A stretch of DNA of 63,015 bases, filler included, from Reclinomonas americana ATCC 50394 (Eukaryota): assembly GCA_048213135.1 (NCBI GenBank). It is 10 parts of 10 records of this genome, joined end to end, with 100 filler letters (N's around TTAATTAATTAA, not from the genome) between each part and the next. Parts side by side here need not be neighbours in the genome. Positions count along the whole stretch, not along the records: positions 1 to 9,403 come from AFZH01017365.1; positions 9,504 to 11,323 come from AFZH01017368.1; positions 11,424 to 13,357 come from AFZH01017370.1; positions 13,458 to 21,194 come from AFZH01017371.1; positions 21,295 to 33,077 come from AFZH01017372.1; positions 33,178 to 37,489 come from AFZH01017373.1; positions 37,590 to 47,252 come from AFZH01017374.1; positions 47,353 to 48,376 come from AFZH01017375.1; 2 more parts are not named here. The stretch is one strand, 5' to 3'. Both the position numbers and the translations under genes were made by a program. Position 1 is the first letter of the stretch. Each line of letters starts with the position of its first letter. Below, piece by piece: positions 1-63,015 of this stretch. Under the pieces are notes generated by a model. That model had not been told where the DNA came from and did not search any database. It was given only the letters and a program-made list of their open reading frames with translations.

Positions 1-2649
1 GGTTGTTGTCCTCTGCAAGCACAGCGCACCCAGGTCAGTCTTCGGATCCCTTCTCCTCCTCAACCAAAAAAGGGGACAGAGAACTCACGCTCGCAGAGGT
101 AGCTGAGCAGGCTGGTCTGCTCTGAGGCAGCGCACGACGCCGTCGCACTCGCCTTGCCCTGGAACTCTGGCGTAAAGTCGTCGACGAGGCACATGGAGAG
201 GTTGTCGGCGCGGCCGTAGCTCGCCGACTCGATCTTCACGTGGTAGCCGTCGGGGTAGCCGTTGGTAGGCGTGCAGTCGACCAACATGGCAGAGCCTTCG
301 CACACTGTCTTGGAGTGCAGCGGGTACTTGTCGACGCACTGGTAGTCCGTGGTTACACCCAGGGGCTGTGGGGAGGAGAAGGGCAATGTGAGTTTCTTGC
401 TGTCACGGCCACGACGCCGGGGGGAGACGGCTTGCTACTCACCAGCTGCTCACTGTTGCCATTGTCGCCGTCGTCGTCATCGTCGTCGTCGCCATCATCG
501 CCGTCGTCGTTGTTGCAGGCGTCGGCAAGCTGCTCCACATAGTTCTTCCAGTTCAGCACCTTGCAGGCGGCAAACACCGGGCCCTGCAGCTTGCGCTTGG
601 CCTCCTGTGCGGCCTTGACCTGCGCATCGGCACTGGACTTGGCCTTGCTGGCGGCCACCACTGCTGCCTGTGCGTCGTCGGCCTTCTTCTGTGCGTCCTT
701 GGCCTGCTGCTGCGCCGCGTCGGCGGCCTTTTGCTTGGCATCGGCGTCGGCCTGCTTGGCAGCCGCGTCGGCCGCCTTCTTCTTGGCCTCCTCGTCAGCC
801 TTCTTCTTGGCGTCGCCGGCCTTGGCCTTGGCGGCATCATCGGCCGCCTTCTTCGCGTCGTCAGCCGCCTTCTTCGCGTCACTGGCCGCCTTCTTGGCAT
901 CGTCGGCAGCGTCCTTGGCGGCGGCAGCAGCCTTCGCCGCGTCCGCGGCGGCCTTCTTAGCGTCAGCCGCCGCCTTGTTCAGGTCGTCGGTGGCCTTCTT
1001 GGCCGCCTCGCGTGCCTTCTTCAACTCCTCCGCGGCCTTCTTGGCGGCGGCCTCGTTCTCGGGCGACGCGTTGGCGCACTGCTCACGCAGCACATCCATG
1101 GCGTCGGCGCGGCACAACACCTCCAGATTCAAGCACTTGCTGCGGCGACACTCGACCACGCACTTGCGCTGCGCGGCGGCCTTCTCGGTCTGGCACTTGG
1201 CGCGGCAATCGGCACCGCTCTTGCCAGCCGGGCACTCAGAGGCGCACTTCTACGGAGTGAGGGGGGAAATGTGAGTGAAAGCGGTGAGCACGGCGAGTGA
1301 AGTATGACGGAACTCGCTGACTGGTGGTGGCGCGGCACGACCTGCGGCACGACTGGCCACACGTGCGGCAATCGGTGCGGCACTGCTTGCGAGCTGCGGC
1401 GCAGGCCTTGGGGGTCTGCGAGCCGTCGGCCAAGCAGAGCGCATACTGAGCGCGGCAGCGACGGCGGCAGGCGTGCTTGTCGAACAGCAGGCCGTGACGA
1501 TCCTCGTCGTCGTCCTTGTCCTTCTCCTTCTTGTCATCGTCGTCGCGGTCCTTGTCGTTGCGGTCGCCGCGCAGGTTGGTGCTGCTGCTGCTGCTGCGAT
1601 CCGTGTCGACGAATGACTGCGACGAGAGCGGGCACGTACCCGGCTCCACAAAGCCCACAGTGCTCTTCACCACCTGCACCGTGTGCATGGCGTCGCACTC
1701 GAGCGACAGCGGATCACTCGGGCACGTCACAATCGAGGCGCTGGTGACGCTGCTGCTCTGCACGTCGCGGAACACCAGGTCGCCCTGGTTCGCGCGGCAC
1801 GCCCACGTGATGGTGAGCTTCTTCGGCAGGCCGGTGCACGGGTCCCACCATGTGGTCGGCACCACGCAGCTCGACAGCTCGCGCGCCATGCACATCTCCA
1901 CCATGTTTAGGTACAGGTCCAGACTGTGTCGTGGGGGAGGAGGAGAAGGAGAGTGAGAAGAAGGGGGGAGATGGAGGGAAAGGGAGAGTGAGGGAAAGGG
2001 AGGAAGGAGAAGCGAGCAAAGAGAGGGAGACAGAAGGAGGAAGGGAGAAGATGAGAGACGCGGAGGGAAAGGGGCAAGGGAGGGAGCAGGCAAGGATGTT
2101 GCAAGCAGGGGAGAAGACAAGAGGATTGAGATGGAGCAGCATGCAGGGAAGGAGATGAGTGCAGAGAGAGAAGGGTGAGAGAGAAAGGGGAAAGAGCAGG
2201 AGAAGAAGAGGAGGAGGATGAAGAGGAGCAAGGGAGAGAAGGGAAAGAGATAAGAAGAAGGAGAGCACGAGGAAGAGATGCTGGAGACAGATCCTCAGAA
2301 GGAGCGGAGAGAGAGAGAGGAGGAGGAGAAGGTGCGTGTGAGCGAAAGAGAGACGCAACGACGAGCACTCTCCAGCAGCCGTAGAGCCAATCTCGCGACC
2401 GCACTCGCCCTCCGCCGCCGGCCCAAACGTGGCCGCAGTAATGTGAGGATGAGCATTGTCGGGGCACTGCAAGTTGATCCAGGGCCCGTCGGCACACGCC
2501 TGTGAGGTCGTCCATTGCACATCAGCGCGGGGTCGGAAAAACAGAGCGCGACCTGCCGCTGTTGTCGGAGGCGCATCCGAGCTGGCAACGGCCACTGACG
2601 CGAGCGCGATGATAAGCAGCACAACGGCCGCGCATGTGGCGGTCACCAT
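1..2649 (-). CDS. Secreted multi-SUEL/Gal_Lectin-domain protein with Cys-rich helical segment and Ala/Lys coiled-coil stalk (multi-exon, 3' end runs off the window)
   Basis: Signal peptide MVTATCAAVVLLIIALASVAVA. SUEL-like motifs LQCPDNAHPHITAATFG and CVVPTTWWDPCTGLPKKLTITWAC, plus a further copy VCEGSAMLVDC...VKIESASYGR. CX3C-rich stretch, then an AAKKAADDAKK-type repeat at about 590-1050. GT-AG introns join the ORF pieces in frame. Confidence 0.7.
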
Positions 2650-3705
2650 GCGTGACGGAAATCTGCGGGCACGAGTGTGTGTGAGAGTGGTGAAAGAGAG
2701 TGGAGGCTGCGGACCGAACGATACCTTTGTGGATTACACAACATGAGTACGCGGTGGTGGTGGTGAAAGGAGGGGGGTTTGCCTTCTCTCTCACACACTT
2801 CAGCAACGGGTGATTAATCAACTGGGCTCAATCAGAGGAGGACAAGTTGCAGAACCAAAAACCGCTGACGGCGAACATCTTGTGCAAATTGAGCAACAAC
2901 TGCCCTGCGCTGCCGTTGTTAGAGAGGAGCACTAATAATAGACAGTGGTCTGATTCGCTGTGCGCGGTGTGTCTGTGTGTGTCTCTCTGTGTGTGTGTCT
3001 GTGTGTGTGAGCGCGCCAACTCTTCTCTCGTCTTTTGATGCAAAGTTCGGCAATCTTGTCCGGATTTGGCCAACGGTCGCTCGGTGCTGGCAAAGCTTGA
3101 TGCAATTGCAAATGCACCAGTGGAGTGGCGGAGAAATAGAGGAGCACGCGCAGGTGAATGGGCGTGAGGGTGAAGCATGCAGAGAGTTGCGAGCAACGGA
3201 AACACGGCGAATGGCAACTTGGCGAATCCCACCGACATCATGATCAGCAACAGTTCGTCCACCAGCTTGCAGGTGACAGCTGGTGTGCTCCCCTCGATGA
3301 CAACATCGAGACTCACCCGCACCTTGGCGGCGGCGACACGATTTTTGTGTGGTGAGAGCGTGTTCAATTTCGGAACTTTGACATATTGCGAGAACTGAGC
3401 ATGCAACAACAACAACACCTTTTCTATTCGTTTCGGAACTGTGAAACACTTCATGTTTGATTCAGGTAGTCATCAGACAGTGCAACATGACGCAGCCGTG
3501 CATCCGCAAGCGATCTTTGCGAAGTACGGCGAGCAGCAGCTCGGATTCGTTCAGAATGCTGTGCAACAGCACTCGCGCCGAGAGTGCATGATCCTCTCGC
3601 ACTGACACTTGCTGCATAGCTAAAGAAGATGCTCAATGTATGGATCAGTGAAGTTTCTATTCGATTTGATTTCACTGACCAGACGAACACAACCTGTCTA
3701 GTGCC

Positions 3706-6700
3706 TTACTTCCTTCGCCGGCTGCGCGAGCCCTTCCTTTCTTGCTGCTGCTGAAGTCGGTGTTGCATATGTTGTAGTTGGCGGTACCGTATTATCTCTC
3801 GGAGAGTTTCCGACACGAGACGATGGTCGTCTCCGAGAGAGCGTCTAACAAGGGGGAGCAGGTCGGAGAGTTCAGTGACAGCAGCACTCGGATCTGCTCC
3901 TAACGCAGCCAGTTGAATCCGGGACGTCAGAGTTTCCTCGTGCAGTGGACCGAAAACCTCAGAGCGCAATCGAATAACACGCTGCACGAGCCGTTTCACA
4001 TCCTTCGGCTGCTTTGATGAAACCCGAAGGCATGCAGCCAGGTTTTCCATCGAGACGAGCGTCGATGGATGCCGTTCACCCAGCACCTCTGTCTGCACTT
4101 CCAGCACACGGTGATGCAGTCGCTCAGCCTCCACGAAATCACCACGCGAACTCAAACACACGGCCAGGTTACCCATCGAGGTGAGCGTAGATGGATGCCG
4201 CTCACCCAACATCTCTGTAAACATCTCCAGCACAAGGCGATGCAGTCGCTCAGCCTCCACGTAATTATCAAGCGACTCCAAACACAAAGCCAGGCTGCTC
4301 ATCGAGGCGAGCGTGTGGTGATTCCGCTCACCCAACACCTCTGTGCGCACTTCCAGCACATGGCGAAGCAGTCGCTCAGCCTCCACGTGATCACCACGCA
4401 ACTTCAAGCACGAGGCCAGGTTACCCATCGAGGTGAGCGTAGATGGATGCCTTTCGCCCAACACCTCTGTAAACACCTCTAGCACACGGCAATGCAGTCG
4501 CTCAGCCCCCACGTGATCGCCACGCGACTCCAAGCACTTAGCCAAGTTGTTCATCGAGGTGAGCGTAGATGGATGCCGCTCACCCAACACCTCTGTCTTC
4601 AGTTCCAGCACACGGTGACACAGTCGCTCAGCCTCCACGTGATCACCACGCGATTGCAAACACCACGCCAGGTTACCCATCGAGGTGAGCGTGTCGGGGT
4701 GTCGTTCACCCAACACCTCTGTCTGCTCCTTCACCACACGGCGATGCAGTCGCTCAGCCTCCACATAATCACCACGCGACTCCAAGCATGAGGCCAGGTT
4801 GTTCACCGAGCCTAGCGTGCCGGAATGCCGTTGACCCAACACCTCTGTACGCACTTCCAGCACGTGGCGATGCAGTCGTTCAGCTTTCACGTGATTACCA
4901 CGCGAATCAAAGCATGAGGCCAGGTTACCCATCGAGGTGAGCGTGTTGGGATGTCGTTCACCCAACACCACTCTTTGCATCTCCAGCAAATGGAGGTACA
5001 GTCGCTCAGCCTCCACGTAATCACCACGCGACTCCAGGCACAAGGCCAGGTTGCTCATCGTGGTGAGCGCGTGAGGATGCCGCTCACCCAACACCTCCGT
5101 CTGCACTTCCAGCACATGGCGATGCAGTCGTTCAGCCTCCGCGTGATCACCACGCGACTGCAAGCACGAGGCCAGGCTGCCCATCGAGGCGAGCGTGTCG
5201 GGATGCGGCTCACCCAACACCTCTGTCCGCACTTTCAGCACACGGCGATACAGTCGCTCAGCTTCCACGTAATCACCACGCGACGTCAAGCACAAGGCCA
5301 GGTTGTTCATCGAGTTGAGCGTGGATGGATGTCGTTCACCCATGAGCTCTGTCTGCACTTCCAGCACATGGCAAAACAGTCGTGCAGCCTCCACGTGATC
5401 ACCACGCGATTGCAAACACCAAGCCAGATTATTCACGGAGGTGAGCGTGGACGGATGCCGCTCACCCAACACCTCCGTCTGCTCCTTTGCCACACAGCGA
5501 TGCAGTCGCTCAGCCTCCACGTGATTACCATGCGACTGCAAGCACAAGGCCAGGTTGTTCGTCGACGTGAGCGTGGACGGATGCCGCTCACCCAAAATCT
5601 CTGTGCGCACCTTCAGCACTTGGCGAAAAAGTCGCACAGCCTCCACGTAATCACCACGCGTCTCCAAGCACGTGGCCAGGTCGTTAATCGAGTTGAGCGT
5701 GGATGGATGTCGATCGCCCAACACCTCAGTCTGCACTTCCAGCACATGGTGAAACAGTCGCGCAGCCTCCACGTGATCGCCACGCGACTGCAAGCACGAG
5801 GCCAGGTCGTACATCGAGGTAAGCGTGGACGGATGCCGTTCACCCATGACCTCTATCTGCACTTCCAGTACACGGTGATGTAGTCGCTCAGCCTCCGCGT
5901 GATCACCACGCGACTGCAAGCACGAGGCGAGGTGGTTCATTGAGGTGAGCGTGGATGGATGCCGCTCACCAAATATTCTTGTCTGTATCTCTTGAACAAC
6001 ACCGTACAGACGCTCTGCTTCAAGCGCACGCCCGCACTCATTAAAGCATCTGGCCTGCAGCGCCACCAAATCAACGATCCGTCCATCAGCTGTGGTGACC
6101 ATGCTTTGAATGATCTCAGCAGCATCAGCGTATCGCCTGCACGCAAACAGTAGGTAAGCCTTGCACGTGCTGCGTGCACGATGTCGTACGCCAGCCTCCG
6201 CATCAGTAACAGACAACGAACTGTCAAGTGCATCAATTGCCTCGGCTGCAGAACGGACGGGAAACTCGGCAGTAGACAGTCGGCCATGTACCAACTCGCA
6301 CATGTTTGCCAAGCCGCCGCTGAACAATCGATGCCGAGCTTCGTAATAAGGGCCAGTCTCTTGCCACGGAAGCGAGCGCACGTAATGTGCAAGATCCAAC
6401 CACAACAGCTGCATCGCCGGCGATAGCGAAACCAACATATCAGTGCTGCAATCTTTGTCGCACTGCTGCAAGACACAGTACATGACATTCATCATGCCTT
6501 GTCGACACACTGCAAAGCCGTTGACATCTCCATCGCGTGATCGACCCTGGCTCAGCCACTCCACCATAAGATCATGCAGGTGGTATTGGCACGGATCACG
6601 GACAGTTGCTGCATCCCGTCGACACAACAGTTGCAGCAATTCGTTGCCAGAACCGTGCATTGTTGCTGTTGCCATGCTTGACGATTTGCACAGAGCATCA

Positions 6701-7794
6701 AGGTCGCTGCGTACACCGTCACGTGATGCGCCCACTGGAATCAACTCCTCCAGCTCACGTCGCATTTCTAGAATGGCTTCAGCTGCAGGCCGCGGAAACC
6801 TGCCATCTGCATCACGCAGTTCTTGACTCTTGTCAGCAGCCTGCGCCAATCGCTCAACAAGCCGAGCCAGGCCTGCCTGACAATCGGCAGTCAGTAGCCG
6901 CCCACCACAGTAGTCAGGCACGTCAAGCATCGCGAGCAACGTGGCGACAAGGCGTGAGGTGGCCGGTATGCGCATCTCTTGCAGCACAGCAACCAACAGC
7001 AACACCTGCCGCATACGGATCGAACAGGCTTCAAAGTTGGAGCGCATCAGAATGTCGAGCGCCGCACAATTCTTCTCTTCCAGCAGTCGGGTGAGATCGT
7101 CGCCCATAAGCGTCTCAACGTGACACCGGATGAGCTCACTGCGCGAGAGCAGTGAGTGTTATGATGATGCACACAGCGAGATTTCTGTCCAACAGCAGTG
7201 TCCATCACACCTCAAGCACAGCGAAGCTCGAAAGGCCTGCGGCTTTTGTGCCAGCATGTGCGCCACATTCTCGCGCACAGCTTTAGGAGCGTACGAAAGT
7301 CGACCATCAACCAACTTGACAATGTCAGCCTCCTCCACATCGCCCACATTCTCGCACACCACGTACGCCGCCGAGAGTGCACGGTGGACATCACCAGCTA
7401 CCGCTGCGTACCGAGAAGTGACGATGATGAAGGGAGCCACCATGCTCGACGGATCTGCAACAACAGAGAGCACAGCAAAAAGCATGAGATGCGAAACTCG
7501 AAGCACGGCAACCGCGTCGCACACACCTCGCCGTTTCCCCCGATCATGTGGCGCCTGAAGCGCCGAACTGATTTGCTCAAAGGAGCCAACATTGTCCAGC
7601 AGCAGAACACCGCGGCTGTCTCGCATCAGATCACTCAGTCGAATTCGCAAACTGTCGACATCTGGTGCACGCCCGTGCGACCACGCGTCAATGTCAGAGC
7701 GAAGCTGCGCAGCGTCGGCAGGGAATGTCGATCGTAGCTCATTCGCAAAGGTACGCAGGCAGTCAGCCAGCATCTCGCTGGCCTTTAAACATGC

Positions 7795-7857
<63 letters not shown>

Positions 7858-9106
7858 ATACACCATCATCATGAGTAGCCGCACAGCGGACAGCGCGCGC
7901 AGCGATCAGCGAGACGCACCGGTGTGTACAACTGAGTGTTTGCGATGTGGCCACGCATGTCCGCATAGAGAGCCGAGCCACGCCACATGCCGGCACGGCC
8001 CATCTCGCTAATAATCAGTTCCGCGAGCATGGTCTTGCCGCTGCCAGCTTCTCCGGTGAGCACCACAATGGCCGGTCGCGAGTCTGCGCACAAAGGACCG
8101 AGAGGATGAGCACAGGAATCAGCGAGTGAGTAAGGAAGGCATACTCACTGGCTTCGGCATTCAACATGCACTCGGCGATGCTGGTGGCTAGGGTATGGCG
8201 ATTGGGGAACACGAACTGAGGGACAGAACCAACAGTTGTGACTTGCACCTTCGGGCCCAAAGGAGCGGCGGCTGCAAAAGAGACGAAAGCAACTGTTGGT
8301 CTCTAACAATGCATGAAACAAGCACGCCGCGTGCTCTCACCTCGCCGGATCTCATCGAGTTGTTCCACAAAGGAATCGGCTTCAGCAGCAGGTAATCCAA
8401 GTTGGCGCAACTTGTTCGCAATTTCGCCTTCAGCGGAGCGATCACCGAGCAAGCGTTCGAGATCAGCACGCTCCAGCTCGGGCTTGTCGTGGCTGAGACG
8501 ATTGCGAAGATCACTGCGGAGCCACTCCACTGCGGCGCGCTACACACAGACAAGCGAGTGTAAGCCTCACTTCAAAGGGGTGCACGTAACAGCGCATTTG
8601 CAGAACACTACACACAAATATGCATGCACACACGCACACACACACCTGCGTGGAATCTTCGAGCATGCGAACCACTCCCATAGCCGGATCCGGAGACTCG
8701 TAGTGTGCGCCCAGAGCCAAAGACGACAACACGGTCGTGTCAAACGAATCACACAGAGGCTCCACGACACCGGCCAGCAGCTCATTGTGCCAGGCGTCGA
8801 AAGCAGCGTGGTGATGATCGCCACGAATCAACACGTAGAACTCGCCTGCGACATGACAGCTACAAACACGATGTGGGTTGAGTCGACAACACATATATGC
8901 ACAATAAACGATGCGCACGGGGAGTGGCAAGCAGACGCACCGTGGATCGCGCTTCTTGTCGATTTTCTTCCATTCCTGCATCAGGTGGAGACCAGTGTCG
9001 CGGTGGCACTGGCGAACGAACGGCGGCAGCAGTCGTCGCACCAAAGCGCGCAGAGCACCAGTGGCCACAACACGCTGCGCTTTGGTGACGCGCCAGAAGT
9101 TGGACC
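3706..9106 (-). CDS. NLR-like STAND protein: HEPN - NB-ARC-type ATPase - kinesin-light-chain-type TPR array (multi-exon, 5' start uncertain near the gap)
   Basis: Spliced N-terminus contains FDTTVLSSL...LRNRLSH (RxxxxH at 8489-8506). Walker A GEAGSGKT at about 8031-8054, Walker B VLLLDNV, sensor-1 IIVTSR. ORF 3706-7107 carries about 15 near-identical 42-aa TPR units (HPSTLTSMNNLASCLQSRGDHVEAERL...). Confidence 0.85.
4070..5965 (-). repeat. Coding tandem repeat, 126-bp unit x ~15 (TPR array)
   Basis: Unit visible at DNA level (e.g. cagtcgctcagcctccacgtgatcaccacgcgact recurring every 126 bp). Confidence 0.95.
7796..7850. repeat. (CA)n microsatellite in an intron
   Basis: Perfect dinucleotide run. 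Confidence 0.95.
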
Positions 9107-9245
9107 TGCGCGAGAAAGCGAGGAAGAGAGAGAGAGAGGCAGATTCAAGTGAACCAGTGGTTCGTGCGTGTGCGCGTGGAGAGAGAAAGTGGGACGAGAG
9201 TACGAGGTAAACCGTTGCGCACGTGGCTGTTTGCATGAAACGTCG

Positions 9246-9246
<1 letters not shown>

Positions 9247-9290
<44 letters not shown>
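9247..9290. repeat. (GA)n microsatellite
   Basis: Perfect dinucleotide run near the contig end. Confidence 0.95.
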
Positions 9291-9293
<3 letters not shown>

Positions 9294-9403
9294 ACAGAGA
9301 GAGACGACGACGTACGTAGTGTAGTACTATTACTAGTACGACGAACGACGTAACGGTTCGTTCCGTCGTACGTACTAATAGTGTGTGTCGTGTCGTACGT
9401 AGT

Positions 9404-9503
9404 NNNNNNNNNNNNNNNNNNNNNNNNNNNNNNNNNNNNNNNNNNNNTTAATTAATTAANNNNNNNNNNNNNNNNNNNNNNNNNNNNNNNNNNNNNNNNN
9501 NNN
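9404..9503. other. Artificial scaffold-gap spacer N44-TTAATTAATTAA-N44 (also at 11324-11423, 13358-13457, 21195-21294, 33078-33177, 37490-37589, 47253-47352, 48377-48476, 60189-60288)
   Basis: Identical 100-bp structure nine times; the 12-mer places stop codons in all six frames. Confidence 0.98.
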
Positions 9504-9582
9504 TTTCCCTCCCGTCACCCTTCCCCTTCTCCCCCTTCCCTCACTCTTCCCCTTTCCCTCACTCCCTCGTCCACTCTCCCAG

Positions 9583-10885
9583 ACGCGCTGCTGTCCACCT
9601 CTTGTCTGGACGCGACCCCGAGATCCGCATACAAGCCATTGAGACCTACCTCGCCCACCTCAACGCCCTCGTTTCGTCCTTTCCCCCTTTGTCTCACACT
9701 TGCCTCCCCTCTGACACACACGAGCCACACACAAAAAGACCACATACATTGATCTGAAGGAGACCGCGAATGATCCGGTGCGCGTGACCCGCCAGTGCGC
9801 GCTCACCTGGTCCTCCATGGTGCTTCCGGAGACCAAGAAGAGCCTCTTTCGCGACGCAGAGACTGTCAAGTACACAGTCACCTCGCTGCGCTTCGATCAG
9901 GTCATGATGCTCTTCTGTCTCGGACTGGCGCTCATTGCGCAGGCCGAGGGTCTCATTGAGGCGACCACCGACAAGGACTCGTTTGCGGCGGCAGTGAAGC
10001 CGGCGTGCCAGCACCTGCAGCGGTGAGTTTTTAGGCACGCGCGATCAGACAGGAGAGTAAGTCGCTCATGTGGGGTTGCAGTGCGGCTGGCGTGTTTGAG
10101 TTTCTGGCGGATAGGGAATTGCCGCGGTATTATCTGACACCGCAGCGATCGGCTGGCGAGCTCAATCAACACGCCGCCAATGCGATGAAGATGTTGCGTC
10201 CTCTGTTGGTGATGTGGATGTGTGGTGCGTTGGTGTTGATGGCGATGATGCAGTGCGGCGCTCGGGCAGGCGCAGGAGTTGGTGTGCCGTCGTGGTGCGT
10301 TCAAAGAAGAGTGCTTCTTTCCTCCCTTCGTCACTCGACTCACTCGTTGCTCTGTGTGGCACAGCCGAACTGCAAGGGTCATCGCCTGGAATCATCGGTC
10401 GCCTGGCCTTCCCACTCCTCCAGCTGTACACAGAGTTGAGTCTCAATCTCTTTCTCTCCTCCCTTGTGGGCTTCAAACTGACTCCTCCTTCCTCTTACAG
10501 CCTCTCGGAGTACATTTCACGCATCGAGGCTGACGAAGGCCGTCACGTCACGCTGTACTTGGTGGTCAAGGCACGCAATGGCCTCAATTATCATGGCGTG
10601 CTCACCTTCAAGTGCCTCGGCTTGATGCACTACGAGAAGGAGTTGCGACGGTCGCAGTGTTGAATAAGTCACATCACGCCTCGACTGACACCCGCTCGCA
10701 GAGAGGTGGGAGTGGCCATCTCCATGCTGCAGGGCGCCGAGTACCACAACACCGAATGCCACTTCCCCCCATTCCCCAACGATTCGAACTTGGAGGCGAA
10801 TCTGGAGCGACAAATGGTCGAAATCCGTGCGCTGCACCAAAAGTTGCGTGGAATTGTGAAGAAACGACTGCCCCGCTGTCGCGTG
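9583..10885 (+). CDS. BRO1-domain (BROX/ALIX-like) protein, partial, multi-exon
   Basis: Spliced translation shows BRO1 hallmarks: TWSSMV...SLRFDQVMMLFCLG, ACQHLQRAAGVFEFL, AALGQAQELV, VGVAISMLQGA. Both ends are close to gaps. Confidence 0.7.
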
Positions 10886-11226
10886 TGGATCCGTTCACAG
10901 GCTTCTTGCCCCTCTCTTGCGTGATCCTTTTCTCTCTTGTTGCTCCTCTTCTGATCGCGTCGCTCTCGTTTCATTCGTTCTCATGTCGCTGTCTTTCGCC
11001 TGCGTTTCCCCTCTCAGTCTCTCCGTTCCGTTGTCTGCCTGTCATCGCTTCGTTCGTTCATTGGCCCGCCTCCATGCTTCATCTCCTTACTTGCCGCACT
11101 TGTCCTCGTTCGCGTCGCTCTGGTATCGCCCTTTCGCTTGCAGTAGCTGCCTCGTTCAACCCTTCTCTTATCGCCCACCTCATGCCTGTATCGATCCCCG
11201 CCGTTGTCTCTCCTTGTTGAATCACT

Positions 11227-11231
<5 letters not shown>

Positions 11232-11323
<92 letters not shown>
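11232..11323. repeat. (CT)n microsatellite abutting a gap
   Basis: Perfect dinucleotide run. Confidence 0.95.
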
Positions 11324-11423
11324 NNNNNNNNNNNNNNNNNNNNNNNNNNNNNNNNNNNNNNNNNNNNTTAATTAATTAANNNNNNNNNNNNNNNNNNNNN
11401 NNNNNNNNNNNNNNNNNNNNNNN

Positions 11424-12108
11424 CATCACCGCCTGGGTCATCTACTGGTACTTTATCAACTCGTTCCGCGCACTGGCCAGCTGGGATCCGATCGAGTACG
11501 CCCTCATGCTGCTCATTCCGGCCATGTTCCACTGGTTGTACTTGTCGTTCAAGCAGGCGGTGTACTTGTGGCGAGCACGTGGACGCATGCTGCAACTGGC
11601 GTCGCAGTTGAATGGCGGAGGAGTGGAGCAGACGGCGTTCGATGCGGAGCTGTATGAGTGGGCGGTTGGAGGCAATCCGCTGTGGCTCGAGTCGGTGGTG
11701 CTGCGGGCGACCAACCCCGCGACTGAGATCGTCGATCAGCTGCAGCGCATCCATCAGGCGGCGGAGAAGGCGGCGTCGGCCAGCTACGCCGAGTGGTTGC
11801 AGGTGGAGGCCACGCGGTTTGCGTGGCTGTCGGGCATCGAGTGGCTGATGCTGCTGCTGAATGTGCTGGCCACGTACGGCTACGCCCTCGAGCCGCTCAT
11901 GTTCCTGCTGCCCGACAGCGCCGCCGGTGGCTCGCCGGCGTGGCTGCACACCGCCAAGTTTGGCTACACCGACAACGATGCGCTCTTTTACGGCAATGTC
12001 ATCGGCGACATTTGCTGGACGCTGGAGCCCGTCATCATCCTGGCCACGCCGACGCTGATGCACAGCGTGATCGAGAGCAAGGCGGCGACACTGAAGAAGA
12101 CGCAGTGA
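11424..12108 (+). CDS. Multi-pass membrane protein of unknown function, 3' part (5' lost in gap)
   Basis: Open frame with strong GC3 bias from the gap to the TGA at 12108; four hydrophobic segments (ITAWVIYWYF, ALMLLIPAMFHWLYL, WLMLLLNVLATYGY, WTLEPVIILAT). Confidence 0.65.
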
Positions 12109-12225
12109 TGCGGAGAGGCACTCAGCGATGGCGTTGTAAACAAGAAGGAAGCTGGTACATGCATTTTTTCTCTCTCTTTTTCTCTCTGCACAAGTCTGCA
12201 TACACACACATACACACACGATCAA

Positions 12226-15200
12226 TCACGTCTCGGGTAACGGGGCGCGGCAGGTGGGGCATTCCATTCTGTCAGGGAGCAAGGGTGAGAAGGTGAGGGG
12301 AAAGAATGAAACAGAACTTGAAGAGTCGCAACTTCATGGCCATCCACCGTTCCAGACACTCGGTGTGGAACACATGATTGCACGGGGTGATCATCACACG
12401 TCGATCACGCATGGACTCCCGCCGCTTCCGCTTGATGGCATCGCTCACTCCCGGTTCTGTAGGCGGATGGGATATGAGAGGAAAATCGAGCAACCCTGTA
12501 TCACAAAGTGGTGCCACACCTCTTGCTCTCCTATCCTCGGCGTTCATCGACAGCAGCGGCACTGCATCCTCGCCTCTACCCGATTCGAGGTCGCGGAACT
12601 CACGTGCCTCGTCCTCATCGTCATCCTCGTCCTCACGCTCGTCGGCTGCCGATCGGTTGATCGACACAGCGGCGGGGCGCAGGGCCGATGATGCAGCCAC
12701 GGCAGCCTGCGCAGCGGCTCGAGCGTTCTGCGGCGAGTCTCCCGCCGCACCCTCCACATCGTCGACCGTGTGCATGCAAATGACACAGTCAGGCGCCTCG
12801 TGGTCCTCCTCGATCCATGCACCGAGCCTGAAAAAGTCGTACTTGGCCGGCAGCCACTGCGTGGGATGAGGGGTTGTCGTCGTGAGTGTTGATGAGCGGC
12901 AAAGTGCGCCTACATCGTGAAAACGCACCGATCGTGGAATGAGGAAGCGCGGACCGAGCCAGTGCTGCACGAGAAGCAGCGCCATCTGGCCGAGCACCAC
13001 CATGATGATGACAATGACCAGCCACGGATCCGGGCGGATGCGGAAGAAGTTGTCGGGGCAGGCGAAGAAGTCTGCGGGAGGACGTGAACTCCACAGCAAC
13101 AGCACGAGGAGCAGATGAAGAGGTGAGAAACGCAACAGGCCGGTACCACCAGACGCGTAAGGCTCATCACGATAATGTATTGCCTGTGCGCAGGGTCAGC
13201 TCGGTGCGCAGCACATCACCGCGTCGAGTAAAAATGCAACGCAACGGATGCAGTGCACGCTGTGCATCACGCCACACATTGCGCACGATTTGTGGAAGCC
13301 AGAAGCAGTACAAGGCGACAAAGAATATCCACACGGACGAGCCCAGGTTGTACGCCGNNNNNNNNNNNNNNNNNNNNNNNNNNNNNNNNNNNNNNNNNNN
13401 NTTAATTAATTAANNNNNNNNNNNNNNNNNNNNNNNNNNNNNNNNNNNNNNNNNNNNCCTCAATTGTATCCCTTCCTGCTTTCCCACTTCCCCCTATTTC
13501 CCAACTTCCTGCTTCTTCTCTCGTCCAACTCATTCCCCTCCCTGTCTTTCTCTCTCCTTTCCTCTTCCTCAATTGTCTCCCTTCCTGCTTTCCCACTTTT
13601 CCCTGCTTCCCTACTTTCTTGCTTCTTCTCTCGTCTTCATCACTCTTTTCCTCTTCCTCTCTTCCTTCTTCACCTTTCTCCCCTTTCCCTTCCTCAATTG
13701 TCTCCCTTCCTGCTTTACATTCTTGCTTCTTCTCTCGTCCAACTCATTCCCCTTCCAATCCTTGTCACCCCGTTTCTCTCTTTTCTTCCCTTTCCTTTCC
13801 TCTCTTTTCTCCCTCTCTCTCTCTCCCCGCTCTCTGTTCGCCTCTCTTTCCTCCACTTTTCCTCCTTGTTTCCACAACCTCTCTGTTCCCCCTCTCTATT
13901 CCTCTTGTCCTCCCCCTTCCTCCAACGCAACAAAAGCGAGCATACAGCATGGTGACTTGCGAGCGTGCATCGTCGTCGGCATCCGGTGGCCGTTGCGCCT
14001 TCCACACCGACAGCAAGTACCGCATCTCGAAAATGGCAAACAAAACAAACTTGAAAAACGCGGCCGTGGCGAAGGCGTTGAACACGGGCTCTGAGGAGGG
14101 GGAAAGAGGGTGTGAGCTGGTTAAACAACCTCTTGATGATTATCAAGCACGTCCGCACCAAAGAGTATGCCCGTGGTCAGGTTGAAGAGGCACAAGTACG
14201 CATCGAGAACCGACTGCAGGCCAAGTGTAAAGACCGACACACGAACAGCCCCCTGTGCATCGTAGACGAGGTCAATATCGCTCGACAAATCAAGGCTGCC
14301 TTCCCAAGTCGTGCGCAACAGATTGCGAGCGAGTATAGTCCATCTGGCGAATGGTGGCCAGCACCTGGACGCATGTCAACTGCGAAAGAGGGAGTGAGAC
14401 TCGGCCGCCCATGATACAGAGGAAGATCGATCGAACGCACCACCACCAGCATCAGCGTGTAGCGCGCTGTCTTGCGCGTGATCTCCGACAACTCGAGCGA
14501 CGACATGGACAGCGTGATGTTGTAGCCACACTGCGCCGAGATGGCGGTGCCCTCCAGAGTCAGGCGGTAGCCGTTGCGACCGAGCGAGGGCTGATTGCTC
14601 GTCGTGGCGGTGCCGGACGAGGTGCCTCCCGTCGATTCGTTCTCGGCGTCCGAGAGGGAGGAGTCTGAGCAAGGGGACAGTGAGCAAGGAGGGGAAATAA
14701 CATTAAAGGGTGGAGATCGGAGAGATGAAACAACAAGAGACTAAATAGAAGAAGCAGAGAAGACGAGGGCTGCAGGTGACGGCGAGGAGTGGAGAAAAGA
14801 TAGATGAAACAGCAAGAGATTAAACATAAACAGAGCACGAAGAAGGCGGCAGGAGTGAAGGAAGACAAGAAAGAAACTTAAGGCGAGGAGTGGAGAAAGG
14901 ATAGATGAAAGAGAAAGAGACTACATAGAAGAAGCAGAGAAGACGACGGCTGCAGGTGAAAGAAGGAAAAGAAGAGACTGTAGACGAGGAGTGGAGAAAG
15001 CATAGATGAAAGAGAAAGAGATTAATAGCAGAAACGGAGCACGAAGAAGGCAGAAGAAGTGAGGGATAGCAAGAAAGAGCCTGAAGGTGTGGAAATGGGC
15101 AGCAAAGGTAAGGGAACATAAGGTGCAATGGAAGTGTTGCAGACAAGAATCGGGCAGCGAGGGAGACTTGGACAGCGGAGTACGAAACGCTAAGGGAAGA

Positions 15201-16483
15201 GAGGGACAAAAAGAAAGGAAGCCAAGCAACACGCACACAAGCGAGAAACAAGACACCGCACAGAATTGACACCCTCTTCATCGTCCGCACTTCTGCCGCC
15301 CTTCCCCTTCTGCCGCCCTTCCCCTTCTCCCACCCTTCTCCCTCATTCTCCCACCCTTCCCTACTCCTCCCACCCTGCTCCCTTCCCCCCAAACTCACCC
15401 TCCGACTCACTGCCGTCATCCCGCTTCAGCGGCTCGGCGACGGCCGTCATCACCAACAGCAGTTGGCACTGGCGTGGAGCCAGCATGCTGTTGCTACTTG
15501 CTTGTATGGGTGTCGGCGTGATGGTCGGCGGTGACGTGGCGTCCATGCCGCTCTGCGAAACACAGTCAGCACAGCGCACCACCATTGCTGGAGACCTGCG
15601 AGCAACGTAACATCGTCGGTCATCTCGTCGGACACGGTCGAGTTGAAGAAGCTGGGTGGCACGGGTGAGAAAGTCGGCTGTCCCAGGCCACTGCCAGATG
15701 TTGCACACAAACAATGCCACGTGTCAGCGGACAACAACTGCTTTCGGCGACGGAGAGGCATGTCACGTACCGCTGTGGAGTGGCCACGGCGTGCAGCACA
15801 CCCGCGGCAAAGTCGTAGACACCGTACAGGGTGAAGCGGTGCGTTGGATCGTTGATGAAGGCGCCCTCGCGAAGCGTCAAATCGCCCTCCACAAATCGCT
15901 GCGTGCCGGCGTCAATCGGCACCAGGAAGCCGCCACCCGCCCGCCGCGCCAGACCACTGGCACTGAGCGATGAAGACGACGACGACGACGATGAAGACGA
16001 CGACCCCGACGCCGTCGACGTGCCAGAGCCAGTGCCGGTGCGCGACAAGCCGCCGCTCAACGACACCGACTGAATACGCGCCGAGGCCGTGCCAAACGCC
16101 TGAAACGCGCCCAACGCCTTCATCTGCCCCGGCTGCTGCTGCGACGACGCATCGCCACTCGCACTCTCCTCCGCCGACAACGGCGGCGGCACACTGGCAA
16201 AGCTCCATTTCCCACGATACACATCGCTAATGTTCAGCGGTGTCGTTCGCTGAGGCTGTTGCGAAGAAGAAGAAGAAGAAGCCGCGCGTCCCCCCGACGA
16301 CACCAGCGTCGCCGATGACTCCACCGTGGCCACACTCTCGCCCAATCCCACTGCCGGCGATGGAGGAGGAATGACGATTTCCACTTTTTCTGCTGCAGTT
16401 CCCATGGATTCCGCATCGGCGACGATCACAGATGCACACAGCGATACCGCAATGATGAAGACGACGATCACCAGTGGAGACAT
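12226..16483 (-). CDS. TUL1: Transmembrane RING-H2 E3 ubiquitin ligase, Tul1/Dsc1/FLY1 family (multi-exon, spans gap 13358-13457)
   Basis: Signal peptide MSPLVIVVFIIAVSLCASVIVADA. TM-region motifs DAYLCLFNLTTGILF, FKFVLFAIFEMRYL, FWLPQIVRNV, FACPDNF, QHWLGPRFLIP. Split RING DCVICM...TPCNHVFHTECLERWMAMKMECPTCRAPLP*. Confidence 0.9.
13458..13770. repeat. Degenerate pyrimidine-rich tandem repeat in a TUL1 intron
   Basis: cctcaattgtctcccttcctgcttt and cttgcttcttctctcgtc each recur three times at about 110-125 bp spacing. Confidence 0.7.
14740..15060. repeat. Degenerate tandem repeat in a TUL1 intron
   Basis: gaggagtggagaaa...atagatgaaa x3 (about 100 bp apart) and agaagaagcagagaagacgaNggctgcaggtga x2 (180 bp apart). 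Confidence 0.75.
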
Positions 16484-17083
16484 TGGGCGTCGGTGTGATA
16501 ATGAGCGCGACATCTCGCGCGCACGTGTGTGTGTGACTCCTTTGTCGCGCGCACTAACACAGAGAGGAGAGGAGGCAGCGGGTGCCTGCTGATGTCGCGA
16601 TGCCTGTGCGCGCATGTGTGTGAATGTGAGTCAGCGAGTGTGAGATTGAATGAGTGAATCGCAGTGACCATGAACGACGTGTGCACGAGTGTGTGTCTGT
16701 GTCAAGCAAGAGGCAGTGGCGAGTGTGCGAGTGCGAGTGTGAGAGAGCGAGAGAGTGCACGTGTGTGTCTGTGAGGCAATGAGTTAAAAGTGAACACGCA
16801 CACACACAAGTCAGCGTTGACTGCGTGCGCGTGCGTGTGCGCGTGTGTGTGCATCAGTGAGAGCGCGCGCACAGACACAGCAGCCACAAGCGAGCGAGAC
16901 AGAGAGACAGAGAGAGAAAGACAACACAAGTCAAAAAGTGCTCACACGCACCGTTACTCACAAAACGACGCACTTGCTCCCCAGCACGCACTCAGACACA
17001 CAGTGCGCACGTGCGTGTCACACACACACACTAACAACACACAAACGAAACGGCCGCCAATTCGCCTTTCACTTGTCACAACA

Positions 17084-20000
17084 ATGGACGCCGTCTTTCC
17101 TCCACTTCTCTTCGCGCTCGGCCTCTTCCTCGCGCTCTGGTACGCCTTTACGATGACCAGCGCACGGATGACTGCAGTCAAGCGACAATGCCCTCCACGC
17201 ACTTTAGAAGCAGAGTTAGTTGTGCCTTTGCAGGTGCGTCTGTGGGGTGCATCGACGGCGGCGTATCAAGTGGAAGGCGGTGTGGTGAACAATCAGTGGT
17301 GCAAGTGGGAGGATGCGGATCATTGTAGTAGCAGTGATGAGGATGAGGTGGTGGTGGTGGCGGAGGCCGAGAGGCATGTGAAGACGGGGGAGCGGTGTGG
17401 TGTGGCGTGTGATCATTGGAATCGGTGAGTGTGGCGTGGGGGTGGGAGGGGAGGGGTAGAGGGGGAAGAGGGGGATGGGGGAAGGGAGGAGGTGCATGCA
17501 TTTCGTGGAGAGCAGATTGCACAGGAAGCTTGGAGGCTCTTGCAGTTTGCAGTCTATCTGTGTGAGAGTCCTTGCAGCTCACCTTCGATGCAGTAAGTGG
17601 GATAGGTTGGTTGTTGCAGTTCGTGGACAGCTTAATACAAGCCTTTGGGAGAGGGCGGCAGCTGAGAGGTTCTTGCGGTTTGCTATAGAGTCTTGCAGCT
17701 CTCCTTGGATGCAGTGAGTTATGGGCATGCAATCTTTTGAGACTGGGTAACGGCTGGGAGGCGCATGCAGTTTGCAGTCGTTCTGCGTGAGAGAGTCCTT
17801 GCAGCTCCTCTTGTATGTAGTTAGTGGAGTGGGAGAGTTCATGCATTTCGTTGTATTGAGAATGCAAGCCTTTGAGGTGCATGCAGTTTGCAGTCGTTCT
17901 GCGTGAGAGAGTCCTTGCAGCTCCCCTTGTATGCAGTAAGTGGGGATAGGCTGGTTGTTGCAGTTCGTGGACAGCTGAATGCAAGCCTTTGAGAGAGGGT
18001 TTGCTAGCTCACCTTGGATGCATTTCATTGTATTGAGAATGCAAGCCCTTGACTGCTGGGAGGTTCTTGCGGTTTGCTGGCGTACTACGTGAGAGTCCTT
18101 GCAGCTCACTTTCGATACAGTGACGGCAGACAAGTTCATGCATTTCGTTGGGTTGAGAATGCAAGCCTTTGAGAGGGGGTGACAGCTGGGAGGTTTTTGC
18201 AGTTTGCTGTCGATCTGCGTGAAAGAGACCTTGGAGCTCCCCTTGCATGTAGTTAGTAGAGTGAGAGAGTCCTTGCATCTCCCTTCGATGCAGTGAGAGT
18301 GGCGACAGGCGGGTTGTTCACTCATGTGGGTTGCGGAGAGCCAGAGAGAGTGGAGATGCTGCTGCAGGAATAATGCATCAATAGAAGGGTGCTTCCTGCA
18401 GCGCATTTGTATTATGTTAATCTATCCCTTTATCCACCTTCGTTGACTCACTTCCCCTTCCCCCCTCGCGCAGTTTCGACGAAGATCTCGAGCGCATGAA
18501 GGAACTCGGTCTCAACTCGTACCGCTTCTCCCTCGAGTGGTTTGTCACTCCATCCGCCTGCCTGCCTCTCCGTCGCTCATCCCACCTTCCAGGAGTCGCA
18601 TCGAGCCCGAGAAAGGCGTGTTCGACGAGGCGGCAATTGGACGGTACCGCTCGTGGTGCATCAAGCTGCGCGAGGCCGGCATCGAGCCGATTGTCACTCT
18701 CCACCATTTCACCGACCCGCTCTGGTTGCGCAAGTCGGCGTTCCCCGAGGAAAGCGACGCGCTGCTCGACAACACCGATCGCCCGGGTTTCGAGTGGGAG
18801 GACAGCGTGTTCCACTTTACCGACTTTTGCACGTTTGTGGTGCGCCGTCTCGGTGATGTCGTCGACTACTGGATCACCATCAACGAGCCGTACGTGTATG
18901 CGGTGAACGGGTGGCTCAAGGCCGGTGAGTCGCGCGTATGCGGGAGGGGTGGAGTGCGCGACGCAAAGATGCTTACTTGCCAATGTGCAGAATTCCCGCC
19001 GGGCGTGCGCGATGCAAAGCGCATGCTGCAGGTCATTCGCAACCTGCTGCTCGCCCACGCTGCGGCCTACAATGTCATTCACGACAATTGCAAGCGACCC
19101 GAGTGTCGCGTCAGCTTTGCCCACAATGTTGCGTTGAGGGAGATGACGGTCCTTGTTTCTCCCTTGTTGCTAAACGGTGGAGCGCAGGTTTCTGTGTTTG
19201 AAGCGAAACGGTGGTGGCATGTTGGCGATGTGGCGGTGGCGGGAGCGGTGAGTGAGTGTGTGAAGTATGTGAGTGAGAGGATTAACTCACCGTCATGTGC
19301 TTGGTCACGCAGCTGAGCGAGTTCAGCAACGACTCGGCGATCAAGGTGCGGTGCATCGCCGCCACTCTTCTACTTTCCCTCCCTCGCGCTCACTCTGCTC
19401 TCATGTGCTCAGGCGGCGATGACTGGATTTATGCAACTTGGACCCGGCCCGGGTCTTCCCAAGCTGATCGAGTATCACGAAGTGCTGCGGGGCACACTGT
19501 GCGTCACCCCTTCTCCCCTCTTCTCACTCGCTCAAGGGAGCTGCTGCTGACTTCCTTTCCCTCGCCCCCGGAAGTGACTTTATTGCCGTCAATCACTACA
19601 ATCGACTGGTGGCCAGTTGCGTGCATGGTCATCTTCTTCCTCGTCACGTCGTGGCATCTCACCACCCGTGCAGGCTTCTCGCTCGTGCAGTGGCCTCCGA
19701 TCGACATTTCTTTCGACCCGAAATGCGAAAAGAATGACATGGGATGGGATCTGACTCCGCTCTCCATGTACGAGGCCCTGATGAAGCTCAAACCGTACGG
19801 ACTGGATGGTTTGTCGCTCGATCGTTGCGCCATATGCCACGTACGTTCCCTCACTCTTTACCTGTGTACAGTAATGATCACGGAAAGCGGCACGTGCGAC
19901 GGCGAAGTGCCGGACAGAAGGCGACAGGTGTGCCCCGAATCAAAGAAGCGCCGCCAAATACGAGCAGCACTCCTCACGCTTCCTGCACAGAAACACCTCG

Positions 20001-20485
20001 CCGACACCATGTATGCCATCGACTGTGCCGTCAAGCAGGGCGTGAAGGTGAGACGTGCTCAACATGCGTTGCTCTTTTCTTTCGTCTCAATCTCGTGTGC
20101 CTGCTCCTTCAAATCATAGGTCATCGGCTATCATTACTGGTGAGCTGCCTGCTTGTTGTTTGTTGCTTGGCAGTGCATGACACTGACACTGACACCCGTG
20201 CCACAGGTCGCTGATGGACAACTTTGGTGCGGCATTATCTCTCCCCGCAATCGCTCCCTCGCCTTGTTGCTGACACGTCCCTGCGCAGAGTGGGCTCACG
20301 GATTCCAGCCTCGCTTTGGCTTGTATCGCATGAATTACGCCACGCAGGAGCGCACACTCACGGGCGGCGGCTCATTGTATCGCGACATTATCCAAGCGCA
20401 CCAAGAACGCGGCGGCGAACGGGCTGCCGTGCGACGCGCCAAACCCACGCCACCACCGAGGCCGGCGCACCTCAAGGCTCCGTAG
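17084..20485 (+). CDS. Glycoside hydrolase family 1 (beta-glucosidase-like) with N-terminal membrane anchor, multi-exon
   Basis: [57 protein letters not shown], acid/base TINEP, DFIAVNHY, nucleophile ITESG, YWSLMDNFEWAHGFQPRFGLY. Includes two 20-nt micro-exons near 20120 and 20207. Confidence 0.93.
17490..18410. repeat. Mosaic degenerate repeat in the ~1-kb first intron of the GH1 gene
   Basis: Modules gagagtccttgcagctc(a/c)cctt, tgcatttcgttgtattgagaatgcaagcctttgag, gggaggttcttgcggtttgct and gggataggNtggttgttgcagttcgtggacagct recur in shuffled order. Confidence 0.8.
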
Positions 20486-20548
20486 GCGAACACATAATCT
20501 TTAGATTGCGAGGGGACAGGAAAAAAAAGGGTGGTAAACTACACAAGT

Positions 20549-21048
20549 TCACAATCGATACACGGGCTCGCTCAGAATTCTCTCCACCGGCGACAGAGCG
20601 AGCGGCAACTCCACCTCCATGGTGACCTCCCACGCCTCATTGAAATCCGCCGCCACCTGCCTCTCATTTGCTTGCCGACACACCTCCACGCTCTGCAGGA
20701 ACACCTCGCATGTGTCCTCCCGTGAGCACAACACGCGGCCGTCGGCCGACAGCAACTGCATCGCCATGTCTACATGCAAAAAAGACGGTGAGTGCAAGGG
20801 CGGCACTCATCTCGACAGGAGATGCAAGTACCGTGCGGTCCTCCGCGGAATTCACGGTACGGCACCGCCGTCCATCGCTCAGCCAGGTCCATTTCCCGCG
20901 TGAGTGAGAGGCCCTCGGTGAGGTACCTGGCCGGTGCGCGCCGTTCGACCACGAGTGGCGCCGCGGCCGCACTCATCTCGTCCACCAACTCGATGAGGAA
21001 TTCGAGTGGTCGGCGGGTGGGGTCCAGGCAGCGGAAGCGGAAGACCTG
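20549..21048 (-). CDS. Hypothetical protein, last two exons (5' part lost in gap)
   Basis: Coding-like exons VFRFRCLDPTRRPLEFLIELVDEM...GTCISCRD and DMAMQLLSADGRVLCSREDTCEVF...PVYRL* separated by a GT-AG intron. Confidence 0.55.
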
Positions 21049-21294
21049 GATGAAAGGGGGGGAAGGGGAGAGGGAAAAGGGGAAGGGGAACTGAGGGGGG
21101 ATGTAGGAGGAATAGGAAAAGAAGAGGAAGAGTGGAGGAGGAGGAGGGAGGAGAAGAAGAAGAAGAAAAACAAGAACAAGAAGAAGAAGAAGAANNNNNN
21201 NNNNNNNNNNNNNNNNNNNNNNNNNNNNNNNNNNNNNNTTAATTAATTAANNNNNNNNNNNNNNNNNNNNNNNNNNNNNNNNNNNNNNNNNNNN

Positions 21295-21371
<77 letters not shown>

Positions 21372-21527
21372 GAGGAGGAGAAGAAGAACAAGAAGAAGAA
21401 GAAGAAGAAGAAGAAGAAGAAGAAGAACAAGAAGAACAAGGAGAAGCAGAAGAAGAAGAAGAAGAACAAGAACAAGGAGAACAAGGAGAACAAGAAGAAC
21501 AAGAAGAACAAGAAGGAGGAGGAGGAG
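21295..21527. repeat. (GA)n and (GAA/GAAC/GAG)n purine microsatellite
   Basis: Low-complexity purine run directly after the gap. Confidence 0.9.
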
Positions 21528-21611
21528 GGCACGAGTGTCAGTGATGTGGGTGTTTGCACAATGCAGAAAGTGCACTTTCCCTATCGGAAGTTAGATTTCG
21601 GCGTGCACGAA

Positions 21612-22396
21612 CCAGGCTTTGGGTTGAGGATCTCAAAGATGCCGTGGCACGCCGTCGCTCCAATGTGTCTGTCGGTGGCGAGTTCACAACACAGCCTCGA
21701 AACGCCTAGCGCACACATTCATGCGTACCCCAGGACAGCCAAGGCGGCGACCAGCGGCACACCCGGAATGCGCGGCACCTTGTTCAGGCGCGACGTGCTG
21801 GTGTTGATTACCGCGTACGTCTGGAAGCCCATCATTCCAGACACCTACAACACACTATTCGTGAGGAACGAGATAGGATGGGGAGAGGAGAGGGGAGAGC
21901 GGAGGGAGCTCAACAGCATCGCCCGGCGCAAAGCCGGGATGCTTGCTCTCCTCGACGATTCCTACACCGCTGCCGTCCATCACCGTGCCCAGCTGCAGCG
22001 ACAGAAACACACATGTAAGGAGAGGGAATGGAGAAAGGAGAGAAGGAGGGCGAGGGGAGAGAATGCACACCGGAATGCTGGGGCGATAGGAGGGTTTCTC
22101 CGAAGTCCCTGTGAGCATTGCATCAGTGCGTGTGCGTGTGCTTGTCTCCGCTGCATTTGTGAACGCAACAGATACGCATGGCAGGGTCCAGGCTGAGGTA
22201 GAGCACGCGCACCAGCGCCTCATTCTCCTTTAGCTCGGGCACCGGCACCTGCGAGAATCAGCAGTCAGCACTTGTCTCACTCACTCTTCTCTCGTCTCAC
22301 GCGGCGCACATCCTCGTGCTGAAAGTCGTCCTCGTGGAAGTTGCCCTCGGGGCGCCGCACGAGCAGAACGCGGTGATTGATGCGCTCAGATGCCAT
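21612..22396 (-). CDS. NADP-dependent alkenal/prostaglandin reductase-like MDR oxidoreductase (PTGR/CurA family), 5' half; remainder lost in gap
   Basis: MASERINHRVLLVRRPEG...VPELKENEALVRVLYLSLDPAMR...GVGIVEESKHPGFAPGDAVSGMMGFQTYAV...GATACHGIFEILNPKPG. Confidence 0.85.
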
Positions 22397-22674
22397 TGCG
22401 AGAACACGCAGTTGAACTTACGTGTGCATAGCAGGACTTGCACTGGACTTTTTTCCGACGTCGATCTGCAAGTCACAGCTGTGTTTATCGAGACTGACAC
22501 GCGCGCCCCCGCCGGGTCACTGGTGTTGGAGATGCACATACCCAACAAGCACACACAAACACACTGCGCATCTCACGCTCATGTTCTTTCCACCGTGCCC
22601 CATCCCCTCTTCCCTCCTTGTCCTACCCTCCGCACATACGTAATTCATTATTCTCATCTCCACCACTCTCGACC

Positions 22675-25600
22675 TTACAGCACCACACACCGTGTGTCTG
22701 CCTGTCGAGCCGCCGACTCGTCCAGAGCACCTACTCCGAGAGCCACCACGGCACCGACGATACGCTCGACGAGACCCGTGTGCCGATTCATGACAAACAG
22801 GAGTCGGTCACGCGACAATCCCACCACCCGGTCACTTCCCACAGAAACGGATTGAACAATCAGACTGTCGGCCGGATGCGGTGGCAGCAGGTCACCCGTG
22901 GCCAGCAACCATCGACGTATACTGCCGCTATCATCGCGACTGACGACATGCTGCGCCTCATCCACAACCTCGGTCGACAGAGACGTTATGAAAGATGTGT
23001 GGCACTGGAGCACAAACTGTTCACGCTCGTCGCCGTTCGCAAGCAGCACGCGTACCGACTTGTCAATCGCACACAATAGCGTGTTGTTATCCGGCGTCAG
23101 CATCACCACACCACAGTGCATACCGGGCACTTGCAGCCGTCGAACTTCTTTACCAGTGGCAATCATCCACATCTGCACGAGTACGGCACTGTTGATGAGT
23201 GCCGAATCGGTGCTGAGCGCCATTACATATTGACCGTCGGCGCTGATAGCCACAGTCGACATCTTGGCGGTTGGAAAGCTCCGCACTTGTTCACCAGTCG
23301 GTAGAGACCACACGCGTACGGTCTGGTCGGTGCTGCCGGTGACGACGTAACGACCATGGCTGGTACACGCAAGTGCGGACACGCCGGATGTGTGACCCGA
23401 TAGGACGCACACCTCCCGTTCTGCGTTGGGAACCAGTGACCACACTCGCAAGTCATGATCGTCACCACCGCTCACGGCATAGTCGCAGTCATTGTACCGA
23501 GCAACTACCGTCGCCGAGATGCGCTGCGAGTGCCCGTTGAACCGGCAAATTATCTCCCCAGTGTCGGCGGACCACACCCGCACAGAACAGTCCCAGCATC
23601 CGGTGACAACACGTGAACCATCGGCAGTAATGGCGACACAAGTCACACGCGTACCGCGCTCGTCAGCTTGCACAATGGCGTTGTCTTCGGACCAAACGCG
23701 CACTGTTTTGTCGGCACTTGCACTAATCACGTGCGAATCCGGTAACATGACCACTGACGTGACCGCTGCATTGTGGCCCTCAAATCGACGCACTTCTTCG
23801 CCAGTGAGAAGGGACCACGCGCGAATGGTGTAGTCTGCACTTGAACTCACTACAAACTGTCCGTCGCAGCTGACAGAAACGGCAAGGATCTCGCCTTCGT
23901 GCCCGGCCAGACGCGTTTCTTCTTGCCCACTTTCCAGTGACCACACTCGTATCGTCTTGTCCATACTCCCGGTCACCACATGCTTACCGTCTGGGGTGAC
24001 AGCCACACTGCGCAACCACGAGGTGTGGCCTTCCATCCGTCGCACTTCTTCCCCACCGGCCAATGACCACACTCGTAACGTGTCGTCAATGCCCCCACTC
24101 ACTACGAACTTACCGTCGGGAGTGACAGCCACACATCGCACAGCCTCAGTGTGCCCTTCAAACCGTCGCACTTCTTCTCCATTCGCCAGTGACCATACTC
24201 GCACAGTCTTGTCGTGGCTACCACTCACGATGAACTGCCCGTCGGGAGTGACAGCAACACATTCCACCCAACTCAAGTGTCCTTCAAAGCGTCGCACCTC
24301 CCGGCCGTCTAACAGTGACCACACTCGCACTGTGTGGTCCTCACTCCCGCTCACAGCAAACTGACCGTCGGGAGTGACTGCAACGCACCACACGCCCTCA
24401 GTGTGCCCGGTCATTCGTCGCACTTGTTCATTACTCAGCAGCGACCATACGCGCACCGTCTTATCACTACTCCCGCTTACTACGTGCCGCCCGTCTGGAG
24501 TGATGGCGACGGAATTAACTTCTTGCTCGTGACCCTCCATCGGCTTCCTCGGCCACTTTACACCCGTCACATCCGCCTCTCTGAAATCTGCCTCTCTCGC
24601 ATACGCCATGCACAGATTCACCCCTCGCAAATCCGCCCCCCTCCACACCGTCCTGTGCATCACCGCATCCCTCAAATCTGCACCCCTCACTCGTACACCC
24701 GACAGATCTCGCCCACTGAACGCCACTTGAGCCCCACACAACACTGTCAAAGCATTCGCCGCTGCCGTCACCACTCGCTCCTCATCCACCTCGCGTGACA
24801 ACCCAATCACCTCCCACAGCCTCGCTTGCAACGTGGGAGACCGTCGCACCACCTCCGCCATTTGCTCCACCAACGATGGTCGATCATTCAGCAGTCGAGC
24901 TGACAGCAGATGCTGTTGCACATCTTGCATCGTCAACCTCCTCTCCTCATGCCATGTCTCCCACGCAAACAAATGTCGCGCCACACAGTGCTCGAGCAGA
25001 GACAGGTGCACGAATCCCCACTGCTCAGTACCGAACCGTCGCACAATGGGACAGCACACTCGCACGTGCTGGTTTCTGTGGCCGAGAAACTTGTCAAATG
25101 GTCCTTCGCTTCTGCTTGGAGCTTCTGGTGCACCACCAAAATCATCACAGTCTTCCTCAAATGCTCTCTCTTCAGACATCGCGCGGACCACATTCCTCTC
25201 GTGCATCAACCGTGCCAGACCCTCACAGAACTCCAGACACGTCTCCTCCCGCGGCACACGCTCCGCACCGAGAAGTGTCTGTCTCTCCTGCTCCCTCACA
25301 ATCCACTGTCGAATGAATCGGTCAAACACATCGCACCGTGTCGGTCGCTGCACGCCACTCGCCACCAACTGCGGCAACACACGAGCGACCACTGCCAGCA
25401 TGAACGGATTCGACACCAGTGCATCCAGTCCCTGCACGCTCTTCAGTGCACGAAGGTACTCCTCGGCAGTTGACCATCTCTCTTCACCGTCATCACCGTC
25501 ATCATCACCATCACCCACTTGCACATGCCGCTCAAAGTACTCCACAATCTGTTCTCTGCTGAACGGCGCAATATGTCGCTCCGTCAGCTGCTGCACGCAC

Positions 25601-26884
25601 AGCTGTCCTCGTGCATCCACTGGTGCAAAATACCGTCGATACTGCGTCACCCCACCCAGTGCCGTCAGTGCGTAATCGCCACGACAGGTGATAATCACCT
25701 TCACATCGCGACACACATCCAACTGATTCTTGACAAACAGATTCACACCACGATACAACTCGTCGTACCCGTCAAGCAGCAGCAGCAGTGGTTCATCCTT
25801 TAACCGTCGCACATCCGACTCGAATCCCAACTCGGGTGACAATCTCTCCAACGCCTCCTCCAACAGCCGCTCGTCGGCATTTCGCAGTGCACCAAGAGGC
25901 ACACGCACAGGCACTCGTCTACTCTCTCGCGTCTGCCACTGTCGCCATGCTCTCTCGGCCAGCACCGACATGGTGGTGGTCTTGCCAGCTCCACTGTTGC
26001 CAAAGAGCACAAGCACACGCTGCGTGGTGTTGGTGTCGGAGAGGAAGGCATCCACCTCCGTCAACAGATCCGTCATCTTGTCTCGCGACGAGACGTCGCG
26101 CTCATGTGAGCACAGCAGTGGCACATACATCAGTATATCCTTGTGAACACTCTCGTCAAGTTCGTAGAAATCGAGCTCGCGTTTAGAGAGTCGACGAATT
26201 CGCTCCCCAAAAGTGCTGATACGCACATCCAGGATGCGCGCCTCACGAAGGCGGGCACAGTACATACGCTGCTCCTCAGCAGTCAAGGCAAGACCACCGA
26301 CGATGGCCAGAAATTCACCGCCTTCGCCAACAGCTTCAGCGACTTCGCTGGACGTCCAGCAGCGTCCGTGCACCAGCTCGTTGCGCAAAGATCGCAGTCG
26401 CGAGATGGAGTTACGTTCCGTCTTGTCACATATGAGCATCGATTTGTCAAGGCCGCCATACAGCAGGATGGAGGTGAGTGCCGTGGCGTCCAGCCCATCA
26501 CAAGATGGGTCTACCGGCGGATTGGCCTCCAACGCGGCGCGCCAGGCCAGAACGCGCGGATGCTTCTCGTCAAACAGCTTGACTCGAATGGGATAGAGTG
26601 GCGCATGACGACAACGCCATGCTTGCACTTGACTTGCATCCATATGAGACGGTGTGAAACTCGGCACCCACGCTCGCACGTCGAAGTCGGGATGCTTGCG
26701 ACTGAATTGCGCTAGCACTCGCCGACAGCGAAGACGCACGGCGTCTTCGACGATTTCGGCGCACACAGTCATGCGCTGGTTATTGACCAACCTATGCAGT
26801 GGGTTCCTGTTAGTGCTCCATATTTGAGGGACAATATCCAATTGCCACACACGCAACCGTTGTTCGTTCAGTGTGAGTTCAATG
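22675..26884 (-). CDS. NLR-like STAND protein, main exon: HEPN - NACHT - pentapeptide repeat - ~14 WD40
   Basis: LDATALTSIL...LRNELVH (RxxxxH at 26368-26385). Walker A GNSGAGKT, Walker B LLLLLDGYDE, VIITCR, NPFML. Pentapeptide run RDLSGVRVRGADLRDA...ADLRGVNL. WD40 units GH...VAVTPDG...SGS.D.TVRVWSL. Splice acceptor at 26885-26886. Confidence 0.92.
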
Positions 26885-27056
26885 CTGGGCGAAAATCATA
26901 GAAACAGAGGTGAGATGATGAAGAAGCAACAGCAAATGATGAGAGAGAAGGTGCACGTGGAGAGAGTAAGAGCAAGCGAGGGAGAGAGAGCACTGGCGAG
27001 GGAGGGAGAGATAGAGAGTAAGATAGACAGACAGCCATACATACAAGCAACCAGAC

Positions 27057-27093
<37 letters not shown>

Positions 27094-27218
27094 ACGCACA
27101 GACAGACGTACACACAGTGCGTAACATCCAAGCAGACAGACAGACCAACCCGCACACACACGCATACACAATATACTCAAATATACGCGCAAACTAAACA
27201 AGGCACGGAATGACACAC

Positions 27219-28828
27219 CTTCCGTCACCGCTGATCACGCGGACAGTCTCATTCGCTAACGCAGAGTGCCTGAAAATGACGGCGCTCGGTGAGTGCAGGT
27301 CAAAGCATGCAACTTAAGGTCGCGGATTGACGCACTCGACAATCATGGGCATCGCACTGCAGAACATACAGTGTAAGTGGGACAGCTAGTCGTACGTGAT
27401 CAAAGAGTCGCGCTGACCTTGGAGCGGCGGCGGATGCCGCAACAGGCGGTACGCGACGATAGCCCGCCACCCTACGCATGTACAGCGCGCGCTCATATAA
27501 GCAAGCGTAAATGCTGACAGTAAACACAATATGCGGACTTACCCTGACATCGTATCGTCGCTGCTTTGTGGCGCCGTCGCCGACGCTGTCTGATCGCAAG
27601 GCGCTGCACTGTACGATGAATAATCAGGAGAACAGAGACGGTTGGTGTGGTGCATCACTGGTTCTTGTAATGCTGCACAACAGTCTGACCCCGAATAGCA
27701 GTAACGCGACACAAGCTCGCAGATAGCAGACGTACACCGGAAGAGCATGGACGACTCTGCTTTTTCACACGCTTCTCTCTCCCGCTCTATTCGCGCACAT
27801 AAAACAAACGAAATACGAACCTTGCACTTGGGGCCTCGCTGCCGTTTGCCACGACCGATGCTGCCGCTGACGGCGGCGCGCGCTTGTTGTCCACCGTACT
27901 GGGATCGCGTGCACCAACATGAGTCAGATTACTCGCTAGTGGACAGTAGAAACCATTCAAGACAGACCTGGAGCCGCGCTTGGACGCCACAAAAGTAACC
28001 TTGGCGTCGCGATCGACGCCGATATCTGGCAACTTTTTGTTGCGGTTGGGTTTGAATTTCAATCGCGGGGGATTCACAATGCCATTAATGTCCCAGCTGG
28101 GGTCGCCAGTGTGGTGGCGCAGAACTTTGGCTGTCTCGTCAGCCAGTTCTTTCAGCGTGCTCGCACGTGTCATGCCGGACACCTCAAGCTGCAGTGTCCC
28201 CATCTCGACAAAACTCGCGAAGACGGAAAACGTGTCCACTGCCGCAGTGGCGGCGACAGCGGCAGCAGCGGCAGCGGGAGGATCAGTGGGTGGGGAAGAA
28301 GGCGATACCGGCAAGTCTCCCGCGGACTCATGCACTGGTATCGCAGCGCCGTTGCTGCCGCTGTTTGACAACGCACAAAGTTTGTTAAGCAAACAGTCGC
28401 AGACTGCCAGCATCAACGGACCGTGACAAGTCATCCCACCTCACAACGTGGACCATCGCAACTTCGCTAGATCCTCTGCGCACACGACATGGTTATGTCA
28501 GTCTGACCGGAAGAGAGGGGCGCACAAACTTAATATATAGATACTGTGCAGCGCAACGAAGGACTCCCGCCAGTGGTCGCATCGGCGGCAGCCAAGCTCA
28601 CCACCAACTGCGTGCTGGCGGTGATGCCGAGTGACTTGAGTCTCGTTTCACGCATGTCGTCCAAGTTGAGCGGCAGGGGCTCCTCCACGCCGACAATATC
28701 CATTGACTTGCTGCCACTCCTCTCGCGAAACAGTCGGGTGGCCTCGCGCAGCAGGTCATCCAGCGTCGAGTCGCGCGTCATGCCCTCCACCTCCACTGTG
28801 ATCGAGGCACGGATGCGGACGGAGAACT
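27219..28828 (-). CDS. Probable 5' exons of the HEPN-NACHT-WD40 gene: two tandem ubiquitin-like (beta-grasp-like) repeats plus a low-complexity linker
   Basis: Two mutually similar ~80-aa units (EVEGMTRDSTLDDL...LKSLGI and EVSGMTRASTLKEL...LPDIGV). A chain of phase-2 GT-AG introns joins these exons in frame to the exon starting at 26884. Confidence 0.55.
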
Positions 28829-29809
28829 GCCAGTGGAAAGGGGGGAAAGGGTGAGAGAGGAACCGGAGAGATACGGGAGATTAGCTCGGCGAAAAACATT
28901 GTGTTGATAGCAGAGCAAATGACATGACGCAGAAGGGAGGAGATCATTCTCGCAGTCAAGTAAAGCAACAAAGTACGTTGCGGTGAATCAGCAAGTGGCG
29001 CAATGCAGAAGAAGGGAGCGCAGTTTCGCAGTAAACAGTGACAGCAAGCATCAACAAAATGATGAGAACGCATGCAGTGGCACAATGGAGCAGAGAGGAG
29101 AGCACTCTCGCAAGCTGTGCGTATGGACACTCGCATTGTGTCAATCACTCACTTTGTCACAATGAACGCAGACCGACTCAAAGCATACACGTGCAAGGCT
29201 TTTTTTTGTGAGGACACGAGTCTGCCTCTTCCATCCCACACACACGCACAAACACACATATATCTCACCGACATATTTTTGTTCCGATGTGTGTTGCGTT
29301 TGTTGTGCTGTGCGTATATGTGTGCGCGCGATGCGTGTGTTTGTTGCTGTGCGTGGAGTGGGCGTGTGACGCGACACTTGCAGGACGGACAAGTTTTGTC
29401 TTTCATTCTTTCCCCCTCTCTCTACCGCTCTGTCTCTCTCGTGCATCTCTCCCTTCCTTGGGAATCTCTCACAATCGCCGATGGTCTGCCGAGTTGCCTG
29501 GGTCGCTTCTGGGTCCATGCACATGCATGACAATGTTTTCTTTTTTATGACCCGCCCTTCACACTCGTTGTGCGATTACCCATGACGCAAACAACGACAG
29601 AAGCTGCAGGAAGCGAGAATACAGACACGGAACGAGAACAAACAAAGCGACAAGAGACTGAGAATAAAAGAAACGAGAACGCCAGGCGTGCTGCGGTGGC
29701 GGCAGGCGGGGGAGAAGGAACAACAGAAAGCAAACGACAACACGGACGACTACTACAGCTACCACTATTTGCAGTTGTCGTGTCACCGCATGTCGCCAAT
29801 GCCACTCAC

Positions 29810-32431
29810 AGTCGACGATGCTCCCTCGGTGCTGTGGTCCAGCCTTGGCAAGTCCAGACGGCCGGGTGGCGATAATGCTGACTCGGCCAGCAGTCGTGAG
29901 CCTGCAGAGTGGTGAGCAAGTTGCAGGGGAGCCGGGTAAGAAGGCACAACAAACCAGGCGAGTGCAAATCTTCGGCGCGGGGGCTCGGATGCTCATGGCC
30001 GAGGCACGAGAGGGCGCGTGCGGCAAACTTGGCGGCCAGAGCGGGGGCATTCGGAACGAGCAGCTCGCGCAGCAGTGCAGGCGCGCCAAGCGCGTGCATG
30101 TCTGCTTGTGTCTCGGGATTGCCGTCCGCTGCAACATTCTCGTTAGTCACACACACACACACATACAATCCTTCTGTACAAGAGGGAGAACACACGTACC
30201 CAGCGCCCACAGTGCGCCTGCCGCCTCGCGCTTAATGTCGGGGGCCGGGTCGGCCAGTAGTTCGACAATGGATCGAATGCCGCCAATCTCCAGTACTGCC
30301 AGTTGGTTGGCGTGGTTCTTCCAGGCTGGAGGGGGGAAGCGCGTGTGAGTTAGGGTGGCACAAAAAGAGAGACACGACATCATGCGCTCACACGCACCCA
30401 AATTCTTCAACGTCCACAGAGCATACAAGCGCAGTTCTGCTGCTCGGTCCTTCAGCAACGACAGCAGAATGGGAATTCCGTTCTTTTGTCGAATCGCCGT
30501 TTGGCTGGCCTCGTTCTTGCACGCTAGATGATCCACAGGAGTGAGCAAGAAAGAGAGAGAGAAAAGCGATGCACGTCGCATCACATCACTCACCCAGAGC
30601 CACCAGTGTGCGCACAGCCGACAACCGCGTCTGGTTTGATGCTGGCGAGTTCCTCCGCAAGATATCGAGTAGCACCGTCACACCACCTGCCTCACGCAGC
30701 GCGTCGCGTCCCCTGTCACAGCATGCTGGCATTGCCAAGAAGAAGAGGAGAGAGGTGAGCTGCACGCAGCATCTGCGGGTGCGCGCACGCTGGGAAGATA
30801 AGGACGCACCGACATTGGCCAGCGCAGCAATGCACACGCGATGCATGTGGTTGTCATCGTGCTCTCGGAGGAACTCGAGCAGGCGTGGTACGGCACCCAG
30901 ACGCGCGATGGACACTTGGGCATCCTCGTTGTTACAGCCTGTGCGTCGCGTTGCGAGTCAGAGGAGAGAAGGAGAACAAATCAGCGTCGGCGTGCGCAAC
31001 TAAGATTGACCAACGCGGCGGCGGCCTCTCTTGCCACATCAGGCACGCCATCACCAAGCGACTCAACCAGCAGCGCTGTGCCTCCTTCCCTATCGATTAG
31101 CGTCTGGTTCCGTGCATGCTGATTGGCTGTAACACAAAATGATGCAGTCAGCAGGCGCTCTCCACGTCTCCGCACCCCACCCCTCGAGACCCACCTAGGT
31201 TCTTCAACGCCCACGCCGCCTCACATCGCACATCCGACACGGGGTCCCGAAGCATGGCGATGAGCGGAGGAATTCCAGCACACGTTCGCACCTCGTCCTG
31301 GTTGGCCTTGTTGTGCCAGGCTGCAGCACCCCACAGCAGTGAGCCAAGAATAATACGGTGTAGATGGAGATGCGGCATGCACGCACCGAGATTAGCCAAC
31401 GCTCCGGCGGCTTCGGAACGGACCTTGGGCGACGAATCGTCGAGGACATCCACCAGCGCCAGAATCCCTCGCGCCTTCCTAATCGCCTCCTTGTTCTCCT
31501 CGTCGCCATTGGCTAACGAACAGGACTTTCGTCAGCAATACACGCGAGGGAAGCAAAGAGAGAGAAAAATAGAAAAGGGGAGCGAACGAACCCAAGTACC
31601 GCAACGCCATCGCAGCATGCCTCCGCACATCGTCACTCGAATCCTCCAATCGCCACACCATCGCCTCGATGCCTCCAGCCTGCACTCCCAGCACGCGCAT
31701 GTGTGTGTGAGAGAGAGAGAGGCGGGGAGAGGAGAGCGCACACGGGTGGTCAACGCACCGAGCGAATGAGAACCTTGTTGGTGGGATTGTTCCACGCAAG
31801 GTCCGCAATCAAACGAGTGGCCGGCTGTCGCGCGACCTTGTCATCGGAGACGAGGCGGACGAGCGTGGGAATGCACCCCTCGCGTCGCATGACCTCCACA
31901 TTGGCATCGTTCTTCCATGCTGCGCTCCCACAAACGCAAGAGCAATGAACAAATGCCGATGTGAAATGCCAGTGAAGATGATGATGATGACACACACGCA
32001 CCGAGCACGCGAAGCGCACGTGAGGATTCATAACGCACATCCTCGGCGGCATCCTCCAGCAGCGCCACAAGAGGTTCCACACCACCCTGCTCTCGAATCA
32101 CATCTTGCATGTCCGCATCACTCGCCGCTGTGTAAGCGCGTGTGAGCGCGTGTGTGCGCGTGAGTGTGTGTGTCTCTTGTGTGCGCTTACCAAGTCGCGC
32201 CAGCATGCGAATGTCGTGCAGTGTCATGCGAGTGGACTCGTCGACACTGCCACTCGCGCCGCTCTCTGCTCTGTTGCTGGTGTTGTTGCTGGGAGCTGCT
32301 GCTGCTGCTGCAGAGGGTGCTCCATTTGCGGTGTTTGAGGAGGAGGAGGAGGCGGGTGGTGGTCGCAGGGGAGAGAATGCAGAGGCACCGGTAGGTGACC
32401 CGGGAGGTCGCAGAGAGCCGACATCGGTCAT
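29810..32431 (-). CDS. Armadillo-repeat protein (~11 ARM repeats), multi-exon; 3' end approximate
   Basis: Repeated GGIxxLVxLL...VRxEAAxALxNLA units (e.g. AGIPPLIAMLRDPVSDVRCEAAWALKNLA); low-complexity N-terminus MTDVGSLRPPGSP. Confidence 0.9.
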
Positions 32432-33001
32432 TGCTCTCTGTGTGACTAATGGATTGATATCGAGTGCCGGCTCTCGAAAATTTCTCACGTGTCGCTTCGA
32501 ATGGTTGCAGCTGTGGGGCATGAGCGTTGCACTGAGAGGAGCGAGCGATGATGCATGATATCTTTGCGATGTCGAGCTCATGTGCATACGACCAGCATGA
32601 ATTCGAATTGGTGCGCAGCACTGACTTGATTGCTCCCTGCCGGTACCCTTGCCCTCCTAGCGACCTGATTACCTGGCGGCAACTCCTGTGCCCTTGGACC
32701 TTGCATCCCTGATCCATGGCTGGCCACCATGCGGCCAGCAGAGCGCACTGGCCGCGACGCGCTCGCGCTCAGTAACCACGACCACGCTCCAACCGTTCGC
32801 GGAACTCCTGACTCCCCAGCCCGCAGGTGCACTCCTCACACACAACCCTCACCTAGCCTGCAGACAACGCTGCGTAGAAAGCGGAGTGTCTCCCGAGGGC
32901 TGCGGGTCTCGAGATCCCTGCTGCTGCTGCTGCTGCTGCTACCATTGCCGTCTCCTACCTTCATTTCACGGCAGCCACACACCCACACACCATTCTCCTC
33001 T

Positions 33002-33077
33002 CTAATCTGAAATAATCAGCTGGTCCAGCGACCAGTCCTCGTACGACCCATCAGGCAGGTACCGCCGAATGATGAAC
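33002..33077 (-). CDS. RPB6: RNA polymerase I/II/III common subunit RPABC2 (Rpb6), C-terminal fragment
   Basis: FIIRRYLPDGSYEDWSLDQLIISD* is the conserved Rpb6 C-terminus; the rest lies in the gap. Confidence 0.9.
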
Positions 33078-33443
33078 NNNNNNNNNNNNNNNNNNNNNNN
33101 NNNNNNNNNNNNNNNNNNNNNTTAATTAATTAANNNNNNNNNNNNNNNNNNNNNNNNNNNNNNNNNNNNNNNNNNNNGAGTGATTGAATGCACACGCATA
33201 CACACGCAATGCATGCATGCATGTGTACCTCCTCATCGCCCTGGTCATCATCGCCTCCCTCGTATCTGCGTTCACACGTTCAGCACACTCACACACGCGC
33301 ATATGCACACACACACGCAACTCAAAACCACCGTCTTCGAAAGACATTGCCGCACTCTCTCTCACACACAATGAATGACAATCAGTCGCGAGCGATCCAC
33401 TCCTCACGCCACACGTCACTTGTCGAGTGCAGACTGGACCACC

Positions 33444-34755
33444 ATGCCACCACTCTCTCCCGCGCACACTCTGCTCGAGCGCATCGTGCACAAGCTCGAG
33501 TCGTCGTCGGAAAGCAATGGCGACACGAGCGACCTCTCCACACAGCCATCGCCCATTCCTCTGCGTCGCTCTGCAGTGGCCATGATTGTGCGTGTGCGAC
33601 CGGCAGTCGAGGATGCGGCGAGCGATGAAGGCGAGCGTCGCCACTCGTTATTGAGCGCGCAAAAGCGTTCTCTCTGATGACTCTCTCTCTTTCTTTGTGC
33701 AGATCGGGAGCAGCTGGGCGATGAGTTGTCGACGTCGGCGTTTCTGTGCAAGGAGTGGGTGCGGCGAGGCACCGTCGAGGTCTTCTTCATTCGCAAGTCC
33801 GATCATGGTGGACAAGTCGGGGCGAGTTATCCGTGGAGCGGGCATGTCGCGTTTCCTGGTGGTGGACAGGAGGTGCTGTTTGTCGTCATCGCTGCTGCTG
33901 TTGCGATGGTGCTGATTGATGCGGCAGGGATCGGAGAGCGACGCGGAGACGGCGATCAGGGAGACGCGGGAGGAGGTCGGTCTGCAGGTGGACGACGATC
34001 GGCGGTATCGTCGCATTGGGCAGGGCGAGCGCATTCGTGTGGCCAAGACGCGCTCCGGTCGCATGCTGGTCGTGCGCTGTGTCGGTGAGTTGATGCGGAA
34101 GTGGGGCAGGGTTTCCGACGGTTTCTCATGCCCTCGTGCCGCACCCAGTGTTCCTGCAAGTGTGCAAGGTGACGCCGCCGCTGACGTTGCATCCATTCGA
34201 GGTCGCCGCGTGTCGCTGGGTGCCTCTGGACTGGATCTTGGCGTACGAGCCGCACTCCACGGTGCTTGTCCGTTCGCTGTCGTCGTTCCTCGGCAAGCGG
34301 CGCTGGTTGCTGCCGTCGGTCGTCGAACGGGCGCTGTCGGTGGATCGCATGCGCTTCCCTACTGTGGAGATTCCGTGCCCCGAGGCGCCCGATGCACACG
34401 ACGACTCGCGCATGTTTCAGCTGCGCGGACTCACACTCGGCGTGATGTCCAAGTTGCGGACTTGCTCTTGCGCATGTAATATGTCTATTCCTCTCCTTGC
34501 ATGCGTACTCATTGCCACTGCAGGCTGGTACAATCGTTCGGGCTGCCACCACTCGTCCACCGCACCTTCCACGTCGACAATCGGCTCGTGTCGCTGCTGG
34601 CCGAGCGTTTCGTGCTGCAGCCCGAGTTCGTGCAGGGCCAGCAGACGACCTTTGTCGAGACCCTCACCTGCCGTCGCTCGCTTCTCTTGTACGCCGTCGT
34701 GGTGCTCACCATTGCGGTGTGGGTGTGGAGCGTGCTGTTCATGCTTGGCGGCTGA
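33444..34755 (+). CDS. Nudix hydrolase, CoA-pyrophosphatase (NUDT7/PCD1-like) class, with C-terminal TM helix
   Basis: RRSAVAMIVR, PWSGHVAFPGG...ESDAETAIRETREEVGL (UPF0035 motif plus Nudix box), EVAACRWVPL, LRGLTL; hydrophobic tail LLLYAVVVLTIAVWVWSVLFML. Confidence 0.85.
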
Positions 34756-34813
34756 ATGGAACAAAATGTATATAAGACACGAATACGCGTTGTACACTGC
34801 TGCTGCCGCCAAA

Positions 34814-37489
34814 TTACAATAATGTCAAGTGCTGCTGCGCCTTCAGTGCCAGCCGGCATACTCGCTGCACGGGGTCCACACGCGTGGTGTTGCGCGGATT
34901 CTCCGGCCGCAAGAAGAACACACTCGTGCCGTGCACCTGTGCGCGCACAAGCATGTCAGCACACCCCACGTCGCGCACCGTTCTCTCCCCTTCTTTCCTC
35001 ATCACTCAACTCTCCGAGCGAGCGCCGAGAAGCCGGGTCCGGCCAGGCACACCTCGGTGATCTCCTCATCGTCGTCCTCCTCCAGGAACATGTCGTCGGA
35101 GGCCACCGACTCGCCCGACGACGCAGCGGCTGCGGCGGCCGATTTCTTTGCATAACTCGCCTGCGTCATGGGCTTCTCAAACGTGCCGCCCTCCGCCTCC
35201 AACTGACGACGTCTCACACAAGTCAGCAAAATAACGACGGCCAAAACTGCACAAAAAACATAAGTGCCGCACTTTTTGCTGCTTCTCCAAGCGGTGCTGC
35301 TGACGCTCCTCCCAGCGCTTTCTGCGATCGACTCGCGCATGTCCCGACCGCAGTGTGTTGTACATCGACTGCGTCAGCTGCTCAAAGAGAGGCGTGCGCA
35401 CGCGACCGGACTGATGCAGCGAGTCGACAACAAGATGCTCCAATTCGCCCAAAGTGGCGTCGCGCTCCACCATGCGGCACGCCACAATCAACCGCTGCTC
35501 CAGCTGCGAGAGTGCCTCCTGATTGTCGAGACGCTGTGCACAAGACAGTGTGAGACAAAGGAACGAACAAAGCTCTCTTCCCCTCCCTGCAGCACTCACC
35601 ATGCGATGGACGTGTCGCCTCGAGTACATGGCCGGCAGCTCCATTACCACTGCCAGCGTTGTGCGGCCGACCGTGTGCACCATCAGACCCACATACTGGC
35701 CCTGTGCTTCGTCCGGCAGCAACGACTGCAACCACCAATGACACGACCAGTAAGTCATCAGCAAAGCAATACATGCCAACGCATCGACGCAACTCGAATC
35801 GCATCCGACGTGTGCAGTCGCCGACCCCGCGGATCGTGCTCCGTCTCGCGAGCGGACACATTGGCACGGATTCTGCGATTCTCACCCCCATATGAGCGCG
35901 CGCAATTGTTACGAAACACAACGTGTATGCCAAGAGCGTCGGCCCGCAACTGCTCAATTTCGTCGTAGCGCAGGAACACGGGTTGGAACTCCAGTCGCTC
36001 GTCGCCCATGGCGAACGAGTGACGCGCCAGCGTGGTGCGCGCTGTCGGTTGCGGTGGCGCCAGCGGCTCATTGGGCGCCGGCTCCGCTGACGAGTCGCGG
36101 GACGACGACGACGACCCTGGTTGTGACGCGCTGGCAATCTGCACGCAAGATGGAGTGAGTGCATGTGGAGGGGAGAGACAGTGCTTTGGCACCCACCTCC
36201 TCCAATCGCAACAAAATGAGACGCGTCTGCAGCGTCGGCAGTTGCGTCGTGACCACTCTGCGCGTTAATAATCAAAGGGTGAGTTACGGAGATGAACAGT
36301 AGATACCGCGATGAGTGTGTGTACACGCAACTGGCCGTCGAAAAACAGAGCGCAACCGAGATTCTCGGCACTGCGCGTGATGGTGTCCATGACTTGCACG
36401 GCTTGAATGAATACTCGCGAGCATTGCTGTGAGGGGCAGGTGAGTTGGGCACGAATAGGGGGCGTGGGAGTGGGGCGGGAGACTCAACAGCCGGTAGTCG
36501 AATGGTGGGCAGGTGAGAGATAATGGACGATGGCCGCCGGCGAAGGAACTGCGACAACTGGGAGCATTCGCGGCAGATGCGCACCACTTCCTCGCCGAAT
36601 GTGCCACGTGGTCGCATTCTCCCCGGCAGCGTGTCGAGCGGACCACCATAGAACTCCATGGCCAGCTGCAGCATGGTCGTCAACTCTTCCACCACCTCGT
36701 CGCCGAGCGAAGCGTCCCAGCCAACACACTGCAACACGAAATTCAGTTCCGCCGCAAATAGAACTCGGACCATTGTTGTAGCAAACCATGCACAGATCTC
36801 GTACTCGCCGCAGCACGAGTTTCGTGCCCAACAACGCAATGATCTCCGGCACCGGCGTCTCGTCCTCCTCGCTGAAATTCTCGGCAAAGTGGCCGAACGC
36901 GTCGAGACTGCCCGCCAAGAAGATCTGTCGAATTCGAGCAATATGAGTGATCTCTCCCTCTTTCCCCCTCAGTCCATGATGGATGAGCTGACCTGCTTCT
37001 CGGTGGGCATGGAGGCTGGCTCCAGGTATAGAATGCGAGCATCGGGGTCGGCCAGATCTCCATCGTCGTCGCGCTCCAAGTGGTCCAAATCACAGTCGTA
37101 CACCATCAGCACTCGGCGCAGCTGTGGATCCGGGTACGGTGCACGCCTCGGCGCGCCCCTCACTGTCGTGGGAACCAACAAACCCGCGTCAGCACAACGA
37201 CACCGACTGCCTCCTCATGCCCGTCTCACCTATCGGCGCTCCTTCCGTTGCCGCCCCCGACGGATTCCGCAGCTGCGGCTGGTGGTAATAGTAGAACTGC
37301 TGCTCCGACGACTCGTAGCCACGCTGCGCCAACTCATCGCCAGCCGCCGCCGCTGCCGCCGCCGAACCCGCCGCCAACTCGGCAAACGTATCACGACTGA
37401 ACTCCACCGACTGCCGTCCGCCCGGACCACCACCACCACCACCACCACCCACACCACTACCGCCTCCATACGACGACGACAAGATCGAA
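34814..37489 (-). CDS. HPS4: HPS4/CCZ1-family tri-longin protein (most like BLOC-3 subunit HPS4), 5' end at gap
   Basis: Longin-1-like VLMVYD...ILYLEP...QIFLAGSLDAFGHFAENFS. Longin-2-like VFIQAVQVM...GCALFFDGQVVTTQLP. C-terminus ...QHLTLL* resembles the HPS4 end. Confidence 0.65.
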
Positions 37490-37929
37490 NNNNNNNNNNN
37501 NNNNNNNNNNNNNNNNNNNNNNNNNNNNNNNNNTTAATTAATTAANNNNNNNNNNNNNNNNNNNNNNNNNNNNNNNNNNNNNNNNNNNNTCTCTGTCTCC
37601 CTGCCCCGCATCTCTCTTTCTGTCATTGTGTAGTATGCCGGGCGTCTACGGAAACGACAGCCGGAGCGATGGAATGACTCCGCAGTCGCAGTGCCGCTGA
37701 CAAGCACAATCTCCGGTGAGTGAGTTGACTGTGCTCTTTTCCACGCGCGCGTGTGTGTGTGTGTGTTTGTGTCTCTGTGCGTGTGTGTACTCCTTTGCTG
37801 TTGTTGCTGTTGTTGGTGTTTTAACTCCCTCTCTTTGTGTCTTTCTCATTCTGTGTGTTGGGGGGCAATACAGCATTGGCGACCAGTGGTGGGGAACCGC
37901 GACGCAAACGACCGCGCAAGGCACAGATA

Positions 37930-40925
37930 ATGACAGAAGAACAGGAGCAACACCAACAACCACCACCACCGCATCAACAGCAGCAAGAGCCACAAGGCAC
38001 GACCTCCTCCTTCTCTGTTTCTCTCTCAATGTGTTTCTCTCGCGCACTCATCTCTTGTGTACGTGCACAGTGGAGGACGATGATGATGATGATGATGATG
38101 AGCGTATGATGGGAGCTGTGGCTGGCAGTGTCGACAATGACGATGTCTACGGTGACGATGGTGATGATGATGATGATGAGGGAGCAGCGGCGATTGAGGT
38201 GGAGGCAGTCGGATTTTCACCCAATGGTGCGTTCCTTCTCTCGTGAGTCTTTCCCCCCGCATAGCTCCATTAGTGATGTGTTGCTTCTTTTCTCCCTCGT
38301 GCTCCCTTTGTGATCATGCCGACATGAGATTCTGCGTGACCCCCACTGTGCACACCCCTTGTCCCTGTATCTGTTGTTGCGCACGCGCACACACACACAC
38401 ACTTGGTTTCTGTGACTGATTAGCGCATGCGGAGAGCGGGTATCAGCATTGGCACGGGGGTGTGCTCTTCTGATTCTGACCATGTGTGTTGTTGATGATG
38501 TACAGTGGCCACCACGTTGCCGTCTCCGTGTTCGCACACGACACCTCCGGTTTCGGTCAGTGCCGCTGCATTCCCTGCTCCCTCTCGCTCCTTCTTTCAT
38601 TCTCACGCATGCACACTATATTCCTCTTGTGAATCCTTCTCTCAGCAGCCGAGCACCCCCATTTCGAAATCTCGGGGTCGGCGGCGGACTGACACCGCGG
38701 GGGTCGTCCTGGTTCCGGAGCACTCGTCGCGAATCTCGGCGGCATCGTCGCCCGTGGGTCTTGCGGCGCTTCCCGAGTGTGCCATAGATGCCACTCGCCC
38801 AGTGGCCACCGCCACCTCCGCGTACTATTCGGCGATGCCCCCGACCTTGGTCCCGGGCTACACAATTTCGCTCGGAGCGCCAGCACCCCCGCCACCTCCG
38901 CCACCACAACCGACCGCACTTGCGCCGACGGTGTGCCCGCACTCCTCTTGCACACACTCGCTCTCCATTTGCCTCACTCTCGCACAGCATGTTGATCCCG
39001 CAACCGACGCTGCCTACCTGTCGCTGGCCAGCCAGCATGCGGGTGTGCCAGTGTCCTCCGAATACATGCAGCCGCACTGCGTATGGGGAGGTGTGTGTGT
39101 GTGTGTGTCACATTCTCGGTCATCCTGTCCCTCTTCTTTCCGCCCACTCTCTCTCTCTCCTTTTTCCTGCTACGCAGTGCCCTACATGTACCACCCGCTT
39201 CTGCAACACCTGTACTACCATCCGGCGGCGTACGGATATCCACCAGCAGCAGCCGCCATGGCAGCCGCACCTCCCCCACCACCGCCGCCACCACCACCAC
39301 CGCCAGCAGCAGTACCAGCGGCAGCGGCGGCCGCTGTAGCGGTACTCTCACAGCAGCAGCAGCAGCAGCAGCAGCCGCTGGCATCGCAGTCGGTAATGTC
39401 GCAGCAGGTGGGAGCCACAACCGTGTCGCAACTCGGGTCCACGACCAAGGCCACCGGTCCGGCCTCGGCGCAGGCCATGTACTGTCCGTCCATGTGTTCC
39501 GACGAGCGCTCCTCCGCCAATCCACATCGTGTGGCGGCCGCCGCCGCAGCCGCCGCCGCCATGGCGGCATCTGGCGGAGTGCCGGTGGTGTCGTCGATTG
39601 CCATCCACAGCGGCACACCATATCCGTTCCAGCCAGCCGTGTACCCCATGTTTCCGCAGTACTCGCTCAGCTACCCCACCTACCTGCAACACCAGTTCCC
39701 GTACCAGGCCAGTCTGACGCAACTGTCGGCCAGCAATGTCTCCACGGCCATGCCTCCGACGCCGATGACGTCAAGCATGTCGCTGATTGCCGCTTCGTCG
39801 CCTGTGTCACCGACGCCGGAGCACGTACACCACCGCGAATCAGTACCGTCGGCCGCACGACGCTCGCGCTCGACCACCGACCGCAACACGCGTGCCGAAC
39901 TGCAGGCCACTACCGTGGTTCCCAGTGCTCCCACGGTGGTGTCGTCGGCGGGTGGGTTCGTGCAACCAGCTCCACGTGTCAGCACAGTTCCATCGACCTA
40001 CGCTGTCTCATGCCCTACGGAGCTGCATCATCACCACTTGCAACATCACCACCACCACCTCTTGCAGCAGCAACAGCAGCAGCAATTCTATCAGCAGCAG
40101 CAGCAACAGCAGCAGCAACAACAACAACAGCAGCAGCAGTACTATCAGCAACAGCTGCAACAACAGCAAGAACAACAACAGCAGCAGCAACAGATGCTCT
40201 TGCACCACCACCATCAGCAACAGCAACAGCAGCAACAACAACAACAGCAGCAGCAACAGCAACAACAGCAGCAGCAACAGTCTCAGCACTTGTACCGCAG
40301 GCACACTTCGCACGCGCTTGGCTCTGTGCACGACGTTGACATGGACGGAGGAGGGCACCGACGTGGACGCACAACAGACATTGATCGTTCACACGCCGGT
40401 CGCTACGGCGCTCCTTCGCCATCCTTTGACTCGGTGCGGTTCCAGTACGGCGCGTCGCCAGAGAAGGATTGGCAGATGAAACCGGAGAGCATGCCGACGC
40501 CACCGCTGACCGAGGAGCTGCTGAGCCAGTTTGCTGTCTACTACCCGCCACTCAGCCGCTGGCACCGTCAGTACCAGTACGTGCCCATGTGGCAGGCCAT
40601 GTGCGAGGATCCACTGCGCGGTCCGTCGCCGTTGCCAGAGGAGCCGATTGATTGGGGACTTCCCGAGCCGCCACCGCCGTCCGACTCCACATGGCGACGA
40701 CGAATGGAAGACATGCTGTGCTACCATGCCGCTGTCGGTATTGCGGCTGCCGAGGGTCGCTCTCCACCTCCCATGCCGCCCTGGGGCGCGGCGTCACCGC
40801 TCCCAATGTCTGGCAAGGAGCACAGCGATGGCTTCTCACTTGCCGGGCCCAGTGATACGACACCAACAACTGTGCCTTCGGTTCCGCCAGCCGCCGAGTC
40901 GAGAGGCACGCGCCATCGAAGATAG
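37930..40925 (+). CDS. Low-complexity Pro/Ala/Gln/His-rich protein of unknown function (multi-exon; start uncertain)
   Basis: Long open frame 38505-40925 with poly-P, poly-A and a long Gln-rich CAG/CAA tract (about 40065-40280); upstream acidic exon at 38071-38227. Confidence 0.6.
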
Positions 40926-41099
40926 CACTGGGTCCCCGTAGTTGTAGATCTGTGTTCCCTCTCCATCGATATTGCGTTGTTAGTGTTGCTTGTTTTTTGT
41001 TCATGTTCTTCCCGTTGTGCCAATGTGTTAATTCTAATGCGTTTTGTTGAGTTGTTTGACTACTGCCACTCTCGTGTTGTTTGAAAGGAAAAATGGAGT

Positions 41100-44000
41100 T
41101 CATCTGGGCGTTGAGAAATCGTCGCGCGAACGCAAGTGTTTCTCGAGAGCCTCCAGGTCGGCGAGCCACATGGATTCCGGCGATTGCTTGTCGAGACGCC
41201 GCTTCGCCTCGGCAGCGTTGCGATGCTGCGTGCGCAGCTGTTGCAGGCGCTCCTGCGTCAGGCTCGACACCGGCATCGCCAGCAAGTAGTCGAATGGACT
41301 GCAACGTGGCGCGGCGGGTGAGCATCACCGCGCGGCCAAAAAAACATAGACACAACACGTACCCTGCATCGGTGGTGGCAGAATCGAGCCCGGTAAAGCC
41401 GGCCTCGCCCAGCTGCTTCTCCAGATCGCGCTTTGGCACGTTGAGGAGGCGCAACGCACCCGAGCACACCATTTCCACAAAGCGGGCACGGTTCGCCAGG
41501 CGATCCAGCTCGGCATTCTGGATTTGTTGCATGTGCTTCTTGCGATCCACATAGCCTTGCTGGCGCACCGTGTAGTGCGTGCGCAGAATGTCAAGTGGCG
41601 AGGCGAAGCGAGCCAACCGACCGGCCGTGTCGTGCAGCATCATGTTCGAGGTGCTGATGCGCAGTGGGTGAGTGGTGCATGGCACGTGATGACAGAGACG
41701 AGAGATATGCTGATGCACCTGACAAATGTCTCCAGCTTCAGCGTCTTGAACCGAGTGGCGCTCTCCATGAGCTCTGCGATCTGCTCAGCCGTTCCCTGCA
41801 GCACAAAACGAGCGACGAGATCTGTCGACTCTTCGCGATATCCCTGCAGACCAAGAAGCAAGGTGGTGAGTGGCTCATGCCACACTATTCATCGCGTATC
41901 CTGCTCGGCTGCACACGAACGAACCCGCAAATGGCTACCACGACTCGATCCGCACACTCCATCTAGCACGGCCTTGTAGTCCTCGGTCCATCTTCCCACC
42001 GGCAGTTCGCTAACTACGGCGGCAGTTTTCGACATCTGTTCCAGCACGCCACGCGTCACAAACGTGCCGTCCTTGGTGCTGCTGGCCACCACTTCGCCAC
42101 GAAATCTGCGATACCACGGAGTCTGCAGCAATGATTGGTCTGTGAGCACTCTGCGCCCGTACACTGCACGACGACGATGCGCACCATGTCCACCAGCGAC
42201 TCGCCGGCGATGAGACGACGGACGTTGGCGATAATCTCCAGCGGGTTGAACGGCGGAATGCTGGTACTGTACCCGGTGCCAATGCCCTCGGAACCATTGA
42301 CGAGCACCATCGGGATCTGCATTTGTATCACACATCGTGTTATTTGTGTGGACAGGGACTGCGACTGAAGAAGGGAGGGACGCAACAATGGGCAAAAAGT
42401 GAACGGGTTCCACCATCACTCCATCCTCCTCAATGTGTCGCAGTACTGCGTCGTCCGCCTGCTCACGCGGTGATCAGACACCTGCCGTCTCCACGCGACG
42501 CACACCCTCGCTCACCTTTGGGAAAACGAGGCGCGCAGCGGGGTCCAACCGTGTGAAGATGTACCGCGCACTGGCATGATCCTTGCCACCCTGCACTCGT
42601 GTGCCAAACTGACCGCTTGGCACGAGCAGTGGGATGTTGTTGGTGCCGACGAAATCCTGCGTCCACGTCAGAAATACTCGTGCCTGCATTCCTCCACACA
42701 TCCCCACCAAACATACCTGTGCCATGTTGACAATGGTGCCGTGCAGCGAGGCTTCGCCGTGGTGATAGCCCGTCTGTTCGGAGACGTAGCCGGCCAGTTG
42801 CGCGACCTTGATTTCATCTGTCAGGTCACGCTTGAAGCACGCGTACAGCACCTTGCGTTGTCCGGGCTGCATCGCACATAAGAGCACTCCCCCACATACA
42901 CACATATAAAGACAAATCATGCGCACTTTCAGGCCGTCGACGACGCTCGGGATGTTGCGCGTGTTGTCGGCGTGCGAAAAATGAATGAGCTCCTTGTGGA
43001 TGAAATCCGTGTACGACAGCGTTGGTTTGGAGTGGTCGACAAAGGTCGTCGTGTCGTCCAGCGGCACGTTCAACCACTCCTTTCGCCGATCCACCTGCGG
43101 GAGTGAGCAACGTGTGAGAGCGAGGCTCCACGCAGAAAGAAAGCAGTGGTTATTGTTGGTTGACCATTTTCTTGTCGAATGCCAACTGAATGGCATCATG
43201 TGCCGCGTCGCCGTTCCACTCGAAACGAATGAGGTGCTTCTGCAAGGCGCGAAAGTACGCCTTGCCTTCGGCCGCTGTGCTTGTGCCGAGACCTTTGTAG
43301 TACTTGAGACGCCACTTGGAAATCTGCATTGATCTCACCGACCGTCAGCCCGCTTCCCACTAATTTCACAACTCCATGGTAACTAACGCCTTACCTCGTC
43401 GGCCGCGAGTGACTGTCGCCACATGCGGTACTCGCTCAGCGTCATGAATTGCACCGTCTCCTCCTTGCCGCCCTTGCCGCGCCTCACACCCTTGACAATT
43501 GGTGTCACAAACTCCCACTATGTATCACATGACAACGATATCAGCATGCCGCACCATCATCATCACCACTCTGGCGCAGCCACCGCCTCCACGCAACCAA
43601 AAATCCATCCGTTCGCAGAAGCGCGGGCCAGAACGTGTCGAGCATATTGATGAACAAGCCCTGTACACGTCCCCCCCTCTCGGCTGTGAGATCGAGACGC
43701 ATGGTGATTTCTTCTGAAGCAGCCTACCTTGATGTGCGATCCGTCGTGGTCCTGGTCAGTCATCAGTACCACACTGAGACTCGCGAGCGAGTGAGAACAG
43801 AGGCAGGCATGCATTGAGTCGTCAACCAGTGGATCTCTCACCGGCCGTATCGAAGTTGCGCCCGCTCCTCGGCCGCCTCGTACGACTTGCTGTGCTGCAG
43901 GCCGAGAATGAGCTTGAGATGATTCAGTTCGGCATTGTCGGCAATCTGCTGGTGCGGCGCGTCGCGGACATTGAGCAGCTTTCCCTTCAGCGGGAACACT

Positions 44001-46026
44001 CCATACAGATCTCGACCGAGCTCCGACAGGCCTGCCAGTGCCAGACTCTGTGTGCACGTACTGTCAGCATCTCGGCGAAGGTGAAAAAGGGAAATGTTGT
44101 GATGCCAACCTTGGCCGAGTCGCCCTCGGTGAGAATGAGTGCGCACTCTGCCGACCGCGGACCGCCGGCCTCGTTGGCGTCGTCGAGTTTTGGCACCGCG
44201 AGACGGCTCTTTCGTGGCGCCAACGTGCGCCGATCCAATTCATGCTCCTGGCGGAATCTGTGCGGCCACAACACACACGAGTCAACTCGCAGAAAACAAC
44301 AACACCGGAAGTGAGGGAAAGCACAGATTGCTCACTTGGCCAGCGCCAGCACACGACTGGCGAGACTTGTGTTGTCCACGATGCGACGTACAAAGGCATC
44401 GCTCACACTCGGCACGACGTGCGCATCGGCAGCACTGCTGTCGGTGCCCAGCTGCAATTCGGTGGTGAGCGTCTCCTTGGTTTGCGAGTCAAAGGCCGGA
44501 TTGTGGACCATGGCGTTCACAAAGAGCATCATGTTGTTGCGCACGGACGCCGGCATGACCTGCGGTGGAGCAGGCGTCACTCACCCCTAATGCGCGTGAC
44601 TGACACATGGGTGAAGAACTCGCAAATACCTTGACGTTCTTGTCGCGCTTGGCAATCGCGGCCACCAGCTTGGTTGTGAGGTGCGTCGACAGCACCTTGA
44701 CGTGCGAGCCGCCGCGAGAGGTGGCCACACTGTTCACAAAACTCAGATGCTGGAAGGAGCCGGTGGGGCTGGGCGCCACCGCCACCTCCCAGTGCTTGTT
44801 CAGTCGCTCAAACACAAACGGTTGCAGACCAGCAGCATCAGGCTCCTGCTCCGCCAGGCACAGCTGCACGTAGTCGGCGAACCCACTGATCGGAACCTTG
44901 TCTCCGTTCTGTGCAACCAAATTAAGTCAGCATCGGCAGCAGCATCAGAGTGCCACACGACACACGCCACAGACCAGCGAGACCGTCAGCTTTGGGTTGC
45001 ACGCCGCAATGTCCAGCACTCGCCGAAACAGCAGCGACAGCGCTGTCGTGGTGGCCTCCGAGCGCCCACTCAGCCCTTTCGGCATGCTCAATCGCTCGTA
45101 GTCGGGCAAGAACGACACACTGGTGAAATCTGATGCACGCGGAGTGAGCTATTAACCGCAGAGTGATGCCGACGGCGTGATCTCGCAACTTTCGGTCTCC
45201 AAGCCAGTCGAGATCACCGGCGCCTCGCAGTTGTTCATGTTGCTGTGCCAGCGCTGCGAGTCATGCTGATCGTGAGTACATCATGCACAACCCTCTCCTT
45301 CTCCACTCGCACACCCACCTGCTGATACACGCGCCGTGCACTGCTGCTGCCGGTCTCCACGACAAACTCGCGACTGAAGATGTTGGCCAGCTTGGCGCCG
45401 TACCCGTTGCGGCCACCGGTGAACTTGACCTCGGCATCGTTGAACGAGGAGCCCGTCAGCAGGTAACCAAACAACAACTGTGGCAGCGGAACGCCCTCGG
45501 TGCGATGCACATCGGTGGGTATGCCGCGCCCGTTGTTGCGCACAGTGATCCAACCCGTGGCTGGGTTCACCGTCACCGCCACCGCATCGGTGCCGGTGCC
45601 GCGTCGATGATGTTGATCGACGGCATTGGTGAGGATCTCGTCAAAGATCTTGAAGAATGCCGGCACGTACGTGCACTCCTCGGTCCACGTCAGTTGCAGA
45701 GAGCCCTTGTCGGTGCTCTTGTCGCCGAGAATCACCGCCGGCGCCTGTCCATCCGCAGGTGCGATCTGCATTGTGTTGTAAGGTGCATGCATTTGTGCGT
45801 TTCTGTGCATGTGTCCACGCAGTCGACGTACCTTCCACCCCTCCAGCAGCCACTGCGGACGCTTCTGTGGAGTTGTCGCTCCCACGTACGAATCAGGGCG
45901 CAGCAGCACATGCTCGATCGGTGTCTTTCGCAAGTACACGCTCTCCAGTGGTGCCGTCGACGAGGAGGAGGAAAACGCGCGACAACGATGCGACCAGCCA
46001 GTGGCCGCGGCTCGCCACCAGAGCAT
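41100..46026 (-). CDS. TOP2: Eukaryotic-type DNA topoisomerase II with a mitochondrial-targeting-like presequence, multi-exon
   Basis: EHVLLRPDSYVG, KIFDEILTNAVD, NNGRGIP, GGRNGYGAKL, LILTEGDSA, PLKGKLLNV, MTDQDHDGSHIK, KYYKGLGTS, DGLKPGQRKVL, YHHGEASL, active site ASARYIFT; ends WLADLEALEKHL...PR*. Confidence 0.96.
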
Positions 46027-46102
46027 TCACACACAAACACAAAAGGCGATCGACTGTTGATTTCATTTTGGTTTTTTCATCCTCCAGCACAGCACAGTTC
46101 GC

Positions 46103-47012
46103 TCACTCAGTGATGCCCACCTCTTCCGTTGCGCGTGGCACACGTTGCCTCTTCCCGCCAAGTGGATTGGCGGTGACAGCACCAGTGGGTGCATTGACGC
46201 CAGTGCCACCGGCGCCGGCCGCCGCCGCCGCCGCCTCCTCGACCTCCTGATCGAGAGCATCACGCTCCGCGTGCATCTCCGCCACCACCTCGTTGAGAAT
46301 CTGCCCGGGCGTCCACACCGTGTCGTGCTCCTCCAGCATCGACTGCGGGATCAGCGACGACGTCAACAGCGCCAGCGGAATGCTCTGATCCTGTTGTCGG
46401 CGACGGCGAGTCAGACACGAAACCAGCCTCTTCCCCACCGTCTCCAGTCCCCAGTACCTGAATGTCGAGTCCTCCCAGTGCGGCCGTGTCGTGCTCCAGC
46501 TCTCCCAGCGCCTGCACTCGATTGCTGCGATACTCTGGCGCCTCCGCCACCACCTTGGTCAAATCATTCGGGTCGTCCTCGTCTTCCAGGTCGGGAATGT
46601 ACACCTCCGCGTCATCGTCGTCGTCCTTGTCGAAGATGTGCTCGTTGGTGGCGTCCTTGCTGTGTCGCTGTATGGTGAGAGAGAGGCAGAGAGAGACAAA
46701 GAGAGAGAGAAACGCCATGACAACAGCGGATTTGACCTCTGCAGAGTGGGAATGCCACTTGGTCCGCCGCCCGATCCGCTGGCGTCGTCGCCACCAAAGC
46801 CCCCACCGTCGCCCCATCCGCCTTTGACATTCGACGGTGCCTGTGTGTCGCGCGCAAGAAGAGAATGAGCGCGAAAACTACATCAAACAAGAGATCAACT
46901 GCCACTGCACCTCTGATGACTCGGCTTGTGCCGCGGCCGCATCAGCTCGCCGCCTCCTTCGCTTCAGCTGCGTCGGTTGAGGCACATCGGCATCAGTAAG
47001 CCCGCCCTCCAT
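46103..47012 (-). CDS. IFT43: Intraflagellar transport protein 43
   Basis: GGWGD...IPDLEDEDDPNDLTKVVAEAP...VQALGELEHD...LALLTSSLIPQSMLEEHDTVW matches the IFT43 motif pattern. Confidence 0.8.
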
Positions 47013-47173
47013 TGCGTTTTGTGTGAGAGTGCGTTTTCTGGGGTTACCGTGGCTGCTCGATCAATTTCCGTCGCGCCCGTAACCCTCACTCTAACAAATC
47101 CCACACCCCAGAGCGAGGTTCGCGGCCTTTCTCCTGCTGCTGGTCCATTGCGCGTGTGACTGACTTGTTTGTT

Positions 47174-49805
47174 TCACAGATGGGCAAGCTGTTGCGTGGC
47201 ATGTGCCGAGGGGAAACAAGCACAGAGAGAGAGAGTCGTGACACTGAGTTTTNNNNNNNNNNNNNNNNNNNNNNNNNNNNNNNNNNNNNNNNNNNNTTAA
47301 TTAATTAANNNNNNNNNNNNNNNNNNNNNNNNNNNNNNNNNNNNNNNNNNNNAATCCTGTCGACGCCGCTGCGCGGTGATTTTGTGGCCAGTGAGCACAG
47401 CGTCGCACAACAATGAGACTCGCTCAAATTGAAAAAAGCTACGCACCGATGATGACTTTTGCTCCGCATACTTGCTGGCCTTTTGCGCCTTGCCGGCGGA
47501 TTTCGGTCGACGCGCCGGTTCCTCGAGTGTTGTCATGTTGGCAAACATGTCGCCGCCACCGGCCGACGACTTGCGTGCACCGTTGCCACCCATGGCCCCC
47601 GATGCTGCCAGCTTGAACAAATCGCCAGAATTCGTTCCCTACCGCCCGCAACACGGGTGAGCACAATGGTAAAGTGAGTTGGCAGACCGAGAAAAAAAAG
47701 GCGAACGAAACCTGTCGACTGCCATTCGGTCGCCGGTCGTCTTCGTCGCTCTCCTCCTCTTCTGACTCATCCTCCTCTTCCTCCTCGTCGTCGTCATCAT
47801 CGTCATCGTCGTCGTCGTCGTCCTCGCTCTCGTCACGGGGAGCAGGGGCGCGGCGCTTCTCCGTCTTGGGCATCCACGGTTCGACAGCAGCCAGTACCTT
47901 GCGTGCCCTCTCTGCCAACGTTTGCTGTGTCGCCGCGCTCACCGGTGAGTCCACTTGCTAAACCACAAAAACGCAATCCACACGCTGTGGCTCACCTGGC
48001 CGGCCGCAGCGCACTCCTCGGCGTGACCGCGCAGCTCATCGTGAATGAGCTTGCCGTATGCTTCGCTGTGCTCTCGTGCAACGATTTCGGCGCCGGCGAA
48101 TGCACGCTGTTGAACAATCGCCCAGTGAGCAACCATAGAACAGAAGCCACAACTGGGGAGGGGTCGCTCACCGTCTTCTCCTGCCACGGGGCCGTGATGA
48201 TCTTGTTCTTGAGTGCGGCCACGATACGCGCGGCATTCATGTTGCCTGCTTTCCTTGCAAACACCTGCAGCACCTCGTGTGTCGGCACAACGCGCACGCC
48301 CGTCGGCGTGGTCAATTCGGTCACCGCCCGCGCCTCAGGTGATCTGCCACACGCCAAATGAGCGATGAAACAAAGGNNNNNNNNNNNNNNNNNNNNNNNN
48401 NNNNNNNNNNNNNNNNNNNNTTAATTAATTAANNNNNNNNNNNNNNNNNNNNNNNNNNNNNNNNNNNNNNNNNNNNAGAGAGAGAGAGAGAGAGAGAAAG
48501 AGAACAAGGATGCACTGTGCTGCTGCATCGCAACTGTTGCTCTTCTTGTTCTCCTGTGCCTGCGAAGCCGGACTGGCAATGCCCTCGTACGTCTTGCCGT
48601 GTGCGCCAAAGACGGTGTTGGTGGGCGCATACGACGGCGCTCTGTGCAAGCAAGAGTCATGTGTCACTCACTCTCAGTGCCACGACACCTCACGGGACGG
48701 ACGCAACGAGCTGGCATACGGATCCGCAGGTCGAATCTGCACACCGGCAGCAATCGACGAGAAAATGGAGCCAGAGCCTGAAGCGCCACCCCCACCCGAC
48801 GACGACACGGACGGCGGCAGCGACAAGGGTGCCGATTGTTGCGGCGGGGGCGGTGCCATGACCGAGTTCAGCGAGCCACCGCCCTTGTGCACCACTGGCG
48901 GATCATTGACAGCGTCGAAAATGGCACTCATGGCCTCATTCGCCGCCTCGCGCACCGCCGCATTCAACCGATCCCCGTGCATCTCGTCGGCCGGGCCGTG
49001 GAAACCTGGCAGGCGGGGAGGGAGAAGAGTGGTGGAAGAGAGAGTGAGTGAATGGTCGAATGAAGGAGGGACACACACACACAGATTCTGTCTGTGTGCG
49101 CTCCCTCCTTCGTTCCTATGCATGCGTCACTCAACTGCACAAGTCGCGGATGGGGTCGTTGCGGCGCTGGAGAGTCTTGCGGAAGTCGTGATGACCTTGC
49201 GTCGCCACGTGCTTGATCACACGCAGTGCCTTGGCCTTGACGCGCACCGACGGAGTCCTCAGTCGATCCAGCAGCCAGTCGCACACCGCAGCACACGTGT
49301 CCACCGACTTGAACGTCATCTCTGTGTGTGTGAGAGGAGGAGGTGTGCGTGAGCGGAAATACCCACATTTGACTGTCGAAAAACAAACTCGTGCGTGCGT
49401 GTCTGACTGCAGCGTTTTGTGTGTACGAGAGAGTGTGTGTGAGAGAGTGTGTGTGCAAGAGAGAGGAAGAGTGTGTGCGAACGTGTGTGTGATGAGAGAG
49501 CGAGCCAGTTGGCAGCAGTGGAGATGAGCGCACATGGCCGCCTTCCCGCGCCAGCAAGAAGGGGTGGTGCTGCATGTACTGCAGCGCTCGCGCACACCAT
49601 CGCCGTGCGCAGGCAAGGAGAGAAAGAGAGAGCACAATGTGTGTGCGCGTGTAGAGTGGAGGAGCGAGAGTGATGACGACATGGCTTTCTTCCTCTCACT
49701 GTTTCTGTGGAGTGTGTGGCGCTCACCAGCAATCTCCGTGTAGAGGTGAGGAGGAACGCCGTCGCCGTTGTCGGCGGTGGCATTCTTCAGCGTAGTTTTC
49801 TTCAT
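47174..49805 (-). CDS. TEPSIN: Tepsin (AP-4 accessory protein; ENTH plus VHS-like domains), spans two gaps; 3' end tentative
   Basis: MKKTTLKNATADNGDGVPPHLYTEIA...LLDRL...VKAKALRVIKHV...FHGPADEMHGDRLNAAVREAANEAMSAIF (tepsin ENTH), and AVTELTTPTGVRVVPTHEVLQVF (tepsin VHS-like). Confidence 0.85.
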
Positions 49806-49971
49806 GTCGACGAAAAATGGGCAAGTGATTGAGGCGGGACGAGGACAAACTTCTCACAAGGGTTTTTCTCATCATAGCTCTCGTTTCCTCCGCAACAACC
49901 GCTTATCGTCGGCACTGCAGCTAGCATCGCTTGCCGAAGCTACATTCTGATCTGCTGCCGCGGCCGATTCT

Positions 49972-50670
49972 TCATCTCGACTCGCTGTTTCGATTCTTCC
50001 ACTTCTCCGCAGCCTTGACTTTCGCTTCGGCCACTCGCCATGCCTGCTCCGCCGCCTCTGCTTGGTGCTGCAAACGCAACTCCTCAAGTGCATCGGGCGA
50101 CAGCGCGTACGGCAGCAGTTCGGAAGCGGATATCTCGCACGGGCGCCGAGCAGAAGGAGACTTCTCCGCCTCTCGGAGCCTCTCAAGAACAGCACGAGAC
50201 GAGTTGAGCGCCGGTAGCTGCTCGACATCGACGACAGGTTCGGGCCATCGACCAGCATCATCGACGCCAAACTGGAAACCCCACGACTGTCCGTTCACAA
50301 CACGGCGCACATCCTCGGCAACCTCAACGTTGATGAAGCACACGTGGGTGGCGATGGCGCATATGTCGGCGTCGTCAACTCCACCCAGTGAGAGCAATGG
50401 CTGAAGTTGGCACATGGCGTGGTGCACGCGCGCCTGATCGCCCTCTGCAGAACAGCGAAGCGCGATGAGGTCGCGGAGGAAGATATGACGAGTCCAGCAG
50501 AAGTCGGCCAGCGATTCCATGATGGAGAGGCGGCGTAATCGCTCCGGCAAGCAGCGCAGCAGAAACGTCCAGCCATCCTTCTCGATCTCCTGGTCAGAGG
50601 GGGGAATCACCTCACCGCTCTGGCCACCGCGGAGAGCGTGAGCAGAGCTGAGAAAAGGCGTACCTAACAT
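49972..50670 (-). CDS. Hypothetical 232-aa protein, apparently intronless
   Basis: ATG-initiated ORF with protein-like composition and a charged helical C-terminus; no family recognised. Confidence 0.5.
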   Translation of the reverse strand: MLGTPFLSSAHALRGGQSGEVIPPSDQEIEKDGWTFLLRCLPERLRRLSIMESLADFCWTRHIFLRDLIALRCSAEGDQARVHHAMCQLQPLLSLGGVDDADICAIATHVCFINVEVAEDVRRVVNGQSWGFQFGVDDAGRWPEPVVDVEQLPALNSSRAVLERLREAEKSPSARRPCEISASELLPYALSPDALEELRLQHQAEAAEQAWRVAEAKVKAAEKWKNRNSESR

Positions 50671-50827
50671 GCGCGACGAACCATGCGATGATCACCGGCC
50701 GTCATGCAAGTCGATGGGAAGACGCGTCACGCAGTGAGGAATGTAAAAACGAGTGGGACGAGCACGAGGACCCGACTTCTCAAATGAGTTTTCTTACATA
50801 TCACAGTCAGGTCTCGCTTCCCTGCAA

Positions 50828-52948
50828 CTACCGCTGATTGTCGGTACTGCTGCTCGCACCATCGGCCGGCACTTGCCGCTGGTACTTTCTGATCTGCTGC
50901 GTTAACCGAATGTGACGGCTCTTCATCTCCTCGATCCGTCGCTTGGCATCCTCGATGGCATACTGGATCATCACAGGTGAGCCCAACAACAACGAAAAGT
51001 TGAGGGTGTGCACACAAGAAAGTCGCTCACCTTGCGCTTCTCATAGTCCTCCAGGAGGCTAATGTCGCCCGCCAGTGGCATGCTCTGCTTCATGGTCTGG
51101 CTCTCGGTCTTGACCGTCTCGCGTTCGCGCTTCAGGCGAGCCAGCTCGTCGCGGAACTTGGTCACCTCCTTGTCGACGGCGGTGAGCTGTCGCTTCAGGT
51201 CCTGATTCTCGCCCTGGATAAAGTGGACCTTCTCGTTGACGTGCGTCAGGATGTGCACGGTGGTGGTGATCTTCTTGCGCAGCTTCAGCAGCTCCTCATT
51301 GCGCTCCTCGATCTTCTCGTGCAGCTGCTGATTCTCCAGTTTTTGTTGCTCAAAGTCAATGTAGTGCAGGTCCGGCGTCACCTGCATTGTGGGGAGAAGA
51401 GCAGTCAGACCTCTGGCAAGTGCAATCACACACATACAAACACAAACAAACCTGCTCCTTCTTCTGCAACTGATCGGCGAGCTCCTTCACACGCGTCTCG
51501 GCCTTGATGTTCTCCAAGCGCAGCACCTTGACTTGCTCGTCCTTGACCGTCTCGCGCTCCTCGTACTCGCTAATCTTCTTTGGCGGAATCTTCTTGCCGG
51601 TGCGCGAGAACTCGGCCTCGAGTGCAATCTCGCGCTTAAAGTCCGTAAAACTGTCGTGGAACTCCTTGGTCTGGGCCTCGCGCTCGCGCAGCCGCACCAT
51701 GTGCTCCTCCAGCACTTGCTGTGAGGTGGCACGTGCGCGTGTGTGTGTGTAAGTCAAAAGGCGAGGAAACGGAAAGTGTCCTCTCCGCTCGTCACGCAAC
51801 TCGCTTCTCAAACAACTCCTGCTGGTACGTGGCGCGTGCGTCGCGAATCAAACCAATCTGCCTCTCGTACGCCGCATCACTGGTGGTGCCTGGTCCCTCG
51901 GCGGCACGCACAAAGCGATCGTCGCCGAGACCGTCGAGATAGATCTTGATCTTCTTCTGGAACTCGAGGTTGGTGGTGACCAGCGTGTCGTGCACATCGA
52001 GCTCCTCCTGCAGCAGGCCGACCAACTCCAGCTTGCGCTCCTCTGCCGTCATCTCCGCCTCCCCACCCATCATGTGCATGTGCATCTCATCGTCGCCCAT
52101 GTCGTCCACATCGCCACCATCCAAGTACTGCACCGAGCCCGCATCGTCTCCATCATCGGCGTCATGCGCATGCAACTCGTCCTCGAAACCGTGCAGGTTC
52201 TGCTCATCGTCACCACCCTGCAAGCAAGAGTCAGTAATCAGGTACGCACGCTCGTGGGTGTGTGTGTCGGCAACCTACCCCGAGGTGCTCCACCGGCACA
52301 TGATCCGCCTCATCGCCGCCATCCTCACCCGCATACGGATCATACACCTCCTCGCCATAATCCGGCTCTCCTTCTGCCGGCGACGCCTCCACGCCCAGCA
52401 CATCACCCGACCGCGGTGTCTCGCCCGTGTACTCTCCCTCGTGGCCGCCCGCATACTCGACGCTGTCGTCGCCCGTCGCCATCATCTCATCGTACTCTCC
52501 CGCAGCCTCCTCATCGCCGTACCCCTCACCCTCAGAGCGGCCACTCAGCTCGCCTCCTCCTTGCCCGTCTCCTCCACCACCACTATACGCATCATCGTCA
52601 TCTGCAGGCACCACACAGGTCAGCGCTAGGAGCGTCAAAGGAGAGGCGACTTGCGCATACAAGACAGACCGTGATGTGCGTCCTCGCCGTCTTCATACAC
52701 CACATCGTCGACATCGCCACCGTCGTCGTGCATGTCACCGCCACCTTCGTGCTCCTCATCGTGCTCTGTGTCCCTCACAGTGTGAGCAGCAACGAGAGAA
52801 GGGAGAGGAGAGCGCGATGGAAAAGAGCGCACCGTAACGAGCACTGTCTTGTGGTGTGCCACCCGATGCGCTGCCACCTGTCACACACGGGATGAGGAGA
52901 GAATGGGGAGAGGGAGAAGAGGGGAGAGACGACCGCACCGTCAGACAT
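50828..52948 (-). CDS. CCDC96: Coiled-coil domain-containing protein 96 (CFAP184, DUF4201), multi-exon
   Basis: Acidic N-terminus, then SRTGKKIP...LRLENIK...LHYIDFEQQKLENQQLHEKIEERNEELLKLRKKITTTVHILTHVNEK. Confidence 0.9.
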
Positions 52949-53035
52949 ATGATGTAAAACGGCTTGTGATTAATTGTCCGTGGGTTGAGTGGAACGTGAA
53001 CGTTACGAATTGTCGCAAAGTGCGAGAGAAAAGCA

Positions 53036-54190
53036 ATGTCGCAGCCGGCCTTTGTGCAGTGCTCTGGCGCGTCGTTGTGTAGCAACATTAGCAGTAGCAG
53101 CAGCTGCAGCAGCTATGTGTTGTCGCCGCATGTGCGTGTGTTGGAGGGCCGGCGGCAGAGGAGAGCGAGAGACATGTTGCTGATCGCCGCCGCCGGCGGT
53201 CGTTCGCAAGACAACAGAGACGGGGAGAGTGGAGGCGAGACGAGTGGGGTGGATGTGGAACCGTTGCCGCCACCACCACCACCGCCTGTGCTGAAGAAGG
53301 AGTCGCCGGGGAAGCGTCTCGTTGTGATTTGTCGAAGCACTCCAGGTTCTGCAGCTGTGCTTCCCTGTGTGTACTGTCTTTTGTGTCTCACTCGTCGCCT
53401 TGTTGGAGTAGGCACTACGCAGCGGCCGTACGAAAGGGTGGGTGACATTGTCGCTGCTTCGTGTGGGAAGGTGCACTCATCATGACTGACTGTTCGGCTA
53501 CAGAAACGGGAAGTGGAACCAAGCAAGTCGCAAGGAGCAAAAGGTGAGTGCTGATGATGGTGATAGGATAGGAGATCAAACCTTCTTTTAAACCATGTGC
53601 TTATCACACACACGCAGTGGACAAGTTCAGTCAAGGGAGCACAGGGCGATCACGATCGGCGCGCCCCGGACTCAAGCTGTCTCCATCGCGGGATCCGCTG
53701 CTGGCCGAGTTGGACAGCCTCGTGCCACTCCATAAGCGTGATGCGCCGTTAGTGTAACTCGTTTGGTGGCTTGTGGAGCTCGCGATCGAGATAGGGATCC
53801 GGAAGGAAACGCATTTTGAGCGCCAACAACAAAGGGGGCAGCAACTGTGTTTCGACGATTTGCCACCCGGTCAGTATGCAACACACATGCACAAGTCAGC
53901 TGTACTTGAGTACTATCCACGGCACTTGGAGATCTGCAGGAAACAGTGCAAGATGTGACCCGGCGCACGTGATCATGAGTTGCGCAGCGATCCTGCAAAC
54001 CAGATCGCCAAATAGCATCCCTGTAACTGCAGTACATCGTGCTGGGCTACTCGTCGATGTTCGCATCGGGTTCCACGAGTATCGATCCAGCGCTTGCACA
54101 CAGAGCAACGTCGACTTCCGGCTCCCCAATTGCACCGAGTCGCGAGTTAACCACCATCAAAGACCGCAGGCGCAAAGACTAGCACGGTAG
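53036..54190 (+). CDS. Hypothetical multi-exon protein, head-to-head with CCDC96 (could instead be 5' exons of the next gene)
   Basis: Several short GT-AG-bounded exons join in frame to a stop at 54190; no family recognised. Confidence 0.4.
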
Positions 54191-54303
54191 CAAGCTCTAC
54201 CATCCATCTCCCTCGCCGCCGACCATCCACGTTCAAAACAACTTCGACGGACAAGAGCTGTCCGTCCCGCACAATCACGCACACCGACACCGACCGACAG
54301 AGA

Positions 54304-57300
54304 ATGCTGCGCGCGGGCATTCGCCAGCTGCTGGACCGCTCTCCACTCACCTCACACGAGGCACACACTCGCGCGCTGGCCGTGACTGCCAACGACGCAG
54401 CGTGGGAGGCCTTTTGCCATGCCGCCTCGTCGACCATGCCCACTCCCGCCCGAGACAAGAGCAGCAGCGATGTGGTGATGCGTGGCGCTGATGATGGCGA
54501 CGACGACGATGCTGCTGCAAGAGCAGGAGGAGAGGCGGCCGCATTGATGATGCAACTGCGCACATTGTGGTTCACGCGGAATGCACGACAGGAGGAGGAG
54601 GATGAGGAGAAGCAAGCGTGTGGTGCTGAGTTTATGGTGTTTGAGGTACGTGCCTTGGTTGTTGAGAGGGGGTGTGTGCACGCAGGAGAGTTGTCTCTGA
54701 ATCGATGAGTCGCAGGATGGTGTGAGTCCACCGCGGGTTTCCACGGTGCTGCCGCCGGGATTGAAGCCGCCGCGGTACAAGCCTGCACTCGACATGCTGA
54801 ACAGACTAAAGGAATATGTTTCGTGTGGCGTTTGACTGCATTCTCCCTGTCTTCTCTCCACTCAGTTCACGTGGTGCAGGAATCGGGCTGGCCATTCCTC
54901 AAGCCGGTGACGGTGCAGCAGGCGTTGGATTACTTTGATGTGATCAAGGAGCCCATGGATTTCGCCACAATGACCAAGAAGCTGAAGCAGCGTCTGTTGC
55001 GTTTCTCTCTGCTCTCGTCCACCAATGGTTTGCCTTGCGCTCACGCCGTCGCCACAGGTACCCGAACAAGGCGGCGTTTGAGCGCGATCTGAAGCTGGTG
55101 TTTGACAATTGCCGCGAGTACAACACACAGGAGGTGCGTGCGTGTGTGAGAGAGAGAGAGAGAAGTTTGGCATATTGCGACACGTGTTGCTCAAGTCGCT
55201 GTGTGCTGTGCAGAACAACATTTGGGTGCAGTACGCCAACGCCACCGAGGCATTTGCCGCCAGTCTGATTGACAGCGTGCGTTTTGCTCTCCCCTCCTTC
55301 ACACACGGTGCTCATTTTTTGTGCTGCTCACATGACTCGTGGCGTGGTAGGTGCCGGACGACGCATTTGGGCCGAGGACCGAAGACGAGGAGCCGCAGGT
55401 GCTGGATGACGCGGATCTGTTCGACATTGTTCCCTCGTGGACGGCGGCCGATGATTCCAGCAAGGTACGAGCATGCCGTGTCTATTATTTCTGCGCTCTT
55501 TGCGTGAGCTTATCGTCTGTGGTGTGCAGACATTTGTGGAGCAGCCGGCTGCGCGACACGCCTTGTGCGACCACGAATCGCTGTGGTTACCCGACGGTCG
55601 CCGCATTCCCAACCTGCACAACGAGCTGGTGCTGCAGGAGTTTTCGGAATTCATGACCACGTCGACGACGGTGGCCAACGCAGCGGCCGCCGCTGCAGCG
55701 GCTGGCTTGGGTCCACAGCCTCTTACTGCGCGTCAGTTGGAGGATGTGGTGAGCGAGTTCATGGAGAAGACAATGGGAAGCAAGGCTCTGTCGCTGGATG
55801 TGAGTGGAGGCGTCGGGGAGTGGGAAAGTACCTCACATGATTCACTTATGCCCTCCCACCTGCAGCATGCACGAGCGGCAGTGGTCCGTCACCACACTTC
55901 TACCTCAATCCAAGTGCGTACTCCTTCGTGTGTGTCTCTCTCTTTCTCTCGCTCGCCAACGTGATGTGCCTATGGTTTATCGCAGTCGGTGACACCGAGC
56001 GCCACTCTTGTATTTTCACCCTTCCGCGGTCTCCCGGGCGACACTCTGGTGGCCTCCTCGCACCAAGTGGGCTTTGTGCCACCTTTCGAGCCGGCGTCGG
56101 CCGCTGTCGCGCCGGTGGTGGCCGAACGGCAGGAGGTCGACTTTGTGAAGGCCATCACGCCGATGCACGAGCACATGCGCACACTGGATCGCATCTCGGC
56201 GTACCGCAAACTGGTCCTCGATCTCAAGGTTCGTGTGTCCGTGTGTGTGTATGCGGCGGTGTGTTGTGTTGTGCTCAGCTCCACTGCCTGTCGTAGCGAC
56301 GTGCGGCGCGACCCATCAGTCACTACTTCCGCCCGGACGACGAGGAGGTGGAGGGCATCATGGCCAAGCACGCTGCCGAGGGCCGTCGCGGTGACTGGAA
56401 GTGGTTGCTGGACAGGCGGCGAGCGGCGCCAGAGCCGCGCGAGGAACATGCGCGACATGGACGCGCACTGGCCAAGCTCATTGACGGTGGCGAAAGTCGA
56501 CTGGCACTGGAGACAGTGGTGCAAATTGCATTGCTGCATGTTGGCTACGACGGTGTGTGTGTGCGTGTGCAATTACACTCTGTGGTCTGTGTGTGCTTAC
56601 CGCGTGAGTCTCGGAGCAGGCATCTCGTGTCAGGTGCTGGATGTGATGTTGGACTTGTTGGATTCGTTCCTCGGGCGGTGTGGCCGAGCTGCAAGGGCCG
56701 TGGAGGATGGAAATCGGCGACCAATGACGGTGGTGCGTGGCGCGGTCTCCCTTGTGCATGGTTTTCAGTTTGCTGACATGCTGCCAATTTTTGTAGGGCT
56801 CGTGCGTGCCATTGCTGGCGATGATGGGCTGCGGGAACACGTCGCAACTGACCGAGTGGCTGCGCAAGTCAACACGCGGTCAGCGACAGAAGCTGCTGCA
56901 GGCCGAGGTGTCTCTTGGCGAACAATACGCAGAATTCCAAATGGTTCATTCGTCGTCTGTGTGTGCATTATCGTCTCTGTCGGCGTACTCACCATCTCCG
57001 TTGTGTGGTGGTGACAGTATCAATTCCGTGCCTCCACCATGACACGGTCAATCCTGGGTCGCGGCACTGGCATCACCGGCTTTGGTTTCGGCGATCCGTC
57101 GCAGGCGCGCAGTATCGCCTTTAACGAGAATCGTCTGCTCGGCTTTTACGAGGAACCGGTGCGTCCGCACGTCCGGCGCTCCCATCCTTTCCCTTCGCAA
57201 CCCTCACTCTGCTCTGCTCTGCTTTATCCATCAACAGCCGCGGCCTCCACTTCTCAGTGCCGTCGGTGTACCACCTCCACCGCTCCCTCGTGTGCCGTCT

Positions 57301-58054
57301 GTGGGCCCGCCCGCGAACTTCCCACCGCCACCGCCACCGCCCTCGCACCTGCAGATGCCGCCGCACGCACAGTCGCCAGACGCCGCTGGCCTCAAGTTGA
57401 AAGCGGCGAATCGGAAGCGACCACCCATCAAGTTGCGTCTCCATTGGCCACCACAATAGGCTTTCTGTGCATTCTCTGACTTTCTTGTTGTCCATAGGCC
57501 GGAGGCTGGAGACGATGGTCTGCTCGATGCCACTCAGGCTGTCAACCCTATCCTTTTAACACTTGTCTCGCACTGCAGGTTCACGGCCACCACTGAAGAA
57601 GAAGAAGAAGGTGGTGCCGGCGACGTACATGCCACCACCAGTGGGTGCGCCGCCGCCACAATCCGCGGGTGTCATGGGGGGTGGCCATGCCACTGTTGCG
57701 TTTGCAGCCGTGTCTCCGCTGGTGTGCGTGCGCGCCACGCATCAGCCCCTCACTTCGCTGCCACTCTGCAGCTCGTCGAGCCGCCACCGCCCATCTCGGC
57801 CTTGCCACCACCTGGTCCGACTCCACCCGTCGGCATGGCGGCCCCTGCGTTTGTCATGGATCCCGCTGGCGCTGGCTCACCGGCCATCAGTGCCACAGTC
57901 ATCACCACCGGCAAGAATGGCAAGCGCCCAGGACGTTGCGGCCGAGGGGAGGGATTTGCATTTTCTGTTTGACTCTTGCTGACGTTCTGTTAATACTGCT
58001 GCAGTCGTCATCAAGAAACCGGGTCTTGACCAGAAAAAGAAGCGCAAGAAGTAA
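54304..58054 (+). CDS. SPT7: SAGA subunit Spt7-like protein (bromodomain plus C-terminal histone fold), multi-exon; start uncertain
   Basis: WPFLKPV...DYFDVIKEPMDFATMTKKLK...DLKLVFDNCREYN (bromodomain); ALETVVQIALLHVGYDGISCQVLDVMLDLL (Spt7/TAF8-like histone fold); basic tail KKKRKK*. Confidence 0.72.
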
Positions 58055-58174
58055 TCGTGAGCGTGGTGCTGGCGGCCGTGGAGGGAGCGCAGCGTATGTA
58101 AGGCGAATGAAAAAATCATCAATCTCGTGGTCCTCCTTGCTTCCGTCTGTCCTCTTCTCTTCTCAACTCTGACA

Positions 58175-60188
58175 ATGAGCGCGCCCGCATCAGTGCCGCT
58201 GACTCCCGACGAGGTGACTGCAGAGTGGCTGCTCAGCGGCCCACTTGCGGCGACAGGGTACGAAGCCGACGCCAGTCAAATCACTCTGCGACCTTTCGGC
58301 GAGGGCGGCTACCTCAGTCGTCTGCTCCTGGCCGAGGCACCACAAGTGAGTAGAGAGTGCACACGCAGCAATAGTATAGTATGCTGGGCGCCCTCATCCT
58401 CTCTGTGCATGTGTGTGTCGACAGTGGGCGGTGGTGATCAAATTTGCGCCTGCGGTGGAGAGCCTCACTCATCTGCATTCCCGCGAGGCCACTGGTCTCC
58501 GCCTGATGGGCCAACTGGAGAGCAAAGTGGCGCCAGAGTTGCTGTTCAGTCACGTGGAGCCGGACGGACGCGGTGTGTTGATCTTGGAGTACGTGCCACC
58601 GCCGTTCCGTGCATTGTCGGTGGTCGCCGGTCTCGATGTGTCGTCCGCCGAGATGCGAGCTATCCTGCGCACGGCCGGCCGCATGCACGGGTCGCAGCTG
58701 GACGGCGACATGGCGGTGGCGGAGCATTATCGACTGGAGACCGCGGCTGGCGCCGGCGATGTGCTGTCCACGTTTGCGCGATACAACCTCAGTTGCGGTG
58801 CGCTGGCCCGATCGCTCGGCTCGGCGCATGCGCTGTCGGCCAGCGAGCAGCGCGAACTCGAGGCCTTTGCGGACATGCTGCCCTCGATGTGCATGGCACT
58901 CTCCGAGAAGACCGCAGCGCACAACGCTTTTTGCCACGGAGGTTCACCGTGAACGTTCTTGCCAGCAATTTGGTTTGGCGACTGACAACGCTGTGCCGAG
59001 TGCACACAGATCTGTGGATCAACAACGTGCTGCTGCAACTGGGTGGCGACGAGCTTACGCCCGAGTGCCGTTTTGTCGACTTTCAGTTCTGTATGCGGGC
59101 CTCGCCGGCATTCGATCTGGCCTTCCTCCTGTGCATGTGCTGCCATCAACCAGCGTCGTCGCTCGGCGAGCTCGTGTGCATCTACTGGCGACAGGCGCCG
59201 GCGTCTGTGCGTGCCCTGTACGACGACGATGTCTCCAAACTGATTCGTGAAGTCAAGGAAGTGCTGCCGTACGGAGCAGCGCAGGTGCTGTCCGTGTTCT
59301 TCGTGTGCCGATCTTGATTGCCGCTCACTGAACGACACACTCACAGTCGATTGCCTCGATCGACTCCAACTGGCCAAGTCCTGACGACAACTCACTGTAC
59401 GCCGACATGGCGACGCGACAGCGCTTCGCTGTTCAAGTATGCACGGCATATGCGCGAAAGCACACTCCGCGCCCGATGTTGTATGCGTCGCTTGACGATC
59501 CAGCATTCCACATGGTCGGCGATGCGCCAGTGGCGTGGGATGCACGATCAGGCATGGGAGTGGCGCGCCCCGGCACCGACTACTGGCGGCTCACGTAGTT
59601 GCGTCGGCGACTCACCGACTGAGTGGAGGAGACGCTTTTATTTACCGAAAATCACGCAGCTACGAGCCGACATTGCTGACCGACAATGGCCACGCGGTGC
59701 TGGCACCCGTGCGAGAAGCTCGCGCCTGCATTCAGCTGGTCGGCATGTGTCTCGCACCGCCCGCTGACCTCACCACTTTTCGTCAGTTCGACCAGGCCGG
59801 TCTGATGGTACGCATCGACGAGCTCAACTGGATCAAGGCCGGCGTGGAGGTCGTCGACGGCATTCCCCGTCTGTCGAGCGTGATCACCGACCGCGGGTAC
59901 TCCGACTGGGCCACTCGCTCGCTGCCCTGCTCCGGCGACACCTTCAACGTCGTCCTCGATATGCGACTGCACATTATCAACGACAGTGTGGTGGTGGAGG
60001 CGCGACTGCCGTCGACCGACGAGTGGGAGATGATTCGCGTGGGACACCTGCAACGCGAGGCGGGAGGCGAGGTCCATGTGGGAGTCTACTTTTGCAGTCC
60101 CATGCGCCACGGCGACGCCGGCGTGCGAGTAGCGTTCCCCGATGTGCGCATCGTAGCTGGCAGTGATTTCGAGCATCGAGCCGAGGAA
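58175..60188 (+). CDS. EcKL/APH-like small-molecule kinase fused to a DUF1349 (Ree1-like, ConA-fold) domain; stop lost in gap
   Basis: PLTPDEVTAEWL, GEGGYLS, VVIKF, LILEYV, spliced HGDLWINN, VDFQ, PAFDLAFLL. In-frame continuation to GTDYWRLTYYEP...DNGH, QFDQAGLMVRIDELNWIKAGVEVVDG, YSDWA, VGVYFCSP. Confidence 0.8.
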
Positions 60189-60404
60189 NNNNNNNNNNNN
60201 NNNNNNNNNNNNNNNNNNNNNNNNNNNNNNNNTTAATTAATTAANNNNNNNNNNNNNNNNNNNNNNNNNNNNNNNNNNNNNNNNNNNNTACGTCCTCGCC
60301 TAATGTAACGGGTGCGTGCGCGCGCACGTGCAAAGTGTGTGTGAGCAAGCATGTGTGTTGGTGGCAAAGCAAAGAGAGTGTGTGTGAGGGTGTATGTCGC
60401 GCAC

Positions 60405-60501
60405 CTGCATTCATAGTGGCGTCCATCGTGGGATCTGCACCTCCCCCCGATTCGCTCAACAACTTGCCGGAACCGTGGCTCACGGCCGAATCGACCTCCA
60501 T
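60405..60501 (-). CDS. Possible first coding exon of an unknown gene running into the gap
   Basis: MEVDSAVSHGSGKLLSESGGGADPTMDATMNA followed by a GTGCGA donor. Confidence 0.35.
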
Positions 60502-61066
60502 GGCTGCGCACGCACGCACAAACACAGCGTGTATGTGAGTGAGTGAGAGAAACAAAGAGAGAGGCTAGACACACACACGCACGCAAGTCGCACAAAGGAA
60601 AGACAACGACGAGGCGAACAAGTTTGAGAACGCGCGCAACGCAAGTGCGATCTTTTCTCATTGTCTCCACACTGTGCATGCGAGACAAGGGCGCGCGACG
60701 ACGACGACGGAAGAGGAGAAGAGACGATGATTCATGCATGAGGTGAAGGAGACGCAGTGGGAGGGCAAGTGTGTCAGGAAGTGGCGCCATTGCACACTTG
60801 CTTTCGATTTGTCAAGAGAGAGGAGAAAAGGAAAAAACGGTTGTCTTCTCGTGCCCCTCTGATAATGCTCGCCGTCTCTCTCTCTGTGTGGTGCATGCGG
60901 CGCAGCGCAGCAAAACGCAGCAAAGCTCGCACCTTCCATCGCTCACACAATAAGGAGAGGGACAATTGTGGTGGAATGGGACTTTTAGACACACGAAAAC
61001 GGCCTCTCTTGCTTCCCTCCCCCCCCCCCCCGCCTCGTGACGCGCGATATGCATACAAACACGCTC

Positions 61067-62202
61067 TCAAAAGAGCACATCTTCACTTCTCAAGTACTCT
61101 CCACAATCGGCCTGGTGGAAAACCACAATGTCGGTGCTCTCGGCCTTGCGGCAGTCTTGTGTGGATTTTGCCGCCACTCCGAATCCCAGCGGCACGTCGC
61201 CCATGGACAGAAGCACGACACCAGCGTATCTAAAGAGAAGAGCGCCCCACGAGTGAGACACAAGTAGCAAGGAAGAGAGACTATTGAGAGAGAGTCGCAA
61301 CTGTGGTACGCTTTCGGTGATGCGACCAACGTGCGCCTTCAGCACGTGGTTGCCGTAGAGGAACGACATCTCACCGGACGGCTTCACCCACACCTTGTTC
61401 TGTGTGCGTTGTTATCGACCAAAACAGCAGCAATGAGCAATTGTGCATGCCAGAGCACGACAGAGAGATCCGAGTGTGCGAACCTCGGCAAACTGCACAA
61501 GGTAGTCCAAACATGTGACGTGCAGGCGGAACTTGCCCGACTTGGTGAACTTGCCAAAGCATGTGCCCAAGCCAATCAGATCGTCGCGGGCAATCGATGC
61601 TGCCTGCTTCATGTTGGCCTCACTGTGGAGACAACACATTGCCACGCTCTCAGCAATCGAGGCAGTACAGGGGAGGGGCGGAGGGGGGCAAAGAGAGAGA
61701 AAGAGAGAGGGACGACAGTGATGGAGAGAGAGAGAGAGACAGGGAGGGAGAGGGTGGATTGCACACCTGACATAGTACACACGATCCTTGTTGAGACGGA
61801 AGCAGTATGGCTCATCGGGTCTCTCGATCAGGTGTCTGATGTTGCGTCCAATGCTGCAGGTGGCGACGGTGAGCACAGGACACGCGGCAGGTCGCAGGAG
61901 TGGGCGGTGGTGTCGAGTGTGTTCGCTCGTGCACATGCACATGCACAGACCAGCAGCCCCTCAAAAACCACCCTCTCGCTCACTCGCATGCACCCTCACC
62001 TCCCTCCCACTTGCTCACATACGCACTGACACACGCAGCAGAGCAGACACACGCACACGCACATTCACATGATCTTTTCTTGTACCCCTTTCTTCTCTCT
62101 CTCTCTCTCCCTCTCTTTCCATCGCTTCTTTTGCACACAACGCAACTACTTGGCGAGTTTCTCAAAGAACACGCGAGTCTCTTCTTCTGTCAAAGGTCGC
62201 AT
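61067..62202 (-). CDS. NIP7: 60S ribosome biogenesis protein NIP7 (5 exons)
   Basis: [24 protein letters not shown]...[11 protein letters not shown]...[14 protein letters not shown]...[25 protein letters not shown]...[11 protein letters not shown]...[13 protein letters not shown]. Confidence 0.96.
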
Positions 62203-62290
62203 GGCGTGTTGTGGTGAATAGTTATGATTGATTGTGTCATCGGTCGGCCGAGTCGGACCGTCGATTTCACTACAACCGCGTTGGCTGGTA
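62203..62290. promoter_or_regulatory. Probable compact bidirectional promoter between NIP7 and RPS9
   Basis: Divergent genes; the RPS9 5'-UTR intron donor (GTAAGG at 62288) lies under 90 bp from the NIP7 ATG. Positional inference only. Confidence 0.45.
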
Positions 62291-62574
62291 AGGAGAACAC
62301 AATCCCTCTCCTCCTCCTCTGCGTATCGCTATGTCTTTTGGAGTGTGTGTATACATGCCGTACAGTGTGTGCCACTGTGTTCTGTCTCGTGCGCAGCGTG
62401 TGTGTGTTTGTGTGTGCGTGCGTGGTGCATGTGGCCATGCAAATGTGCGCTGCCCTCGCCCCTCCCTCTCTCCCTCTCCCCCGCTGGCTCTCTCTGGGTG
62501 TTTCTGGAGTTCAGAGTGTGGTAGTGATGTGAGGAGGTGCTCATCCCTGCACACGAACTCGCACAGGATCCAGG

Positions 62575-63015
62575 ATGCGTAACTACCGCAACTTCAGCAA
62601 GACTAGCAAGTCACCCCGGCGCCCCTTCGAGAAGGAGCGCATTGACTCCGAGCTGAAGCTCGTCGGCCAGTATGGCCTGCGCTGCAAGCGAGAGGTGAGA
62701 AAGAGAGAGACTCAGCGGAGAAGTCGACAGTGACCAGTCATGACCGCCATGTTGTGCTCACACGCACTCCTGTCGCATGATTCAGCTCTGGCGCGTCCAG
62801 TTCACTCTGGCCAAGATCCGTAAGGCCGCTCGTCAGCTGCTGACTCTGCCCGAGAAGGACCCGAAGCGCATTTTCGAGGTGAGAGAGCAAACGGAGAGAG
62901 AGAGAGAGAAAGAGCAGATGCGTGGTGTGCAGCAGCGAAAGCAGGCGCACAGAGATGAATGCGCGCAGCGTGTGATGGATGCTGGTTCTTATGTGCAGCG
63001 CGAGAGAAAGAGGGT
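62575..63015 (+). CDS. RPS9: 40S ribosomal protein S9 (uS4), first two coding exons; runs off the window
   Basis: [71 protein letters not shown]. Confidence 0.97.

Follow-up and report, generated by a model that had tools for sequence, protein, structure and literature searches.

The recurrence of introns that seem to begin with GTTGCG or GTTGAG (together GTTGMG) in Reclinomonas americana, a flagellate with an intron-rich genome, raises the question as to whether such hexamers are genuine donors and how the splicing machinery might read them. We addressed this in a window of 63,015 nt from strain ATCC 50394 (GCA_048213135.1), made up of 10 records joined with 100-nt filler. An initial annotation had listed 22 such hexamers as donors of a second class; each was found at its given coordinate and strand, and the count of bases preceding them (14 A, 5 T, 3 C and 0 G at -1) was exact. 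Junctions were tested by comparison, using a spliced aligner without donor preference together with profile and structure continuity, and by a second line consisting of a donor-blind gene finder, whose only donor requirement is GT and which called 181 donors in the window. Aligner and finder admit only GT/GC...AG introns, and other termini could never be proposed. The donor sets compared were a homology set of 42 introns, a union set of 88 and the donor-blind set of 181. Independent support was obtained for 19 of the 22 listed sites: residue-level homology anchors six (62141, 61296, 12327, 19128, 19616 and 49130), and the finder recovers 15, with four of the seven that it misses (2354, 12327, 19128, 19616, 28552, 48529 and 62141) being among those anchored by homology.

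Altogether 13 GTTGMG donors could be anchored across six genes by the aligner and by profile or structure continuity, comprising these six, the donor side of 13926 and six sites absent from the earlier list (14314, 13131, 45184, 43592, 42381 and 54996). Both NIP7 junctions, previously argued to be forced by protein sequence, are held in place at the level of residues. Intron 1 (61854..62146, minus strand, 293 nt, TA|GTTGCG with the hexamer at 62141-62146) gives an in-frame TAG if read through, and joining TA to C rebuilds the conserved Tyr of K-Y-I-G. At intron 4 (61230..61301, minus strand, CA|GTTGCG, 72 nt), which was also recovered donor-blind, solved NIP7 chains align to residues 95-126/127 and then 127-179 with no residues between. 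In the TUL1-like RING gene, all on the minus strand, the last intron (12269..12332, AA|GTTGCG, 64 nt) bears out the claim that MK-MECPTCR dictates the junction at 12327, as WMAMK+MECPTCR matches two homologues gap-free. Two introns of this gene are new: 13072..13136 (T|GTTGCG, 65 nt) is the aligner's choice with both homologues, its split codon TAC giving Tyr as in each of them, and 14253..14319 (TCT|GTTGCG, 67 nt) was found by spliced aligner and donor-blind finder alike. The donor at 13926..13931 (T|GTTGCG) has support at its donor end alone, the acceptor being lost at the scaffold join 13358-13457; the homologue alignment stops at ...LYARF, and T+AY would supply the homologue's Tyr.

Topoisomerase II (topo II) contributes three new introns on the minus strand: 45130..45189 (AAA|GTTGCG, 60 nt), with 6/12 homologue votes, the remaining six spread over three nearby alternatives and the junction residue favouring GT..AG; 43518..43597 (TTG|GTTGCG, 80 nt), with 12/12 votes and the sole anchored case with G at -1; and 42317..42386 (ATT|GTTGCG, 70 nt), with 12/12 votes and FLPI|IPMVLVN aligned gap-free. 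On the plus strand, the GH1 gene has an intron at 19128..19187 (AAT|GTTGCG, 60 nt) that is in frame and stop-free, for which 9/12 homologues voted and whose 20 encoded residues are absent from homologues, and another at 19616..19673 (CCA|GTTGCG, 58 nt), again with 9/12 votes and one more that joins this donor to a distant acceptor. A new intron in a bromodomain gene (54996..55057, plus strand, TCT|GTTGCG, 62 nt) follows from continuity of the Pfam Bromodomain profile, of which positions 16-48 lie in the upstream exon and 51-75 run from residue 1 of the next, positions 49-50 being filled by one residue and the split codon. The ENTH/tepsin-like gene carries an anchored GTTGAG donor (49006..49135, minus strand, CA|GTTGAG, 130 nt) with an immediate TGA on read-through, and the spacing to chain 1vdy_A is exact, its residues 50-98 matching exon A residues 12-60 and 102-133 matching exon B residues 2-33.

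Further introns were supported chiefly through the donor-blind finder. The ARM-repeat intron (30939..31000, minus strand, TTA|GTTGCG, 62 nt) was recovered in this way and the Arm profile spacing agrees to within one residue, in keeping with the earlier assignment of 30995. In an oxidoreductase (ADH_N_2), the intron 21845..21914 (minus strand, GCT|GTTGAG, 70 nt) was likewise recovered; the alignment to 1vj1 stops one residue short of where the exon ends, a stop codon is reached 20 codons into the read-through, and the sole alternative GT would leave a 25-nt intron. Candidates called by the finder only are three introns on the plus strand of a gene tentatively BRO1-like (10193-10253 and 10642-10701 with GTTGCG, 10435-10500 with GTTGAG), for whose exons a Pfam search gave no match; 34453..34523 (plus, CAA|GTTGCG, 71 nt); two in one minus-strand gene (36258-36331, CCA|GTTGCG; 36427-36488, GCT|GTTGAG); 51719..51800 in a CCDC113-like gene (minus, CGA|GTTGCG, 82 nt); and two on the plus strand at 57432-57497 (CAA|GTTGCG) and 57935-58004 (GAC|GTTGCG). 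The finder also called 59598..59659 upstream of a DUF1349 exon (plus, GTA|GTTGCG, 62 nt), where read-through stops at once, and two unlisted minus-strand candidates, 34937-35010 (AGA|GTTGAG) and 35726-35793 (CGA|GTTGCG), both of which pass a donor-independent filter. The three listed sites left over are 2354, 28552 and 48529. Three sites had been described as less constrained, and while 13926 is now anchored on its donor side, 28552 and 48529 stay without independent support. A possible 82-nt intron at 28552 (28476..28557, minus strand) has a CTGAC branch motif and a GCGCAG acceptor only and was not called by the finder. Site 2354 sits in a low-complexity region, and 48529 is followed by a scaffold join and has another GT 18 nt downstream.

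GTTGCG accounts for 12/42 donors in the homology set against 0.62 expected from independent per-position frequencies (P≈8e-13), a share inflated by the choice of three genes because they had already been flagged. It is also the commonest donor hexamer in the donor-blind set (19/181) and again the top one in the donor-blind subset outside the homology genes (7/46), and the class share is 3/19 in topo II and 10/46 elsewhere. Among GT sites lying no more than 40 nt from a predicted donor, 2% read GTTGMG; against this local background the motif represents 25/181 donor-blind donors (P 6e-14) and 22/88 in the union set (P 2e-18). In a model-free control, typical intron architecture follows 22/85 GTTGCG occurrences vs 83/652 control hexamers (P 0.0025). 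Sense-strand GTTGCG is not depleted in exons (7 in 13.6 kb) and neither are canonical hexamers, so the hexamer alone is insufficient to define a donor. These counts indicate that short GT-AG introns genuinely and frequently use GTTGCG, and more rarely GTTGAG, as their 5' splice site, roughly one intron in five doing so; the earlier estimate of about a tenth was too low, the class amounting to about 16-25% of introns.

Apart from the donor, class introns are like their neighbours. Median length is 65 nt vs 66 nt for ordinary introns, a CAG acceptor is present in 9/11 vs 28/30, a CTSAC-like motif is found some 17 nt before the 3' end in 9/11 vs 25/30, and GC content is 0.55 vs 0.56. One could suppose that GTTGCG starts descend from a family of mobile introns (introners) and were not selected by the splicing machinery, as a single exact hexamer dominates the class and GH1, seemingly bacterial in origin, has two class introns among its 12, so that the class arises in gained introns. 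However, all-against-all blastn of intron interiors returned only microsatellite-like matches of 26-31 nt (best E 1e-5), none of the six best pairs linking two class members, and an inserted element would not carry a pattern at -1 on the exon side. The intron interiors thus lack the similarity that had been suggested as a sign of introners, and we regard such an origin as highly improbable.

In the union set the class has A12 T8 C1 G1 at -1, so that G occurs in 1/22 vs 42/49 canonical donors (Fisher 4e-11), and its -1 composition is indistinguishable from that of canonical -2 (A20 C11 G7 T11), while T at +7 in 13/22 mirrors T at canonical +6 in 30/49. Within the homology set, 11/14 donors without G at -1 are GTTGCG. 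The picture of a distinct GTTGMG cluster anticorrelated with -1 G is borne out within the donor sets of the window; the statement that -1 is never G holds for the 22 listed sites, but a more general rule would be A or T, with G very rare. The initial annotation also described ordinary donors as mostly GTGCG and GTGAG, which fits 14/30 non-GTTGCG homology donors (GTGMG), but the consensus is G|GTNNGT. The analysis shows class boundaries of GT...AG, with flanks like those of a canonical donor slid by one base.

These boundaries would be misplaced if the introns were in fact TT...AGN cut at the U1 register, or used other nearby sites, or were not spliced. The tools, limited to GT/GC...AG, could never have proposed such alternatives and the anchors come from sequence comparison alone; moreover in 9/21 cases the exon that follows AG opens with G, so both readings yield an identical mRNA, and the introns at 61296 and 19128 are in frame and stop-free. 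Nevertheless GT...AG beats TT...AGN at 4/4 junctions where homologues discriminate: 13131, 42381 and 45184 fit homologues better as GT...AG, an in-frame TAG would result at 62141, and none favours the alternative. Most introns carry stops or break frame, the in-frame segments are absent from homologues and the enrichment statistics far exceed chance, making misplacement very improbable.

How is the donor recognised? We favour, with a probability of roughly one half, a real and frequent donor class that represents G|GTGMGT displaced by one base from the cut, with a slid U1 register as the most likely mechanism. In this reading the first G of the intron takes the place of the usual exon-final G, position -1 acts as standard -2, and +4 to +7 (G-M-G-T) act as standard +3 to +6. 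The U1 5' end may then sit one base further downstream than usual and tolerate U opposite C8, after which U6, U5 and Prp8 would cut at the sole GU, one base upstream of the U1-register point; U6 would have to fit an extra base between this GU and the G partnering its ACAGAG box. Alternatively, standard U1 might bind in a bulged register, with one U of +2/+3 looped out and G+1 still opposite C8. Formally the motif reads GT + T + GCG, and one-nucleotide +2/+3 bulges have been validated in human cells, according to Tan et al. 2016; this register is predicted to be best when -1 is G (-4.3 kcal/mol). A bulge keeps -1 opposite U1 C9, however, and should therefore leave -1 G at the canonical frequency (42/49) and not at the 1/22 found, so that its absence points to the slid register. 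Predicted energies for A|GUUGCGU paired with the standard U1 5' end are +0.4 (slid), +2.3 (bulge) and +5.8 kcal/mol (canonical), and with U at -1 the slid value is +1.9; of three registers each forced on an idealised site, slid costs least whether -1 is A or U. We therefore consider a bulge unlikely.

Slid pairing to standard U1 nevertheless leaves features of the class unaccounted for. Mean optimum pairing to standard U1 is predicted at -1.4 vs -7.2 kcal/mol for canonical donors, and the T at -1 in 8/22, which allows no pairing with U10, counts against a slid model with standard U1. With an A able to pair with U1 position 5, GUUGAG has a predicted advantage of 4.4 kcal/mol over GUUGCG, yet +5 in the class is C 19 vs A 3, whereas canonical GTGMG donors have C 11 vs A 16 (P 0.0013); this preference runs contrary to pairing with U1 position 5, and the slid-register model leaves it unexplained. 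Of the interpretation first offered, then, the distinct cluster and the consensus moved by one base stand, the bulged register conflicts with the missing -1 G, and standard U1 pairing with the excess of C over A at +5. A variant or altered snRNA that reads the class directly, either a second U1 complementary to GUUGCG(U) (e.g. ...ACGCAAC...) or a lineage-specific U1/U6 change favouring GCG, is an alternative that we consider less likely than the slid register. It would suit the +5 C, the very weak standard pairing predicted in every register and the tight definition of the class, GTTGCG being 19/22 with no slid forms of degenerate canonical donors in the homology set. U11 serves U12-type donors, and a distinct cluster independent of -1 G recalls that arrangement. 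On the other hand, these introns do not differ from others in branch motif, acceptor or length, and both +7 and the exon flank fit the canonical profile after a one-base slide, for which standard U1 suffices without a new component. An Rfam search of the 63,015-nt window gave no match.

Shifted-register 5' splice sites of human genes were reportedly described by Roca and Krainer in 2009, and a bulge +2/+3 U1 register by Roca et al. in 2012. Experiments in human cells have established that U1 can bind in a shifted register while U5 and U6 later fix the cleavage point (Tan et al. 2016; Kramarek et al. 2024). As described there, the human sites resemble the class in having GU then U, the rest of the consensus one base downstream and a -1 other than G, with U1 bound one base downstream and the cut kept at GU through U5/U6, as proposed for the slid register here. 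They differ in that the human form is A-rich, whereas the motif here is GUUGCG with a +5 C unpaired with standard U1, and in being backed by experiments, whereas this class is known from sequence alone. All non-canonical registers together are estimated at ~1.5% of human 5' splice sites (Kramarek et al. 2024), vs about 16-25% of introns here; if the slid register holds, a U1 recognition mode rare in humans would be routine in Reclinomonas americana. For the bulge +2/+3, Table 3 of Tan et al. 2016 gives 68 predicted human sites, 54 after curation; these share with the class one extra base between GU and the +5G equivalent, but the bulge predicts that -1 G is kept. The STAT3 tandem donor, in which a non-canonical U6 register separates the cut from the G:U6-C42 pair by four bases (Kramarek et al. 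2024), indicates that this spacing is not strictly five bases. It is a single gene, however, whereas GUUGCGU would need six bases over hundreds or thousands of introns; the accessible text of the same paper describes no six-base U6 register, the sole exception reported there being of four bases and in the opposite direction.

In the tunicate Fritillaria borealis, GT/AG dinucleotides are replaced in 95% of introns (NAR 2026). Both cases represent a lineage-wide departure from the standard donor with the U1 register in question, but the tunicate loses GT/AG, whereas the introns of this genome retain GT...AG and it is the flanking signal alone that changes register.

U12-type introns form another second, sharply defined donor class (RTATCCTT) that is independent of -1 G, and in both respects they share the character of the class found here. 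The GTTGMG donors, in contrast, are not RTATCCTT, and their introns carry the ordinary CTSAC branch motif at ~17 nt, as neighbouring introns do.

The evidence on the GTTGMG donors (GTTGCG or GTTGAG, hereafter the class, with each site named by the left coordinate of its hexamer) is comparative and statistical throughout and not transcript-based. The initial annotation listed 22 such donors, and a direct check found the coordinates and strands of all 22 hexamers to be as described, along with the tally of 14 A, 5 T and 3 C at position -1. Proteins were aligned to the genome with a spliced aligner that accepts any GT or GC...AG intron at a flat penalty and so has no donor preference. In total, 13 class junctions were anchored by homologues or by the continuity of a profile or structure, and at these the introns behave as U2-type GT-AG introns, starting with GT, ending with AG and restoring a conserved protein upon removal. 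Support was obtained for 19 of the 22 listed donors, leaving out 2354, 28552 and 48529. Six are anchored at residue level (62141, 61296, 12327, 19128, 19616 and 49130), 13926 is anchored on its donor side only, 21909 and 30995 are strongly supported, and ten (10193, 10435, 10642, 34453, 36326, 36483, 51795, 57432, 57935 and 59598) are supported by a donor-blind gene model only.

In NIP7, exon 1 ends in ...AAG TA immediately before GTTGCG (62141) and read-through gives TAG; joining TA to the C that follows ...TGCAG gives back the Tyr in the conserved K-Y-I-G. Alignments to solved NIP7 chains cover both flanks of intron 4 (61296), their numbering running on from 126/127 to 127. For the TUL1-like RING ligase the homologue search yielded two proteins, and the spliced aligner with one of them gave 11 introns, of which the six lying in well-aligned sequence were kept: two with GTGCGT donors (14435, 12923) and four with GTTGCG (14314, 13131, 12327 and, on the donor side only, 13926). 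Among the remaining candidates 13851 was dropped as a 673-nt intron spanning a scaffold join, and 12713, 12594 and 12512 as falling in a linker of low similarity. Candidate 14151 (minus strand) was dropped for GC/GT ambiguity, as it can be read as GGT|GCGGAC, a GC donor giving the Gly of the homologue, or one phase over as TTG|GTGCGG.

In topoisomerase II, 19 junctions received at least 5 votes from 12 homologues, candidates with 3 or fewer being discarded, and three of them have GTTGCG donors that were absent from the initial list (45184 with 6 votes, 43592 and 42381 with 12 each). The top match (P0003), which carries an internal duplication, was ruled out as a close relative. Two further topoisomerase II donors on the minus strand, 43159 (ATG|GTCAAC, 12/12 votes) and 44624 (AAG|GTATTT, 11/12), lack G at +5, and donors with a weak intron side that rely on -1 G therefore exist here. 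In the GH1 glycosidase, 12 junctions gained 7 or more votes from 12 homologues, 19128 and 19616 among them with 9 apiece; for these junctions the solved structures proved too distant to be of use. Elsewhere, 54996 in the bromodomain gene, also new to the list, is anchored by continuity of a Pfam profile, and the GTTGAG donor 49130 in the ENTH/tepsin-like gene by continuity on the solved chain 1vdy_A. At 21909, a GTTGAG donor in an oxidoreductase gene, the alignment to 1vj1 ends at the site, read-through meets a stop at 20 codons and no other usable GT is present; a PDB search with a 36-residue exon of this gene gave no match. Pfam searches of single exons were blank for most genes, tblastn matches run straight through in-frame introns, and enumeration of every open-frame junction was rejected as too permissive in GC-rich DNA.

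A cut that followed a register slid by one base would give TT...AGN introns and change one base of the mRNA. At all four informative junctions the conserved protein favours GT...AG over TT...AGN: 62141 gives Tyr as against a stop, 13131 Tyr as against Cys (homologues Tyr), 42381 Ile as against Val (homologues Ile/Leu) and 45184 Asn as against Ser (homologues mostly acidic or Asn).

The initial annotation held that the class would fall if such donors were no more frequent than independent per-position base frequencies predict. The class withstands this test: GTTGCG accounts for 12 of 42 donors in the homology set (the introns placed by homology) where 0.62 are predicted (binomial P 8e-13, treating base frequencies at +3 to +6 as independent of one another), a proportion biased upward by the choice of NIP7, TUL1 and GH1 as flagged genes and of 54996 as a candidate. 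Less biased estimates of the class share are 3/19 in topoisomerase II and 10/46 among blind-set introns outside the homology genes. A small Viterbi gene finder produced the blind set; it combines coding potential, an intron-length prior peaking near 70 nt and an acceptor matrix, and models the donor as GT alone. Earlier versions were rejected, an order-4 model for overfitting and a flat model for merging genes and giving many false introns. The finder predicted 181 introns, many of them false, with GTTGCG the top donor hexamer (19), followed by GTGAGT (11), GTGCGT (9) and GTTGAG (6), and it recovered 15 of the 22 listed sites. Of the GT sites lying up to 40 nt from a predicted donor, 2% are GTTGMG, as against 25/181 and 22/88 of the donors themselves. 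Without any gene model, typical intron architecture follows 22 of 85 GTTGCG hexamers compared with 83 of 652 occurrences of sixteen control hexamers (P 0.0025), a level equal to that of GTGCGT (23/92). The comparison of sense and antisense GTTGCG in exons was uninformative, canonical hexamers in exons not being depleted either. A phase bias in the blind set was dropped, being absent from the homology set (4/4/4).

The flanks of the class were compared with those of ordinary donors in the union of both sets (22 class, 49 canonical). Ordinary donors follow G|GTNNGT, with G at -1 in 42/49 and T at +6 in 30/49, and the flanking consensus of the class is this pattern moved one base downstream. Position -1 of the class (A12 T8 C1 G1) differs from canonical -1 (P 4e-11) and does not differ from canonical -2 (A20 C11 G7 T11), its -2 resembles canonical -3, and T stands at +7 in 13/22 as it does at canonical +6; the agreement of +4 to +6 with canonical +3 to +5 follows from the definition of the motif. 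In the homology set 14 donors lack G at -1, namely 11 GTTGCG donors and three perfect GTGMG ones. The class signal is thus a standard donor slid by one base, with U where the register expects G. Across all 85 GTTGCG hexamers on both strands of the window G is the rarest base at -1 (10, with A 30, T 25 and C 20).

In human cells, U1 pairing in a shifted or a bulged register is established and rare. In a slid register, with U1 one base downstream, G+1 would lie opposite U1 C9; with one U at +2/+3 bulged out, position -1 would stay opposite C9 and G would be favoured there. G occupies -1 in one of 22 class donors as against 42 of 49 canonical ones, and because -1 G is nearly absent we favour the slid register over the bulge. 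Three results nevertheless speak against a simple reading. If U1 has its standard 5' end, predicted pairing with the class is very weak whichever register is used; for A|GUUGCGU the slid register (+0.4 kcal/mol) is better than the canonical (+5.8 kcal/mol) and still not stable, and the optimum under free pairing is the slid C4:+6 in only 10/22. C outnumbers A at +5 by 19 to 3, though GUUGAG is predicted to pair much better than GUUGCG. Finally, T at -1 is unable to pair with U10.

According to published work, U1 marks the site roughly and the cut is set by U5 and U6. U6 would have to accommodate a gap of six bases from the cut to its C42 pair, a spacing not reported in the literature consulted, where the exception described is four. 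The difficulties with U1 pairing and the six-base U6 spacing therefore make a variant or altered snRNA that reads the class a live rival; an Rfam search of the window gave no match. A bolder reading, to which we assign a probability of about 30%, is that the major spliceosome may have two parallel modes of donor recognition in this lineage, with about a fifth of introns either read one base off register by U1 (and necessarily by U6, the cut and the G paired to the ACAGAG box being separated by six bases in place of five) or served by a variant snRNA dedicated to them and complementary to GUUGCG. If true, recognition of a kind otherwise known only as a rare exception in humans would here be routine and a selected part of gene expression, and the preference for C at +5 would be a fingerprint of the component that reads the class.

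Beyond the donor, class introns of the homology set resemble the others in median length (65 vs 66 nt), CAG acceptors (9/11 vs 28/30), GC content (0.55 vs 0.56) and a branch-point YTVAY motif, mostly CTCAC or CTGAC (9/11 vs 25/30), lying at a median of 17 nt from the 3' end in both groups. U12-type introns have the donor RTATCCTT and the branch sequence TCCTTAAC; such an identity was rejected for the class, given its GTTGMG donor and a branch motif as in other introns. An introner origin, for which the initial annotation looked to shared internal similarity, was not borne out: intron-to-intron blastn in the window gave a best E of 1e-5 over 26-31 nt of low-complexity, microsatellite-like sequence, and none of the six best pairs links two class members. 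As intron interiors share only microsatellite-like matches, nothing in the window points to an introner family. Window-wide, introns keep closely to a length of about 65 nt, with CAG acceptors and CTCAC/CTGAC about 17 nt from the 3' end. Short uniform introns, together with donor hexamers that are not depleted in exons, fit intron-definition splicing, with recognition acting on each short intron as a whole.

The GH1 gene (18475-20430, plus strand) has bacterial or metagenomic nearest relatives at 41-43% identity, all named matches among the best 120 being bacterial, and carries 12 spliceosomal introns, two of them GTTGCG. Judged from these matches it is a candidate for horizontal acquisition with heavy intron gain afterwards, the two GTTGCG introns included, and 2/12 class introns in a bacterial-looking gene suggests that GTTGCG donors still arise in newly gained introns.

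No report of such a donor class was found in the open-access full-text literature, where sequence logos escape a word search. We file non-canonical-register donors as known in the form of rare exceptions, and their expansion to a major class as new here. Should RNA data bear it out, the lineage would offer a natural system with a non-canonical register in a fifth of all introns as against a handful of weak sites, making testable at scale the hand-over of the donor from U1 to U6, the strictness of the spacing between cut and U6 pairing, and the weight of -1G and +5G. Gene finders trained on position-independent donor models would give class donors very low scores and misannotate many of the lineage's genes.

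The window has a G+C content of 57%, is dense in short introns and encodes the ciliary proteins IFT43 and CCDC113 in addition to topoisomerase II, NIP7, the TUL1-like RING ligase and the GH1 glycosidase. Nine N blocks (44 N, 12 bases, 44 N) at 9404-9503, 11324-11423, 13358-13457, 21195-21294, 33078-33177, 37490-37589, 47253-47352, 48377-48476 and 60189-60288 are taken as scaffold joins at which exons are possibly missing; the 12 bases, read in one block, are TTAATTAATTAA, a six-frame stop linker, and TUL1 lacks about 40 residues after 13926, at a block. (CT)n and (CA)n microsatellites are frequent in introns and spacers on both strands. Two very long intron-free NACHT-type ORFs are also encoded, both on the minus strand: 3709-8144 (1150 aa, TPR repeats with an upstream NACHT-like P-loop) and 22678-26895 (1406 aa, WD40 repeats). 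Their neighbours carry one intron per 100-300 bases.

Follow-up and report, generated by a model that had tools for sequence, protein, structure and literature searches.

Two NLR-like genes of Reclinomonas americana with a common N-terminal domain, most likely a divergent HEPN

We analyzed a stretch of Reclinomonas americana ATCC 50394 DNA (63,015 nucleotides with filler, hereafter the window) and found that two of its genes begin with homologous N-terminal domains. As a reasonably likely overall reading, we propose that both are STAND (NLR-like) receptor genes belonging to a single eukaryotic genome and that they carry a common divergent-HEPN head on otherwise unrelated bodies. The body of gene 1 would comprise NACHT, pentapeptide and WD40 regions in a single exon, and that of gene 2 an NB-ARC-like P-loop NTPase followed by 16 TPR units.

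Gene models and domain layout

Ten contigs make up the window, strung together by nine spacers of 100 nt each (N44-TTAATTAATTAA-N44). Because four of these, at 9404, 11324, 13358 and 21195, lie between gene 2 and gene 1, the distance between the two genes is uninformative on physical linkage. The spacing of "about 17 kb" given in an earlier sequence-only reading is thus an artefact of assembly or concatenation.

Gene 1 runs from its first Met at 26772 to a stop at 22675-22677 and encodes, in order, the shared N-terminal domain, NACHT, pentapeptide repeats and a WD40 array (Table 1). The NACHT match (PF05729) was above the Pfam cut-off (37.6 bits vs 26.7, E 2.6e-9), and the translation contains LLLLDGYDE for Walker B besides the Walker A motif. 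Comparison with 12 cyanobacterial NACHT domains by hhalign gave a probability of 98 over 258 columns. By its sequence, the gene 1 NTPase is a NACHT domain. The WD40 array was recognized by Pfam in 10 stretches (E 1.2e-102) and has an internal tandem period of 126 nt (23919-24408). Among 124 pattern-matched bacterial stretches, 87 were confirmed by tblastn as relatives of this array, the best segments being 33-46% identical among the first matches listed.

For gene 2, the predicted spliced model is an unbroken frame of 1588 aa with seven introns, all GT..AG and 65-137 nt long. An eighth GT..AG intron is a candidate, giving eight or nine exons in total; the contig stops at 9403. The splice from EDSTQ to RAAVEW in the sequence-only reading agrees with a canonical phase 0 intron. 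Of the junction 8646|8540, the exon end at 8646 stands and the next exon begins at 8539. Every peptide quoted there is present in minus-strand frames. The TPR array was recognized by Pfam (TPR_12, E 2.5e-190; TPR_10, E 1.2e-141) and by TRF (period 126, 15.3 copies, 79% matches, 0 indels), and per-position entropy showed that variation is gathered at few positions. No fungal or other relatives of the post-NTPase region were found in our searches.

We analyzed gene 2 by Pfam hmmscan exon by exon, and on no exon was NB-ARC (PF00931) above the cut-off. The P-loop exon 6 gave generic P-loop matches, with NACHT at 22.9 bits and NB-ARC at 14.6 bits (cut-off 23.5), both below cut-off. When the spliced NTPase was compared with 28 cyanobacterial NB-ARC domains by hhalign, the probability was 95.4 over 138 columns spanning GxGKT, LLLDNV and IIVTSR, vs 80.6 over 28 P-loop columns for NACHT. 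Local HMMs scored 8.7 bits for NB-ARC vs -1.5 bits for NACHT. On profile-profile comparison, the gene 2 NTPase is therefore probably of an NB-ARC-like class. The earlier label "NB-ARC" for the TPR gene is favored over NACHT by hhalign, but Pfam calls it on no exon. The view that the two NTPases differ in class holds, with gene 1 a NACHT by Pfam and gene 2 nearer to NB-ARC than to NACHT by hhalign. Both predicted proteins show the NLR-like tripartite layout of effector, STAND NTPase and repeats, as proposed earlier, gene 1 in a single frame and gene 2 in the predicted GT..AG spliced model.

Table 1. Features of genes 1 and 2 and the first spacer (positions in the window)
Feature	Position	Strand	Basis
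Gene 1 CDS, 1365 aa, no introns	22675..26772	-	open frame and translation; Pfam NACHT, Pentapeptide, WD40
Gene 1 shared N-terminal domain, residues 3-179, all-helical, HEPN-like	26236..26766	-	alignment with spliced gene 2, Pfam, hhalign, ESM Atlas
Gene 1 R-N-E-L-V-H (R130...H135), candidate Rx4H catalytic motif	26368..26385	-	sequence and alignment to bacterial Swt1-like HEPN
Gene 1 NACHT NTPase core, Walker A GNSGAGKT	25525..26019	-	Pfam PF05729 and hhalign
Gene 1 pentapeptide repeats, between NACHT and WD40	24559..24702	-	Pfam PF00805, E 6.7e-8, 32.4 bits vs cut-off 20.2
Gene 1 WD40 array (beta-propeller), 10 or more Pfam repeats followed by degenerate ones	22678..24540	-	Pfam WD40
Gene 2 candidate exon 1 (MQTATCAT)	9213..9236	-	inferred from sequence and alignment reaching gene 1 residue 3
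Gene 2 candidate intron, GT..AG, 138 nt	9212-9075	-	after candidate exon 1
Gene 2 exon 2, start of N-terminal domain	8941..9074	-	predicted model, GT..AG borders, unbroken frame
Gene 2 exon 3, ...HHAAFDAWHNELLAG...CDSFDTTVLSSLALG...EDSTQ	8646..8859	-	translation, predicted model
Gene 2 intron EDSTQ/RAAVEW, 106 nt, GTGTGT...GTGTAG, phase 0	8645-8540	-	sequence, predicted splice
Gene 2 exon 4, RAAVEWLRSDLRNRLSH..., second half of HEPN-like domain	8341..8539	-	translation, predicted model
Gene 2 R-N-R-L-S-H motif, in exon 4	8489-8506	-	sequence
Gene 2 exon 5, linker ahead of P-loop (...VPQFVFPNRHTLATSIAECMLNAEA)	8149..8271	-	predicted model; aligned with "F.GR..EL" lead-in of NB-ARC proteins
Gene 2 exon 6, Walker A GEAGSGKT	7920..8083	-	Pfam P-loop matches below cut-off
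Gene 2 exon 7, Walker B VLLLDNV	7527..7782	-	predicted model, hhalign to NB-ARC
Gene 2 exon 8, IIVTSR (sensor-1-like, NB-ARC "TTR" position)	7211..7454	-	hhalign: opposite VLiTTR of cyanobacterial NB-ARC
Gene 2 exon 9, helical stretch after the NTPase, TPR array and tail at the C-terminus; stop 3706-3708	3706..7138	-	Pfam, predicted model
Gene 2 TPR array, 16 units, each exactly 42 aa, without indels	4030..6045	-	Pfam, TRF, register/entropy
First contig-joining spacer	9404..9503	no strand	sequence

The shared head and its relation to HEPN domains

The N-terminal domains of genes 1 and 2 are homologous, and the earlier claim that they align over more than 100 aa was confirmed. The spliced gene 2 head and the gene 1 N-terminus gave a Smith-Waterman score of 96, reached by none of 1000 shuffles (30.4 +/- 4.9, maximum 55). 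In blastp of the full-length spliced models, residues 12-181 aligned with residues 32-179 (29% identity, 172 columns, E 6e-6), and this head of about 180 aa was the sole significant segment between the two proteins. After adding candidate exon 1 to gene 2, the alignment began at residue 3 and the score was 115. Both heads, the only two copies, keep a D-x-T-x-L stretch and the mutually aligned R-N-x3-H motif (RNELVH in gene 1, RNRLSH in gene 2). A search among 1.84 billion representative proteins returned no relative of the head, its single match being a spurious tandem-repeat ORF, and no sequence relatives were detected in large protein libraries.

In Pfam, HEPN_Swt1 (PF18731) was the sole family matched by the gene 1 head at E <= 10 (E 0.053). 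The match covers the motif region, residues 116-158 against profile positions 72-114/115, and its 14.3 bits lie below the gathering cut-off of 27.5 bits. The gene 2 exons taken singly gave no HEPN_Swt1 match, and HEPN_DZIP3 (PF18738) was not matched by hmmscan at E <= 10. We observed a similar preference in an ESM Atlas feature search with gene 1 residues 55-185. The top cluster (0.91) has HEPN_Swt1 in 20% of its members, and 11 of the 30 matches belong to the HEPN_Swt1 top-cluster set; HEPN_DZIP3 clusters followed at 0.89 and 0.87 (carried by 11% and 38% of members). Gene 2 exon 4 alone retrieved no HEPN cluster, and PADLOC and NCBIfam gave no match to the head.

Profile-profile comparison gave a stronger signal. 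The two-copy profile matched 30 cyanobacterial Swt1-like HEPN domains by hhalign with a score of 35.0 (P 2.3e-5, probability 76%, 44 columns), against a maximum of 17.95 in 60 column shuffles, 11.8 for the reversed profile, and 16.0 and 12.9 for NB-ARC and NACHT as negative controls. A second comparison, alignment against alignment, gave a probability of 65% (P 6.1e-5), and the single copies matched in the same register (P 3.9e-4 and, for gene 2 exon 4, 0.011). The similarity is limited to 41-44 columns around the motif, and the N-terminal half of the head alone scored 9.2 vs 9.3 +/- 1.7 for 98 shuffles. With a cyanobacterial Swt1 HMM in HMMER, gene 1 scored 9.0 bits, the best of 4000 shuffles being barely lower (7.6), and the 3.2-bit domain score of gene 2 was well within the shuffle range. 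In the reverse search of five cyanobacterial genomes that contain the family, the best match fell inside the HEPN domain in one (E 0.49) and on an unrelated enzyme in another (E 0.21), and three returned nothing.

In a MAFFT alignment with 26 bacterial Swt1-like HEPN domains (identity 12-24%), W, D, R and H fall in each copy on W26, D51, R86 and H91. Of these columns D51, R86 and H91 are invariant in the bacterial family, and W26 is nearly so, as is N87. RNELVH and RNRLSH also conform to the HEPN pattern Rx4-6H with a polar N/D/H after R. Because the profile-profile P values are 2.3e-5 and 6.1e-5, we placed the head with the Swt1 branch though it is below the Pfam cut-off. Its most likely identity is that of a strongly diverged HEPN from the Swt1-like branch (bacterial Ava_2192 type). 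The head probably descends from that branch and probably works like it, while by the Pfam cut-off it is outside the family. Of the earlier DZIP3/Swt1-type call, the Swt1-like half is the best and only family signal.

Predicted structures agree with this placement at low confidence. In a single-sequence model of the gene 1 head (DSSP, pLDDT 36.9), R130 lies inside helix 120-134 with H135 just after it, the next helix is 141-158, and D95 directly precedes helix 96-105. An MSA model (pLDDT 65.8, with HEPN rows in the MSA) has the same layout, with the motif at the end of helix 68-85. An R that ends a helix, an H that opens the loop and an Asp before the previous helix would fit the HEPN placement set out in passages of PMC3710099. 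R-N-x3-H probably closes the third core helix, with the conserved Asp in the preceding helix. Solved HEPN structures have a four-helix up-down bundle; fold searches with the predicted structures retrieved generic helical bundles only.

Alternative readings and proposed function

Could the head be a helical domain peculiar to this lineage that serves as an adaptor or in oligomerisation, with a role like that of death-fold, HeLo or Goodbye-like NLR heads, no HEPN ancestry and a coincidental R-N-x3-H? We consider this unlikely. Such a domain would suit a head that reaches no curated family threshold, resembles HEPN over only about 44 columns, recalls generic bundles in fold searches and has but one, spurious, match among the 1.84 billion proteins. 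However, HEPN_Swt1 is the sole Pfam family reported, an alignment-free language-model search independently puts it first, and the hhalign score is far beyond shuffles and negative controls. Moreover, R, N and H together with the upstream D and W coincide with the columns that the bacterial family conserves best, at near-equal spacing. That the head has a HEPN fold without catalysis, as an RNA-binding, sensing or regulatory module in proteins that signal via partners, seems improbable: both copies retain the R, the polar N after it, the H and the helix-2 Asp, whereas the inactive versions covered in sections of PMC3710099 have lost the motif. The same sections do report that Swt1 is among the families with inactive HEPN versions, and Anantharaman et al. 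infer such a role for the eukaryotic Swt1 HEPN.

That the window consists of contigs linked by artificial spacers also invites the suspicion that the pairing itself is an artefact. The two contigs could stem from different organisms whose sequences were mixed or binned in one assembly, or one gene could be a decaying pseudogene, with no single "system" in either case. We regard this as very improbable. The two contigs agree in tetranucleotide composition (r 0.92), GC3 (0.61 vs 0.62) and codon usage (r 0.79), which is compatible with a single genome. Both frames are unbroken over 1365 and 1588 codons, and the head domain has no further relative in any library searched.

If the two genes are indeed receptors with a HEPN head, the repeats may keep the receptor off until ligand binds. 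Binding would then cause the NTPase to oligomerise, and the clustered HEPN domains could pair into a composite active site and cut RNA, as expected of metal-independent HEPN endoRNases. The cell might then stop growing or die, or foreign RNA might be destroyed. That the heads cleave RNA and dimerise, and that the proteins sense ligands and act in immunity or allorecognition, we infer only by analogy with other NLRs and HEPN RNases; immune function, RNase activation driven by oligomerisation and "cassette swapping" are likewise analogies, not results.

Comparison with known systems

Fungal NLRs (NACHT-WD40, e.g. HET-E/NWD, and NB-ARC-TPR) have the same NTPase-repeat pairings as genes 1 and 2. 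Their repeats are also alike in being of equal length and highly similar, with variation at few positions, as in the gene 2 units. This pattern of equal-length, near-identical units with few variable positions was reportedly described by Dyrka and colleagues in 2014. In contrast, "HEPN" occurs 0 times in the full texts of PMC9815663 and PMC4986451, which survey fungal NLR effectors, and our searches found no fungal relative of the head or of the post-NTPase region.

Bacterial Swt1-like HEPN domains (Ava_2192 type) are the best profile-profile match, with the W, D and R-N-x3-H columns in common, and they too are found on large NTPase proteins of conflict-system type. Examples are HEPN_Swt1 with a DUF499 ATPase (1137 aa) and AAA_35 with HEPN_Swt1 and a dynamin-like GTPase (1300 aa). 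The family is present in 34 of the 301 genomes of the cyanobacterial phylum searched. Unlike genes 1 and 2, its NTPase partners are DUF499/AAA+ rather than NACHT/NB-ARC, and WD40 or TPR sensor arrays are lacking. Eukaryotic members (Naegleria, dictyostelids, Daphnia) are given as stand-alone domains in parts of PMC3710099. Bacterial NACHT (bNACHT)/STAND defence proteins include HEPN among their enzymatic RNase effectors, according to an excerpt of bioRxiv 10.1101/2022.07.19.500537, and N-terminal HEPN with STAND is noted in extracts of PMC3710099. Those genes are prokaryotic, whereas gene 2 has predicted spliceosomal-type introns, and no PADLOC model matches the head.

A further close design is that of the DZIP3/hRUL138-like HEPN-NACHT-repeat proteins (PF18738 + PF05729) of cnidarians and bivalves. 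As excerpted from PMC9646362, PMC8260672 and PMC10236652, these combine an N-terminal HEPN, whose Rx4H motif has N following R, with a STAND NTPase in the middle and LRR, WD40 or TPR repeats at the C-terminus, and they form expanded, variable families read as innate-immune receptors. More than 50 such proteins are counted for a pearl oyster in part of PMC9646362, and 17 to 83 for anthozoans in part of PMC8260672. The genes described here differ in that PF18738 is unmatched at E <= 10, with only language-model features pointing there, and that the alignable signal is of the Swt1-like branch; their genome has 57% G+C and introns of 65-138 nt. HEPN-STAND fusions of bacteria and animals were already described in 2013 (PMC3710099, in part). 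The architecture is not new in kind, and we read it as a divergent variant of a known one, HEPN-NACHT receptors having been described from cnidarians, bivalves and bacteria.

Gene structure and contig context

Gene 1, an intron-less NACHT-WD40 gene, is read from a single open frame, and gene 2, an NB-ARC-like/TPR gene, has its coding sequence upstream of the long TPR frame split across several frames. Every peptide quoted in the sequence-only reading was found in the translated frames. The splice proposed there, 8646/8540, holds for the intron (8645-8540, 106 nt, 5' GTGTGT, 3' GTGTAG, phase 0), but the exon that follows begins at 8539, one base off. In the gene 2 model read from the DNA, all seven predicted introns have GT..AG borders and span 65-137 nt, and the joined frame would run unbroken for 1588 codons. 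With a candidate first exon further upstream, the similarity between the two genes begins at residue 3 of gene 1. In a sequencing-run search, a fraction of 0.05 of the sampled words was present in one metatranscriptome run, which is no evidence on splicing.

Features of the window and of two cyanobacterial comparison loci (positions are those of the window unless a locus is named)
Feature	Position	Strand	Description
Gene 1, open frame	22675-26895	-	single open frame; first Met 26772
Gene 2, last frame	3706-7158	-	1150 codons; TPR_12/TPR_10 repeats (Pfam, E 2.5e-190)
Gene 2, candidate first exon	9236-9213	-	putative; MQTATCAT, then a 138-nt GT..AG intron
Gene 2, modelled exons	9074-8941, 8859-8646, 8539-8341, 8271-8149, 8083-7920, 7782-7527, 7454-7211, 7138-3706	-	read from DNA
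Gene 2, TPR array	4030-6045	-	16 units of exactly 42 aa, zero indels
Armadillo/HEAT-repeat gene	30150-32656	-	on the gene 1 contig, upstream of that gene; several frames (introns)
DUF2921 transmembrane-E3-ligase domain ORF	12272-13195	-	37 bits vs cut-off 27.5; C-terminal RING finger; on its own small contig
Ecdysteroid-kinase-like (EcKL/APH) phosphotransferase-domain ORF	58061-59317	+	E 1e-13
Microsatellite (AC)34	7796-7863		within gene 2 intron 5
Microsatellite (GA)29	9248-9304		directly upstream of gene 2 candidate start
Spacers	9404-9503, 11324-11423, 13358-13457, 21195-21294, 33078-33177, 37490-37589, 47253-47352, 48377-48476, 60189-60288		100 nt each
Cyanobacterial HEPN_Swt1 protein	L152:4682-8092	+	N-terminal HEPN_Swt1 and DUF499 ATPase, 1137 aa
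Cyanobacterial HEPN_Swt1 fusion	L154:2282-6181	-	AAA_35, HEPN_Swt1 and dynamin-like GTPase, 1300 aa
Adjoining cyanobacterial gene	L154:6189-7538	-	second AAA_35 gene

The nine spacers in the window are identical, of the form N44-TTAATTAATTAA-N44, and the window is therefore a chain of ten contigs; a literature search gave no origin for the spacer sequence. Gene 2 lies on the piece 1-9403 and gene 1 on the piece 21295-33077, with four of these artificial spacers between them. The linkage of the two genes, placed about 17 kb apart in the sequence-only reading, calls for a more cautious statement: the distance is uninformative, and neighbourhood arguments across spacers are void. The composition of both contigs is compatible with one genome (tetranucleotide r 0.92; GC3 0.61 vs 0.62; codon-usage r 0.79). 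Besides gene 1, the Armadillo-repeat gene is the sole recognisable gene on its contig, and its PDB matches were limited to designed ARM proteins and importin-alpha. In addition to the two microsatellites in the table, further (GA)n, (TC)n and CT-rich repeats lie close to contig ends, and repeats there may have caused the assembly breaks. Rfam and tRNA scans were empty.

The common head and its candidate HEPN ancestry

The N-terminal domain of the two genes (the head) is homologous between them. The peptide of gene 2 spliced exons 3 and 4 aligned to gene 1 residues 67-179 with a score of 96, against 30.4 ± 4.9 for shuffled sequences, none of 1000 reaching 96. Comparison of the full-length proteins by blastp gave one significant segment (residues 12-181 vs 32-179, 29% identity over 172 columns, E 6e-6), and beyond it nothing better than E 1.8. 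It follows that the genes have their first ~180 residues in common and little else, as the claim of one head on different bodies had it.

We found no further copy of the head within the window, either by tblastn or with an HMM of the pair in six frames. Protein-library searches returned no relative for gene 1 residues 1-229, for the head alignment (A1, E ≤ 10), or for post-NTPase residues 1-400 of gene 2. An exhaustive phmmer search of the gene 1 head against 1.84 billion representatives gave a single match, P0006 (935 aa); this is a translated tandem-repeat ORF matched in 15 stretches, and we judged it spurious, a false positive of repeat-inflated scoring. None of 66 pattern matches to the head in metagenome contigs was confirmed, nor any of 99 to the NACHT region in genome contigs. 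PDB searches by sequence or profile gave nothing relevant, and PADLOC and NCBIfam gave no match. The proteins of the lineage that carries these genes are absent from the large public libraries.

Several profile comparisons point to the Swt1-like branch of HEPN domains. At E ≤ 10, HEPN_Swt1 was the single Pfam family to match gene 1 residues 1-229, with residues 116-158 on positions 72-114 of the 115-position profile, at 14.3 bits (E 0.053), half of the curated cut-off; HEPN_DZIP3 did not match the head at this threshold. In the alignment-free feature search of the ESM Atlas with residues 55-185, the top cluster scored 0.91 and carried HEPN_Swt1 in 20% of its members, 11 of 30 matches belonged to the set of HEPN_Swt1 clusters, and clusters carrying HEPN_DZIP3 scored 0.89 and 0.87. 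A search of 301 genomes from the cyanobacterial phylum found the Swt1-like family in 34, and hhalign aligned the two-copy profile of the head with 30 domains of this family over 44 columns (score 35.0, P 2.3e-5, probability 76%). In the controls, none of 60 column shuffles exceeded 17.95, the reversed profile scored 11.8, and the NB-ARC and NACHT alignments scored 16.0 and 12.9. Each paralogue alone gave the same register (P 3.9e-4 and 0.011), and A1 against A2, an alignment using the fetched cyanobacterial loci, reached a probability of 65% (P 6.1e-5). A2 and the further alignment A3 were built from 26 Swt1 loci; of the 30 fetched, L088 (strand ambiguous at the contig end) and the near-duplicates L087, L102 and L105 were left out.

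The register of these alignments agrees with the residues expected of a HEPN domain. In MAFFT alignments, W, D, R and H of both heads fell on W26, D51, R86 and H91 of the bacterial family, of which the last three are invariant and W26 nearly so. In the predicted helices, R130 would stand at a helix end, H135 would start the next loop and D95 would head the previous helix. The consulted part of PMC3710099 describes for HEPN domains an Rx4-6H motif and an acidic residue of helix 2 at the matching positions.

Other results count against the assignment or lend it no support. The N-terminal half of the head alone scored 9.2, no better than 98 shuffles (9.3 ± 1.7), although its best local match pairs D-x-T-x-L with DvsaLL and shares the diagonal of the motif match. 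With the cyanobacterial HMM, HMMER gave gene 1 9.0 bits, just over the best of 4000 shuffles (7.6), and gave gene 2 a domain score of 3.2 bits, not separated from shuffles. In the reverse search, which covered five cyanobacterial genomes that contain the family, one genome gave a hit on target (E 0.49, not significant), another a hit on an unrelated CmlA_N/NAD_binding_4 enzyme, and the remaining three no match. Gene 2 exon 4 alone recovered uninformative short bacterial clusters in the ESM Atlas, with recognition below the mark and no HEPN cluster. The single-sequence AF2 model was unusable (pLDDT 36.9). The MSA model (pLDDT 65.8) is not independent, since its alignment includes bacterial HEPN rows, and Foldseek and wide VIA-align searches with it gave no specific fold match. 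Weighing both sides, we consider HEPN ancestry of the head probable. The shared HEPN effector proposed by the sequence-only reading is borne out as to homologous heads and a Swt1-like profile signal, but the HEPN call lies below the Pfam cut-off and has to be put with less certainty, and so has the label "protist".

NTPase classes and repeat arrays

According to Pfam, the gene 1 NTPase is classified as NACHT (37.6 bits vs cut-off 26.7), and the gene also carries pentapeptide repeats (32.4 bits vs cut-off 20.2) and a long WD40 array (E 1.2e-102). The gene 2 exons gave generic P-loop matches alone, and the NB-ARC score of 14.6 bits lay below the cut-off (23.5). We compared the spliced gene 2 NTPase in hhalign with alignments of cyanobacterial domains. 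It matched NB-ARC with a probability of 95.4 over 138 columns, across GxGKT, LLLDNV and IIVTSR, and NACHT with 80.6 over 28 P-loop columns; the gene 1 NTPase gave 93.6 with NB-ARC and 98 over 258 columns with NACHT. The NACHT alignment held all 12 loci and the NB-ARC alignment 28 of 30, L133 and L139 being left out as their matches span just ~107 profile positions. Local HMMs agreed weakly with hhalign on these classes. The two NTPases thus likely belong to different STAND classes, as had been proposed, but the NB-ARC label, below the Pfam cut-off, is not certified.

The TPR array of gene 2 has a DNA period of 126 with 79% matches, and variation among its units is concentrated at positions 2, 14-16, 20-21, 31, 34, 37-38 and 41. 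The pattern points to recently duplicated units, or to units evolving in concert, in which surface positions diversify. Fungal NLRs have highly conserved repeats with hypervariable positions, and the gene 2 array resembles them.

Putative mechanism and comparison with known receptors

The activity steps beyond the architecture would follow established NLR logic and what part of PMC3710099 describes of HEPN RNases. Ligand binding at the repeats would be followed by nucleotide-dependent oligomerisation of the STAND module; the heads would be brought close together, and the HEPN domains would pair and cut RNA. A prediction of the core domain as a homodimer scored 0.01, the partner's own fold being uncertain, which speaks neither for nor against binding. 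The underlying observation is confirmed and its interpretation partly supported.

A further reading, which we hold to be possible but rather unlikely, is that the head is a previously unrecognised HEPN subfamily in a non-animal eukaryote, derived from the bacterial Swt1-like type (Ava_2192): an RNase "executioner" common to at least two STAND classes (NACHT-WD40 and NB-ARC-like-TPR) and too divergent for Pfam cut-offs or for phmmer over 1.84 billion proteins. If true, HEPN-NLR immunity or allorecognition would have been invented independently of the animal DZIP3-HEPN NLRs, which would suggest RNA-cleaving NLRs as a solution that eukaryotes have reached repeatedly. Should the head prove to be an active HEPN RNase, the genes would add to the HEPN-NLR receptors known in cnidarians, bivalves and bacteria, and with one effector on two STAND classes a simple two-gene comparison could test how NLR oligomerisation is linked to RNase activation. 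More certain are two practical lessons: ORF tracks miss effector domains split by introns, and spacer-joined contig chains can mimic gene neighbourhoods.

Related receptors are described in the parts of several reports available to us: more than 50 DZIP3-like HEPN-NACHT genes in a pearl oyster, some with TPR or WD40 (PMC9646362); 17-83 DZIP3-like HEPN-NACHT genes per species in anthozoans (PMC8260672); NACHT paired with LRR/WD40 and NB-ARC with TPR in corals (PMC10236652); and bacterial NACHT proteins that likewise bear HEPN heads (bioRxiv 10.1101/2022.07.19.500537). The consulted portion of PMC3710099 records DZIP3 HEPN domains fused to TPR, NACHT and LRR and expanded in Nematostella, oyster and Capsaspora, bacterial proteins with N-terminal HEPN and STAND, and the transfer of bacterial-type Swt1-like HEPN (Ava_2192, a DUF499 ATPase fusion) to a few eukaryotes, where it stands alone. 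The fetched bacterial Swt1-like proteins, with their DUF499 and AAA_35/dynamin-like fusions, match that portion's description. Within a partial coverage of the literature on HEPN with NB-ARC, NACHT or NLR, no such genes were reported outside animals and bacteria.

Compared with DZIP3-HEPN NLRs, the head aligns to the Swt1-like branch and not to DZIP3, and it falls below the thresholds of both Pfam models. Unlike known HEPN-NLRs, it is without a relative in the large libraries searched, and it rides two STAND classes in an intron-bearing host genome of 57% G+C. We regard the two genes as a divergent form of an already known receptor type.
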